Positions 1-64,000 of a DNA stretch of 64,000 bases are shown piece by piece. Source of the DNA: Amoebophrya sp. A120. Taxonomy: Eukaryota > Protista > Dinoflagellata. The stretch is taken from assembly GCA_905178155.1 (NCBI GenBank), contig CAJINV010000004.1, positions 8,080,144 through 8,144,143 on the forward strand, read 5' to 3'. A program made the translations under genes and the position numbers. The notes below the pieces were generated by a model. The model was not told where the DNA came from and did no database searches. It saw only the letters and a list, made by a program, of their open reading frames with translations. Positions within the stretch are counted from its first letter, which is position 1; each line of letters starts with the position of its first letter.

Positions 1-640
1 CGTGATTAGCAAGACAAATACATGTTAGATTCCGAAAGCCCCAGATTTACCGCAGATCAAAAACAGCATTACAAATTGGCCAAAGGATCAACCTGAAGAT
101 CAAAGCACCAGCACGATCAAAGGTTCCGGAAATCCCTTCGTCATAAATTGTAGTACTGATTTAGCTCGTACAAGAACCGTAGACCACACTGCCGCTCACT
201 AAATGGTGAGCGCGATCACAAAAGGGAAAGAGGAGAAGAAGCATCGTCACCAAATGGTCGAAATATGCATGACAGATTGCTGTCGGGCATTTCCGAGCAG
301 AACGGCCGCCAGCATTACAAATTCATGCTTTGTTTGTCAACCTTCACTGCAGATGCATTAGTTTCTCCACGGGAAACTATTAGGGCTTGTATGCTTTTCA
401 GCATTACAAATTATTTACGCTTACCTCTAAACACCCTAATACGGGCACAAACGGCATAGCTTATTTTGGAAGGCAAAGGAACACCTAAACTACACACGAG
501 AAGCACCGGAGTGCATTACAAACTGGATACTATTCTGATTCCTAGTAGTGTTCAGAATCTTCTTGAGTTTTCTTTTGCGTCTCTCGTCTTTGGAGTCGTT
601 GGGAAACCTACGCGTGAAAGAGACCAATCGTCAAAATCAG

Positions 641-3600
641 GTGGAATCACACGGCGACCGATCAAAGTCAACAAAGTGGTCCTCTTCAAAATGCCCAACC
701 GATCGGGCAACAATACCAGCAGTGCCAATTTTTTTATTGCGCCGTCCCGCTCGCGAACTATCTGCAGGGGCACCAACCGCAGCCCGAGCATTTTTTTCAG
801 CACAACTTTCGGCAAGATGATGAGTTCACTGTCTACGTCGATCCGCTAGTCGATATACTTAACAAGGAGTGTGGCGAGGATAATTCGGAGAAAATCCTCG
901 ACACGATCGAACAATACCTACACCACCTCACCGTTATCAACGCCGAGGGGTGCTGCGCGGCTAGGATGGTAAACGACCACCTCAGTCTCTTGCGAAGAGA
1001 TGGAAACGAAATTTTGCGGCGGTTGGACACCGCCAAGAAAGAACTACTTTTCGGTGGGAAGGAAGGTAGATCATCCGGTAGAAGATCATCATCTTCAGAT
1101 GGTGCGACGAATGATAATTCTACCGGAGTAGGTCTTGGTGTGCTGTCTGCAAATAAGATCAGCGCGCTTTACTCGCTGTTCCTCCGAACGGTGTTAACCT
1201 CCTCAGCGCACTTCCTGTTCGCAACGGGTTCGGCTGCTAATCTTCCCACGACCACGAGGTTTCGCTTCCCGGAGAAGGCCTGGCTTTCCCTCCTTCGCCG
1301 GATCGCGGAGGACAGTCTATGCAATGCAAAAGCATCCCTGCACTAGTATAAATTGCATTACAAATTAGCACAGCATTACAAATTGAATTTGTAATGCTGA
1401 TTTACCTTGGGAAAGAGATTTGTAATGCATAAATGCAATTTGTACGAGTACGATGCTTTTGCACAGGATACAGACCGAGATTCGACGAAATTCTCGCGGA
1501 AAAAATCACGGAGAAAACCTTCCCGACCGTGTGGTGGCAAGTATGCATTGCAAATATGTCTGGGTCCGGAAAGTTGCAACTTGTCATGCTAATTCTGGAT
1601 CGTGCAAAAATCTGTGTTGTATGAATGCCAAAAGCTGTCCGCTTTTGACCAAGTTGGGAGGAAATTTCTCATGCGGGATGGCCACGATAGGGATCTCACA
1701 GAATCTGTCATGCTAGATCCTGCATTCCGGACGAGATCGATCATGGAAAATTTGTATGACAAGCCACGGAATCTTCCAGAGGACCCAGACATATTTGCAG
1801 TTCATAGCAAGCACACGATAGCAACGTTTTCCTCTCGGATTTACTTCTCGACCATGTATCCCACTTGCAAAAATCTCTACTGCGGAAAAGCGCAGACTGG
1901 GGAGAAGGATTGTCCGGCGAGAAGTCGAGCCGATTCTACCGGGAGAACTTATTCGAGTCGAGAAGAATCAAGACGAACGGGCGCGTGCACGAAAATTTCG
2001 ATTCGGTAGACAAGGAAACACTGGAAGTGTTGGACAAGATTACCTCTTTGCTCTCTGTCGTGTACCGGAAGGGGAGAAATAATTTCAAGTTGAACCACCA
2101 ATCCGATTTTTCCTCCACGATCTTCCAAATCGCCGCAAAAGCCGCGGTGCATTTAAAGCCAGGACCCTTAGCCTTCTGGCGCGACGGGTTTCAGAACGAC
2201 GACGCCCAATTCCAACAGCCCGACGGCGTTGGCAACTCGAAGAACCGGGAATACCGGAGGTGCCGGGGGGGCCGGGTCTGCGGGGAAGTTCCGGACCGGG
2301 ACAGAGCGGTCAGCGAGAGTTCTAGCGACGAGGAGCTCCCGGAGGACTACGACAGCGACCGAGATGGGTTGTGCAGCAAAGCGCACCTCGCGTTCAACAT
2401 GACGAACTACATGCGGCACCGGCTGGACAAGCAGCGGTTCATCTACCAGGCCTTGTCGAAAGCGCTGGAACTGATGGTGAGGAGTCTGGTTGGGGCGCCG
2501 ATTGTAGTGGCTCCCGAGCAGGACGACTATCAACATGTTGATCCCCAGAGCAGGATGAATTATCGGCATTTGAGTACCTGGAACGCAAACTACGCTATCG
2601 CGGTGGAGATCCACCGAGCTTTTCTCAAATCCACCCTGCTGGATAGCAAGACCTACGCGAAACCGAATAAGACGCACAAAGTGCCAAGCTTAGTCTTCTT
2701 TCGGTACCTGAGTGTTTTTCCGGATTTCTTCAAGATCGTGAAATACATCCGGCTGAACTTGCAGAAAAACTTGACCTTCTGGCGAACGAATCGCAACTTT
2801 GTCTGGGTGCCTCTCTATCAAATGCAAATGTGTCTGGGAGGTCTGGAAGGTTGCAACTTTTCGTGATGCTGTGTTTGGATTCTATTTCTAAAAAAGATTT
2901 GTCGAGCATGACCAGCAAGAGGAATCCACCTTCTACTACGTGGGGAGGGCGTTTCTCATGTGGAACAGGCATGAGGAGGCGCTGTAAAAATTTGTGATGC
3001 TAGGTCATGCATTACAGGCATCTTGGGTCTTCACGCAAAATATGCATGACAAACCTGTCACTCTTCCAGGCCCAGACATACTTGCAGTTGATACCCTCAG
3101 CAGCAAGGCCCAGTGGATCAAGAACGTGTACTACAAAACCTTCGCGTGGACCTACAAGCCGAGAGGGAGGTCCTCCGCGGATGTTGAAGATGTAGAAAAT
3201 AACCTTTCCCCTGCTCGCAGCTCTGATCCGGCTACTCGGAGGACCAATTCCTTCGGCACCAGTAGAAGTACTAAATTCCTGCATCCCAAACTCAACCCAC
3301 TCCCGGTGTCCGCGCTGGATTTTTCCGAGAAGCGAAACGGGCTGCAGGCACTGAACCCGGAAGATTTCTTGCACCTCCTCCCGACCGATAGTGTTCTCGA
3401 GCTCCAATCTGCGATCCATATCACCGCGGGGAAGACGGCGCAAATCAGCGATTATAGTGAAATGGCGCAAAACTTCAACCGGTTTACCACTGCGACCATG
3501 CGGTCGTTGTATTCGGGTGAAAAGGACTGGAAGCTGCAGGAACTGTTTACGAAGGAATTTCTCGAGAAGGGGCTGCACTGGTTCAACTGGTTTTTGGAGT

Positions 3601-4943
3601 ACAAAGCCGGGCGGAATTTGAACAATTTACCCTCTTTTGTCCTTCCCCGAAAAGCAGACCAGGTCTCCAACCCCGACCCGACGCGGGTTGCGGAATCCTC
3701 CGAAATAACGCTCCGCCAGCGGGAAATTAACGGGATTGCATACCACCTGATGCCAGAGGAAAAAGACGCGGAGTTCTCCAGCTACATAGGCGCCTGGGGG
3801 CTTTTCGCGAACAAGTTGACGCCCGACGCGCTCCAAAAAGACGTGCGGTTTCAGGAATTGCTCCTAAAAGTGTCGGAGAAGTTGGTATCGGCAGTGGAGA
3901 AAAATGCAAAGGGAAAAGACAATTTTGCAAAAGACAGAAATACCCACATTCCCTCCTTCGAAGAAGTTGTAAACCGTCTCCCCTTAGCTGCGCAAGAGAA
4001 AGTCGGCGGCTTCTTGGGCGATGTCGCGACGGAAGGTTTGAAGTCGGTGCCGGTAACGCGGAGAATAACCCGGAACGAGTTAACCGGCAGGTACTTCGTC
4101 GCCGTCGGCATCGATGCTCCCGCAGGGGGGGCAGACGCGAATTGTCTCGACCAGGAGAAAAAACAGCAGTGGACGTTGTTTTTCGACTTGTTTTTGCGCG
4201 CGCACACGAAATTGTCCGAAGCGCTCAAGTACCGGCTCGCGCGGGCGGATCCCAGGCTGCTGGAAGACCACGCCTACCGGGAACAACTACAAGATGAATC
4301 TGGTGGGCAGAAACCTGCTCTTCTCGTGGAAAACAACGAGGCAAATCGGAGGCTTTTCGGCCCGCGGGAGGGGAAGGAGGAGCGAAGGAAAAGGAAAATA
4401 AGTGATGCCGCGAAAAGAAAGAACCTCGTTCTTGCGGGCAGGACAAGTGCCAACGGTGCCAGTTCTTCGTCAACAACAACATTTTCCAGCCCTACAACAC
4501 CTCCGCAAGAACTACTTCCACCTAATCGACAACAAGAATCTAGCTTGCCGGAGTCGAAAGCGAGGCTCTGGAAAGAGCTGGGCGACTGGCGGATACCGAT
4601 TGATGTACCGGCTGAAAATAGCGAGACGACGGGACAACCGAATTGTTCAGATGACAATCTAACGTACGTGAGAATGGAGCGCCGCATTCAGTTTTTACTG
4701 GACCAGCTCGGGAACTCCCCGCTGTTCCGACTCTTAGAGCAATCCACTATTGCCTCCAGCTCGGTACGGCAGCCGGTGGCGAAGGTGTTCCGGCCGCCGT
4801 TGTTGCCAAGTGGAAAGGAAATGGAGGAGAACCAGAAATTCTTAACGGAAGAATTAAAGCCGGTGAGAACGATTGGGGAAAAGCTGCAGAAACTGCGAGA
4901 AGAGTGGGAAGTTATTGGGAAAGTGCTAGAACAAGCCGCGTGA
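641..4943 (+). CDS. Large hypothetical protein (>1200 aa), spliced; 5' part probably extends upstream of 641
   Basis: An open frame from the AG at 640 through ORF 966 joins ORFs 1865 and 2994 in frame once the three TIR elements (1318, 1542, 2816) plus 5 nt each are removed. No family motif recognised. Confidence 0.7.
1318..1470. mobile_element. TIR introner, family D
   Basis: TAT..ATA, TIR, TSD CAGTC/CAGAC. Confidence 0.85.
1542..1806. mobile_element. TIR introner, family A (TATN5GCAAAWATGTCTGGGTCTGGAA)
   Basis: TSD GCAAG. Confidence 0.92.
2816..3093. mobile_element. TIR introner, family A
   Basis: TSD CTCTC/CCCTC. Confidence 0.9.
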
Positions 4944-7091
4944 AGATAGGGAAAGATGGGTAGTTGCTTTCATCGTGCTAAGTATTGGTACTGAAGCAGT
5001 TGTGGACAGACTTCCGTTGCGTTAAGCCTTGCGAGGATGAACACTACGCCAGGTGGTTGAATTCTATAGACAGATTTAAGTAATTTTAAGCATAGAGGAA
5101 ACCAAATACAAACTCTTATTGTCTTTATTGCCGTTAATACTCCGTATTTGCTAAACCAATTAGACAGCTTCATGCCGTCGCACCTGCAACTTTTGCACGA
5201 TATACAACAGTAAGTACCTATAGGCATTTACCACTACCCGCCTAGCTGCACATCACAATACTTAAATATATAGACAAATTCATTGCTCAAGGTACTTCCC
5301 GCAAATTCAGAATTGAAAATGGAAAAATCCTCTGTGACAAGTTCTTTCGCAGATCAACTCAAGTCTGCAAATCGAAGAAACCTCGACTCATAGATAAAAA
5401 CGGCCATTCGGGAATAAAGCACAATATCGAGCGCTGGAATTAGGTACTGGTTAAATAAGTAGATGATGATCGTTTGTTGCGCTCCTGATCCGCTGTACTA
5501 GAGACAAATTATGGACAATCAGCACTACAACCATATTATTTCTTTCCTGAGAAATTCACACGCTTTCAAGTTAATTGCAATTCAGTTCGAGAAAAACAAT
5601 TTGAAAAGACAGAAAGTCATGTAAAAAAAGAAGCTCTGAAAGGCACGAAAAGTAATGAACTCAATGCCGCGCTCTGCAAACTTTTTGCCCGATTTTGTCT
5701 TGAGAAAGACGGCAAGAAAAAAGGAAAACAGTGTGGAATCATATAAGAATGAAAACCTCTTCTCCATTACAATCCCAGATTAGGGATGAGGAACAGAAAA
5801 TCATGAACCAGTGCAGCAGTTCTAGCGGAGTTGTGTTCATGAGGTGAACTAAGTGCAAGCACAAAAGCAAAAACGCTCGTTATCGAAATAGGTAAAAGGC
5901 ACACGAAAGTGAACGCGTTTTTCCTTTTCAAATCAGTTTGGATCGAAGACCGCAAAAAGAAGTTGAAGATGCTGCCTTACGTACTGAAATTTTTACCGCT
6001 CTCAGAGAAAACGGATCTTCGCATAGTACGTGATTGTACGTAAAGCTTAACGTAGAATTTACGTAAAAGCTTAACCCTAATACTACCCTCCGAAGATCCC
6101 CGAGCAGCGGCGCTAGAAATTCTTTTGCATAGTTCCATTTTGAAATTCCTTCTTTTTTGAAATGCTATGGTCATGCCGCGATTTTTTCACCTTGATAATG
6201 ACATGCACGAAGCAATAGAAGCGTGAGGCCGTTGATCCGTCCTCCAGAATACGAACCGGATCTTCAAACCGACACCTTTTCCATAGTACCCATCCATCGA
6301 AACCAATAATTTTCTGCCCAACTAATCCTACTACAATAATTGACGACTCGAAAAATTATGTTATAGTGGCCAAACTATCCCTTCCAAAAAAATTGTTTCT
6401 TTACAAAAAACAGGAGACCATCGTGGTAATTTCAATTTTTTGATTAAGATTACTAGGTCTACTACTTTTTAGGACGGGCTGAATCGGCTTCATGAATTCT
6501 TCGAGGTAATTTTCAATTAAGCTTGGAAGGGAATTTGCGAGAACTTTTGTTGGACTCCAGCTTTCTTCCTATATTGATTCTTATCCCGACTGAGTTCTAG
6601 TCGTTCTTCTACTTTTTTCGATCTGCTATCCATAATCTGTTCCTGTTGTACCGCAGTCATCAGCTAGGGTCACGACAATTTGTTCTAATTGTGTCGTGTT
6701 TTACGAGATTGTAGTTTCACCTCTCTTCAGAAGTTCTATATCCAGTTTTGCTTCAAAAAAAATTGTACGATATTGTCCTTGCAGTAGAGTAAAGGAAAAA
6801 GCATCTACTTCCCGGAAACAATTTCTTAGTAGACAAAACGAATCTAGGCCGGTGCAATAAAATTTCGAGATTCTTCCTCGAAAAACTGTGTACAACTACC
6901 GCCCTGTTTTGTCAACACCATTAAATACTTCTACAACTAGGTAGCAGTAAGAGAAGAACACAGTAACACAGTGTTTTTATAGCGTTTTGTTTCTTCGGAC
7001 TCTTGCTGTGCACTAGAAAATAATCCTTCTACTCGCTACTGCACCTTCTACGTATATCAGAGACTAAAGCTCTAAACTCACCAAATCAGAA

Positions 7092-10000
7092 ATGTCGGGG
7101 AACCAAGGCTTCCACAAGCCGGGCGGCAAGGGCTACGTGCTATGCAGTGCAAAAGTATCGTACTCGTATAAATGCATTACAAATTTCCTCAGCATGAGAA
7201 ATAAGATTTGTAATGCTGATTTATCTTAGGGAAAAGATTTGTAATGCATGATCGCAATACGAGCACGATACTTTTGCAATTCATACGCGCCGCCGCAGTG
7301 CAACTACCGCACACAGAGCTCCTTCATATCAAGTGTAAAAATGTCTGGGTCTGGAAGAATGGAAGGTCTGTCATGCTCTGCCAGCATGACCCCAAAGTCT
7401 GTCATGCACGTTACCCAAGAGCCCCGTTTTTTTGTCATGCAGAAACGCAGTTTGTCATGCAGAATAGGCAACACTTCGAAGCTCAGAAACTTGTCATGCT
7501 GAGCCAGCACTTGTGGCCGCCTCATGATACGCCAACCAGCATCACAAGTTTCCAGACCCAGACATTTTTACATTTGATACTTGACACTCGAGAACAAGTT
7601 CCGGGACATCTTCCAACGACTGGAGCCCTGGCGCACCAGTATCCTGAGTAAAAACGTCCCCAAACCAGAGTCAAGATGGGAAATCTGCTAGACAAACCAA
7701 CCAGCTCTGGTTGTTTCGCATGACAAGTTTATTGTCCTCGTAGTGTATTCCTGTTATTAGGTAGGTCAGCAGCGTCACAGATCTAGCGCATGATGCTGAT
7801 TATAGCATCACAAATTTCAAAACACGACTAGAAAATGCCTCTCATGGGGCTCCGCATGAAAAGCATTTTTACCATGCAGATTTGCATGACAACTCTGGGG
7901 TGGGGACGTTTTTACATAGGATAACCAGGAAAGGCGCGGGGGGCCGGGTCGCGGTGTATGGCGGGTCGCATCTCTACGTCGGAGCGCCGTATTTTGCGGC
8001 GCAGGCCGCCAAGCTCATGGGGATCGATTTGGTGTTCGTCAAAGCAGGTATCAAAATGTGATGAATAACAGGAGCAGAATGTCTGCGGTTTTGTAGGTTT
8101 GTTTCTGATAAGAAGTACCTTGCATATATAATGGTATTATTCCAAATAATTTGCAGCAACATTTTGCAAAGTTTGGAAACAGTAATTCTACGTCGTCATA
8201 GACCACGACTGTGCATCATAACAAGCTCCATCCTCCTGGTGTTCCAAGTATTCTTGTAAAACCTACAAAAAAACCACAAAAATCTCCCCAATTTTTCCAC
8301 TCCATTGCAGGCCACGCTTCGGTTGCGAAGGGGATCAAGGCAAAATCGTGCGACATCATGTGTGCGGAATACGACGACCCGAACGACTACAAAGCCTTCA
8401 CCACCGAGGACCGTGAAATTCTCGCCAAGTGCGACTGTCTGATCATCGGCCCGGGGTTGGGACGCGGCGAGGAGGTGAAGAAGATGTTGCGGGAGCTACT
8501 CGCGGACGAAACCATCTGGCCGCCGACGAAGCCGCTCGTGATCGACGCCGACGGCCTCTACGCCATGACCGCCCCCGACGCGTCGTTGCCCCCACCACCC
8601 TCCGCCCGGGGCGGGAAGCCGGCCGACAAGTGGAGCGCGGACAAGGAAACCATGGACCTGTTCTGGAACTTGTTGGAGTCTCGGAAGATTATGCATTGCA
8701 AAAGTATCGTACTCGTGTTATTGCGATCATGCATTACAAATTTTTTTCTCAAGGTAAATCAGCATTGCAAATTTTATTTCTCATGCTGGGGAAATGCGAT
8801 TTCTACTAGTACGACATACTTTGGCAATGCATAAAGATTTTGCAACAGCAAAACGGGGAAGAGGATCTTCCCGATGGGACGAAGAAGGCCGTGGAGCAGA
8901 TGACGACCTTTTCCAACCACGCCGCGCCTACGATTTTAACCCCGAACTTGGGCGTATGGAAGTGTCAGAATCGAAATTGACAAAATCAAAACGATTTGTC
9001 ATGCATAAAATGGATTCCAGTTCGAACTCAGTTTCTAAGTGGCGCATGACAAACTCTGGTGGTGTGCAAATCCAGTTTGTAATGCTGTTTAGGCAAAGAA
9101 GGCTGATTCTCTCATGCTGCTTTAGCAGCGCGAGCTATAACCCCAAACAGGCTTAGAATCGGCCTCACTTGCCTGCTCTGCAACACACGTATTTCGCGTC
9201 GTGCATTTGATGCATGACAAATTTTTCGATTTTGTCAATTTCGATCCTGACAGTTCCATAGGGCGAGTTGAAGTACGTCACGGAGGCGTTGGACAAACAC
9301 GTGTTGTGGTTCAACGAGAAGCATACGGACCACATATGGAATGCAAATATGCCTGGGTCTGGGAGATTGCGAGATTTGTCATGCTTGTCTGGCATGAGTC
9401 TTAAATCTGTGATGCATGAGCAGGAAAATGGCCTCTTGCCTGTCATGCAAATAAAACGGAGTTTGTCATGCGAAAAACGAAACACACAGAAGCGGCAAAA
9501 CTTGTCATGCTGGGCTGTATATTGTAGCGCGCCCACAATTCGTAGATTTGCATCACAAGTTTATTCCAGACCCAGACATATTTGCAATCCATATCACACC
9601 TTCTACGGCAACTATCCGAACGTCGACGAGTTGTGGCCGGTTTTGAAGCAAGTCCACCACGACCACGCTATCCTATGTAAAAACGTCCCCACCCCATAGT
9701 CAAGATGGGAAATCGGCTAGACAAATCCAAAAGTTTTGGCTGTTTCGCATGACAGATTTCAAGAACTCGTGGTGTAGTGCTGTTTGAGCTGGTTCAGCAG
9801 CATCACAGATCTAGTATGTCGCGCTGATTGGAGCATGACAAATCGCAAAACACGACTACAAAATGCTTCTCATGGGGCTCCGCATGAGAAACATTTTCAG
9901 CGTGCAGGTCTGCATCACAACTATGTGGTGGGGACGTTTTTAAATACGATACACGCGTCCGGGCAGTTGGCCGTGCAGCACTTTGTTCGGGAGCCGACCT

Positions 10001-11828
10001 TTGGCGTCACGTTCAACGAGGCCAAACCCGTGCAGCGCATGCAGCACACGTTTACGGAAGAACCGAAGACCGCGGCCCAGGAAGCCGCGGCCCACGCAGC
10101 GTCGGCCCAGGCGAAGGCAGCAACCCAGCAGGCGGCGGCAGCGCAAGCACAGAAATTGAAGGAGCAGAGGTACACAAATAGCAGGAGCGTCATGCATAAT
10201 CAGATATCAAGTGATAATATTTATTATCCTGTATGCATTGTTTTGTTTGTAGCTGAATAAAAATACTTATTTTGTAATGCCATGATATGCATAAATTATT
10301 TCGGCACTAATGACGTGAATATGAGACAGCACCAGCTGGTATTTGTCATGCGAAGTGGCACCGCCTCCACCACCCAAAATAGTATCTTCCAAGAAATATT
10401 TTTCTCGCTAACAGTGCTGCCAACGGCGGCGGCGATGGGAAAATCACGAAGTCTGGCTCCTTCGACATCCCGCCGGAGCAGCTCGGCAAGGAGCACATCA
10501 ACCCGGAGCTCCAACCCGATAATGTCATCGAGCAGCAGTACAAACACAAGCCCAAGAACTTCACCGGTGCCGTCGGGAACGGGTACGGTGGCGTCGAACA
10601 CCCGTCGACCGCGACCACAGATAACGCCGGGCAGGACGCCGCTGACAACCAAGTCGCACTGGAAATGGAGGCGAAACAACTGAACTCTGTTGTGGTGGAG
10701 AAGCAGCTGCACCACCAACCCGAGTCCGCGGTGAAGATTGAGGTGAACCCGTTTCAGGCCGAGGGCAAGGGGGAGAAAAAGAAGAAGGTCGCGCACACCA
10801 TCAAGGAGCTGATGCAGGCGGAGGAGGAGGCGCAAAACGGCCCGGCGACCAAGAAGCAGAAGAAGAACCAGAAAGGTGGTGGCAAGAACAATAATGGGCA
10901 ACAACAAACGATCGGACAGCAGTTGGGTATGCAGAATGCACCAGCTCCCCAACAGCAACCAGGACAGCAGCAGGGGCACACCATCCAGCAGTTACAACAA
11001 ATGATGAACCCAAACTACAACTACCAGGTGGACCCCAACGTGCCGCAGGTTGCGTGGAACAACCCGACTAAAATGGCCGACATGCTGAAGATGCAGGAGT
11101 ACAGGATGCGAATGGACCCGTCTTCTTTGATATGCATTGCAAAAGTTTCTTACTCGTACTAAAACTAATTGCAGCTATGCATCACAAATCTAGGTTGTTA
11201 AGGTAAATCCGCATTACAAATTTGAGTTGTAATGCTGAGCGAAATTGTATTGCAATTTGTACTAGTACGACACTTTTGCAGGGCATATTTGATCTCGTTT
11301 GACAGCAAGTACACCACCAACAGCTACCAGAACCCGTTGCGGCTGTCCCTGCACATCGTCGCGAAGGGGAAAAACGACACCATTGTTACCCCCGTTGCCT
11401 ACACCTGCGAGGAGGGCGTGGATTACGACGAGTGGACGGTGACCAACGCGTGTGTCTTCCACTCCGTGTCGAACTCCATCGGGTCTTCCCCAATCCGCGC
11501 GGGCGGGCTGGGGGACGTTTTGTCCGGCGTGATTGGTGCCTTGTTCGCGTGGCACCAGATCTGCCTGCGGAGCGGGGACCCGCGGAAACAGATGAACGCC
11601 CCGTTCCCGGAGGAAATCCTGATCCTGGCTTCCTACATCGTGCGCAAGGCCAGTCAACGGGCCTTCTTGAAGAAGTGTCAGCAGCGCAACTACCGCACCT
11701 TCTCTGCGGAGGATGTGTTGGCGGAAATCGCGTTCGTCTGCGATAACATCTACTCCTGGTTCGCCCCCGGCGGACACGGCGGAAACCCGGGTGGTGCACC
11801 CCACGGACCGCACCAGGGCGGAAAATAG
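7092..11828 (+). CDS. NAXD: ATP-dependent (S)-NAD(P)H-hydrate dehydratase (YjeF-C/carbohydrate kinase family), spliced
   Basis: Reconstructed motifs KGAGGRVAVYGGSHLYVGAPYFAA, IIGPGLGR, LVIDADGL, ILTPNLGE, VAKGKND and GGLGDVLSG. Contains 8 TIR introns plus GT-AG introns 8048-8310 and 10170-10414. Confidence 0.92.
7141..7285. mobile_element. TIR introner, family D (TATGCANTGCAAAAGTATCGTACTCGT)
   Basis: TSD CGTGC/CGCGC. Confidence 0.9.
7327..7579. mobile_element. TIR introner, family A
   Basis: TSD CTTCA/CTTGA. Confidence 0.92.
7640..7923. mobile_element. TIR introner, family B (TATCCTGAGTAAAAACGTCCCC)
   Basis: TSD ACCAG. Confidence 0.92.
8690..8833. mobile_element. TIR introner, family D
   Basis: TSD AAGAT. 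Confidence 0.9.
8955..9260. mobile_element. TIR introner, family E (TATGGAAGTGTCAGAATCGAAATTGACAAAATC)
   Basis: 33-bp TIR, TSD GGGCG. Confidence 0.92.
9335..9593. mobile_element. TIR introner, family A
   Basis: TSD CCACA/TCACA. Confidence 0.9.
9669..9951. mobile_element. TIR introner, family B
   Basis: TSD CACGC. Confidence 0.92.
11131..11287. mobile_element. TIR introner, family D
   Basis: TSD TTTGA. Confidence 0.88.
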
Positions 11829-11890
11829 AACAGGATGTTGTTGTGGGAATAAGTAGAAGATGTTGTAGTGTTTCTTCATGCGAAAGTACT

Positions 11891-11934
11891 ACTATGTACA
11901 ACTCAAAGAGTGAACTATGTACAACTCAAAGAGT
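11891..11934. repeat. 21-bp tandem duplication in the NAXD 3' flank
   Basis: ACTATGTACAACTCAAAGAGT x2 separated by GA. Confidence 0.85.
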
Positions 11935-13987
11935 TCCCGGTTCTGATACTGTTTCATCGTGGACGAACTACGGCGAAGACACAATTTATTTAGAGGAGGC
12001 ACTTTCACTTCTTGAAAGAACAACAACATTGACTTCTAAATCGAATATACAGACGACACTTTCAGCAATATATAGGACGACGACAAGCCACGATATTTTC
12101 GGAGAAAAAGACAGCTACTTTATCTCACCACACAAAATACTTCTTGCCACTCCGAATTCGATTTCGGAGATGCACTTCTTCGAGACTCTTGTAACAACCT
12201 TAATTTTCCTTAATCTCCTGGCACACTAGACAAACTTTTCAACACCTCACTTGATTTTCACTTGATTCTTTTTCACTAACTGTTTTTAAACCTTCTATAG
12301 CAAAGACACGAAAAATAGGCGCATCAATTGTTGATGCGTCGAAAAATGCGAGCGATGTTTGGATTCACAAGACTTTGGATTATTATTTCACCGGAAGAAG
12401 ATGATAGTACTTCTCGAGAGGGCTTACTATTACTCATTTACAAACTGGGGGAGAGATGAAGAAACACAAATAAACTCATGCTGTCAGGACGAGTCGTGTA
12501 TCAGCAGGAGACACAACAGATCAGATTTATAAATGCAGATTGTCAACATGCGGCAACACAACACCACAACAAATTCTAAGAATACAGTAGCCAGGATGGT
12601 AGTATCACAACTATTGTGCGACGAGGACCAAGTTTCACTGAGCTGCAGGCGGTAACTACCTTTGATCAGTTCTCGCCGAAGATGCACATACGTAGTACCG
12701 TGTTTGTAAGACAGTTTTGTACTGTTTTAAATGTACTAACGAAGACCAGCACACTGAGAAATAAACCTGCTAACAGGTATATAAAATTCGAGGACGGCCA
12801 CTACTACACGATTGTAATGTATAAAACCATGACTTGGTGCATTACGGACGACGAAACAACTGTAATCGAACACCGAAAACCAGCTGCTCGTATTGCGAGG
12901 AATACTATAGACTTTTCAATTTTTAAAGTTTGATTGCAAAAAAATTTGGATTCTGGCTGCAGATTTTCACCAGCCGGTGGATAAAAAGCGACTGTTTTGA
13001 TGTTTGACGATAGTGCAACCGAAAAATCGATAAATCACTAGCGACAGCCGATAGTAATCTGTGTACACAATCGAAGAAATTGAAATCTTCCTGTTCCGCA
13101 AATTATACAAATGCTCCGTACTCACTCTGCGAAAGTATCCGGCTCCGGTTCGAAATTTGTGCTCTGAAATGACAATGAGCGTTGGAGGCTACAAATTCTC
13201 CGTTGTGGATCCTGTTTACCTTCAGCAACTTCGTCAGTTCAGGAAATCGGAATCGCAAATTTTTGAAATGAGATCTTCATCAAGCGGTGCTTCCAAAAGG
13301 TTCTGTCCTTGATAGATCTAGATCTCAATTTGCAGAATGTTTTTCCGAATGACATTAAACCGCACCGGCCCTTTGATACTTTCTTTTTGATCAATTTCTG
13401 ACGACATAACGTCGAACAGGCAACTTTTTTTCTCTAGAACTTGACGACACCTTATTCTGAACATTTCAATTCTCTTCATTCTAAATCGCAAATTTAGGTT
13501 GAGTTTGTGTGTTTCACAGGGATCCTTTTCTTTGGTCTCCACGTGCTTTTATTTTGCGCAAAAAAACAGATCCAAAGACGGAGTTAGAAAAAAATTAGTA
13601 AGAGATTGTTGCTCAGGCACCTTAACGTCGCTGCACAGTGGTTCGACTACTGGGCTACAAGCGTGTTTTGGTTGCCGCCCACATAGCACCAATCTAACAA
13701 AACACAACTACCTCTTGTCAGCACGACAAAGCCAGCATATCATGATAGGTGAGAAAAAGTAAAAAATGAAACGACATAGTACACAACGAAATCAACATAG
13801 CAATTAGTGTACAAAAAATACATGAAAACTGCGGTGGGTAACAACATCATCTCGTCCCGGCGTTGAAAATTTTCCCGCGGCGACGACGACGAGTAGTGCA
13901 GACGAGCTTCATCACCTACAACCCCATCTCCGGGCCTACTTTACTTCGCAGATTATCCCATATGCCTTCTCTACTGCACAGACACGG

Positions 13988-14204
13988 TATGACGGTGCAC
14001 AACTCCCCCTCCCCCTCATTTGTATAGCATGACCGGCAATACAGGCATCAGCAAGAGTGCCGGTTTTGCATGACAAATTTGCACTGGATTGTAGTGCTAT
14101 TTGGGCGCCCAGAACTTGTCATGCATAATAGTGACAGGAGGAAAAGCGTGGATTTGGTATTCTGCATGAGAAATGAGAACGAGGGGGAGTTGTGCACTGT
14201 CATA
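13988..14204. mobile_element. TIR introner, family G (TATGANRGTGCACAACTCCCCCTC), at the kinase 5' end
   Basis: TSD CACGG. Confidence 0.9.
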
Positions 14205-14217
14205 CACGGAGCCTTGG

Positions 14218-17200
14218 ATGAGGACCAGCAAGTGGTGGATTTTTCCCCGTTGTTCGTCCGGTCGCCGCAGCTGTGTCGTGAACCGAGCAAGCAGGAGGAT
14301 TTGTTCTGCCCAGAACAAGAACGACGGCAGAACTTCTGCTCTCAAGAACAGCAGCACAATTTGTTCCCAATTGCAGCTGCAGTTTGTCTCTACGAGAGCA
14401 GTTGTCCGGGTGGTACTCCTGTTTTCACTGCTGCTGGCACTGGCCGGAATAGAAACGACGACACAAAAATTCGGAACAATAGTAGAAAACAACGACGGCG
14501 ACACAGGAATAAAAAACTTCATGACGTCGTCGGCCCCCCCGACGAAGACAACAACAACCACCGCAGATATTTTTTTCACAACCCCCACCTTTTTTTCCAC
14601 CCAATTACGCGACAATGTAGGGTTTCATTTTCCCAGTTACTACGACGAGCAGAACTACAACCAGCCGGCGTTCTCGAGGAACACAGGCAAAAATACCGCA
14701 ATTGGCGTCGCGCATGGTAGTGAACTGTCCGGGAATAGTGGTGACTCAACCACCGCCTCGATCGACGAGGCTTTGCTGCTTGCGGAGGGTGATGACCACG
14801 AGGACGTTCTGCTCAACACGAACGACAACAACGAAAAAAGCAGCCGGAGTAGCAGCGGTGCCTCATCGACATCTTCGAAGGCCGATGGCGAAAGTGGCTC
14901 AGATGCAGTACCACTACCTCCTGCAGGTGACGGAAGTAGTAAAGCGAAAGAAGGAGCAAAAGAGGACCTGTCAACTACAGGACGAACGACAGCAGCTTCT
15001 ACCACTATTTCCGATAAAAACAAGAATCAGATCGTGCTCGACGACGACATTTTTGACTTAGAGGAGGAGGAGGAGGAGCAGAGCTCCGCGATTGACGACG
15101 ACTTTATCATTTCGGCAGGAGGAAGTAGTCGGAGAAATTCCAATTTCCCCTCCTCAGATGTGGAAGCAGTAGAGCCAGGATCTTCTCGCATCAACGGCCA
15201 GGAATTAGTCAAGACTGGTCTTCACGGTGCATCTCATCATCATGGAACTCACCACCATGGTGCTCATGGACACCATCACAGTTCATCTGCGCACCAAGCC
15301 CGCGCGCCAATCCCCCCAGGGGACATCGGCAACGACGTTTTACTCGTGGTTCTCGCGGACCCGGGGGAGGTCCGGGCTGTGCGGAAGGACACCGGGGAGC
15401 CGATTTTCAGGTACCAATTAGGGAGGCCGCTGGTCGGAGGGTCATTGGAACAGGCAAGTAGTGGTGCCAAAACTGGAACTAATGGGGGAAACGGTTTATT
15501 CGAGGACCATGGTACGAAAAATACCGGTGGCGCAACAGGACCAAATGCAGCCGGGCATCAAGGTGCGAGTAGCTCTGGTCGTGCAGGAAATAGTAACCAC
15601 GCCGGTGCAGCTGCTGGTCCAGACCCCGTCCCCCGGTTCGCGGTGGATTTCGACGGTAGCGTTTTGTACACGCGTGACAGTGTGCAGTTCTTCGCGCTGC
15701 CGCACCTGAAGCTCAAGGACTTGGTGGAAAAATCCCCGATTACGTCGTTACCGGGGTTCCCAGACCTGTATTTCACGGGGCAGAAGCAAACAAAGTTCCA
15801 CCAGGTAGAATTGAAGTACGACGCGTCCACGATTATCGGGCAAACAGCAGCGGATGCTGAAAATGCTGGACCAACATCGTCGGGTACTAGCTCGAGTGGA
15901 AGCGACGGGAGTGCTGGTAGCGGTACTCATAGCACTTCTTCCTCTACTTCGCAATTTAGCGGCTCCTCAGAGGACCAGCTGGGAACTCCGAGCAGTAGCA
16001 CGCACAGCCCGCATTCCAGCAGCATCGCAACAACCACCACCACCTCGAACAGCCCGGGTGGAGGTCTTGCGCACCACCATGTCGGCACGTCGAGTGGAGG
16101 AGCGACGACCCCTTATAGCGTTGGGCTGTCCTACCTGGCCCCACAACACACGGTCACCGCACATAGTATGGACGGAAGTACAATAACCGGCGAAGCGTGC
16201 AGTAGCGCCAGCGGACCTTCGAATGAAGATAAAGCGCACAGTCATTTTGGTGGGCTGTTTTCAACAACATCTTCGGACGGAACGGAGGGCGCGGATGATA
16301 ATTCCGCTGCTGCGGCCTCTGTGTTAGACAAAGTCACCACCACGGTGAACACGATTTTGCAGCAATCAACGACAAGCAACGCCGGCTCCTGCGACATTGT
16401 GCCGCCAGCACACCTCGCCAAGCAAAATGAATTCGCAAGAACTACTACTTCCGGCGCTCAGGGCGGTGACGTCGTGAGCAGTCAAGAAAGTGCGACATCG
16501 ACGGCGAAAGTGATCGTCTTTGGCGAGGCGGAGTACATGCTGGAAGCGAGAAACGCGAAGACCCATTCCCGGGTCTGGACGGCGTTTCACACGGAAATCA
16601 AGCCCATAGAGCTCGAGCAGGTTCGAGATTTGCCGGAGCCGTTGCAGCAACGGGTGCTGAGAACACTATTTCAAGATCGAAAAAACGTATAAAAAATATT
16701 TTGCTGTTTTTGTACTATTAGTTGTTGGAGGTGCCTCTGCATGACAAAATCCTGTTTTTGCAACATGACAAACACCAAGTTCTTCATGTTATTCACACAA
16801 AATATAGGTTTTCGTCGACGGCGATTCTGTAATTCTCGCCCACACCAACCGCCGCTTGCATTTTGAGTCCCGCGTTCATTCCGTTCACGCGTTAATTCCG
16901 ACCCTGTCCGCGGCGTTGCAGGCCCTCGCCCCCTTGTTGTCTCCCTCCTTCACCGTCCCGCCACAACATCAGCTCGACCGGGAGGAACAGCAGGAGCGAT
17001 CCCGGTGGAACCGGTTCACCGTGGCGGCGGTCCGGCACGGCTCTCTAGTACCTGCAGCCTCTATCAAATGCAAATATGTCTGGGTCTGGAAGAATGCAAG
17101 TTTGTCATGCTTGTCTGGCATGTTTCGAGAATCTGTGTTGCATAGGCGCGAAAAGGCCCTCTTGCCTGTCATGCAAGAACGCAGTTTGCCATGCGGAATA

Positions 17201-20200
17201 CGTAAGACATGGCAGCCAAAAAATTTGTCATGCGTAGCTGCGTATTGTAGCGGTGCGTCTACCATTCACTTTTAGCATTACAAGTTTCCAGACCCAGACA
17301 TTTTTGCATTTGATAGCCTCCCCCTCCGGGCAAAACCAGATTCACGACCACAGCATCGACTTTCTGCGGAATATGCATTGCAAATATGTCTGGGTCTGGA
17401 CGAATTGGAACTTGTGATGCTGCATTTGGATTCCAAAAAAATCTGTATTGCATGAGCAGCAACGGGCATGTAATTTTTGCTAGGCGGAGAAGGCGTTTCT
17501 CATGCGAAAGGGGCATCAAGAAGCTCTGAAAAAATCTGTCATGCTAGGACATGCATCACAGACATCATGGCTCATGCAAAACGTGCATGACAAGTCTCAG
17601 AACTTTCCAGAACCAGACACATTTGCAATTGATACGGAACGGCAACGTGCAGGTGATCGACGGCGAGGAGTATCACCCGAGCCCCAGTCCCAGCGGGGGC
17701 GGGGAGTTGGTGTTGGTCCGCGACATTCATCTGCAGACGCGGAATAGCGAATTGCTGCAGCGGGATGTTTTGCAGAGGTTAGGGCTACCGTCGGCTGGGA
17801 TGGTGGAACATCAAGCTGGTGGTCCTCATGGGACGCGCAGTAGTACTACTAACGGTCAGCACGACCCCGTCAGCAGGTATCATCAGCAACACCATCCCGG
17901 TCAACATCATTTTCACCCCTCCGAATCAATTCTTAACAACCCGAGGCTGTTAATGCTGCCCGGCCCGGCTGGAAGCACTAACCAAGACCACTACAACAGC
18001 GGGCACCATCAGCATGGTTCATCAAATCACGACTCACACGACGACATCAACTACCGCTACTTCCGTGGCGGGCATCCACCGGCGCATTTGTCCGCGAGCG
18101 TGTGGCAAAAGCTGAAATCTTTACTCGACCGGGACCGGTATAGGACGAGCTTTCGAGACGGCGATGCGGACCAGCTGCCACCTTTTTTCGGCGATTACTT
18201 TGACGACTTGGAGTACTTCGACTACACTCATGGCAGCATTACAGATTCTTCCGGTACAGCTAATTCCATCCTCGAGGGGGAGGAAGATTTGTTACAACAA
18301 CATAACGCTGGACCACAGCAGCACAAATTCTCCTCTTCCAGAGCGGCCATGCGCCACTTGTACGCGCAGCGGTCTAGATTAATCGCGGAGTACCTGCAAG
18401 GGGCGAATTACAATCCGTTCATTGACCAGGAGAAGCTGCCGGTGCAGTCCAAAATTATCGATAAGGACGAGCTGGAAAGGAGTAGTCGAGATAAAAAGGG
18501 GTTCCGCAAGTACGTACGGGACTCGATTGTTGATTCCAACTTCTGGAAGGCGATTATCGCTGCGATCGTCGTGGGGATGGTTTCCTCTGTTTTCGTTTTC
18601 GACATGTACTTTGGCTACGAACTCCGCCGGCAAGTCCCGCTGATCGCCGGTGCCATGGCGCTCCGCTTGTATCTGAACGCGTTGGAGAGGTCCGGGATGG
18701 CGCCGTGGTTCATGATGCTCAGCGTCTACGCAAGCATTCTCGCGATCATCCTGGCGCCGCAGGCCGGCGTTATTTCGCCTTTTAGTAATTATGCCACAAT
18801 AGGAGCATCAAGCGCTGGTCTTCTACCCGGAGCAGGTGGCTCAACATCTTTGGATTCAACAGGAATAATAAACTATCCAACTTTCTCCGCTTTGCGGTTG
18901 TTTTTCACCGCCGTCGCCTTCGCGGTTCCCTGTTTGTACCTCGGACTGAAGGTTCCGGTGGAAGATGTGGAAAAGTGGAAGGAACAGTGCGAAAAGGAAT
19001 CGGCAAGGCTGCAGCGAGCGTCGACCGCTTCGGGGTCGTCGTCGGTCGTGGGAGAAAATGGTAATATAATTGATACGTCGCGGCTGACGACGCAAGACGG
19101 TGGAAATAAATCAACAGTGGACGGCGCCGATGACAACACCACAGCTGCACCCGGGGCGACAACTACGATAGGAGAAAATGAAAAAACCACGAAATTTCAT
19201 CCGGGTGGAGAAAAGACAGCAACGAATGGCTCCCCAGAGCTCAGGACCACCACTATTGCAGCCAGCACTTCGCTTTCGCAGCAACTCGAGGGGAATTTCC
19301 TGCTCGGCTACCAGGGGCTGCGCCAGTGCCAGGTTCCGCCGGACTCGCAACTGGGGTTGTCGTTGAACAACACCTTGATGTTTCGCCAGTACGAGGACGT
19401 TACTTATTTGGGGGAAGGCGGTTTCGGGGTCGTTTACAAGGCGAAAAACAAGCTCGACCAGTCCTACGCAGCGTTTAAAGTGAAAAACTACCGACTCACC
19501 TCCACCGAGAACATCGCGCAGATAGAGCGCTCTTTCAACGAAGTGAAAACTTTCCTCGCGATGAAGCACAAGCACCTAGTGGATTTCCACATGCACTGGT
19601 GCGAAGAGAGCCAGTTTTTACCCGATAAAAGAACCGTGCAGAAGGGCGGGCAAGAGTGGCCGTTAGATGAGGACAACGCGGGTGGAGGTTTGAGTTCGGA
19701 TGTAGGAGGAGCTGCCTTGGGTGGAACGAACAATCCGGAAGACCAACCGGGGATATCAAATGTAAAAATGTCTGGGTCTGGAAGAATGCGAGATTTGTCA
19801 TGCGCGTTTTGCATGAGCCATGATGTCTGTGATGCATACCCTAGCAATACAGGTTTTTTGGCGGCTTCTCGATGCCTATTCCGCATGACAAATGCCTTCT
19901 CAGCGTAGCAAAAATTGCATTCCCTTTGGTACTCATGCAATACAGATTTTTTTGGAATCCAAATGCAGCATCACAAGTTGCATTCTTCCAGACCCAGACA
20001 TTTTTACATTTGATAGGGGAGCGGGACGGACGACTTGGCTCTGTTCCCCAACGACCCGGCGGCCCATGCGAGTATATCAAAAGGAAAAACCCCCCCTCCC
20101 CATATCAAAACGAAGTTTCTGATGCTGGATTTGGGTACACAAATCAGCTTTGTATTGCAGAGAGGCATTGCGGACAGATCTCCAGGCTAGATAGGGGCGG

Positions 20201-23200
20201 GCGTGTCTAGTTGTTTAGCATGGCAAACGGCTCCCCTTTAGGCCCAACAGCATCACAAACCGCTTCCAGAATGGGGCTAAAGCTCCTGCCCTTGTCTTCT
20301 TGCAAGACAAAAAGGATTTGTGACCTCAAATCAGCAACACAAATTTTCGAAGTCGTGCCTTTTCAATGTGGGGAGGGGGGATTTTTCCTTTCAATAGAGT
20401 ACTAAAAATTACCAGCAGCACAGCTTGATGAATCGCACACTGAATACGTCCGAAGGTGGCGTTTTTTCGATGGAACGATCAGCGAACTGGACCCGGAAGC
20501 ATTCGCCGCCGTTTAAACCAGCAGTGGGGAAAAATTTAGAGAAGAAAACGTCCGGGTTGCAGCTCGTTGCTAGTACTTCCGGAGACGGTCATGATCATGC
20601 GGATGCGGAACAAGCCAAGTTACAATTACAACCCGGGTTTGGTGGTACTACTGCGGGAATAATAGCATCATCTCTGGAGAAAACAGGTTCTGGAAAGAAG
20701 CCACTGCAAGGAGGTGCCAACAAGGACGGTAATGTTGATGTAGTTGAGAATGTAGATCTTTATCCAGAGAACCTCAACGGCATGGCCAGCCACAGCTCGT
20801 CTGCCTCCAGCACCTGGCAAACCCACAACAGCGACTCCGCCGGCATGGTGTCCGCCACGGCAAGTTTTAATAACAGCGACATAGCACATACCTCTAGAAA
20901 GGAGCAAAATAACGACAATTTATCGTCCAAGAATCTTCAGAACAAATCGCCGACCACACAGGGCGACAGTTCCTCCGGGGGTACTTTTGAACGCGTGAAC
21001 CAGATCTTGGAGATGAAAACTACGAACAAGCAAGAAAAGGATCATAATATCGAGGGCCAACAACAAGAAGCGTTCTTGACAAAAAAGTTCAAAGAGCAGT
21101 TTGACAAGACCTCCCAGGACGACACGAATTCTATCCAGTTCATAAAATCCTCGGTAAACGAATCCGTCATCGAGTCCGCCGCGGTCCGGTTTGCCGAGGT
21201 TGAAAACGAAAACATTAACACCAGCAACAGCCTCTACAAGCCGATTGACATCCAGGCCGATTTGATGAACGCCGCGGCGGCGTTGCGAGGAACATCTTCA
21301 AGGGGAAAAAAACTACACCATGACAAGACATCAAACGGCAGCAGCAACTCGGAAAACTCCGATTCGACTTCGTTGGACGACTTTGTCCGGGCGAAGTCAG
21401 CCTACATGGACACGCAAGAGATGCTGAAGAACAAGTTGATCACCAAAGAGCAGATCGCGCCGTTGTTCGACGTGTGCCTCGTGATGCACATGGAACTCGT
21501 GGAGGGGCCAAATTTGAAAGCGTTTTTGCAGGATAGCCGACGAAGTCTCGACTGGGGGGTGTTCACCTCGATGTACGACTTTTGGCTCCCAACTGCCGTC
21601 GCCGCGCTACAACGAAATCAGAGTTCCAGCCGGAAAACCAGCCGGATTCTCCAGGTCGACATGGAGGCGGTGGAAATCCAGGCCAGGCAACGGTCGATTA
21701 GCAGTCTGAAACTGACCTCTGCGCGCCTGTCCGCCGCAAACGCGGCGTTGGAAAATAATGGCAGTAGTCCGATGGAACGGGGTAGTTCTCCGGGAATATT
21801 AAATGAGGTTGAAAAGGACAAGAGCGACGGAGGACTATATGCAGCTCCTGCAATTATGGGGAAGGAAGATGAAGACCAAAATGAAAGCGGAATTATGACT
21901 CCACAGATGAACAACACTAAGGGTGAGGTGATCGACCTTCTTTCCCTGAGCCGAAAATCCTCCGCGCAGGAGAATTTGCACAACAAATCGTCTTCCTCCG
22001 CTTCGTCTGACTTTGAGCAGCAGCTCGGGGGGACGAACACACCGCAGAAATTGTCGCACGTGTCTTCCCCGACTTCACATGATCGGGACGCTGTTGATTC
22101 ACCGCCACTGGCTCTCGGAGAAGTGGGACTACAACTAGGGCACCTGCAACATGAAGACCGGCATCAGACCACTCCTGATGAAAATAATATTAAACATGAG
22201 CAGCAAGGGGACGAGAAAAACGCCAGCAACCTCATAAACAACAGTTCCGAGGAAGAAGTCTTGAACAGTGATTCCAAAGCGACGACCCTGAACAATAATA
22301 TGAACAAGACCACGTCTGATCAGCAGCATCAAGACCAGAAAACGTCGACCACGACCACGCATTCCACCCAACCAAATTCCACCCAAAATAACCAGTACTT
22401 TTGCTACGAGAAGGTGCAACCCAATCCCGGGGTGCTCGACGAGTCCCCCTGGTGGAATGCGGGGGTCGAGTTCGAGTGGATGCGGCAACTGACGAAGGGC
22501 ATGCGCGCCATCCACAAGAAGGGGTTTGTGCACCGGGATTTAAAGCCGCAGAACTGCTTTCTGGATTTGAGACAGGGGTTGCTGAAGATTGGGGATTTTG
22601 GCCTGTCTTCCGTGTCTACGACCGCGAATTCACTCTCCATCTACAATGCGGAGAATGGACTGGTGGAGCAGAATGTGAAGAACCCGGTGCAGCCCACTAT
22701 CAAATGCAAAAATGTCTCCGTCTGGAAGACTGCAAACTTCTCATGCATATTTTCCATGCCCCATGAGGGTTGAAATGCAGGACCTAGCATAACAGGTTCT
22801 GCGACGTCCCTATCCTGCCTGTCCTGCATGACAAACTGCCTCTAAACTTGTCCAACACTGGACAGCTTTCGGTAGTCATGCAACACAAATGTTTGTACGA
22901 TCCAGACTTAGCATGACAAGTTCGCATCCTCCCAGACCCAGACATATTTGCAATCCATACCCACCACGCGGGGCCCGCTGAGCCCGTACTGGGGCACGCC
23001 GATGTACATGCCGCCAGAAGGAAATTCGTTGGACGAATCAACCGACGTGTACGCAGTGGGGCTGATTATGCTGCAATTGCTGTCGCCGAGATTCACGACA
23101 CAGGTAGAGAGCTGGATTCATTCAACACGACGTCATGCATTTTTTCCATTTCTTTGTAGACATCGTGCAGGCGTTTGGTTCTCCTGTCACCAGACAGGCT

Positions 23201-23544
23201 TCATGCCCGCTTTTTAACACAACGCACTAGTACTGTTTTACATTACACAAAAAATCTTCAATAAAAAACCACCAACAAATATTAAACCACAGATGGAGCG
23301 GCAACTGTTGATCGAGGCTTTCAAGGGCCCAACCGCAGAAGTGATTCCGGGCCTGGAGGAAAAGGTCTCCCCCGAGTGCTACAAGGAGTGGTTTGAGCTG
23401 CCGCGGGAACTGATCGCCCGCTGCGCCAAGCATGACCCGGAGGCGAGAATCGGCAGCGAGGAATTGCACCTACACATGAAGCAGATGCGCAACGCACGCT
23501 TCCACAAGGATCTAATGGTCAGTGGCGCGAAGGGCGGGGATTAG
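14218..23544 (+). CDS. PERK-like transmembrane eIF2alpha kinase (luminal domain, TM segments, kinase with large inserts), spliced; start uncertain
   Basis: Signal-like VVLLFSLLLALAG; IRE1/PERK-like luminal motifs (LLVVLADPGEVRAVRKDTGE, DLVEKSP, YFTGQK); hydrophobic segments at 18545-18950; kinase motifs LGEGGFGVV, HRDLKPQN, DFG, GTPMYMPPE, FTTQMER. GT-AG introns 16687-16807 and 23104-23292 plus 5 TIR introns. Confidence 0.88.
17062..17315. mobile_element. TIR introner, family A
   Basis: TSD GCCTC; near-identical to 59126-59376. Confidence 0.93.
17372..17634. mobile_element. TIR introner, family A
   Basis: TSD CGGAA. Confidence 0.93.
19754..20015. mobile_element. TIR introner, family A (opposite orientation to 17372)
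   Basis: TSD GGGGA. Confidence 0.93.
20075..20396. mobile_element. TIR introner, family C (TATCAAAAGGAAAAAYCCCCCCTCCCCA)
   Basis: TSD GAGTA. Confidence 0.92.
22698..22959. mobile_element. TIR introner, family A
   Basis: TSD CCCAC. Confidence 0.92.
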
Positions 23545-24326
23545 GTTTAGGGAAGTGGGCTGGGTAGGAACAAGTGGAATATGGATTTTTCGCGCAGGTT
23601 ATTTACACTTTTGCAACTGTATCAACTGGCTATTACTGGGGCCGACTAGATTTTTTAGTCCTTCGAGAGAAAGAAGATTTTACGTACGAATGCATCGAAA
23701 AAAACAATTCAAATTCAAACATCGAATGGTTGCACACTTATAATTTCCTAAAATGCTAATATTGCTCTTGGGATGAATATATTCCTCGGGGTAGTCTATA
23801 ACTTCTTGGAGTTGCACTGTACTATGATCCGTTTACCTTCGAAGAAGCTCCTGGTATTAGTAGTATTTGCACGATGCACTTTATTGCAAACTTGTAGTTA
23901 CGCTGCAAGAACTGGTGATGACCACTAACTTAACTACCTCGCTGTGAAGCAGCGCATCTGAGTGGACAATACTACAACTTGATGTGGACAAAAACTTCTC
24001 TCCTTGTACCTGCTAGTATCCAAAACCGAAAAAACCTCCGCAAAAAAACGTCAAAATCTTGCGAAAACCGACTACAAAAACATCAGAAAATCAGCATAAA
24101 AAGCACTTTCATCTCAAAAAAAAACAAAACTTTCATAGGCACGTACTGTTGCGCGCTAGTAGTACACACACCAGCATTATATATTCATCTCAAAAAAAAA
24201 CACAAAAACGACAAAGATTCTTATCACACACAAAAAACTACGACAAGGTCTCATTTTCTATCGCGCGCAGAGGTTCTTTGTATTTTGTTGCAGCACCTGT
24301 TGGATTTCTATATTCTTCCGAACTAT

Positions 24327-25322
24327 TACTGGGACAACGCGCTATTCGCAATTCAAACAGGAAGGAGAGTGGCTGCAACGAATAGCCCCCCACTGTGTTG
24401 CACACCTAATGACCTAGTTAGCTTCTTCGCAGCCCTTCTCAGTGGCTAAAGACGGAGCTATCCGGCGCTGCTGCTCCACGGAGTTGCCTCGGAGTGCCCC
24501 TGCAGCTTGGAGGTGCTGCAGCAGGTCCTCTTGCAGTCCAGCCGCTAGACAATGGGCCTCAATCTGTGCAAGTCGGTCGGAGTCGAGGGCGCAAACGGAA
24601 CCGGCCGCGGCTGCGCCTTCCCTTGTTTCTAAGTTGGCGCAACTGTGCGCGCGTGTACCGGCAGGCGCGCGCGCTTTTTGCCTTTGCGGCTTTTTCGTCA
24701 AAATGCGAAAAGCCCGAGAGCCTTTCGGGAAGGGTTCCCAGAGGGGTTCCGGGACCCCTTTTGGGGAGGGGTAGCACCATCGTGATTCGAAGAAAAATCA
24801 ATAGGCTTTTTTTTAGGGTTCCGGGCACCCCTCCGGCCCCCCCTTTTTGGAAGGGCTCCGGAAAGGCCTTCGCGGCCAACATATATGCGTGGTGCCCGCT
24901 AGAGACGACGAGGCCAGGGCCTGTGTAGACATCTCTCGGGGCGCCAGCCTCACACGCTGATCCAGGCCATAGCGGCAAATACCTGCACGGAGAGAGCAAT
25001 CGGGGAAGCGGAGCAAAATATTGCGCGCGCCCGGCGTTTTCTAGGTGAAAACATCAGCCACAGAAGAACCCCCAGCGCCCCACCCCCCTTCGCGTCAATA
25101 CTCACTTACCTACTAGAGCACTGCTGCTGACAAGCTAGCTAAAACAAACCGCGTTCAAGTCAGCCCCTCACTAGCGTGCACAGGTTTACTAGCTTTGCGC
25201 CGCGAAAAAATGCGCGCAGAATTTTTTTTACGGTCTGAGGCAAATACAACGTTGACGACCCCATATACTGGGACAACGCGCTATTCGCAATTCAAACAGG
25301 AAGGAGAGTGGCTGCAACGAAT
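24327..25322. repeat. 57-bp exact direct repeat (24327-24383 and 25266-25322) bracketing a GC-rich segment
   Basis: TACTGGGACAACGCGCTATTCGCAATTCAAACAGGAAGGAGAGTGGCTGCAACGAAT occurs twice. Confidence 0.9.
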
Positions 25323-25919
25323 GAAAACACCTATACAGATTTATCGCAGAACCCAAGTAGAGAGGACCACCGCTTGCTCCTCGAGCACTTCATTGCAGTA
25401 CAACAGTGCCGCTTTAATTCTTTGCTCGGCATAATAGTGTTCACGTGACCACGTGTGTGTTGCTTTCTCTGTTGCGGTCCACACGTAGAAGAAACACCTG
25501 GACAAGTTTTTGTGTCTGTGAACTTGAACAAAATCCTGCTGAAAATATACATTTCTCGGTTTTATTCGCACAAACATTCGCTGCTGTTCCGTTCCGGACA
25601 TAGAAAAACGAAAGTTGGATCCAGGTTTATTTTTTCTTCCGTCTAGTCGCCCTACAAACTGAGCTGTGCATGGCGACAGAAAAGTTCCAGTCAATTTATT
25701 ACAAATTTTTTTCAACAACAAACTGCACCCATACTGCGTCGAAAAGCAAAGGGCTGTGCGGCGTTTGGGAAAAGAAGTTCCATATTGACATTGTCATTGC
25801 AATAGTAAACTACAAGAAAATAAAGGGACGTGATTTAGAAGAAGTACACTTTCGTTTGATTACCACGGCGACTGCACGATAGCATCCTGTCGCGCACGAA
25901 ACACACGACAGCAGACAAA

Positions 25920-26664
25920 ATGGTTCTGAAGGCTATTGGGATTCCCGAGCACTTGGAGGTGCCCTATCAAATGCAAAAATGTCTGAAGAATGTAACTTGT
26001 CATGCTGTTTTTGGACTCTATAAAAATTTGTATTGCATGACCAGCAAGGAAGCTACAATTTGTGCTACGCGGGCAGGGCATTTCTCATGCGGAAAGTGCA
26101 TCAGGAAGGGTTCTAAAAATCTGTGATGCTAGGGCTTACATCACAGACTATCATGGGTCATGGGCAATATGCATGACAAATCTTGCATTCCTCCAGACCC
26201 AAATATTTTTGCATTTGATATGCCCCTGTACGTGGTGATTGGGTTTCACGCGCTCGCGTTCTCCACGTGGGCCGTGTTTTTTGTCAAGGATTTGGTGAAA
26301 CCGCCGTTGCTATGCGATGGAAAGTGTGTCGTGCCGGGGGCAAGGTTTCTTTGTCATGCGAGATGATGACTTGTTTTTACCATTAATGGACAAAACAGCT
26401 TCTTCGATCTCCGAGACAACATACGCAATAATGCGAATATCGATTCGATAAGTCTGTGGAAAAGAATTTGTCATGCTGCCACATGTTTTTTTTGCGCACG
26501 TGTCATCAACCAGAGGAAGAGCCTGACTGAATGTGAGATGAATCAGCTACAGCAAGAACCATCTGTAGCCATATTCTACCAGCCCCTGGCATGTACTAGG
26601 TCTTTGCCGTGCATAACCGCACCCGATTCAGGCCGAGGCGCTGAAGGAGAAGAAGGGGCTGTAG
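25920..26664 (+). CDS. Small (57 aa) single-pass membrane protein, 3 exons
   Basis: MVLKAIGIPEHLEVPLYVVIGFHALAFSTWAVFFVKDLVKPPLHPIQAEALKEKKGL* is obtained after removing elements 25965-26220 and 26311-26615 (+5 nt each). Confidence 0.6.
25965..26220. mobile_element. TIR introner, family A
   Basis: TSD TGCCC. Confidence 0.9.
26311..26615. mobile_element. Degenerate TIR introner
   Basis: TATGC..GCATA, TSD GTTGC/ACCGC, internal TGTCATGC. Confidence 0.55.
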
Positions 26665-27618
26665 AGCACGTGCAGAGCGGAATCTGCTTACATGGAAACG
26701 GTGAAGTAGATGCGAGAGACGTGATCGGCGTTCGACGCTAAGGGTATTCTTCTTACTAGCCGCAGCTTGATAACCACGACACCCCCTAAAGATAGATGAG
26801 CGACGTTCTGCAAGAAGAAATGTTGAGAAGTCCAGATGCAAAAAATGTTCTTTGAATCATTAGTTTGAAAACCCACCAGAAGTTCCCCGACGAGATTTAA
26901 TTTCTACTACTGAAGACATGTACGTAACTGCATTTTTCTGGTCGAGCTAGAAAGGCAAGTCGTTTTAGCCGGCGAAGACCGAAGCCAGTGTTCCACAAAA
27001 GCTGCGTTTTCCACTGTCCAGAGCCATCTTTTTGAAGCTCTTTTCGATAAAATTACGACAGAGATGAACTCGGAAAACCAGGAGAATACTCGGGTTTTGA
27101 AAAAGAAAATCTCTCTTGATGTGCTTGTCAAAACTAGATATTGTGATTTGGTTATTATTTCTGTGACGATTTATCCACCAAGGATCGTTCTTATTTTGGC
27201 AACAATGCACAAATGCAGCGACGAACAGCAGTTCCTTCCCATACACGACAAGCACTGTTTTGTACTACCCAGAGCATTTTTATTTTTTGTGTTTTCCCAC
27301 CTCATGTTGTTGCTGCCCCTCATTAGTAGATACCCGCGCACCACAACCCCCAAAATGTAGATCTTTTTCTTGCTCGTCGAGGAATCGAAATGAGCTTGTT
27401 TTCCCTCATTTCGACCATGGCCACCACTCCATGTTACCCATCAAACTACCCATAGGAAAAGCGTGCTAAACAACCCAGAAATTATATTACACAAACGTAA
27501 ATATTAAAACTCCATACTTACGCCAGCAACCGAAACAAGTAGACACGACCTGCGGCTCCCTTGACGTCGTCGAGGGGAGATCCTTTCTCTCATCGATTGG
27601 AAAACCGACTACACGACC

Positions 27619-30600
27619 ATGTGCATCTTCTGTGACCGGTTCCGAAGCGGCAACACCGTCCTGGACGAGGTTCTGGATGTCGAGAAATGCGAGGAGATGA
27701 AGAAGAAGCGGAAAAAAGTGACGGTCGTCACCGGCTTATCCTGAGCGAAAGCGCCCTCCGGTCAGAGTTCTTGTCATGCAGATTTGCAATTCCAGGAACA
27801 TTTGTAATGCACGTCCCCACGACGAGAGACATTTCCAATCGTGTTTTAGAATTTGTAATGCCGTAAAGAGAATAAGGAGATGGCTTTGTGATGCCCCTGT
27901 CCTTGCTGTAAACGGCACATCAGAACAGAGAGAAACTTGTGATGCGTGCCTTCCAAAACTTCTGGACTTGTGTTGCTAAGTTCCCAATTTGACTCTGCGA
28001 GGTGGTGGGCCACGTTTTTGCTCACGATACGGGTTTCTCGGATCGGGCAAGACGAGCTTCTTGAACTACGTGCTGACCTCCAATACGCACAACAAGAAAA
28101 TAGGCGTATCGAATGTAAAAATGTCTGGGTCTGGAAAATTGCCAGGTTTGTCATGCACACTTTGCATGACGTGTGAGGTCTGTGATGCATGCCCCAGCAT
28201 CACAGATTTTGTGAGATCTTTGCCATGCCTTTTCCGCATGAGAAACTGCCTCTCGGCCTTCTCAAAAGTGAACAGCTTTTTGGTAATCATGCAACACAGA
28301 TTTTTGTATGATTCAGATTTAGCATGACAAGTTGTACTCTTCCAGACCCAGACATTTTTGCAATTCATAAGGCGTAGTCGTGAACGAATTCGGTGAGACC
28401 ACCATAGACGACAAGTTTCTGAAGTCTGTATCAAGTGCAAGAATGTCTGGGTCTGGAATGTTGCCGGGTTCGTCATGCATATTGTGCATGACCCAGCATG
28501 TCTGTAATGCATGACGTAGCATCGCAGATTTTTAGAAGGCTTCCTGATGCCTTTTCCGCATGGCAAATGCCCTCCCCGCGTAGCACAAACTAGACTTCTC
28601 TTGCTGATCATGCAATACAGATTTTCTTAGAATCCACCGACAGCATCACAAGTTCCATTCTTTCCAGACCCAGACATATTTGCAATGCATAGTCTGCTGG
28701 CAATAACAAACGTGTCGAGACCTGCTCCGAGTCCGGGATGCAAGTGGTATCGCTCGAGAACGTATCCTGTGCAAAAGTATCGTACTCGTACAAATGCAAT
28801 TCTTGCATAACAAATATTTTTCTTATAGGTAAATCAGCATGACAAATTTCATTTATCATGCGGAGAAAATTTGTAATGCATCTATACGACTACGATACTG
28901 TTGCAGTTCATAGAGCGGCTGCGTGTGCTGCACGGTGCGCGGCGATTTGGTCACCGCCATGCTGAAATTCGCCTACACCATGGATGTCGACTACATCCTG
29001 CTCGAGTGCTACGAAATCGCGGACGAAAACAGGGGAACGAGGCACAGAGAACCACACAAGATGAATCTTTGGAGGAGGTTCTTGCGAAAGAAAATTGGTC
29101 TTGCAATCTTCCCGGAAGTGGACATGAATCAAAACACGACTGCCTCGCGCTCGCGCTGTCGATGCCCCAAAAAAACTTCCCCCGGAAAAAAGATAGAGCT
29201 GCTTTCTTGTTCTTGGCGAAAGTGTTTTAAAGTCCGCACCAGGCCGCGCGCTTCCCTATGCGGAGTTGTGCCCTTTGACAGATCAAGCAAGCAAAACCGA
29301 AAGCCGCTAGCCCACGCCGCTCGCTGCCCCGTCCCCCGCGCCCCCAAGTTGGTTCTGTGCCCCCACGCATGAGGATCATCTCCCAAGCCCGCATGCTGCC
29401 AAGCCCGCGCCGCGAGAAAATTATAATAATTCTGCAGACCGCAAAAATCATTCTGCAGACCGCACGGTATTTCTTATGATTGATGTTTTTTTCATCAGCA
29501 ACTACATGATGCAGCAGCAACGATTTCGGGTGTAGTAATACAACAACGAACAAGAGAACGACTACTACTACTGCTTCTGAGCCTTGAAGATCCTGTTTCT
29601 TCTTCTTTTCCATACCCTCTCCGGTCTCAGTGAGATCGTCCCGGTGTGTCAATGCTTTTTCGAGGCCGATGTGCAGCAGCACTTCCAGCTCGATGGAGTA
29701 ATATGTGTTGTCGACGGCAAGCGGCTATGGGTTGCAAAACTGCGGAATAAGTGTCGTCGTACTGATGCGCTACTGGTACATCAAACTGTGCATGTGACAA
29801 GACTGTGATAGCATCTTCACAAGTGTCAGTTTTGATGTTGTAATGCTGATCACTATTCGAAGAAGAAGAAGACAAACAGGACCCGGCATTTGATGTAAAT
29901 AGTTGTACGACGCTTGTTTTGCTGTGGATATTTTTACTACGAAGAATTCATCCTGGGACACAATTTCGATGACGACATATGCATTGCAAATATGTCTGGG
30001 TCTGGAAGGATGCAACTTGTGATGCTGCATTGGGATTCTACAAAAATCTGTATTGCATAAACAGCAAACCGGCGAGCGCGAGAGGGCATTTCTCATGCGG
30101 TATAGGCAACAGGAAGCCCTCAAAAAATTAAAATCTATGATGCTAGGGAATGCATCACAGACATCAGGAGTCATGCAAAATGTGCATGACAAACCTTGCA
30201 TCCTTCCAGACCCAGGCATATTTGCATTTGATACGACACCGTCGACGGCAACGAGGTTCGGGAAAAAGCAAATGACAGCGACGACGAGTTTGCCTGCGAA
30301 CCGATAGAAGACTATCAAATGCAAAAATGTCTGGGTCTGGAAGATTTTGAGATTTGTCATGCTTGTCTGGCATGACCAAAAAGTTTGTGATGCGTGTCCA
30401 AGAAGAGACCCTTTATTTGCCTGTCATGCAAAAACGCAGTTTGTCATGCGAAAAACGCAACACAAAGAAGCGCAGATATTTGTCATGCTTGCCTGTGCAT
30501 TACAGAGCATTCACTATCCCCAACGCAGCCTTACAAGTTTCCAGACCCAGGCATTTTTGCCTTTGATAAAGACTTTTCAACTACAACTCCCCCAAGGACG

Positions 30601-33204
30601 ACGAAAGGACTAGAACCTCCAGCGAGAACTACCTCTTCTTGGGACGATCAACATGATGGCAACCTCAATATCGAGGACGTCCAGATGCTGTCCATGTCGG
30701 ATAATGATATTAACTACGACCAGTACATCAAAAATACAACCTCTACTACTTCTAACGAGGACCAAACTATCAAGTGCAAATATGTAGTCCGGGTCTGGAA
30801 GATTGGGGGAGTTTGTCATGCAAATTGTACATGGTTCCCGATGCCTGTGATGCATGCTGTAGCACCGCAGCTTTCGCACAGGTCTGCTCATGCCTATTCT
30901 GCATTAGAGATGTCCTGTCCGGTTTGCAACAACCTGAGTGTGCTTTGCCCCTCTTGCAATACAGATTGTTGTGTGGTCGACAGCTAGCATCACAAATCCC
31001 ATTCTCTCCAGTTCCAAACGTATTTGCATTCGATACAAACGACCGTAATGCAGGACAACTCGGACATGAACCAGCTGGATTTTTTATCCTGAGTAAAAAT
31101 GTCCCCACCCCAGAGTTCGTTGTCATGCAAATCTGCATGCCAAAAAAGTTTCTCATGCGGAGGCCCATGAGAGCCATTTTCTAATCCTGTTTTGGAATTT
31201 GTGATGCTAGAATCAGCATGATGTGCTACATCTGTAATGCTTCCGAACTAGCTAAACAGGCTTACACTACGAGGATAAACTTGTCATGCGAAACAACCAA
31301 AGGTGGCCGATTTGTCTAGCGGATTTCCCATCTTGACTCTGGTGTGGGGACATTTTTACTCAGGATATTTTTTCTACTCCGATGAGCAGCTGGAACAAAG
31401 CACCACGAAAAGAGCCAAAAAGGAGCGCAAGGAGCTGATCATCGAACAGCTGTCGCTCGCGGATGTCGTTTTATTGAACAAAATTGACCTGTTCAAATCC
31501 AGACACGACCGAGACACGGTGCTGCAGCACCTAAAATCCAGAAACCACCTCGTCGATGTGCTGCCCTGCCGGCAAGCGCGAGTTTCGATTCCGCAGGTGC
31601 TGGACCGCAATTTGTTCACGCCGACGCGGGAGTTTCTCACCCAGGAACCGCTTCACATCTTTGGAAAGAAACCGCCAATAATACCGCCAGTGCTTACTTC
31701 CTTCCCCGGTAGTACAGCCTCCGCTACTGGCGGGGGCGGTGGAGGTGCGAACAGTGTGTCACTGGTCATCACGGGCGAGCCGCTGGACACGGTGAAGGTG
31801 CGCGCGTTTTTGGCGGACCTCTACATGCGGTACGCCTCGGCGCGCATCCTGCGCTGCAAGGGGGTGCTGGTCACGCAAGACTCGCCGCTGCAGAAAAAGC
31901 TGACCTGGATCATGGTCCAGGGCGTTGCAGATCACGTAGAGTGGGAACTGCTGGACCCCCAGCCGGAAGTGGAACTTATTTTGCGTGATGAAAATAATTC
32001 GTCTGAAGCAGCTCCCACTGCAAGAAGAACAACTTCCACGACCTGGGCAGAAAAAACAGCAACTTCATTAGCTACCACTACCCGATCAACAGTACTAGAG
32101 ACAGCCAACGGCACAGGAACAACAACAAGCAGGAAAGACTATAGCGATAAAACCACGATGAGCAACACGACCAGCGTCTCCAACAACAGCAACATTATCT
32201 CGCGGTTCGTATCAAGTGTAAAAATGTCTGGGTCTGGAAGAATGCAACTTGTGATGCTGCGTCTGCATTATTCAAAAATCTGTATTGCATGAACAGCAAA
32301 AGAGGTCTGGTTTTGGCCACGGCGAGAGGGCATTTCTCATGCGGTATAGGCATCAGAAAGCCCTCACAAGATCTGTGATGCTAGGGCACGCATCGCAGAC
32401 ATCAGGAGTCATGCAAAATGTGCATGACAAACCTTGCATCCTTCCAGACCCAGACATTTTTACATTTGATAAGTCGTGATCATCTACCAGAACCCACAGA
32501 GCATCGACACCAGCAAAATTCGTGCCGCTTTTTATCAAATGCAAAAATATCCCCACCCCAGAGTTGTCATGCAGATTTGCAATGACAAGAACATTTGTGA
32601 TGCGCATCCCGATGATGGGCATTTCCAGTCGTGTTTTGGAACTTGTAATGCTGTAAACGGGATAAGCAGATGGATTTGCAATGCGGCTGTCCACACTAAC
32701 CTGCACTACAGTACGAACTGAAATTTGTCATGCGTGACCACCAAAACTTCTAGGTTTGTGTTGCAAAATCCCCATCTTGACTCTGTGGTGGGGACGTTTT
32801 TACTCAGGATACTTTTCAGAGGTGCGCGATCTCCTTTGCACGAGCGGAAAGGGCCGGCAAGACCCCACAGCAGCTGCTGCTTGGAGGGTATCAAGTGTAA
32901 AAGTGTCTGGGTCTGGAAGAATGGAAGGCTTGTCATGCTTGTCTGGCATGACCCATGATGCTTGTAATGCATGACCCAGCATCAGTGATGCTGGGGCATT
33001 AATCTTCCAAAAATCTGTCATTCACAGATTTTTGGAAAGCTTCCTGATGCCATTTCCGCATGACAAATGCCCTCCTCGCGTAGCACAAATGTGGCTGCTC
33101 TTGCTGGTCATGCAATACAGATTTTTTTAGAGTCCAAAGTTAGCATCACAAGTTCCAACTTTCCAGACCCAGACACTTTTACATTTGATAGAAGGGTCGC
33201 GTGA
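27619..33204 (+). CDS. CobW/COG0523 (G3E) P-loop GTPase metallochaperone, spliced
   Basis: Reconstructed VTVVTGFLGSGKT, VVVNEFGE, NGCVCCTVRGDL (CxCC), LLECSGL, DGVICVVDG, EQLSLADVVLLNKIDL and ILRCKG. 13 TIR-type introns. Confidence 0.92.
27737..28029. mobile_element. TIR introner, family B; splits the Walker A motif
   Basis: TSD CGGCT/CGGGT. Confidence 0.9.
28107..28369. mobile_element. TIR introner, family A
   Basis: TSD AGGCG; near-identical to 53216-53482. Confidence 0.93.
28429..28691. mobile_element. TIR introner, family A
   Basis: TSD GTCTG. Confidence 0.93.
28763..28912. mobile_element. TIR introner, family D
   Basis: TSD GAACG/GAGCG. Confidence 0.9.
29010..29614. mobile_element. 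Degenerate, enlarged TIR-type intron
   Basis: TAC..ATA; removal +5 nt restores LLEC|SGLS. Confidence 0.6.
29726..29930. mobile_element. Degenerate TIR introner
   Basis: Residual TIR (GCAAAAC), TSD lost (GCGGC/TTTTT), frame restored. Confidence 0.65.
29978..30233. mobile_element. TIR introner, family A
   Basis: TSD CGACA. Confidence 0.93.
30313..30568. mobile_element. TIR introner, family A
   Basis: TSD AAGAC. Confidence 0.93.
30768..31035. mobile_element. TIR introner, family A
   Basis: TSD CAAAC. Confidence 0.9.
31085..31367. mobile_element. TIR introner, family B
   Basis: TSD TTTTT. Confidence 0.9.
32210..32471. mobile_element. TIR introner, family A
   Basis: TSD GTTCG/AGTCG. Confidence 0.9.
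32533..32811. mobile_element. TIR introner, family B with A-type outer left end
   Basis: TSD CTTTT. Confidence 0.9.
32889..33190. mobile_element. TIR introner, family A, with internal foldback
   Basis: TSD GAGGG/GAAGG. Confidence 0.9.
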
Positions 33205-34678
33205 GACAAAGGCAGTAGACCGCTTGGAACTACAAGCGCGGTGCGGTTTATTTTTCGCTTGGTCGGTCGATGATAATCTAATGTTGACTCGCCAAAATTT
33301 ATTTCGCCAGCCAAAATGCTCCAAATGCTGATGGCTCGTCACATTGTTAGCGCGTTTTATGATTATAGTGGTATACTTGTCGTGTAGTTTCCGCGACGCC
33401 CGCGAAGTTGAATGAAGTAGTCAAGCAAACCTGATCCGGGTTCATTTTTCGCGCGTTTTTTCATAAAGTAGTGGCTTCTAGAAGACTAGTTTGTACAAAT
33501 AAGTGCACTTCTGCTGCTGGGCCGCGTCCAAAGGAGTTCGAAGGAATTTGTCTTTTATAATGCCGTCCACATGGTTAGTATTGAAATTGATATTAGTGAT
33601 TTTTTGGTGTGGTCGACGGTTTTATATACTAGAGAAAGACAATGATTGAAATAGCAGGCGAAGGCACTGCGCCAGGTGTTTTCTGTTAACCGATTCGGTG
33701 CCGTCGAAGCAAGTAGCTGGCTGTTGGAAAGAAAATTTCAAACGACGACGTGACTCTATAATTGAATCGGACGACAACTACTCCAACTGAGTGGCTCCAC
33801 TGGGTGAGTGGCTCTGTAAAAATGAAGAACGCAGGTTCCTTCCCAAGAAGAGGTGGCTTCTATGAGTTATATAATATTGAGATACGAACTGCCGCAGGCC
33901 GAGAAGGTTCTGGCGCCTCTGCCGGACAGCTGCCCGGCGCGACCGAATGACGAGCTTACTGCTGATGTTGTCTGAATGAATTTCAAACGACAAGTTTATT
34001 TGGTTTCGATTCAATGAAGTAAAAACGCTGGCTCTTCTTTGCACTGGCCCGAAGTGCAGAAGGCAATGAGATACTTACTTTACCTTCGCGCACTAGGGGC
34101 GGATGATTTGCTGATTGCCTCATCCTCCCTGTTGACAGAAATCGAAGACAAGATCTCGGTTCAATATCGGTGCTGAAAATCGGAATTCCAAGACTAGGTA
34201 ACTATCCAGGGTCCCTTGGTCGAAATCTTTCTGCTGCAAAATTGTACAGATCTGAAAAATCATTTATGTCCCTTATCGATTATGATGTGAATTTCTGTTG
34301 AGCTGGAGGAAAACATTATTAAATTGACATCTTCGGTTGAGCTGGACCACTTGTCTTTTGAATGCGAATTATTTTGGTCCACGCCATTTCGTCTTTTCGC
34401 CGACAAAATTCTCACCGTGACTCCAGGTTGAAATTGAGTAGTTAGCAGCACGCATTTTGTGTCGTGTTTGCTTGGAAAATATAGCAACCCTAAACCGTTG
34501 AACAAGAAGAACGATAAAAGTAGCTGAGTTCTGCAGTAACAGTAAATTCTTGCCACCCTGGGAACTCTAAAATAAACCTGTCGGCGAAAATACAACAAAC
34601 TCGTATAGCATTTCTTCGAACAGCCTTCCTCATCTCTCACAGTATCTTTAACTTGTAAAGAGCCACAGAACCAGGATC

Positions 34679-35356
34679 ATGTTGTTGGCTTTGCTCTGGT
34701 ATGGTAGTTACTTTGCCGCATCCGCTACCAGCGGGGTAACCGTGGTTGAGGCCGCGAAAATGAACCCGCGTGCAGGAACCAGCCTGCGGGAAGGCGTTGA
34801 ACCTTTGTCGGCCGCGGCGAGAAAACAGGTCCTGGACCTCGTCGACGAATCTCGGTTCGTTGCGGTTCCTCCTCCCGTTTTACCTGGTTCTTCGCGTCTC
34901 GTCAGACATAAAAAGTACCGGGATGCAGTCCAAGCGGCTTCCTCGTTTCGGGACATCACTCCAGAAGAGCTTCAGCGGGATAAAGACTTCGTGCTGTTCT
35001 TGATCAAAAGCGGTATCCGCGAAAAAAACCCCAGCTTTTTTTTCAAGTGGGACGACCTTCCGGACGAGCTGCGGCAGGACAAAGAAATTCTACTTGCTGC
35101 CCTGCATCACAAGCTGATTCGCGATCTCTGGTGGGACCATGACAAGAAACCCACTCCACCCCGTCGGAACCCTCGCCTGTATCCGCAACCTGTGTGTTGG
35201 CGTGAATTCCGGCCCCACCTGTTCACAGACATGGAAGTCGTCCTGACGGCTATTGAAGTCGGCGCTGTTGAAAGATGTGGCAACGTGCCTCCAGAAATGC
35301 GGAGAGAGGATCAGGTCCTGCGGCTGGCGTATGCACGGAATCTTTCTTCTAATTAG
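34679..35356 (+). CDS. Intronless protein with signal peptide and DUF4116-like repeats (LQRDKDFVL / LRQDKEILLAA / MRREDQVL)
   Basis: 225-aa ORF with a hydrophobic N-terminus and repeated 'elr.Dkevvl.a' units. Confidence 0.55.
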   Translation: MLLALLWYGSYFAASATSGVTVVEAAKMNPRAGTSLREGVEPLSAAARKQVLDLVDESRFVAVPPPVLPGSSRLVRHKKYRDAVQAASSFRDITPEELQRDKDFVLFLIKSGIREKNPSFFFKWDDLPDELRQDKEILLAALHHKLIRDLWWDHDKKPTPPRRNPRLYPQPVCWREFRPHLFTDMEVVLTAIEVGAVERCGNVPPEMRREDQVLRLAYARNLSSN

Positions 35357-36733
35357 CTGCCATCAAAACAATTTATCCTGCCCTAGGGGGGGACATGCGG
35401 AGGGGTTGGGGTTCGAGTTCGTTTCAAGCTGCATCTCGGAGCTGTATCGCTGCAGTGTCGCGCATCGCATTTCGTCGCTTACAGCCATGAATTCCGAATA
35501 TCGAAACTACTCCACTCTCCTCAACATCAGTAGAGTCGTTCTCATCTTCACCTTCTTCGTCCTCCAGGAGCTTCACACAAACTAGCAGCAAAATTCATGT
35601 TGATGCGGCAAATCCAAAGCCAAACCCGCCCTACATAAAGAGAAGACGAAGGAAGCACGTGGTGACAATAGATCGATAACGCGACATTTTAGAAACTGGG
35701 GAAAACTTATCTTAGCTTGGGAGACTGTAGTGTGAATTTGAAGAATTGAAGATGTAGTTTTACTTAGATGGTGTTCGATTTGAAGTCGGTATGTCTGCGC
35801 TTGAAAAAATAACCTCTCCATTTCGAAACTAGATCCTACACTCTTACCTCCGCGCGCTAGGGGCGGATCGATGTTCATCTGCGGATTGTTCAGACAGCTA
35901 CGGCAACAGCTTCATGGTATAAGTGGCCACGCTGGAAAAATAGACCATACGTATTTCTTGTGAAGATGCGAGCTCTGTCACGTAGTCAAGCACGGAGCAG
36001 TCCGCTTGATGTTGTGTTCGTGCTGTTTCTGGCTTGCGTCCGCCGTGTGATGTGACAACTGAAAGTGTATGCACAAGAACTTGGTGAGCGAGCGAAGCCA
36101 AAACCTTCTACTGTTTTTGGTTCCGTATTAGTACTTTAGTTCTGTTGCGGCCCACGCGTTGCAGCTGCGCGGTAAAGAATATATGGCTGCTCGGTGACGA
36201 GGAGCTTACTACTATATTTTCCTTATTTACGAACCAGTAGCGTCCTCGGTGTCCTGGGTTGAAGATAAACCTTGTACATGAAAGATTTTTTGGGAAGAGT
36301 ATACATTGAAATAATGATGTCCAGACGCTGATGTCGAAACCATAACCAAGCGTGTATAAAAACTACACCATTGAACCCTACACGCACTGGTCTCCCACCA
36401 CGCCGCGGTCCTCCCCGCAAAACATCCAGAACAACTCTCCTCGCCGTCGTAGACTACAGATGGCCGAACGACTCCCGCGTCCGCCGCCAACGTTGCAGTG
36501 AGATGAAAAATTACGACGCCGGCGCAGTAGCGAATGGTACTTACTATCTCGCAGCAGTGGCAGATGGCGGGGCCGCATGGAGATTTCAACCTGTGCTGCG
36601 GGGACCATGATGAGGTACCTCTACAGCTTCGCTGCGACAAGTAGTTGGTAAAAACAGCAGGCCTGGCCGCGGAAGAAGCATCCAGCGACGGTCGTAGCGC
36701 TGCTGCTCCTGCTGCGGCCGTGAGAACTGAAGA

Positions 36734-45151
<8,418 letters not shown>

Positions 45152-47370
45152 CTGTGGGCACTTCTTGCGCTGCCTCTGTACTTCTTGTATCTCCTCGATG
45201 ATGGCAATTTCTCTCGGCTGTGATGTGCTTCTTTTACATACATCAATCGCCTCATCAAAAGCATCAAAATAGATGTAGTGGAATTCGCCCTTAGCTTTCC
45301 CTTTTCATACTGCGGAAGAATGGGCTGGCTGGACGGTGAAGAGCCGAAAGATGTTGTTTTGAACAAGCGGACAATAAGTAATATTGACGAACCCCATTGT
45401 TTTAATACTCTTCGCGGCATCAGTTGTGTAAATGATAATCCCAAAAAAGCACTCAGCTTCTACTTCACATGCGAAGAAGATGGTGCATGCAGCACTTCTA
45501 GCAGATTAGATCATTTGTAGATAAATTCTTCGATTGGTGGACACAACAAACAAAGAATAGAATCTAAAGTAAGCACTAGCCCCTAATCCTAAAACAAAGT
45601 AATTATTACAAGAACATTTTTTGTCACCGACATCACTCTCTAAGTCGATTTTTTTTTCCGTTGTTACTGTTAGAAGCATGACACTACCATACGACAATAA
45701 GTGTCACAAGATCATTATCCGTATTTTTCTAAAGCCTGCCATAGCCTCCTGGAGTGAACCAAGACAGCACGACCGGCGTTTTTACAGCGACCCGCCTCGT
45801 CGTGAAGATCATCCTACACGCAAAAGAAAACTTGGTCGCGAAAGTCGGCGCCATGGTGTGCATTTTGCTTTTTCAAGTTATGTAGTCCTGTACTGAGTAT
45901 TTACTACTTCCAAGGTCGAAGTTTAGGGCTTGGTTGTATAAAAATACTAGCAAGAATCTTCATCTTACTTTTTTCAACAGCCGTCATTTTTCGAAAAATG
46001 CGATGAACAAGATCGTACCAATTATCCGACGGATTGCTACCTAAAACCAGACGAAATTTTGCATACTGAGAATGAGAACAAGCACTATAGGAATAAACAT
46101 TCAACCACAATTCTTCTTCGAGCTAAATCAATCATGTCGCTACGAGGTACTTACTTACTAGAGTTTAAACAGCGTTTCGAGATTAGAATTGTGGGCACGG
46201 GCTGTCAGGATCGTGACAGCTGTGCTCATTGATAGCTGACGAGCAAGAACATAATTATGCTCGAATGAGGTGGACGTGGTCCAAGTATTATGTTGTTGAA
46301 GAGAGCGTACACAGTTATTGTCTTATTTTCTGTACTGGAAAAAAATTTTGTAATTCAGTTTCTGATTCATCGCCCTCGCGGTCGCGACGTAAAGCGAAAG
46401 TCTACCAGCAACATGTAAAGTTTTTTTTGTCGAATCAAACAACAAACACGCCGGTACAAGTCTCTCAATCTCCGTAATACGAGAAACAAGGCAAGATGAA
46501 AAGGGAGCAGCAACGGCGGTTCCTCTGTCAATCCTGTTGATTCATCGGTAGTTTTTGCTGGCTGTGTTTTTTTTGTATAATACGGTTTCTACCAGACAGC
46601 TCTCGCTTTTCTCACACCGTTTTGACACAGTACTACAACTAGACCATCGGTTATTTTCATTGGAAGTCAATACATACAGCATTGTAATGGCCAGTGTCGT
46701 GGTGGATCATGTACCAGAGATATCGACTTCGGTTGCAACTCCTGCTGCTCTTCGCAAAAATGAAAATCTGCTGTTAATATTACGCATGGACAAAGGTCCT
46801 CGAGGTGGAGGGCCATTGCTTCTTGAAGTCGGACCAGCAAAATATATCGGTGACCCGCATTTATTCTCTTGGCCCCGTCGATTGATGGTTGTACTCGGAT
46901 GTTTTATGACCCGGATCTGAACCAGCGTTAAAAACGGTGCGACAGCACACCGTGTCAGTCAACTGGTATTTCACTGTTTTAAAGCACGATGAAACTATCT
47001 CAACAGCAGCTAAACGACCAGTGGTTTGTCTCATCTTAGTGAGATGATCCGCGAGCTGTTGGCACCACGACCTGTAGGTTTGTAGAGACGCTTGTAACAA
47101 GCGGTGTCGTCGTACCAGTATCCTCGTAATTTTTAAATTCGACCTGTTGTACTACACCACAAGCTCTGACAAAATTTAACTTTTTCAAGACGCAAATTCG
47201 AAAAAGTGCGATAGTCTATTTATTTCAGATTTGTCACTTTTTGATACCGCTTCGGAAAATCGTCACCGCAAGCAGCTGCAATTAAAATTGCCATTTCGGA
47301 AAAAATTATATATGATTTTTCGACTTTTTCACCTTTTTGTGTAAATTCTTTCCCCACGAGGATTGAAAAA

Positions 47371-50300
47371 ATGCGGCTGCCAGCACTTCACTTCGCAGTG
47401 GGGGCTGCAAGAACATTGGTGTCGGCCAATCTGTTTATTCCCGGGCGTGGTCCTGGGTTGATGCCAACGGATGATGAATCGCCAACAACAACGCCCGAAA
47501 CCTTCAACGGCGACGACGTGGCGGGGAAACCTCCAACGATCGAAGTCGGAACCAACAAAAAGCAGCATGGAAATGATCCTTCTGCGATGCAGATTCAGTT
47601 CGCTGTTTGTAAGGAGCCGGAAAAAGAGGACATTCCAGTGGACTTCAAAAGCGTTCCTTCCCCTGAGCATGGATTCCCCGTTGCCGTATCAAAATGAACA
47701 AGGATCCCCCCGCCTCCCCATAGTACTTATTAAAACGGAGATCTGCGCTGTTGTACGAGCATTTTTTAAATCGCCGATTGTCAACATATGCTAGAGGGGA
47801 AGTACTAGAGATGCGGACAGTAGTGCTGGCTGGTGTTGGAATACTTTTAAAAAACAAGCCTTGTGTATTATTCAGCACGACAGGAAGCATCTGGAAGCGG
47901 GAAGCAGCATCTTCACAAATTGCCTGCAAACGAGGCCACAACTGCGTCTCATCTTTGCCTCCTAGCAATACAAGTCGTGGTGCAACTCGTATAGGCACAG
48001 CATTGATTCCGATACCTGGGGAGGGGGGATTTGATTTCCGCACAATACGCCGGGCCCCTAGACTATGCCGCTGCTGAGTACAATGCCACCCTCCTGGAGA
48101 GCCAGGAGGCGATGGACTTGCAGTTCGATAAGGTATCAAATGCAAATATGTCTGGGTCTGGAACAGTTGAACTTGTGATGCGTGTCTTGCAATCCTGGAA
48201 AATCTCTGTTGCATGAGCAGCAACAGAGGAGCTTCCTTTGTCATGCAAGAACGCAATGTGTGATGCGTGCTAGGCATCAGCAGGCGTCTTAAAAACTTGT
48301 CATGCTTGGCTGCCATTGCAAGTGCTTTAATCATGCTCAATTCAGCATCACAGGTTTCCAGACCCAGACATATTTGCAGTGCATATAAGGACGGGGCCAA
48401 CAAATGGTCCTCCGACCACACCATGCAGCTTTTGGAGATATCAAATGCAAAAATGTCTGGGTCTGGAAGGTTGGAACTTGTGATGCTAACTTTGGACTCC
48501 AAAAAAATCTGTATTGCGTGACCAGCAAGAGGAGTCTAGTTTGTGCTACGCGGGGAGGGCGTTTGTCATGCGGGACAGGCATCAGGAAGGCCTCTAAAAA
48601 TATGTGATGCCAGATCAAACATTACAGACATCCTGAGTCATGTAAAATATGCATGACAAACCTGGCAACCTTCCAGACCCAGACATTTTTGCATTTGATA
48701 GGAGATCAAGGAAGTCAAAGTCGGAAGCAACAGCACAACTGGGGAGCAGCAGCTCCACCAGCTCCACACCTCGCTCCGCGGCATGTATTGAGAGGAAAAT
48801 AAATCCCTCCTCCCCATATCGTCGAAAAGGTATGTTTCCGAAATAAATTTGTGTTGCTGATTTGAGACCACAAATGATCCCGCCTGTCTTGCTAGAAGAC
48901 AAGTGCAGAGTGGCTTCCGCACCATTATGGAAGCAATTTGGCATGCTGTTGGGCTTAGGGAAAAGCCGTTTGCAATGCGAAGCAACTAGACCCAAACGCT
49001 CCTACCTAGGCTGAGGATCTGGCTGCGAAGATGCCGTGCTGCAAGACAGCGCGCATTTGTGTACTACGGAAATCCAGCATCAGAAACTTTGTCGCGACAG
49101 GGGGAGGGGGGATTTTTCCTTACGATAGCATGACGTGGAACATCATGATGAAACCCGGGCGTATGGTCATCCCGGACAGAACGGATGAGAACAAGAAAAT
49201 GGCGATCACCTTTTCCCCCTGGTCGAACTTTCAACAAACAGACGACATCGAGAAAAACCAGTTTGAGCTTGCGGAGCACTACAAAATGCGGAAGATTTAC
49301 CAAGTGAAAAAGATCGTGCAAGTGATGAAAGAGGAGAACCTGCAGTTTGCCATGCTGCAAGAGGTGGACTTCCTGCTCACCGTCCAAGATCGCCATCGGA
49401 AAAACAAACTCACGATGATAAGAAAGCAAATTTTTGCATTTTGGCGGAACTACATCGAGGAGTCTGGGCTACGCTTTGTCACCACGGATCCTAAGATCCC
49501 GAATGTTCAGAAGCTGATGATCGTGTACGATCCCAAGTGGCTTGTCCCCGAGAAGCGAAGATTCGGGCCCAAGAATTATGTGGCCAACTACTATGACCGA
49601 GAGATCGCAAACTTTGGCTCCGATTCGCACCTCCATCCGCTTTGGGGTCCTTACTCCACGACAGAAACCAAACACGAAAAGGACCGGGCGGCCGGCATGC
49701 AGTTTAGCATCCGCGACGGCGCTATGAAATGCAAATATGTCTGGGGCTGGAAGTGTGGAACTTGTAATGCTGTCTACGGATTCTAAAAGTATCTGTGTTG
49801 CATGAGCAGCCAGAGGAGTCCAGTTCTTGGCACGCGCAGAGGGCATTTCTCATGCGTGATGAAGAGCATCAAGAAGCCCTCAAAGAATCTGTGATGCTAG
49901 GACCTGCATCACGCAAAATGTGCATGACAAACTCCGACTCGTCCAGACCCAGACATATTTGCATTTGATAGGCGCCGGCGGGATGACTGAAGCGAAAGTG
50001 CACCTAGTCAACCTGCACCTCCACCAAGACGATCCTAAGTATTGCGAGGAAAAATTCCCCCTCCCCATAGCGAAAAGGAAATTTGTGATGCTGGATTTGC
50101 GTACAACTCAGGTCGCCTTGTATTGCTAGAGGCCCAAGAGACGCAGTTGTGGCCTGAATTGCAGGCAGTTTGTCTTGCTGTTTTCCACTTTCAGTTGCCT
50201 CCTGTGATGCTGAAGATGCAAGGCCTGCTTCCCACGCCAGCCAGCACTACAGTCCGCATCTTTATATGCCTTCTAGCATGACAAAACGTGATTTGTGGCA

Positions 50301-53300
50301 TCAAGCTCCGTTTTTTCAGTACACAAATCTCCGTTTTAGTATGGGGATATCGTAACTTTTCATTTTGATACTAAGTACTTTATATCAACTATGAAAATGT
50401 CTGGGTCTGGAAAGATCCAAGGTTTGTCATGCTTGTCGGACATGACTCTCAAGTCTGTCATGCACATTACCCAAAAGTGCCACTTTTCTGTCATGCAGAA
50501 GCTCACTTTCTCATGCAGAAAAGCCAAGACTTTAGCACCTCCAAAACTTGTCATGCTTGCCTGTCAAATGAGGCGTGCTCGTCTTTCGCAACTAGTATTA
50601 CAAGTTCCCAGACCCAGACATATTTGCAATGCATACTTTAATTTGTTACCCTCGTACGCCGGCACGATGTATCGACTACAGAAAATGAACCTGAAGCACT
50701 ATGCATTGCAAATATCTTCGATCTGCGTCTGGAATTGGATGCAACTTGTCATGCGAAGTAGTCTCAAGCCTGAAACAAAAATCTGTATTGCATGAAGGCC
50801 AAAAGATGTTGCCCACGACTTCTTGCTGGGCTGCAAAAGGCGGATTTCTTATCATGCGGGGTAGGCATGGTGAAGATCAGCTCGCAAAATCTGTGATGCA
50901 GCTTCATCTGTGTGCATTACAGACCATGTCTGCGTGCTGTGGTCCGCGAGATGCATGACAAGTCTTGCAGTCCTCTTCGAGACATCCCCATCCAGGGATA
51001 TTTGCACCGGATAAGCACTATGGATTGTAAAAATGTCTGGGTCTGGAAGGTTGCAACTTGTAATGCTAGCTTTCCATACCTAGAAAATCTGCATTGCATA
51101 ACGAACAAAAGTCGCAGCCTCTTTTGTCATGCAAAAACGCAGTTTCTCATGCGGATTGCCTATGAGAAAGCGTTTTGGGAAGTTGGCATGCCGGACTGCA
51201 TTCGAAAGTGTTTTCATCATGCACATTTTAGCATCACAAGTTTCCAGACCCAGACATTTTTACACTTGATAAGCACGGGATTGCCACGATTCTCGCCGGG
51301 GACACGAACCACTGCGTCAATATCAACTGCAAATATGTCTGGGTCTGGAAGAATGCAAGTTTGTCATGCACGTTTTGCATGAGCCATGATGTCTGTGATG
51401 TTTGTCCTAGCATCACAGATTTTCTGACGGCTTCGTGATGCCTATCCCGCATGAGAAATGCCCTGTCCGCGTAGCAAAAATTGGACTCCTTTTGCTGCTC
51501 ATGCAATACTTACAGATTTTTTTAGAATCCAAACGCAGCATCACAAGTTGCACGTGCACCCTTCCGGACCGAGACATATTCTCATTTGATAGTCAAGTGC
51601 GCAATGCCATTGATGACCGGCACGGGGGACCTGGCCAGCGGCTTGGGCGGGTCCGACATCCATGCGCGAGAACTGGGCAAAGACAAAACGGGAGTGTATC
51701 AAATGCAAATATCGATCTGGGTCTGGAAAGGTTGAGCTTGTATTGCGTGTTTCGCATTCCTACAAAATCTGTATTGCATAAAAAGCAAATGAAGCAACAC
51801 ACTTTCATCATGCAAAGTCGCAGTTTCTGTATGCGTTCTAGCGCATGAGAAAGCGTTTGAAAAATTCGTCATGCTGAACTGCACTCAAAGGCACAGTCAA
51901 TCATGGCCATTCAGCCTTACAAGTTTCCAGACATCCAGACATATTTGCAATTCATAGATTGCCCATTGTCGCCGCTGACGCAGTTTCGCTGGACAGGCGG
52001 GTGCACACGGTCCCCTACAATGGCATGCCGCCTCCGCATTTCCACACGGTGCCGAACCAAATTGACGGGTTTTTCGTGTCGCCTAGCAGCAAGAATCACT
52101 TCGTCGCCGTGCGCGAACTACGGTCGGTAGAATGGATTACGCATTGCAAATATCCCTGGATGTTGTCTGGAAGGTTGCAAGAACTTGTGATGCTGTCTTT
52201 GGATTCTGAAAAAAGTGTATTGCATGAGCAGCAAGAGGAGTCGAGTTTGTGCTACGCGGAGAGGGCATTTCTCACGCGGAATAGGGAGGAAGACGCCCTC
52301 AACAAATCTGTGATGCTGGACCATGCATCACAAAGGACATCATGGGCCGTGCACAATGTGCATGACAAGGAACCTCGCATCCTTCCAGACCAAGATCGAT
52401 ATTTGAAATCCATATGGATCGTGCGGAAACAACCTCCCGGGGAGGAGAGGAAGTTCCTATGAGAGTGCACAACTCCCCCTCCCCCCCATTTGTTTTGCAT
52501 GAACAGCAACACAAGCGCTGGCAACAATGCAGCTTTTGCATGACAAACTCCTACAGAGGACTGTAGTGCTGTTTTGGATTCCGGAACAATCTGTCATGCA
52601 AATAGTGTTGACAGACAAAGGGTGGATTTTGAATTTTGCACCACAAATCGGGGGGGAGGGGGAGTTGCGCACTCTCATAGCCCCCTGCATTGGCACAGAA
52701 CACGCGGAAGGAACAAGACTGCTATTCCGTCTCGACTAAGGGGCAGCCCTACATCCGCAAGGGCGTAGAGGAGGAGCTGCTCAAGTGCCTAGCGGCCGCG
52801 GAAAGGAACAGAATTTCAATCAAACAAGAACCCAAAGGGGAACAAGAAAAGTTCCTCGAGGATCGCGACGCTTGGCTATGTCGATTGCAAATTATATCGA
52901 GATCTGGGTCTGGAAAGTTCGAACTTCGATCATGCTGGGCTTCGATTTTTTTTGTGAAATCAGTGTATTGCATGACCAGCAAGATGAGTCGCAGGCTCTT
53001 CTGTCATACAAAAACGCAGTTTCCGACGCGGGCTGCGCATGCGAAAGCGTTCTGAGAACTTGTCATGCCATTGGCAGCATTGATTCGGATGCCGCGTTTG
53101 TTCCATCGTCCAGATAGAAATTGTAGCATCACAAATTATTTCCAGAGGACCCAGACAACATATGTGATTTGATAGTGGCACTGGTACTACGATGACCGGA
53201 AAAAGAAATGGGCCTTATCCATTGCAAATATGTCTGGGTCTGGAAAAGTGCAACGTTTGTCATGCACGTTTTGCATGACGCATGAGGTCTGTGATGCATG

Positions 53301-54175
53301 CCCTGGCATCACAGATTCTGTGAGATCTTTGCCATGCCTTTTCCGCATGAGAAACTGCCTCTCGGCTTGCTCAAAAGTGGACAGCTTTATTGGTAATCAT
53401 GCAACACAGATTTTTGCATGATTCAGATTTAGCATGACAAGTTGTACCCTTCCAGAGGACCCAGGCACTTTTACAATCCATAGGCCTGGACGTGGAACCA
53501 CGAAGTGTGGGAAAAAATGCTGAGCGACGTCGTGAAAGGCACGCCCGCGTTCTATCAAAGTGAAAAAAGCCCCCACCCCACATCAAAACGAAATTTCTGA
53601 TGCTGGATTTGCGTACACAGATCAGATTTGTCTTGCAGTAGGGGACTGCAGGCCGATATCATGCCAGTACGCAGAGGTTTTGGCCTAGGCACTTAGCATG
53701 GGGAACGCCTATGCTGTAGGACCAACAGCATTACAAACCGCCTGCATAATGGGGCGGAGCGGATGCCGTTGCTTTCTTGCAAGACAGACACGATTTGTGG
53801 TCGCAAATCAGCATCACAAATTTTTTGAGGCGTTCCGTTTCGATATGGGGAGGGGGGATTTTTCCTTACGATACGTTCAAACCCGGGACGAGGATTGAGG
53901 GCGGACTTAGCGCTTTGCAAACCCGGAAGGACTGGAGCGGCCCTCCTAAACCCTTTCCGGCGTCCGAAGCAGACTGCTTCAAAATTGATGGGCCCTACGG
54001 TCGTGTCGGTGAGTACAAAAACCTCGAGCACCTCATGCTGACGAAGCCGGCGGCGCGGGAAGATGACTCTGACGAAGTTCCTACCACTGTAACTCGGGCG
54101 AAAAAGATTGATTTCGGGCTCCTGAGAGGAGTCAACCGGTTTTCGATGGTCCAGCCCGGGATGGGGGATGATTGA
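47371..54175 (+). CDS. Endonuclease/exonuclease/phosphatase (EEP) superfamily protein, spliced
   Basis: Reconstructed LRGMTWNI, FAMLQEVD, HLVNLHL, ILAGDTN, QIDGFF, with SDH near the N-terminus. 16 TIR introns. Confidence 0.75.
47687..48047. mobile_element. TIR introner, family C
   Basis: TSD TGCCG/CGCCG. Confidence 0.85.
48134..48385. mobile_element. TIR introner, family A
   Basis: TSD TAAGG. Confidence 0.93.
48439..48700. mobile_element. TIR introner, family A
   Basis: TSD GGAGA. Confidence 0.93.
48786..49127. mobile_element. TIR introner, family C
   Basis: TSD GCATG. Confidence 0.9.
49723..49970. mobile_element. TIR introner, family A
   Basis: TSD GGCGC. Confidence 0.92.
50040..50370. 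mobile_element. TIR introner, family C
   Basis: TSD CTAAG. Confidence 0.88.
50383..50635. mobile_element. TIR introner, family A
   Basis: TSD CTTTA. Confidence 0.9.
50700..51013. mobile_element. TIR introner, diverged family A (first of tandem pair)
   Basis: TSD AGCAC. Confidence 0.88.
51019..51271. mobile_element. TIR introner, family A (second of tandem pair)
   Basis: TSD AGCAC. Confidence 0.92.
51321..51591. mobile_element. TIR introner, family A
   Basis: TSD GTCAA. Confidence 0.92.
51697..51956. mobile_element. TIR introner, family A
   Basis: TSD GAGTG/GATTG. Confidence 0.9.
52138..52414. mobile_element. TIR introner, family A (TAC start)
   Basis: TSD TGGAT. Confidence 0.87.
52458..52679. 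mobile_element. TIR introner, family G
   Basis: TSD GTTCC/GCCCC. Confidence 0.9.
52877..53174. mobile_element. TIR introner, diverged family A
   Basis: TSD TTGGC/GTGGC. Confidence 0.85.
53216..53482. mobile_element. TIR introner, family A
   Basis: TSD GGCCT. Confidence 0.92.
53553..53873. mobile_element. TIR introner, family C
   Basis: TSD CGTTC. Confidence 0.9.
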
Positions 54176-55634
54176 TGCCGAGCCGATGTCATCTGTGAAG
54201 GAAAATAAGGGGGCACCAGCCTACTTAAAACTTGAGCTTCCGGATCCGGTTGCTGCGTAGAAGCTCTAGATTTTGCAAACTGTCTTGATGTACTATAGAT
54301 CCCTTGTGGTCGTTCATGGGTGCCTCAATGAGTACTGACTCGTTGGTGGCAATTTTTCGTGCACGACTGGTACAACTAGAAGACCTTTTATAAATATTGA
54401 ATTTGAAGTACATGATCGACCCAAATATGATTCCGCAGCGTTTTTTCCTAGTGCGCATTTATTTTTTGCTCTACCCGGAGGTGGGCTAGCATTTGTTGTT
54501 CCCACCTGTTGTCACACAAAAAATGTCTATATAATTACCAGCAGAGCATGCTGTGGCTTCTCTGCTTGCGGCAAATTCACGCCCGTCCAAGAAACAATGT
54601 ACCGTCTACAGCAGGATTTCTATCAGCAAGCATATTCAATATCATACGTTGCGACTTATTTTCCATGTTAAAAACGACCAAACTCTGCTCTGGCTTCAGA
54701 TATACTATGCGCGGCCATGATACCAAGAAACCGAACAAAATTTTGTCCCGCCACTACGCACGATGCAGTGGCATGCACATGCTGCCGCTCCATTACCGTT
54801 CACGCCAATACTGATTGATGTGTCTTTCTGCAACGTGATTGGTAACACTGACACTAAGCAGAACTGCAAATGACGTGTTCATCACACTCCTCGGCAACGC
54901 ACAGTGCCGCGAGATGTCGGTCTTTTTTTTGTGAAACGAAGAAGCAATCAGCCGCGGACAATCATAATCAAGGCCAATCACTATACTTCGGTTGTTTCGA
55001 TGGATTTTTTTTCTCCTGCTCTCGTCTACTTCCACTCAACAAGGACCGGCCTAAATTTTTTAGCTTTAAGATTCAACTATCAGTAACCTTATACCTTAGT
55101 GCATCAAAAGTCGTGTCGATAAAATTGTCGTTGCAAGGCAAAGAATGTAGTCGGTTTGAGTAATTAAAAATCGTGTAGGAATTTTTTTCATAAATCCCCA
55201 TCGTTGCAAATGCAAGAGTCGTTTTTTGTTTTTCAACAAAACAGCACCCGAAAAAAATCGTGGACCTCCTATGTAGCTCCTATTTCATCTTGGATCGTCT
55301 CGTATTAATTCCAATCGTGAAAAGTGGAGTAAAAATCTTCCACTTCGTAGAACGGGAAAAATTGATACATGATACAACGAACCTAGTTGAAAAACGATTC
55401 AGCATAAATAGTGTTTGTGCAGGTGTTTTTTTCACCCCAAATTATTTGCCGTCCAGCACGGTTCAATTTTTTATGGTGTAGTCCTGTTGTAACAACAACA
55501 GGACTACTGGGCGAAAAGTAAGGGTGAAATCCTATAATTTCATCTATCGCTACTCTGCTACACTTCTTGTGAAGACCACTCTCCTCATTTATTCAACTGT
55601 GTAGTAGTTCACGTTTTATTTGAACAGCAAAATC

Positions 55635-58600
55635 ATGGCAAAATCCACCTCAACAATCCCTATTGGCTCGTTCCGTGATGCGGACGAAGAGCTTCTTTTG
55701 GATTTCTTGCCCGAAAGTCTAGCCCGCTATCCTGACCAAAAACATCCCCACCCCCAGAGTTGTCATGCAGATTTGCATAGCAGGAGCATTTGTACTGCGC
55801 ATCCACATGAGAGGCATCCTGTTTGGGAACTTGTAATGCTGTAAACAGGATAAGGAGATGAATTTGCTATGCGACTCTCCTTGCTAGACCGCACTACACT
55901 ACAGCCTGCAACTTCTCATGCGTGACTCCTAAAACTTTCAAGTTTGTGTTGCAAAATCACCATCTTGACTCTGGGGTGGGGACGTTTTTGCTCTGGATAC
56001 CCGCATGCTGTTCCACAGCCCGAAGGAGCAAGGACGAGGAGGACCACGGCGCGGCACGGGAAGCAGACCGATGAAAACCGATGTTGAACAAGCAGAAGAT
56101 GTCAAAAATCCAGCTGTTTTTTCACCGCCGAACCTGCTGTTTTGTATGGAAAACAAGGACCTTGTGGACGACATTTTGCCCACCTCCGACCTCAACGTGG
56201 CCGCCTTCGGTCGGCCCTACGCGAAGTGCGAGGCCTTCGCGCGGGAGCTCTTGCAATTTGCGAACAAGCATATGACCTGCTCAAACGTGACAATCTCAAA
56301 CGTTACAACAGAAAAATCTCGGTTTTGTATTGCATGATGAGCATGACAGACTCGGACAGCATTCCACTTTCTGCAATACAAATTTCGCCAGATAATTCTA
56401 GTGAGTGCGGGTTGGGACTCCAGAACTTGTGATGCGCAATCCTATGAGAGTTGGCTACATAATGCACCTCTTGCAACACAAATTCCCGATTCTATGGTAA
56501 CCGATTTGAGATTGTAACACCTGAGCGGGTTATAAAGCAGCCCGATGTTTTCTACGACCAAGCGCTGATGCCCTTGTTATCCTGAGTAAAAACGTCCCGA
56601 CCCCAGAGTTGTCATGCAAATCTGCATGCTGAAAATGTTTCTCATGCGGTGCCCCATGAGAAGCATTTTCCATTCATGTTTTGGAATTTGTCATGCTCCA
56701 ATCAGCATGATATACTAGATCTGTGATGCTGCTAAGCTAGCTCGAACAGCACTACACTACGAGTCCAAATTTGTCATGCAAAACAGCCAAAACTTGTGGA
56801 CTTGTCTAGCGGAGTCCCCATCTTGACGATGGGGTCGTGGGGATGTTTTTCCTCAGGATCCTCGTTGAAACAAAGCTACGCTATTGCCGAGCGGTTTTTC
56901 TGCTGCGAAGAAGATTTTGACGGTCTTCACACGATTGCCGGCTTGGGCTTCGTCCTATCAAAATGAAAAATCCCCCCACCCCATATTCAAACTAGAAATT
57001 TGTGATGCAGATTTGTGGTCACAAATCAGCTTTGTTATGCTAGAAGGGAAAAGATGCGGACTGCAGTGCTGGTTATGGGAAAGCCTTGCCTCTTCAGCAT
57101 GACAGGGGGCAGCTGGAAGTCGGAAACAGCATGACAAATTGCTTGCAAACGAGGCGAAAGCTGCGTCTCTTGGCCTTCTAGCATTACAAGTCGACTTGTG
57201 TACTCAAATACAGCATCACAAATTTCGTTTTCGATATGGGGAGGGGGGATTTTTCCTCTCAATACGTCCCGAACTGCAGTCACGGCATGAAACTCGTCGT
57301 CGATTCGTTGCTTTTAGATCATGTATCAAATGCAAAAAAGTCTGGGTCTGGAACAAGAAAGCAACTTGTCATGCTAAATCTGAATCATGTAAAAATCTGT
57401 GTTGCATGATTGCGAAAAGCTGTTCACTTTCGACCTAATCGCGAGGCAGTTTCTCATGCAGGATAGGCATGACAGAACTAACACAGAATCTGTCATGCTA
57501 TGTCCTACATACCAGGCCTCATGGGTCATGGAAAACCTGCATGACAAGTCTGGCATTCTTCCAGACCCAGACGCTTTTGCATTTCATATCATGAGATGAG
57601 TGGCACTAGTAGTGCCCCGCCTCTCAAAATCGCGGTTCTAGACCCGATCTACCCGGCGACCAAGTCGCTTTTGCACTACTACGAGACTGGGTGCGCCGCG
57701 GCCGGCGGTGGGGGGCAGAAAAAGAATGCCAAGAAGGTTGAGCTCGTGGAAATTCCATTGGAAACCACGGTCAACGCATCAAACGATCCGAACGTTGCGC
57801 TTTTTTGCGAGGACGTGGCGACTTTCCTTGCTTCCTTGCAGCGGACATTCAACGACACGCACTTCCAAGTCCTCATTGCAGACGAGATCACGAGCCAGAC
57901 GGCGCGGCATCTGCCGGTAAGAGAGGTTGGGAAGTGGTGCGAGGAACGAAACGTGGTGTTCATTGTGGACGGCACGCAGCAATTCGACTTCACGGACAGG
58001 AGGGATGTGAAAGAAAGGCTCGTATCCAAGAAAAACAAATTGTAGGTGTAACTTTTTTGGAGGAACAGCATTGCAAATTTGTCTGGCATGATAGCAAAAA
58101 CCTGTCATGCGCAGATGGTACGTGAAAATGCCCTTTAATGGACCCTACGACGCATGCCAAGCATGACCGACGCAATCATCTTGCATGTTGCGCATCACAA
58201 AGTACAAAAACAACGTTTTTTTTTTTGGATAGCTCGAGTTTGTGGACTACTACGTCTTGTCCACACACAAATGGCTCGGAAACACGAAAACCGCTGGGGT
58301 GGTCCGGTGGCGGAAGATGAATAAGCAGGGGGTGTTACAAAATGATGAAAGAGACCGTGACAGGATTTTTAGCACCACAAAGAAGATGAAACAAAAGCAG
58401 ATTCCGACCCCGACCGCCGTTTCCGCAGTCAGTTTTGGCTTCAACAAGCAAAACTTCTCCAACGACCAGCAGGATGAAAACACCAATAATACAACCCGCG
58501 ACTCGCTGTTCCTCTGGACCGGCATGGGTGCGCACTACATTCCCTACATCTGTCTGGGGCAGGCGTTGCTTTTGTACGAGGAATACGGAGCGCGGCAAGT

Positions 58601-61600
58601 GCAATTCGCAAATGAATTGCTGGACAAAGGGCTGGCGCTGCTTCCGATGGCGCCGGCGTCGGTTCTGTACAGTGATGGTACAACTAGTAGGGGCACCGCC
58701 GGCGGTGAAGGAACATCAACACCTCCGGGGCGAACAGGTAAAAAAAATTGCCGCACGATGGAACTCGTGCTGGTGCAGAATGTCCGCGAGCGGTTTTTTC
58801 CGAGTCAGAAAGATAATGTTCCGATCACCGCGAACGACTTCCAGAACTTCCTGCAGAAAGTGTACGGCATCTTCGTCAGCGTCAAGCCGTACGAGGCGGA
58901 GAAGCTGGCGCAAGGTTGTGCGGGTGCGAACAGCGCAGGTGATCATGTCGGCAAGTGCGAGTTTGTAGCAGCAAAGAAGACGAAGACCGGCGCAACAGGA
59001 AATAATGCAAATAGCAACGACATGTCGAAAATAAGAACATCCGAGGCCTTTTGGCTTCGTCTGTCCTGCTGGAGCGGAAACACCCTCCGTGACTTCGAGC
59101 GATTGGCCAACCTGCTGTCGCACAATATCAAATGCAAAAATGTCTGGGTCTGGAAGTATGCAAGTTTGTCATGCTTGTCTGGCATGACTCGAGAATCTGT
59201 GTTGCATAGGCACGAAAAGGCCCTCTTACCTGTCATGCAAAAACGCAGTTTGCCATGCGGCATGCGTAAGACATGGCAGCCAAGAAATTTGTCATGCATA
59301 GCTGCGTACTGCAGTGCGTCTATCATTCACTTTTAGCATTACAAGTTTCCAGACCCAGACATATTTGCACTTGATACACAACGTCTCTCTGCAAGACTTG
59401 GTGAAACTTCTCTCCATCGCGTACTTCCCGTACGAGAGCGACAAGGCACTCCACGCCGCGGTCCAGGATGAATTCACGCAATTTGACCACAGCAGCCCGG
59501 AAGTGACGGCCAACAGTACCACTACACAGAGCGGCACGGGTAATCGACTTCTAAATCAGCCCGAACAGATTTCCTCCCGGTCGCCATCTAAATTGTCGGA
59601 AGCGAGCGTGAAAAGCGACAAAACAACAAGCTCATCGACCACGAGCGCGATTTCTGCCAAAACCTTGAATCTCCTCCGCACACCGACGAAGAAAGAGAGA
59701 ACCCAGGCGCTGCTCCGGTTCCGCGAAGTTATCAACTGCAAATATGTCTGGGTCTCGAAGAAGGCAAGATTTTTCATCCTCAGCTAGCATGATTCTCAAG
59801 TCTGTCATGCACGTTACCCAAGAGCCTCGCTTTTCTGTCATGCGGAAACGCAGTTTGTCATGCAGAATAGACTACAGTCCGACCACATCAGAAACTTGTC
59901 ATGCTGGAACGGCACTTGCGGCACCCTAATCATTCGCCAAACAGCATCACAAGTTTCCAGACCCAGACATATTTGCAGTTGATAGAAGTGTTGAAGCACC
60001 AATTCCTGCAGACCTTCAACATCTACGAACGGCTTTTCTCCACCATCGCGACCTATCATTTGTAAAAACGTCCCCACACCAGGGTTGTCATGCAGATTTG
60101 CAACGACAGGAACATTTGTGATGCGCATCTCCATGAAAGGTATTTTTAGTCGTGTTTTGGAATTTGTAATGCTGTAACCAGGATAGGCCGATGGATTTGT
60201 GATGCGTTTGTCCTTGCTACCCTGCACTTCACTACGAACTCCAACTTGTGATGCGTGAGAACCAAAACTTCTAGGTTTGTGTTGCAAAGTCCCCATCTTG
60301 ACTCTGTCGTGGGGACGTTTTTCCTTTTGATACGACCCCCGGACTGTTCTACCGCGCGGAGCGGTTGCGACACCACTTGATTTTCTATCTCGGCCACACT
60401 GCGGTTTTTTACTGGAACAAACTGATCTCCGCTGGCTGGGTGTGTGCGAACCAGCGCTTGCACGAGAAATTTGAAGCGATTTTCGCAGTGGGGGTGGACG
60501 AAATGAGCTGGGACGACCTGTTGGAAGATAATTACGACTGGTGCGGGTTTTCGGTGGAGCAGCAAGAGAACTATCGGAAGGAAGTGGAACAGTACAGGGC
60601 TTCCGTGCGGGAAGAGGTGTGTCGCCTGATCGACGAGTACGTGCTGGAGGAAGATATCACTGTTGGTCGGACGAATCCACGGACTGCACCAGATGAAAAC
60701 AACACCTCTTTCCTCGCCTTTCAACCGGACGAACGGACTGTGGAAAAAAAGAACAGCAACATGAAAAAACCACATCAGCTATCAATTGCAAATATGTCTG
60801 GGTCTGGAAACTCGTGATGCTAAAATGTGCATGATGGAACAACTTCCGAATGCAGACCAGCATGACAACTTTCCGAAGCACTTTCTGATATGCTGCCCGC
60901 ATGAGAAACTGCGTTTTTGCATGACAAAAATGGGTGCGGCTTTTGTCGGTTATGCAATACAGATTTCCCGGGAATGTAAAGCTAGCATTACAAGTTCCAA
61001 CTTTCCAGACCCAGACATATTTGCATTTGATATCAGCAAGTGCGCGACAACGCGCCACTGTTAAAGGCGACTTGCGGGAAACTCGTGTCGGAGTACATTT
61101 TGAAGTATCAAAAGGAAAAATCCCCCCTCCCCATATCAAAACGAAATTTCTGATGCTGGATTTGGATACACAAATCAAATTTGTGTTGCAGTAGAGGAAT
61201 GCACGCAGATCCTGAGCCTAGGCGGGGGCCTTTTGGTGTAGGCGCCTAGCATAGTAGACGGCTACCTTGTAGGCCGCAGAGCATTACAAATCGCCTGCAT
61301 AACGTGGCGGCCAGCCTGAGTGTGCCTGCTTGCAAGACAGACCCGATTTGTGGTCACAAATCAGCAACACAAATTATCGGAAACATACCTTTTCGATATG
61401 GGGAGAGGGGATTTTTCCTTTCGATATAAAGTACTGCACAACTACGTCCGCTACCAGCAACTTAGGTGGTGGAACCAACAACGCCCCCCTTGCGAAGCAG
61501 TTGCAAAATACCATGATCTGGATTCTGCTGATGGGCGCCGAGCACGAAAAGATCCACCAAGAAACCAGCTGCCCCATCCTGTCCCAGATGCCCTTGCAAT

Positions 61601-63690
61601 ACTTGAACAAGACACACCGGTGGCTGTACCCGATGGCAGAAGTCAAGACAAGTTCGTCCTCTTACTACGAAAGATCCGGCAACCCGCTGGTGCCCGTGAA
61701 AATGACGAGCTTGCTGAACACGGAGGATGAAGAACCCGCGGTGCAGCTCAGGTTCGGGAAAAACCACCTCGAATCGGATTTCTACGGGTGGGACAACGAG
61801 TTTGACAGTGAGCAGGCGAGTTTGTTGCCGTTTCAGGTCAGCCAAACGCTGGTGTCCAACGCGGAGTTTTTAGAATTTGTGTTGGACGACGGGTACAAAA
61901 AAAAGCACTTCTGGACGGAGGAAGGGTGGCGGTTCGTCCAGGACCTCAACGTGGACCGGCCGCGGTTCTTATGCAAGAAGAAAAGTGTGGAAGTGTGAGT
62001 CTGTAATGCATAAGTGCGTACCACAATTATCACTTGTCATGCTAGCCAGCCACGATGTCCTTTTTTCATGAGTGTTTTTGAGTACTAGCTGCGCATGACA
62101 GGATTTCTTTGTCATACAGAGCAAATTTGTCATGCAGTCATGGCACAAGACACGTTCACTAAACACAGTTTTTTTCCTTTGGACACTTCTGGCTCGACGC
62201 GGATAACGAAGTCGAAATGCAAACCGGCCGACCGTATAAAATGTAAAAATGTCTGGGCCTGGAAGATTCCCAGGCCTGTCATGCAGATTTTCCATGATCC
62301 ATGTCGTCTGGAATGCAGGACCTAGCATGACAGGTTCTGTGAGAGTTCTATCATGCCTATCCGGCATGAGAAACTGCCTCTCACTTAGATCAAAATTGGA
62401 CAGCTTTTGGCATTCATGCAACACAGATTTTTGCACGATCCAGAATTAGCATTACAAGTTGCAACCTTCCAGACCCAGACATATTTGCAGTTCATAGACC
62501 GGTGACCAGCAGCGTGACGAAAGCTGAGCTGGACCAGGTTTTACTACAACTTGATGGTAAGAACAAAAACCACGAGCAGATGCAAAAGAAACAGGACAAG
62601 CACAAAAATTTCGTCTACCGGGCCATGCTCTCCATCATCCCCATGCCGTGGGACTGGCCGGCGGAGGTCAACTATGCACTGCAAATCTGTTTGGTGTTCT
62701 GGAACAATGCTTAAATTTGTCATGCCTTTCTAGCATGACAACTCTGAGGTTTCTTATGCCCTCTTGCCTGTCATGCAAAAACGCACTCTCGTCCCAACAT
62801 GCGGAATTCGCAAAACATCAGAAATTTGTGATGCGTGGCTGCATTTTCAAGTACGCTCATCAATCGCAGACTTGCATCACAAGTTCGTCCCAGACCTAAA
62901 CATTTTTGCATTTGATATGAACCAGCTCGAGGCAGCGGCGTTTTGCAAGTGGAAGGCGGAGAAATTGAGCCAGCCGGATTTGCGACTGCTGGGGCATCCA
63001 GAGCAACTGTACCTGGCGCTGCATTGCGAAAAGGGGTTTGGGAAGAACGCAAATTTAGCAGGTTTTGCGTCGCCGACCAGCGTGAATGTGCACTATGGGT
63101 ACAGCAATTGTAGTACACCGTCGGAGGTGGATTCATCATCGTCAAATAACCCGAAAGAGAAAAAAACGAAAATCTACGACATTGAGGGGAATGTTTGGCG
63201 GCACTCGATCTCCGTACTCACCCTAATGGACGGGTTTCAGCCGCACATTGCCTACGACGATTTTACCCTCCCTACCATTGATGGGGAGCACAACTTTATC
63301 GCAAGAAAAACTGTCTCAGTCTCAAAACTTTGCAGACGCAGCAATACAAATTTGCCAAGCAAGAAACAAAAAATCTGTGATGCGTTCAAACATCAAGGGA
63401 TAACACGTAAGGAAGGACGTCTTTCTTGATGCATTTCCGGCATGACAAAAAACTGTCTCAAGGAAGTTGCGCATTACAGCTTGAGAGTGAGTAGACTGTG
63501 ACAGTTTTTTCTCGCGACAAGTTTTATCCTGGGCGGGTCCTGGACCAGTATTGGAAACTGCGCGAACCCGGGGTCCAGGTACGGGTTCCGCCGGCACTTT
63601 TACCAGTACGCAGGGATCCGATTCTGTAGCGACTTCGGCGGGAAAAATCTGCCGGTACTTCTTGTTTTTCGTACGAACTTCTCGATGTAA
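55635..63690 (+). CDS. ovoA: Fusion of PLP-dependent class-V aminotransferase/C-S lyase and OvoA-type 5-histidylcysteine sulfoxide synthase (ovothiol pathway); 3' end uncertain
   Basis: N-terminal part: FVPNCSHG, DEITSQT, FIVDGTQ, DYYVLSTHKWLG. C-terminal part: LRHHLIFYLGHTAVFYWNKL, GVDEMSWDDL, MGAEHEKIHQETS, FYGWDNEF, MPWDWPAEVN, EGNVW, GGSW, RYGFRRHFYQYAG. The frame is continuous across 15 TIR introns. Confidence 0.88.
55728..55999. mobile_element. TIR introner, family B
   Basis: TSD CCCGC. Confidence 0.92.
56271..56534. mobile_element. TIR introner, family I (TATRACCYGCTCA..ACAATCTCAAA)
   Basis: TSD AAGCA. Confidence 0.88.
56578..56860. mobile_element. TIR introner, family B (ATC end)
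   Basis: TSD CTTGT/CTCGT. Confidence 0.88.
56956..57264. mobile_element. TIR introner, family C
   Basis: TSD CGTCC. Confidence 0.92.
57324..57588. mobile_element. TIR introner, family A
   Basis: TSD TCATG. Confidence 0.92.
58023..58231. mobile_element. TIR introner, family F-like
   Basis: TSD GCTCG. Confidence 0.87.
59126..59376. mobile_element. TIR introner, family A
   Basis: TSD CACAA. Confidence 0.93.
59730..59984. mobile_element. TIR introner, family A
   Basis: TSD GAAGT. Confidence 0.92.
60054..60332. mobile_element. TIR introner, family B with C-type outer right end
   Basis: TSD CGACC. Confidence 0.9.
60780..61032. mobile_element. TIR introner, family A
   Basis: TSD TCAGC. Confidence 0.93.
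61106..61426. mobile_element. TIR introner, family C
   Basis: TSD TGAAG/TAAAG. Confidence 0.92.
61970..62185. mobile_element. TIR introner, family F (ACA end)
   Basis: TSD GTTCT/CTTCT; restores PRFW. Confidence 0.82.
62235..62496. mobile_element. TIR introner, family A
   Basis: TSD GACCG. Confidence 0.92.
62673..62917. mobile_element. TIR introner, family A
   Basis: TSD TCAAC/TGAAC. Confidence 0.9.
63297..63519. mobile_element. TIR introner, family F (ACA end)
   Basis: TSD AACTT/AGTTT; restores HNFILGGSW. Confidence 0.85.
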
Positions 63691-64000
63691 GTTGTAGCCA
63701 TTTTATACGGAGGACCTTTCGTCCAGTACAACGACCCACATGAGCTATTCAAACTATTGTGTTCATAATTCACATTTTTGGGAACGACCGTTTAATTTGA
63801 TGTTGATCACACGAGACAAAGCAGAAGAAACAACTTTTCACGGTCTTCTTCCACCTATCCCCTACGAAAAACCTCTCGTGGTCTTGCAATAAAAGGGCGA
63901 AATACTAGAAACGAGTCGGTACTAGAGTGGTGAAAGTATATGTGCTTGTCTCGCGCAAAAATACAGAGGCTTCATTTGTTCGACCTTCTCTCACCAAAAA

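Follow-up and report, generated by a model that had tools for sequence, protein, structure and literature searches.

Subterminal repeats are carried by hAT elements, and IS1535, of the IS607 family, has four helically phased 9-bp motifs 20–60 bp from its end; in both cases the repeats are described as bound by the mobilising protein (PMC6188088). The P element likewise has internal binding sites, as well as subterminal repeats, whose distances from its two termini differ, and its mobilisation also involves host factors (PMC7776569). Introners are in general non-autonomous, gene-biased, intron-creating elements with terminal inverted repeats (TIRs) and target-site duplications (TSDs), for which the passages covered describe no common internal motif, the word "subterminal" being absent from the covered text of PMC12130899 (Gozashti et al. 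2022, PMC9860276; 2025, PMC12130899). Those of Amoebophrya sp. A120 have already been published: they are spliced non-canonically and are described as inverted repeats running from TAT through seven variable bases to an A run, bordered by direct repeats of 3–5 nt (Farhat et al. 2021, PMC7789003). As reported there, neither a transposase nor U1 was found in A120, which has tens of thousands of non-canonical introns; TIR elements of A120 whose ORFs resemble the integrases of LTR elements have been described elsewhere (Gozashti et al., PMC9860276, PMC12130899).

Here we analysed a window of 64,000 nt from A120 (contig CAJINV010000004.1), whose elements come from the same organism and are the same elements as those of Farhat et al. 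(PMC7789003). The passages of that paper covered here deal with terminal inverted- and direct-repeat motifs only, with no internal motif, phasing or fixed cut site. We find several short repeats inside both element ends and in helical phase to the end, like those of IS607 and hAT elements, which also lie 20–60 bp or further from the terminus and are either helically phased or variously oriented (PMC6188088). Unlike those systems, each with its own transposase and its own motif, the A120 elements have one motif in common to families with different TIRs, they are introns, and copies of the motif also occur in GT-AG introns; a protein binding it would be the presumed counterpart of the IS607 and hAT mobilising proteins (PMC6188088). 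The P element, whose likeness to the A120 elements is one of description, differs in its 31-bp TIR, 8-bp TSD and known THAP transposase (PMC7776569), and typical introners recruit GT and AG, which the elements of the window do not (PMC9860276; PMC12130899).

The motif is concentrated in introns of the window

We counted 242 exact copies of TGT(C/G/A)ATGC in the window (141 on the plus and 101 on the minus strand), against five of the fourth variant, TGTTATGC. The top-ranking 8-mer by frequency is GCATGACA, and the fuller form of the motif is about AAAYY-TGTVWTGC. The 83 non-canonical TAT..ATA introns (1317..63523, plus strand, in eight gene models; 22,055 nt; 21 with RNA joints) hold 227 of the 242 copies, where 7.2 would be expected (10.3 per kb), and the 11 GT-AG introns (2,034 nt) hold seven against 0.37 expected (3.4 per kb, P = 1 × 10−7). 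Exons (25,094 nt) contain two copies and non-genic DNA (14,166 nt) one, each below 0.1 per kb. Among the gene models, exon 60338–60778 matches a protein of A120 at 100% identity, and a candidate intron at 26745–27516 was dropped as it broke the reading frame.

The initial annotation had proposed that this motif marks introns of all families, canonical ones included. The observation is partly confirmed: the enrichment is real, but the claim was overstated, in that at least one exact copy is present in 74 of the 83 TAT..ATA introns and none in the other 9, nor in 5 of the 11 GT-AG introns of the window or in 70 of 86 predicted GT-AG introns considered below. The motif was not found in the literature searched on these introns, and a full-text search for TGTCATGC returned, among the matches listed, titles unrelated to introns or dinoflagellates.

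Motif copies are helically phased to element ends

Among 535 elements, the ends read TATC or TATG in 499 cases on the left and 482 on the right, and 372 elements have a perfect 5-bp TSD; they thus combine terminal inverted repeats beginning with TAT and short border direct repeats, as A120 introner elements do. Beyond this, the families had been called unrelated. With the motif and termini masked, no similarity between family groups was better than E = 0.017, but all families have TAT(C/G) ends and 5-bp TSDs in common.

Across 16 family consensuses from a related assembly, each carrying two to six sites matching the loose consensus, the first inward copy lies 33–35, 41–45 or 54–56 bp from the element end and the next usually 31–33 bp further on; same-strand spacing of 31–33 bp recurs in 8 of 11 family groups. 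End-to-first-site distances at 22 family ends are phased (R = 0.83 at a period of 10.5), which bears out the helical spacing suspected at the outset. Families may have deep common ancestry, which would make these values partly dependent on one another; reduced to 15 values at the level of groups, they give R = 0.78, which none of 3000 random draws reached. The phasing holds across differing TIR lengths. Orientation is less uniform than had been proposed: copies point inward at 22 of 32 family ends, but two families are outward-pointing and one has all its copies on a single strand.

The arrangement can be followed in a family 1 element at 17062–17315 (TSD GCCTC), which forms the plus-strand intron 17061..17319. 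Its copies at 17103, 17167 and 17226 and the reverse copy at 17275 are exact, whereas those at 17134 (TGTGTTGC) and 17187 (TGCCATGC), listed initially on a par with them, are one-mismatch variants.

Conservation among copies and decay of most motif positions after insertion suggest a possible role in mobilisation

Within families, core columns of the motif deviate from the family majority at 0.015–0.09 against 0.23 elsewhere, and are thus 4–5 times more conserved. In family 0, TGC triplets outside the sites vary at 14–39%, which argues against an intrinsically slow-mutating motif context. We then compared older copies, defined by 3–4 of 5 TSD positions being intact (n = 127 vs 167). Motif positions 1–5 gained a divergence of 0.032, conserved TIR columns 0.031 and other conserved columns 0.043, so that, contrary to what had been supposed, most of the motif within families is not kept after the TIRs decay. 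The TGC end does decay more slowly, about half as fast as the TIR (0.016), with a bootstrap P of 0.02 over all families that rises to 0.28 once families 0 and 1, in which the effect is seen, are left out, and the terminal four nucleotides, TAT(C/G), are almost unchanged (0.005). Copies without any intact site numbered 4, 2, 2 and 0 against 2.2, 0.09, 1.7 and 0.17 expected, which is no deficit. Diverged pairs, paralogous or allelic, with a common insertion were sought as well, but they yielded no usable family element.

With moderate confidence, we favor the reading that the motif is a putative phased DNA-binding site used in introner mobilisation. It is supported by the phasing, the conservation among copies, the decay of most of the motif after insertion, the lack of a deficit of copies without an intact site, the precedent of IS1535 and hAT elements (PMC6188088), and, as shown below, the occurrence of the motif in both orientations and the splicing of motif-free introns. 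Repeated a whole number of helical turns away from each element end, the motif would be bound as double-stranded DNA by a protein that takes part in assembling the element-moving complex, the paired sites lying three turns apart on the same helical face. Selection would operate mainly while copies compete for mobilisation; a common binding factor could be the reason that the families have the motif in common, and a family-specific repeat at TIR positions 16–30 may supply family identity. The binder could be part of a transposase or else a cofactor supplied by the host. Counting against mobilisation are the slower TGC decay in families 0 and 1, a mild sense bias, and the want of a transposase, none having been detected in a scan of 104 of the 268 non-redundant ORFs that reach 170 aa in 610 kb or, in the reported analysis of Farhat et al., in A120 (PMC7789003). 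The TIR pattern, sought in viral contigs, gave no matches.

Two separable signals would then be present, a terminal TAT(C/G) kept after insertion, likely for splicing, and a phased internal motif maintained chiefly in copies that are mobile. With its sequence and spacing both defined, the motif offers a bait for the missing protein.

GT-AG introns carry motif pairs that mobilisation alone leaves unexplained

The seven motif matches named initially as lying in GT-AG introns all fall within such introns of the gene models, six in number and all on the plus strand. Introns 10170..10414 (motif at 10273 and 10344) and 43902..44062 (43948) have RNA joints; 40894..41066 (40939) and 41376..41502 (41410) are backed by the sum of exon lengths against an RNA contig, and 16687..16807 (reverse motif at 16739) by the reading frame only. 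None of these five matches a family. The sixth, 37112..37242 (37211), also has an RNA joint, and from intron position 8 it aligns with ~103 bp at the start of a family 5 element (HMM E = 7.7 × 10−22). The motif at 37211 is, on this alignment, a remnant of a truncated family 5 introner.

For a larger sample, we used GT-AG introns predicted in the related assembly, where the gene-finder over-predicted introns in intergenic DNA; requiring a GTA start, GC below 47% and strong flanking exons kept 87 of 261, or 86 after one with a family match was dropped. Applied to the window, this filter gave 9 of 9 real introns, 8 with exact ends. Background rates were taken from the non-genic DNA of the window and from the remaining DNA, the gene-finder's "non-genic" rate being discarded. 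Exact copies occur in 16 of the 86 family-free introns, at 1.4 per kb against 0.14 per kb in the remaining DNA, and same-strand pairs are spaced at 32, 33, 33 and 35 bp, the others at 51 and 71 (4 of 6 at 32–35 bp; chance 0.0005). This paired spacing stands in sequence untraceable to an element, as expected of a host site, on small numbers and with unsampled families a possible source. For 21 family-free introns, BLAST against 674 kb turned up no relative. Against the family HMMs, the group scores a median of 7.7 bits, close to the 6.1 of planted motif pairs, while simulated remnants at 0–20% divergence score 18–62 bits; at 30%, an exact copy survives in 6–10% of fragments. The motif rate, the pairs and the planted-pair-like scores are unexplained by a site serving mobilisation only. 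Apart from the copy in 37112, those in GT-AG introns are probably remnants of old elements that the host has partly retained; the exact pairs that hold their 32–35 bp spacing are where the proposal of retention after TIR decay fares best.

A possible though less probable account is that a DNA-binding protein of the host recognises the motif and so marks introns along the chromosome, for chromatin placement or co-transcriptional help with splicing; introners would be tolerated through it, and the host would keep or gain pairs in short ordinary introns. Besides the rate, pairs and scores just given, the near absence of the motif from exons and non-genic DNA, the slower TGC decay and the reported lack of detectable U1 in A120 (PMC7789003) fit this account, and motif-bearing GT-AG introns are indeed shorter (median 140 vs 191 nt, P = 0.004). 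That roughly one in five of the predicted ordinary introns contains the motif is a hint that the host may put it to a second use. However, about four-fifths of these introns have no exact copy and most no strong site, five RNA-confirmed introns have no site above background, within GT-AG introns the motif has no significant phase relation to the splice sites (P = 0.36–0.54), and the greater part of the motif diverges much as the TIR does. A GTAT start is enriched in motif-bearing GT-AG introns (12 of 39 vs 4 of 47 others, P = 0.012), which fits introner ancestry, and their motifs could derive from families that have died out or fall outside the sample. We hold as rather doubtful the specific version in which a host protein binds paired TGTVWTGC three turns apart and guides a U1-less spliceosome during transcription, introners having invaded by carrying the mark and ordinary short introns keeping or gaining it. 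If the GT-AG pairs are host-kept, they would constitute an intron mark read on DNA.

The motif is not required for splicing

RNA contigs gave 21 joints at which the element plus 5 nt is removed, without GT-AG ends. The underlying runs X1–X4 are one sample of presumed RNA status, and the contigs give no splicing efficiency; of the reads placed from the raw runs X9 (206) and X10 (4), nearly all matched repeats in part only, and these runs were uninformative. Five RNA-confirmed TAT..ATA introns have only antisense exact copies (7639, 8689, 9668, 22697 and 36783), among them the spliced plus-strand family 3 introners 7639..7927 (3 of 3 antisense) and 9668..9955 (4 of 4). Five further RNA-confirmed introns have no site above background (8048, 23104, 44417, 44601 and 45135), among them two of the TAT..ATA type: in the spliced plus-strand TATG..CATA intron 44417..44524 a weight matrix finds no copy either, its best score being −1.6, and 45135..45313, likewise spliced on the plus strand with TATG..CATA and a non-AG end, reaches a best score of 1.7. 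Since motif-free and antisense-only introns are removed, the motif is not required for splicing, which likely uses the terminal TAT(C/G)..(C/G)ATA instead.

These data largely refute the very unlikely reading that the motif is an RNA signal, a splicing enhancer or intron-definition site read on pre-mRNA by a U1-replacing protein or snRNA. Its restriction to introns and a mild sense excess agree with such a signal: 567 sense against 486 antisense copies in elements to which a gene strand could be given (370 of 535), with 60:39 in family 0 and 40:22 in family 1, and 17 against 11 in family-free GT-AG introns (P = 0.34). Yet we found neither the sense-strand specificity of an enhancer nor a need for it in removing non-canonical introns. 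Family 3 carries all its copies on one strand and is inserted both ways (11:19), which also means that motif-motif pairing is not needed, and 10.5-bp phasing would be unexpected for single-stranded RNA. Of the functions offered initially, a DNA-level site, transposase-type or chromatin, fits, but an RNA intron-definition site does not.

Least likely is passive spread of an ancestral internal repeat of one founding element with no present function, which the termini and TSD length common to all families and the passive carriage into GT-AG intron 37112 would allow, but which is largely refuted by the conservation of motif columns over their neighbors within families, and opposed by motif survival between groups without other detectable common sequence and by phasing across different TIR lengths.

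A repeat at 1..651 qualifies the rarity of the motif outside introns

The motif had also been judged rare outside introns, which holds for exons and non-genic DNA but not for a minus-strand repeat at 1..651, which lies outside the intron models and to which no RNA aligned. An ORF upstream of the copy of this repeat in a second sequence, L026, resembled what we took to be an integrase C-terminus; it had no Pfam match, no longer homologue and a single near-identical match, and its assignment as an integrase was not supported. The repeat itself is common to the window and L026 (90% over 578 nt) and carries five exact motif copies, at 66, 267, 312, 401 and 513, and a variant at 9, all on the minus strand.

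An internal motif concentrated in introns

One exon of the window matches a protein of Amoebophrya sp. A120 at 100% identity. The sections consulted of Farhat et al. (PMC7789003) already describe the introner elements of Amoebophrya sp. A120 as inverted repeats that start with TAT and carry short direct repeats, place non-canonical introns above 60%, and report that neither U1 nor a transposase was found. Because the elements have been described, the question here is their internal motif, TGT(C/G/A)ATGC, which is absent from the text consulted of PMC7789003, PMC12130899, PMC9860276, PMC11282704, PMC11453091 and PMC12005148; figures, the PMC12130899 datasets, and bioRxiv 2020.10.14.339549 with its journal version might show one. 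New here are a decay test, an orientation test and an analysis of the motif in GT-AG introns.

The motif is real. By exact match, the window holds 242 copies (141 plus, 101 minus) and five of the fourth variant. We built nine gene models containing 83 TAT..ATA introns, the non-canonical class made by introners, and 11 GT-AG introns. Among the RNA joints listed (contigs joining two exons across an intron, from runs X1–X4, which are one sample whose RNA status is an automatic guess), 27 of 30 agreed exactly with these models; the other three were set aside as repeat-caused jumps. The kinase model retains two internal stops in its 5' part, which is uncertain, and exon lengths in the part of the kinesin model with no listed joints sum to 934 vs 932+2, a value reached after two boundaries had been adjusted to match. 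Motif density was 10.3 per kb in TAT..ATA introns and 3.4 in GT-AG introns vs 0.08 in exons and 0.07 in non-genic DNA, bearing out the enrichment proposed in the initial annotation (the repeat at 1–651 reached 7.7). Its broader proposal, that the motif marks introns of all families, canonical ones among them, holds for the 74 of 83 TAT..ATA and six of 11 GT-AG introns with at least one exact copy, but not for the rest.

A shared layout and helical phasing in introner families

A TIR-pattern search of metagenome contigs returned 163 stretches, the 80 matches listed all being from assembly JACKZZ01; we retained 150 loci (610 kb of non-redundant sequence), whose elements were up to 98% identical to those of the window. 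Motif variant counts in the loci (897, 465 and 311, vs 28 for the fourth variant) repeated the window's pattern. Window and loci together yielded 16 families with 535 full-length elements, and a motif weight matrix of approximately AAA(T/C)(T/C)-T(G>C)T(C>G>A)(A>T)TGC. All families have a single layout: behind the TAT(C/G) terminus comes a short repeat specific to the family, at ~16–30, and then the motif. With motif and termini masked, similarity was left inside four groups (0-1, 4-6-7, 8-13 and 10-12), and the best cross-group similarity had E 0.017. The tandem repeat at TIR positions ~16–30 is short and differs from one family group to the next (TCTGGG-TCTGGA, CCCCCT-CCCCAT and GTGTAA-GTGTAA are examples), making it a candidate family-specific site.

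The helical phasing suspected earlier was confirmed. At 22 of 32 family ends the first inward copy begins 33–35, 41–45 or 54–56 bp from the end, distances best described by a period of 10.5 (R = 0.83); after collapse to groups R was 0.78, reached by 0 of 3000 random draws, although these values are not fully independent, as families may have common ancestry. Same-strand spacings of 31–33 bp were commonest, accounting for 17 of the 27 that did not exceed 70 bp.

The explanation we favour, at about even confidence, is that the array is a phased DNA site for a putative protein, which would bind it and aid the build-up of the complex that mobilises introners. This array resembles arrangements described in the parts consulted of PMC6188088, where IS1535 has four 9-bp motifs in phase and hAT elements have subterminal repeats, and also the internal sites of the P element (PMC7776569, likewise in part). 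No transposase was found among 104 ORFs scanned; A120 TIR elements with ORFs akin to LTR-element integrases, described in the portion consulted of PMC12130899, are a candidate source of the binder.

The motif in GT-AG introns

One motif-bearing GT-AG intron of the window, 37112–37242, is a remnant: starting at its position 8, it carries the initial ~103 bp of a family 5 element. The remaining five match no family. Among family-free GT-AG introns of the loci, which are ab initio predictions (the window provided the initial seed for the splice-site matrices, and all 9 introns that the filter kept there were real), 16 of 86 carried exact copies, and the 22 copies per 15,891 nt amount to ten times the density of the remaining DNA. 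Those predicted introns bearing the motif were shorter and more often started with GTAT, and four of six same-strand pairs in family-free introns (window included) were spaced 32–35 bp. No motif phase relative to the introns' own splice sites was seen. Against family HMMs, motif-bearing introns scored like planted motif pairs, unlike remnants at most 20% diverged, and in remnants simulated at 30% divergence too few fragments kept an exact copy to yield 19%. Neutral remnants of the sampled families are therefore an unlikely source, which leaves families that are extinct or were missed by the sampling, or selection by the host. These introns, with their motif pairs, are not fully covered by mobilisation, and form the basis of the leading alternative, a host mark of introns on DNA, which we consider possible but doubtful.

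A probable site on double-stranded DNA

Among the 370 of 535 elements assigned a gene strand, exact copies were sense in 567 cases and antisense in 486, with a mild sense bias in family 0 (60:39) and family 1 (40:22). In five RNA-confirmed TAT..ATA introns all exact copies were antisense; in the RNA-confirmed introns 44417 and 45135, and likewise in three RNA-confirmed GT-AG introns, no site scored higher than the background set by non-genic windows. Since these introns are spliced, splicing does not require the motif, as judged on joints rather than splicing efficiency. Use of both strands together with the 10.5-bp phase points to action as double-stranded DNA. An RNA signal, which the initial annotation had raised as an intron-definition site and with which the mild sense bias would agree, is quite improbable given both-strand use, the phase and splicing without the motif.

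Decay after insertion

Across copies, motif columns diverged by 0.015–0.09 (degenerate fourth excluded) vs 0.23 for other columns. Taking mismatches between the two TSD copies as a measure of how long ago an element inserted, we compared 127 copies with 3–4 of 5 TSD matches against 167 copies, leaving out 27 with two or fewer matches as likely boundary errors. The former had gained 0.032 at motif positions 1–5 and 0.031 at conserved TIR columns (a rate lowered in families 0 and 1, where the search pattern prefers exact TIR ends). For the other conserved columns the gain was 0.043, for TGC 0.016 and for the four terminal bases 0.005. Thus, the greater part of the motif is lost at the pace of the TIR, whereas the terminal TAT(C/G) persists and TGC lies between the two (slower decay: P = 0.02 for all families together, 0.04 for families 0-1 and 0.28 for the remainder). 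Within families, the idea of a motif kept after TIR decay therefore largely fails, with TGC as a partial exception. No deficit of copies lacking any intact site was seen among element copies. Inert ancestry is a very improbable account of the motif.

Cut site, insertion context and other repeats

In 21 RNA-confirmed TAT..ATA introns, the single cut consistent with all joints leaves four bases of the 5' TSD in the exon, making the intron N-TAT..ATA-NNNN, whose TA at +2/+3 aligns with the GTA of the window's canonical introns. All 83 TAT..ATA introns lie within gene models, with none placed in the 14 kb of non-genic DNA; in the larger set, the coding frame across the element junction was open in 444 elements and clearly not in 12. 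Two back-to-back elements at 50699–51275 use one TSD (AGCAC), giving a zero-length exon in the model, and an exon of just 7 nt lies at 50375–50381. The gene at 55635–63690 has 15 introners, and its tested exon matches 5-histidylcysteine sulfoxide synthase (ovothiol-type) proteins.

A non-introner repeat (76–651, and 3147–3713 in the related locus L026; 90% identical) bears the motif in five exact copies and one variant form. All six point inward from an end reading TGTGATTC, which differs from the motif by a single base. For the ORF preceding the repeat in L026 (2655–3167), no known relatives were found. Two other loci, L033 (~9900–10330) and L024 (~930–1400), have one introner in common that is 100% identical including flanks, within contigs 89% identical across 6.3 kb whose nearby GT-AG introns are strongly diverged, so either the element was spread by gene conversion or the assembly is at fault here. 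Finally, a 57-nt direct repeat at 24327–25322, with copies ~940 nt apart, bounds a GC-rich stretch, and one RNA contig jumps backward over it.

What the first reader, a model, noticed from the sequence alone, without database searches (positions are those of the whole stretch)
32888..48389. Introners that are GT-AG in the -1/+4 register: a route to canonical introns
Seen: at 32889 the downstream TSD differs (GAGGG to GAAGG), making intron 32888-33194 GT...AG. TSD TAAGG makes 48133-48389 GT...AG. The apparently canonical intron 43902-44062 is G-TAT...ATA-TAAG. 8048-8310 is G-TATCAAAATG...ATT-GCAG flanked by GCAGG on both sides, and 41376-41502 is G-TATCAG...ATC-CCAG. Several mismatched TSDs have G at position 4 of the downstream copy (CTTGA, CGGGT, AAGGA, GTCGC), the last intron base. 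Inference: a continuum from TIR-defined to sequence-defined introns, which suggests the same spliceosome handles both.
Basis: partly seen in the sequence, partly recalled or inferred. Interest (0 to 1): 0.72.

Follow-up and report, generated by a model that had tools for sequence, protein, structure and literature searches.

The report
Transposon introns look canonical by chance
These are already published transposon-derived introns of what is likely the marine parasite Amoebophrya; about 3 in 100 carry normal GT-AG ends, as chance landing sites predict, and older copies show no drift toward them, so the proposed route to normal introns is likely a neutral trickle, not a driven process.

Summary
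All five introns exist and read GT...AG; four are cut out exactly in likely-RNA contigs, and 8048 is supported by Pfam colinearity. The -1/+4 cut is forced at three diverged junctions; this scan reported that rule before on other pieces of this genome. In 292 intact elements (window plus a related metagenome genome), 8 are GT-AG (2.7%; about 2-2.7% expected), and mismatches run toward GT/AG 10 times and away 13 times. GT-AG does not rise with repeat decay: 5/186, 1/49, 1/25, 0/47. One orthologous intron at an exon-kept AG|G site lacks its G in both genomes. The four cited 'G at position 4' cases are real but selected. Ordinary canonical introns form a separate class with no terminal hairpin, and GTAT/GTATAG is a normal donor. 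8048 is likely a decayed introner, 41376 possibly, 43902 not demonstrably. Residual lead (post hoc): GTAT canonical introns carry the introner's inner motif more often (8/19 vs 3/52). 'Same spliceosome' is plausible but untested.

The parts
32888..33194 (+). Intact TAT...ATA introner (32889-33190, TIR 29/30), repeats GAGGG/GAAGG; GT-AG in the -1/+4 register; last intron of a CobW-family gene, 3 codons before the stop
   Evidence: (joint fits k=3-5)
48133..48389 (+). Intact introner with perfect TAAGG repeat: GT-AG from birth (NNAGG target)
8048..8310 (+). GT-AG intron in an NAD(P)H-hydrate dehydratase gene; likely a decayed introner born at GCAGG (end scores 4.0/11.3, repeat 5/5, no terminal hairpin, no inner motif); not checked with reads
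41376..41502 (+). GT-AG intron in a kinesin gene; possible old introner (end-score sum -4.3, 2nd when set beside 71 predicted canonical introns; inner motif at +35; repeats match 2/5)
43902..44062 (+). GT-AG intron in the kinesin gene; ends like ordinary canonical introns (GTATAG donor, A-rich 3' part, score sum -13.1); inner motif at +47; introner origin not shown
40463..40778 (+). Old introner, TT...CG; repeats GGGTT/GTCGC; the joint is unique to -1/+4 and restores FRGSKLT
41116..41306 (+). Old introner, TT...AC, at an exon-kept site CGAG|G; the orthologue in L119 is CT...AG: GT absent in both genomes, AG absent here
29725..29934 (+). Old introner, CT...TT; flanking repeats 0/5 alike but TIR ends kept; the joint is unique to -1/+4
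42115..42449 (+). Introner AAGGT/AAGGC: TT...GG in -1/+4 but GT...AG one base to the left (42114-42448), giving the same mRNA
37112..37242 (+). Predicted canonical GTAT...ACAG intron holding a 79% copy of the first 99 nt of another introner at +8; not checked with reads
1317..63523 (+). Span of the 85 TIR-type introns catalogued in the window, all in + strand genes

Best explanation
These are Amoebophrya A120-type introners (TAT...ATA inverted ends, 5-base target repeat) that are missing from likely-RNA contigs with the cut one base before and four bases after the element, and the roughly 3% that read GT-AG likely do so only because they landed on an NNAGG site or drifted into one. The G at +1 and the AG at -2/-1 come from the target repeat and appear invisible to selection while the TIR ends are kept: they are gained and lost at similar rates. 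The machine is inferred to be the major spliceosome, relaxed at +1 and at the 3' dinucleotide and placed by the element's ends; the TAT start supplies +2..+4 of the host's ordinary GTAY donor. An element that happens to be GT-AG would no longer need its TIR and can decay into an ordinary-looking intron (8048 likely, 41376 possibly). That is a passive trickle from a 2-5% subset, not a selected conversion of the class. Shown: register, chance-level GT-AG, no directional bias. Inferred: which copy mutated, relaxation after GT-AG, identity of the machine.
For: Register unique at 40463, 41116 and 29725, and compatible at every other TIR-type joint listed. GT-AG 8 of 292 against an exon AGG background of 1.8% (P = 0.16) or the product of G+1 and AG frequencies, 2.7% (P = 0.53). 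Mismatches: position 3 to A 3, from A 3; position 4 to G 4, from G 6; position 5 to G 3, from G 4; restricted to changes that would be non-synonymous in the exon, toward 5, away 7. GT-AG by repeat match 5, 4, 3, <=2: 5/186, 1/49, 1/25, 0/47 (Fisher P = 0.71). Orthologue L119: exon-kept CGAG|G but intron CT..AG there and TT..AC here. Canonical class: ATA at -7..-5 in 0 of 93, no end pairing (self -9.0 vs cross -8.8 kcal/mol, n = 58, permutation P = 0.24), while 66 weak-motif introners still pair at -26.0 vs -11.9. Farhat 2021 (PMC7789003) found nearly all spliceosome proteins, no minor spliceosome and no U1.
Against: Farhat's figures (15% of canonical and 30% of non-canonical A120 introns have inverted plus direct repeats) imply by my arithmetic that 21% of such introns are GT-AG, far above my 2.7% (4.5%, 13 of 292, in any register). 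Their repeat definition is looser (8-20 nt IR, 3-5 nt DR), but I could not reconcile the figures. Their Table S4 lists GT-NN and NT-AG types at 2-3% each as the commonest non-canonical ends, which hints at a mild genome-wide excess. The inner motif is in 8 of 19 GTAT canonical introns vs 3 of 52 other GTA introns, more relics than a 2.7% trickle easily explains. Power is limited: the 95% interval for GT-AG in older elements (2 of 121) reaches 5.8%. Converted elements that decay fast would leave the TIR class and escape my test. Old and canonical introns in the relative rest on my gene finder, not RNA.
Confidence: 0.65

Rival explanations
1. Selected conversion: introners are pushed by selection toward GT-AG through substitutions in the intronic repeat copies, giving a continuum to canonical introns.
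For: 32888 (G>A at -2; the exon change would be non-synonymous); four to-G changes at -1 in the window; 41376 reads as TGAC|G with intron end CCAG; the 21% implied by published figures.
Against: Toward 10, away 13; no rise with age; loss of GT and AG at 41116; two discrete classes.
Confidence: 0.08
2. Neutral ratchet of real size: the ~30% of introners born with a GTAT donor occasionally gain or shift to an AG, then lose their TIR quickly and cannot go back, so a good part of GTAT canonical introns are old introners. This is compatible with the best explanation but larger in scale.
For: Inner motif in 8/19 vs 3/52 predicted canonical introns of the relative (P = 0.0007), 6/15 vs 2/24 with CAG acceptors (P = 0.04), and 4/5 vs 1/5 in the window; 0.3 of 19 expected after shuffling; absent from six intergenic stretches of about 10.7 kb, present in two others; often at +33 to +47, near the element median of +44; 37112 holds half an element.
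Against: Post hoc (two motif lengths and several thresholds tried); strictest filter 3/9 vs 1/17, P = 0.10; these introns have no TIR-like 3' end within 45 nt in most cases, no hairpin, and the opposite base skew (T-rich 5', A-rich 3'); elements can also insert into old introns.
Confidence: 0.25
3. 41376 and 43902 are ordinary ancestral canonical introns; the likeness comes from the host's GTAY donor and AG|G junction bias.
For: GTAT 12 of 56 and GTATAG 5 of 56 among predicted canonical donors; exon -1 G 24/56 and +1 G 26/56; 43902 scores -5.9/-7.2; no end pairing; no significant BLAST match to 292 elements (E 0.02 and 0.1).
Against: Both hold the inner motif at an element-like distance; 41376 ranks 2nd beside 71 canonical introns.
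Confidence: 0.5
4. Introners are removed by a separate, hairpin-guided, non-spliceosomal activity (as proposed for euglenid nonconventional introns); GT-AG copies may be substrates of both systems.
For: Complete indifference to +1, -2 and -1; strong end pairing kept even in old copies; U1 snRNA not found.
Against: +2..+4 copies the host donor; terminal variants lean to keeping +2 (4 vs 11 changes at the mirror base) and to varying +4 (15 vs 7; mostly TAC), but neither is significant (P = 0.12, 0.13); no such enzyme is known here.
Confidence: 0.2

Closest known systems
Introner elements of Amoebophrya sp. A120 (Farhat et al. 2021, PMC7789003; read abstract, passages, sections 11, 12, 16, supplement parts 2-3 of 5; figures not held)
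   Same: Inverted repeats start TAT + 7 nt + AAA; 3-5 nt direct repeats over the borders, commonest with four bases upstream; about 240-270 nt; N-T starts dominate Table S4; 15% of canonical introns are already reported to have the same IR/DR build.
   Different: In what I read, the paper leaves the cut position 'variable/unknown' and does not test direction of change; here the cut is fixed at -1/+4 and GT-AG is at chance level.
Euglenid 'intermediate' introns (Milanowski et al. 2016, PMC4770533; abstract and section 9)
   Same: Same idea and similar verdict: GT ends on hairpin introns do not show kinship with conventional introns, yet one GC-AG case makes type conversion possible.
   Different: Euglenid introns keep a purine at +1 and CAG/CTG pairing; here +1 shows no preference and the elements are young, multi-copy families.
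Polarella/Symbiodinium introners (Roy et al., bioRxiv 10.1101/2020.10.14.339549; parts 1-2 of 4)
   Same: Class 12 (5-nt TSD NNAGG) builds its donor from the last G of the TSD plus the first base of the element and its acceptor from the TSD: the same geometry as 48133.
   Different: There the TSD must supply splice sites, and borders convert directionally (GA to GC); here about 97% of elements lack them and no conversion bias is seen.
Fritillaria borealis non-canonical introns (PMC13326754, passages; review PMC11282704, passages)
   Same: Transposon-derived non-GT-AG introns handled by a modified major spliceosome; a minority of canonical introns remains.
   Different: Fritillaria has YAY triplet cues and duplicated U2AF; no sequence cue at the borders is seen here, and the Amoebophrya factors were not examined.

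Membership tests
Amoebophrya A120 introner elements | Inverted repeat starting TAT, 7 looser bases, then at least three A | tested here: met
   End profile of 292 elements vs section 11; TAT was a search condition, the A-box was not
Amoebophrya A120 introner elements | 3-5 nt direct repeat at the borders | tested here: met
   Exact 5-nt repeat in 282 of 381 elements called without using the repeat; other lengths 0-9 of 381
Amoebophrya A120 introner elements | Removed from transcripts | tested here: met
   Contig joints; runs are only guessed to be RNA; raw-read runs X8-X10 gave no junction
Amoebophrya A120 introner elements | Host is strain A120 | not testable with these tools
   No genome held; inferred from the published TAT signature and earlier scan notes
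Canonical U2 intron derived from an introner (8048) | TIR-like ends in register and 5-nt repeat | tested here: met
   Scores 4.0/11.3, GCAGG twice; no hairpin or inner motif
Canonical U2 intron derived from an introner (41376, 43902) | TIR-like ends in register and 5-nt repeat | tested here: inconclusive
   41376 2.6/-7.0, 43902 -5.9/-7.2; repeats 2/5; inner motif present
Canonical U2 intron derived from an introner | Position absent from outgroup orthologues | not testable with these tools
   No eukaryote genomes searchable; only L119 was orthologous and it does not cover the five cited introns
Selected conversion series to GT-AG | Excess change to A(-2), G(-1), G(+1), rising with age | tested here: not met
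Spliceosomal intron | Lariat, branch point, snRNP dependence | not testable with these tools
   Contigs show only the joined product

The most novel reading that the evidence does not exclude
Introners are a standing, selection-free factory of canonical introns: because their TAT start copies the host donor, the 30% born with G at +1 need only an AG to escape TIR dependence, then erode, so about a third of the canonical GTAT introns in this lineage are fully domesticated transposons betrayed only by an inner motif, and one spliceosome reads both classes through +2..+4.
Probability: 0.22. Interest if true: 0.65.

Novelty: already known. Interest (0 to 1): 0.33.

Why it matters
The elements and their canonical-looking subset are published. 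What this adds is a constraint on an unsolved splicing mechanism: the bases that define normal introns behave as neutral in these introners even when present, so the cut must be placed from the element's ends. If the motif lead holds, it would give a measurable rate at which transposons turn into ordinary introns without selection. I did not find the fixed register or a direction test in print (searches; figures of the key paper are not held), but the scan has noted the register many times.

Tried and rejected
No whole genome was held, so the genome-wide test was replaced by 144 loci (526 kb) of a related genome from one partial metagenome scan (loci were picked by one TIR family, so they are not a random sample); their contigs could not be extended. 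A viral-contig scan found 0 matches. No RNA holder was on record; X1-X4 are guessed RNA. Raw-read runs X8-X10 laid 17, 4 and 434 partial reads and showed no junction. That call listed only 15 of 61 joints, two of them repeat artefacts among those judged. A PDB search for the 8048 host exon found nothing. First gene-finder settings over-called canonical introns. Tuned settings recovered 21-22 of 28 contig-supported introns with 2-9 false calls (training overlapped the test; the final settings lay between the tested sets). General terminal hairpins in canonical introns: rejected. Strand asymmetry of TIR ends as a branch-point sign: not significant. An unused GT-AG option at 41115-41237 is uninformative because it shifts the frame. 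One hand-set end (36783) was wrong and corrected. L017 matches window 76-651 at 90% but synteny did not continue.
Full report
Setting. The window is packed with TAT...ATA elements flanked by 5-base repeats. One search gave 77 pairs (null 11-17 at that score, 0 at 23 or more); I dropped 7 weak ones and added 15 from contigs and reading, giving 85 TIR-type introns. All host genes are on the + strand: NAD(P)H-hydrate dehydratase, a kinase, a CobW protein, a kinesin and others. The end signature matches the published introners of Amoebophrya A120 (PMC7789003, section 11), so the host is likely that strain; no genome was held.

Observation. All five introns are real GT...AG intervals. Contigs of likely-RNA runs skip 32888-33194 and 48133-48389 (run X1) and 41376-41502 and 43902-44062 (4 of 4 runs, 2 samples, 1 study). 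Where the two repeat copies have diverged the contigs place the cut: uniquely at -1/+4 for 40463-40778 (TT..CG), 41116-41306 (TT..AC) and 29725-29934 (CT..TT), and compatibly at every other TIR-type joint listed. Earlier notes of this scan report the same rule; I confirmed it independently before reading them.

Direction test in the window. Taking the exon-kept base as the old state (an inference), intron-copy changes at -2 go to A once and from A three times of 12; at -1 to G four times and from G three times of 12; at +1 to G once and from G once of 6. GT-AG is 3 of 85 (P = 0.40 at 2.7%).

Direction test in a larger sample. A metagenome scan gave 144 loci (526 kb) of a related genome with the same elements. 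Elements were called on TIR pairing alone: 329 there and 52 in the window, 282 of 381 with an exact 5-base repeat. After dropping 20 with fewer than 3 matching bases and 69 with uncertain strand or a stop, 292 remained (the strand caller was right for 49 of 52 window elements, and the 3 misses, all under the margin used, were set to +). GT-AG: 8 of 292; background AGG 1.8% (P = 0.16); product of single frequencies 2.7% (P = 0.53). Changes toward GT/AG 10, away 13, neither 12; for changes that would be non-synonymous in the exon 5, 7 and 7. A gene finder built here (21-22 of 28 known introns recovered) added older copies. Of 705 predicted introns, 560 had adequate flanking exons and 307 had both end scores of 3 or more; GT-AG was 5/186, 1/49, 1/25 and 0/47 as the repeat match fell from 5 to 2 or fewer. 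A run without any canonical option gave 6/183, 1/48, 1/27 and 0/55.

One orthologue. L119 covers window 41058-41327. The intron at 41116 sits at an exon-kept CGAG|G, so it was probably born GT-AG; it now reads CT..AG in the relative and TT..AC here while keeping TIR-like ends. This is movement away from canonical ends, in a single case.

Continuum? Predicted GT-AG introns fall into about 9 with TIR-type ends and 168 typed canonical, many of the latter probably false calls. Among 93 better-supported canonical ones none has ATA at -7..-5 or a positive right-end score (those with two positive ends were typed TIR by design). They show no end pairing (n = 58, P = 0.24), whereas 66 weak-motif introners still pair strongly. 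Their donors are GTAC 16, GTAT 12, GTAG 8 and GTAA 7 of 56, with GTATAG 5 times, so G-TAT is an ordinary donor. On this scale 8048 (score sum 15.3, repeat 5/5) is a decayed introner, 41376 (-4.3) is borderline, and 43902 (-13.1) is unremarkable.

Results against my reading. Published percentages imply 21% GT-AG among repeat-bearing introns, and Table S4 puts GT-NN and NT-AG first among non-canonical types. The introners' inner motif (63 of 70 window elements, 0 in 11.8 kb of exon) occurs in 8 of 19 GTAT canonical introns of the relative but 3 of 52 other GTA introns (8-letter form; the 9-letter form gave 5/19 vs 3/52, P = 0.03), 3/9 vs 1/17 under the strictest filter (P = 0.10), and 4 of 5 vs 1 of 5 in the window. 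The predicted canonical intron 37112-37242 holds half an element. These are post hoc and rest on predictions, but they leave room for a neutral ratchet that a substitution spectrum in TIR-intact elements would not reveal.

Mechanism. Shown: fixed register, chance-level GT-AG, no directional bias. Inferred: the element's ends, not the target repeat, place the cut; TAT supplies the host-like +2..+4; a relaxed major spliceosome does the chemistry (PMC7789003 reports most proteins present, no U1, no minor spliceosome); GT-AG copies are free to lose the TIR. Nothing here tests the machine.

Known parallels. Canonical introns with introner structure are already reported for A120. The NNAGG geometry is described for a Polarella class. 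The conversion idea, with a similarly cautious verdict, is the euglenid 'intermediate intron' debate. Other Amoebophrya strains use canonical introns (PMC12005148, passages). PMC12130899 was seen as passages only. Figures of the key paper (logos, S19-S25) were not available and may bear on the register.

Verdict. Observation confirmed; directional route and continuum not supported; a passive trickle is likely (8048); same-spliceosome claim open. Already known kind; interest 0.33.

Noticed in passing
L119:307-403 vs window ~41322: The relative has a young introner inserted after TACAG in the kinesin exon; the window has the empty site with one copy, consistent with a 5-base target duplication (right end not in the locus).
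   Followed up: partly
window 50699-51275: Two introners back to back, sharing AGCAC three times, with a zero-length exon between them in the -1/+4 register; nearby 50039-50639 are separated by a 7-nt exon.
   Followed up: no
window 42114-42449: GT-AG only in the -2/+3 register; 5 of 292 other elements are GT-AG only in a shifted register. Such shifts can inflate 'canonical' counts made by read aligners.
   Followed up: partly
window 29009-29618: 610-nt non-canonical intron (CT..CT) with almost no left TIR motif, still cut at -1/+4 in contigs.
   Followed up: partly
window 76-651 and L017:1266-1832; window 35726-35840 and L017:359-467: Non-coding stretch 90% alike between the two genomes without further synteny, rich in the inner motif; probably another mobile element.
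   Followed up: no
window 24418-25350: Intergenic region with long self-complementary GC-rich tracts and a ~55-nt direct repeat (near 24325 and 25265).
   Followed up: no
predicted canonical introns, window and loci: T-rich 5' part and A-rich 3' part ending (A/C)CAG with no pyrimidine tract, the reverse of the introner skew.
   Followed up: partly
one search set: Left-end variants are mostly TAC (7 of 307), matching the GTAC donor, while right-end variants change the outer bases; trend only.
   Followed up: partly
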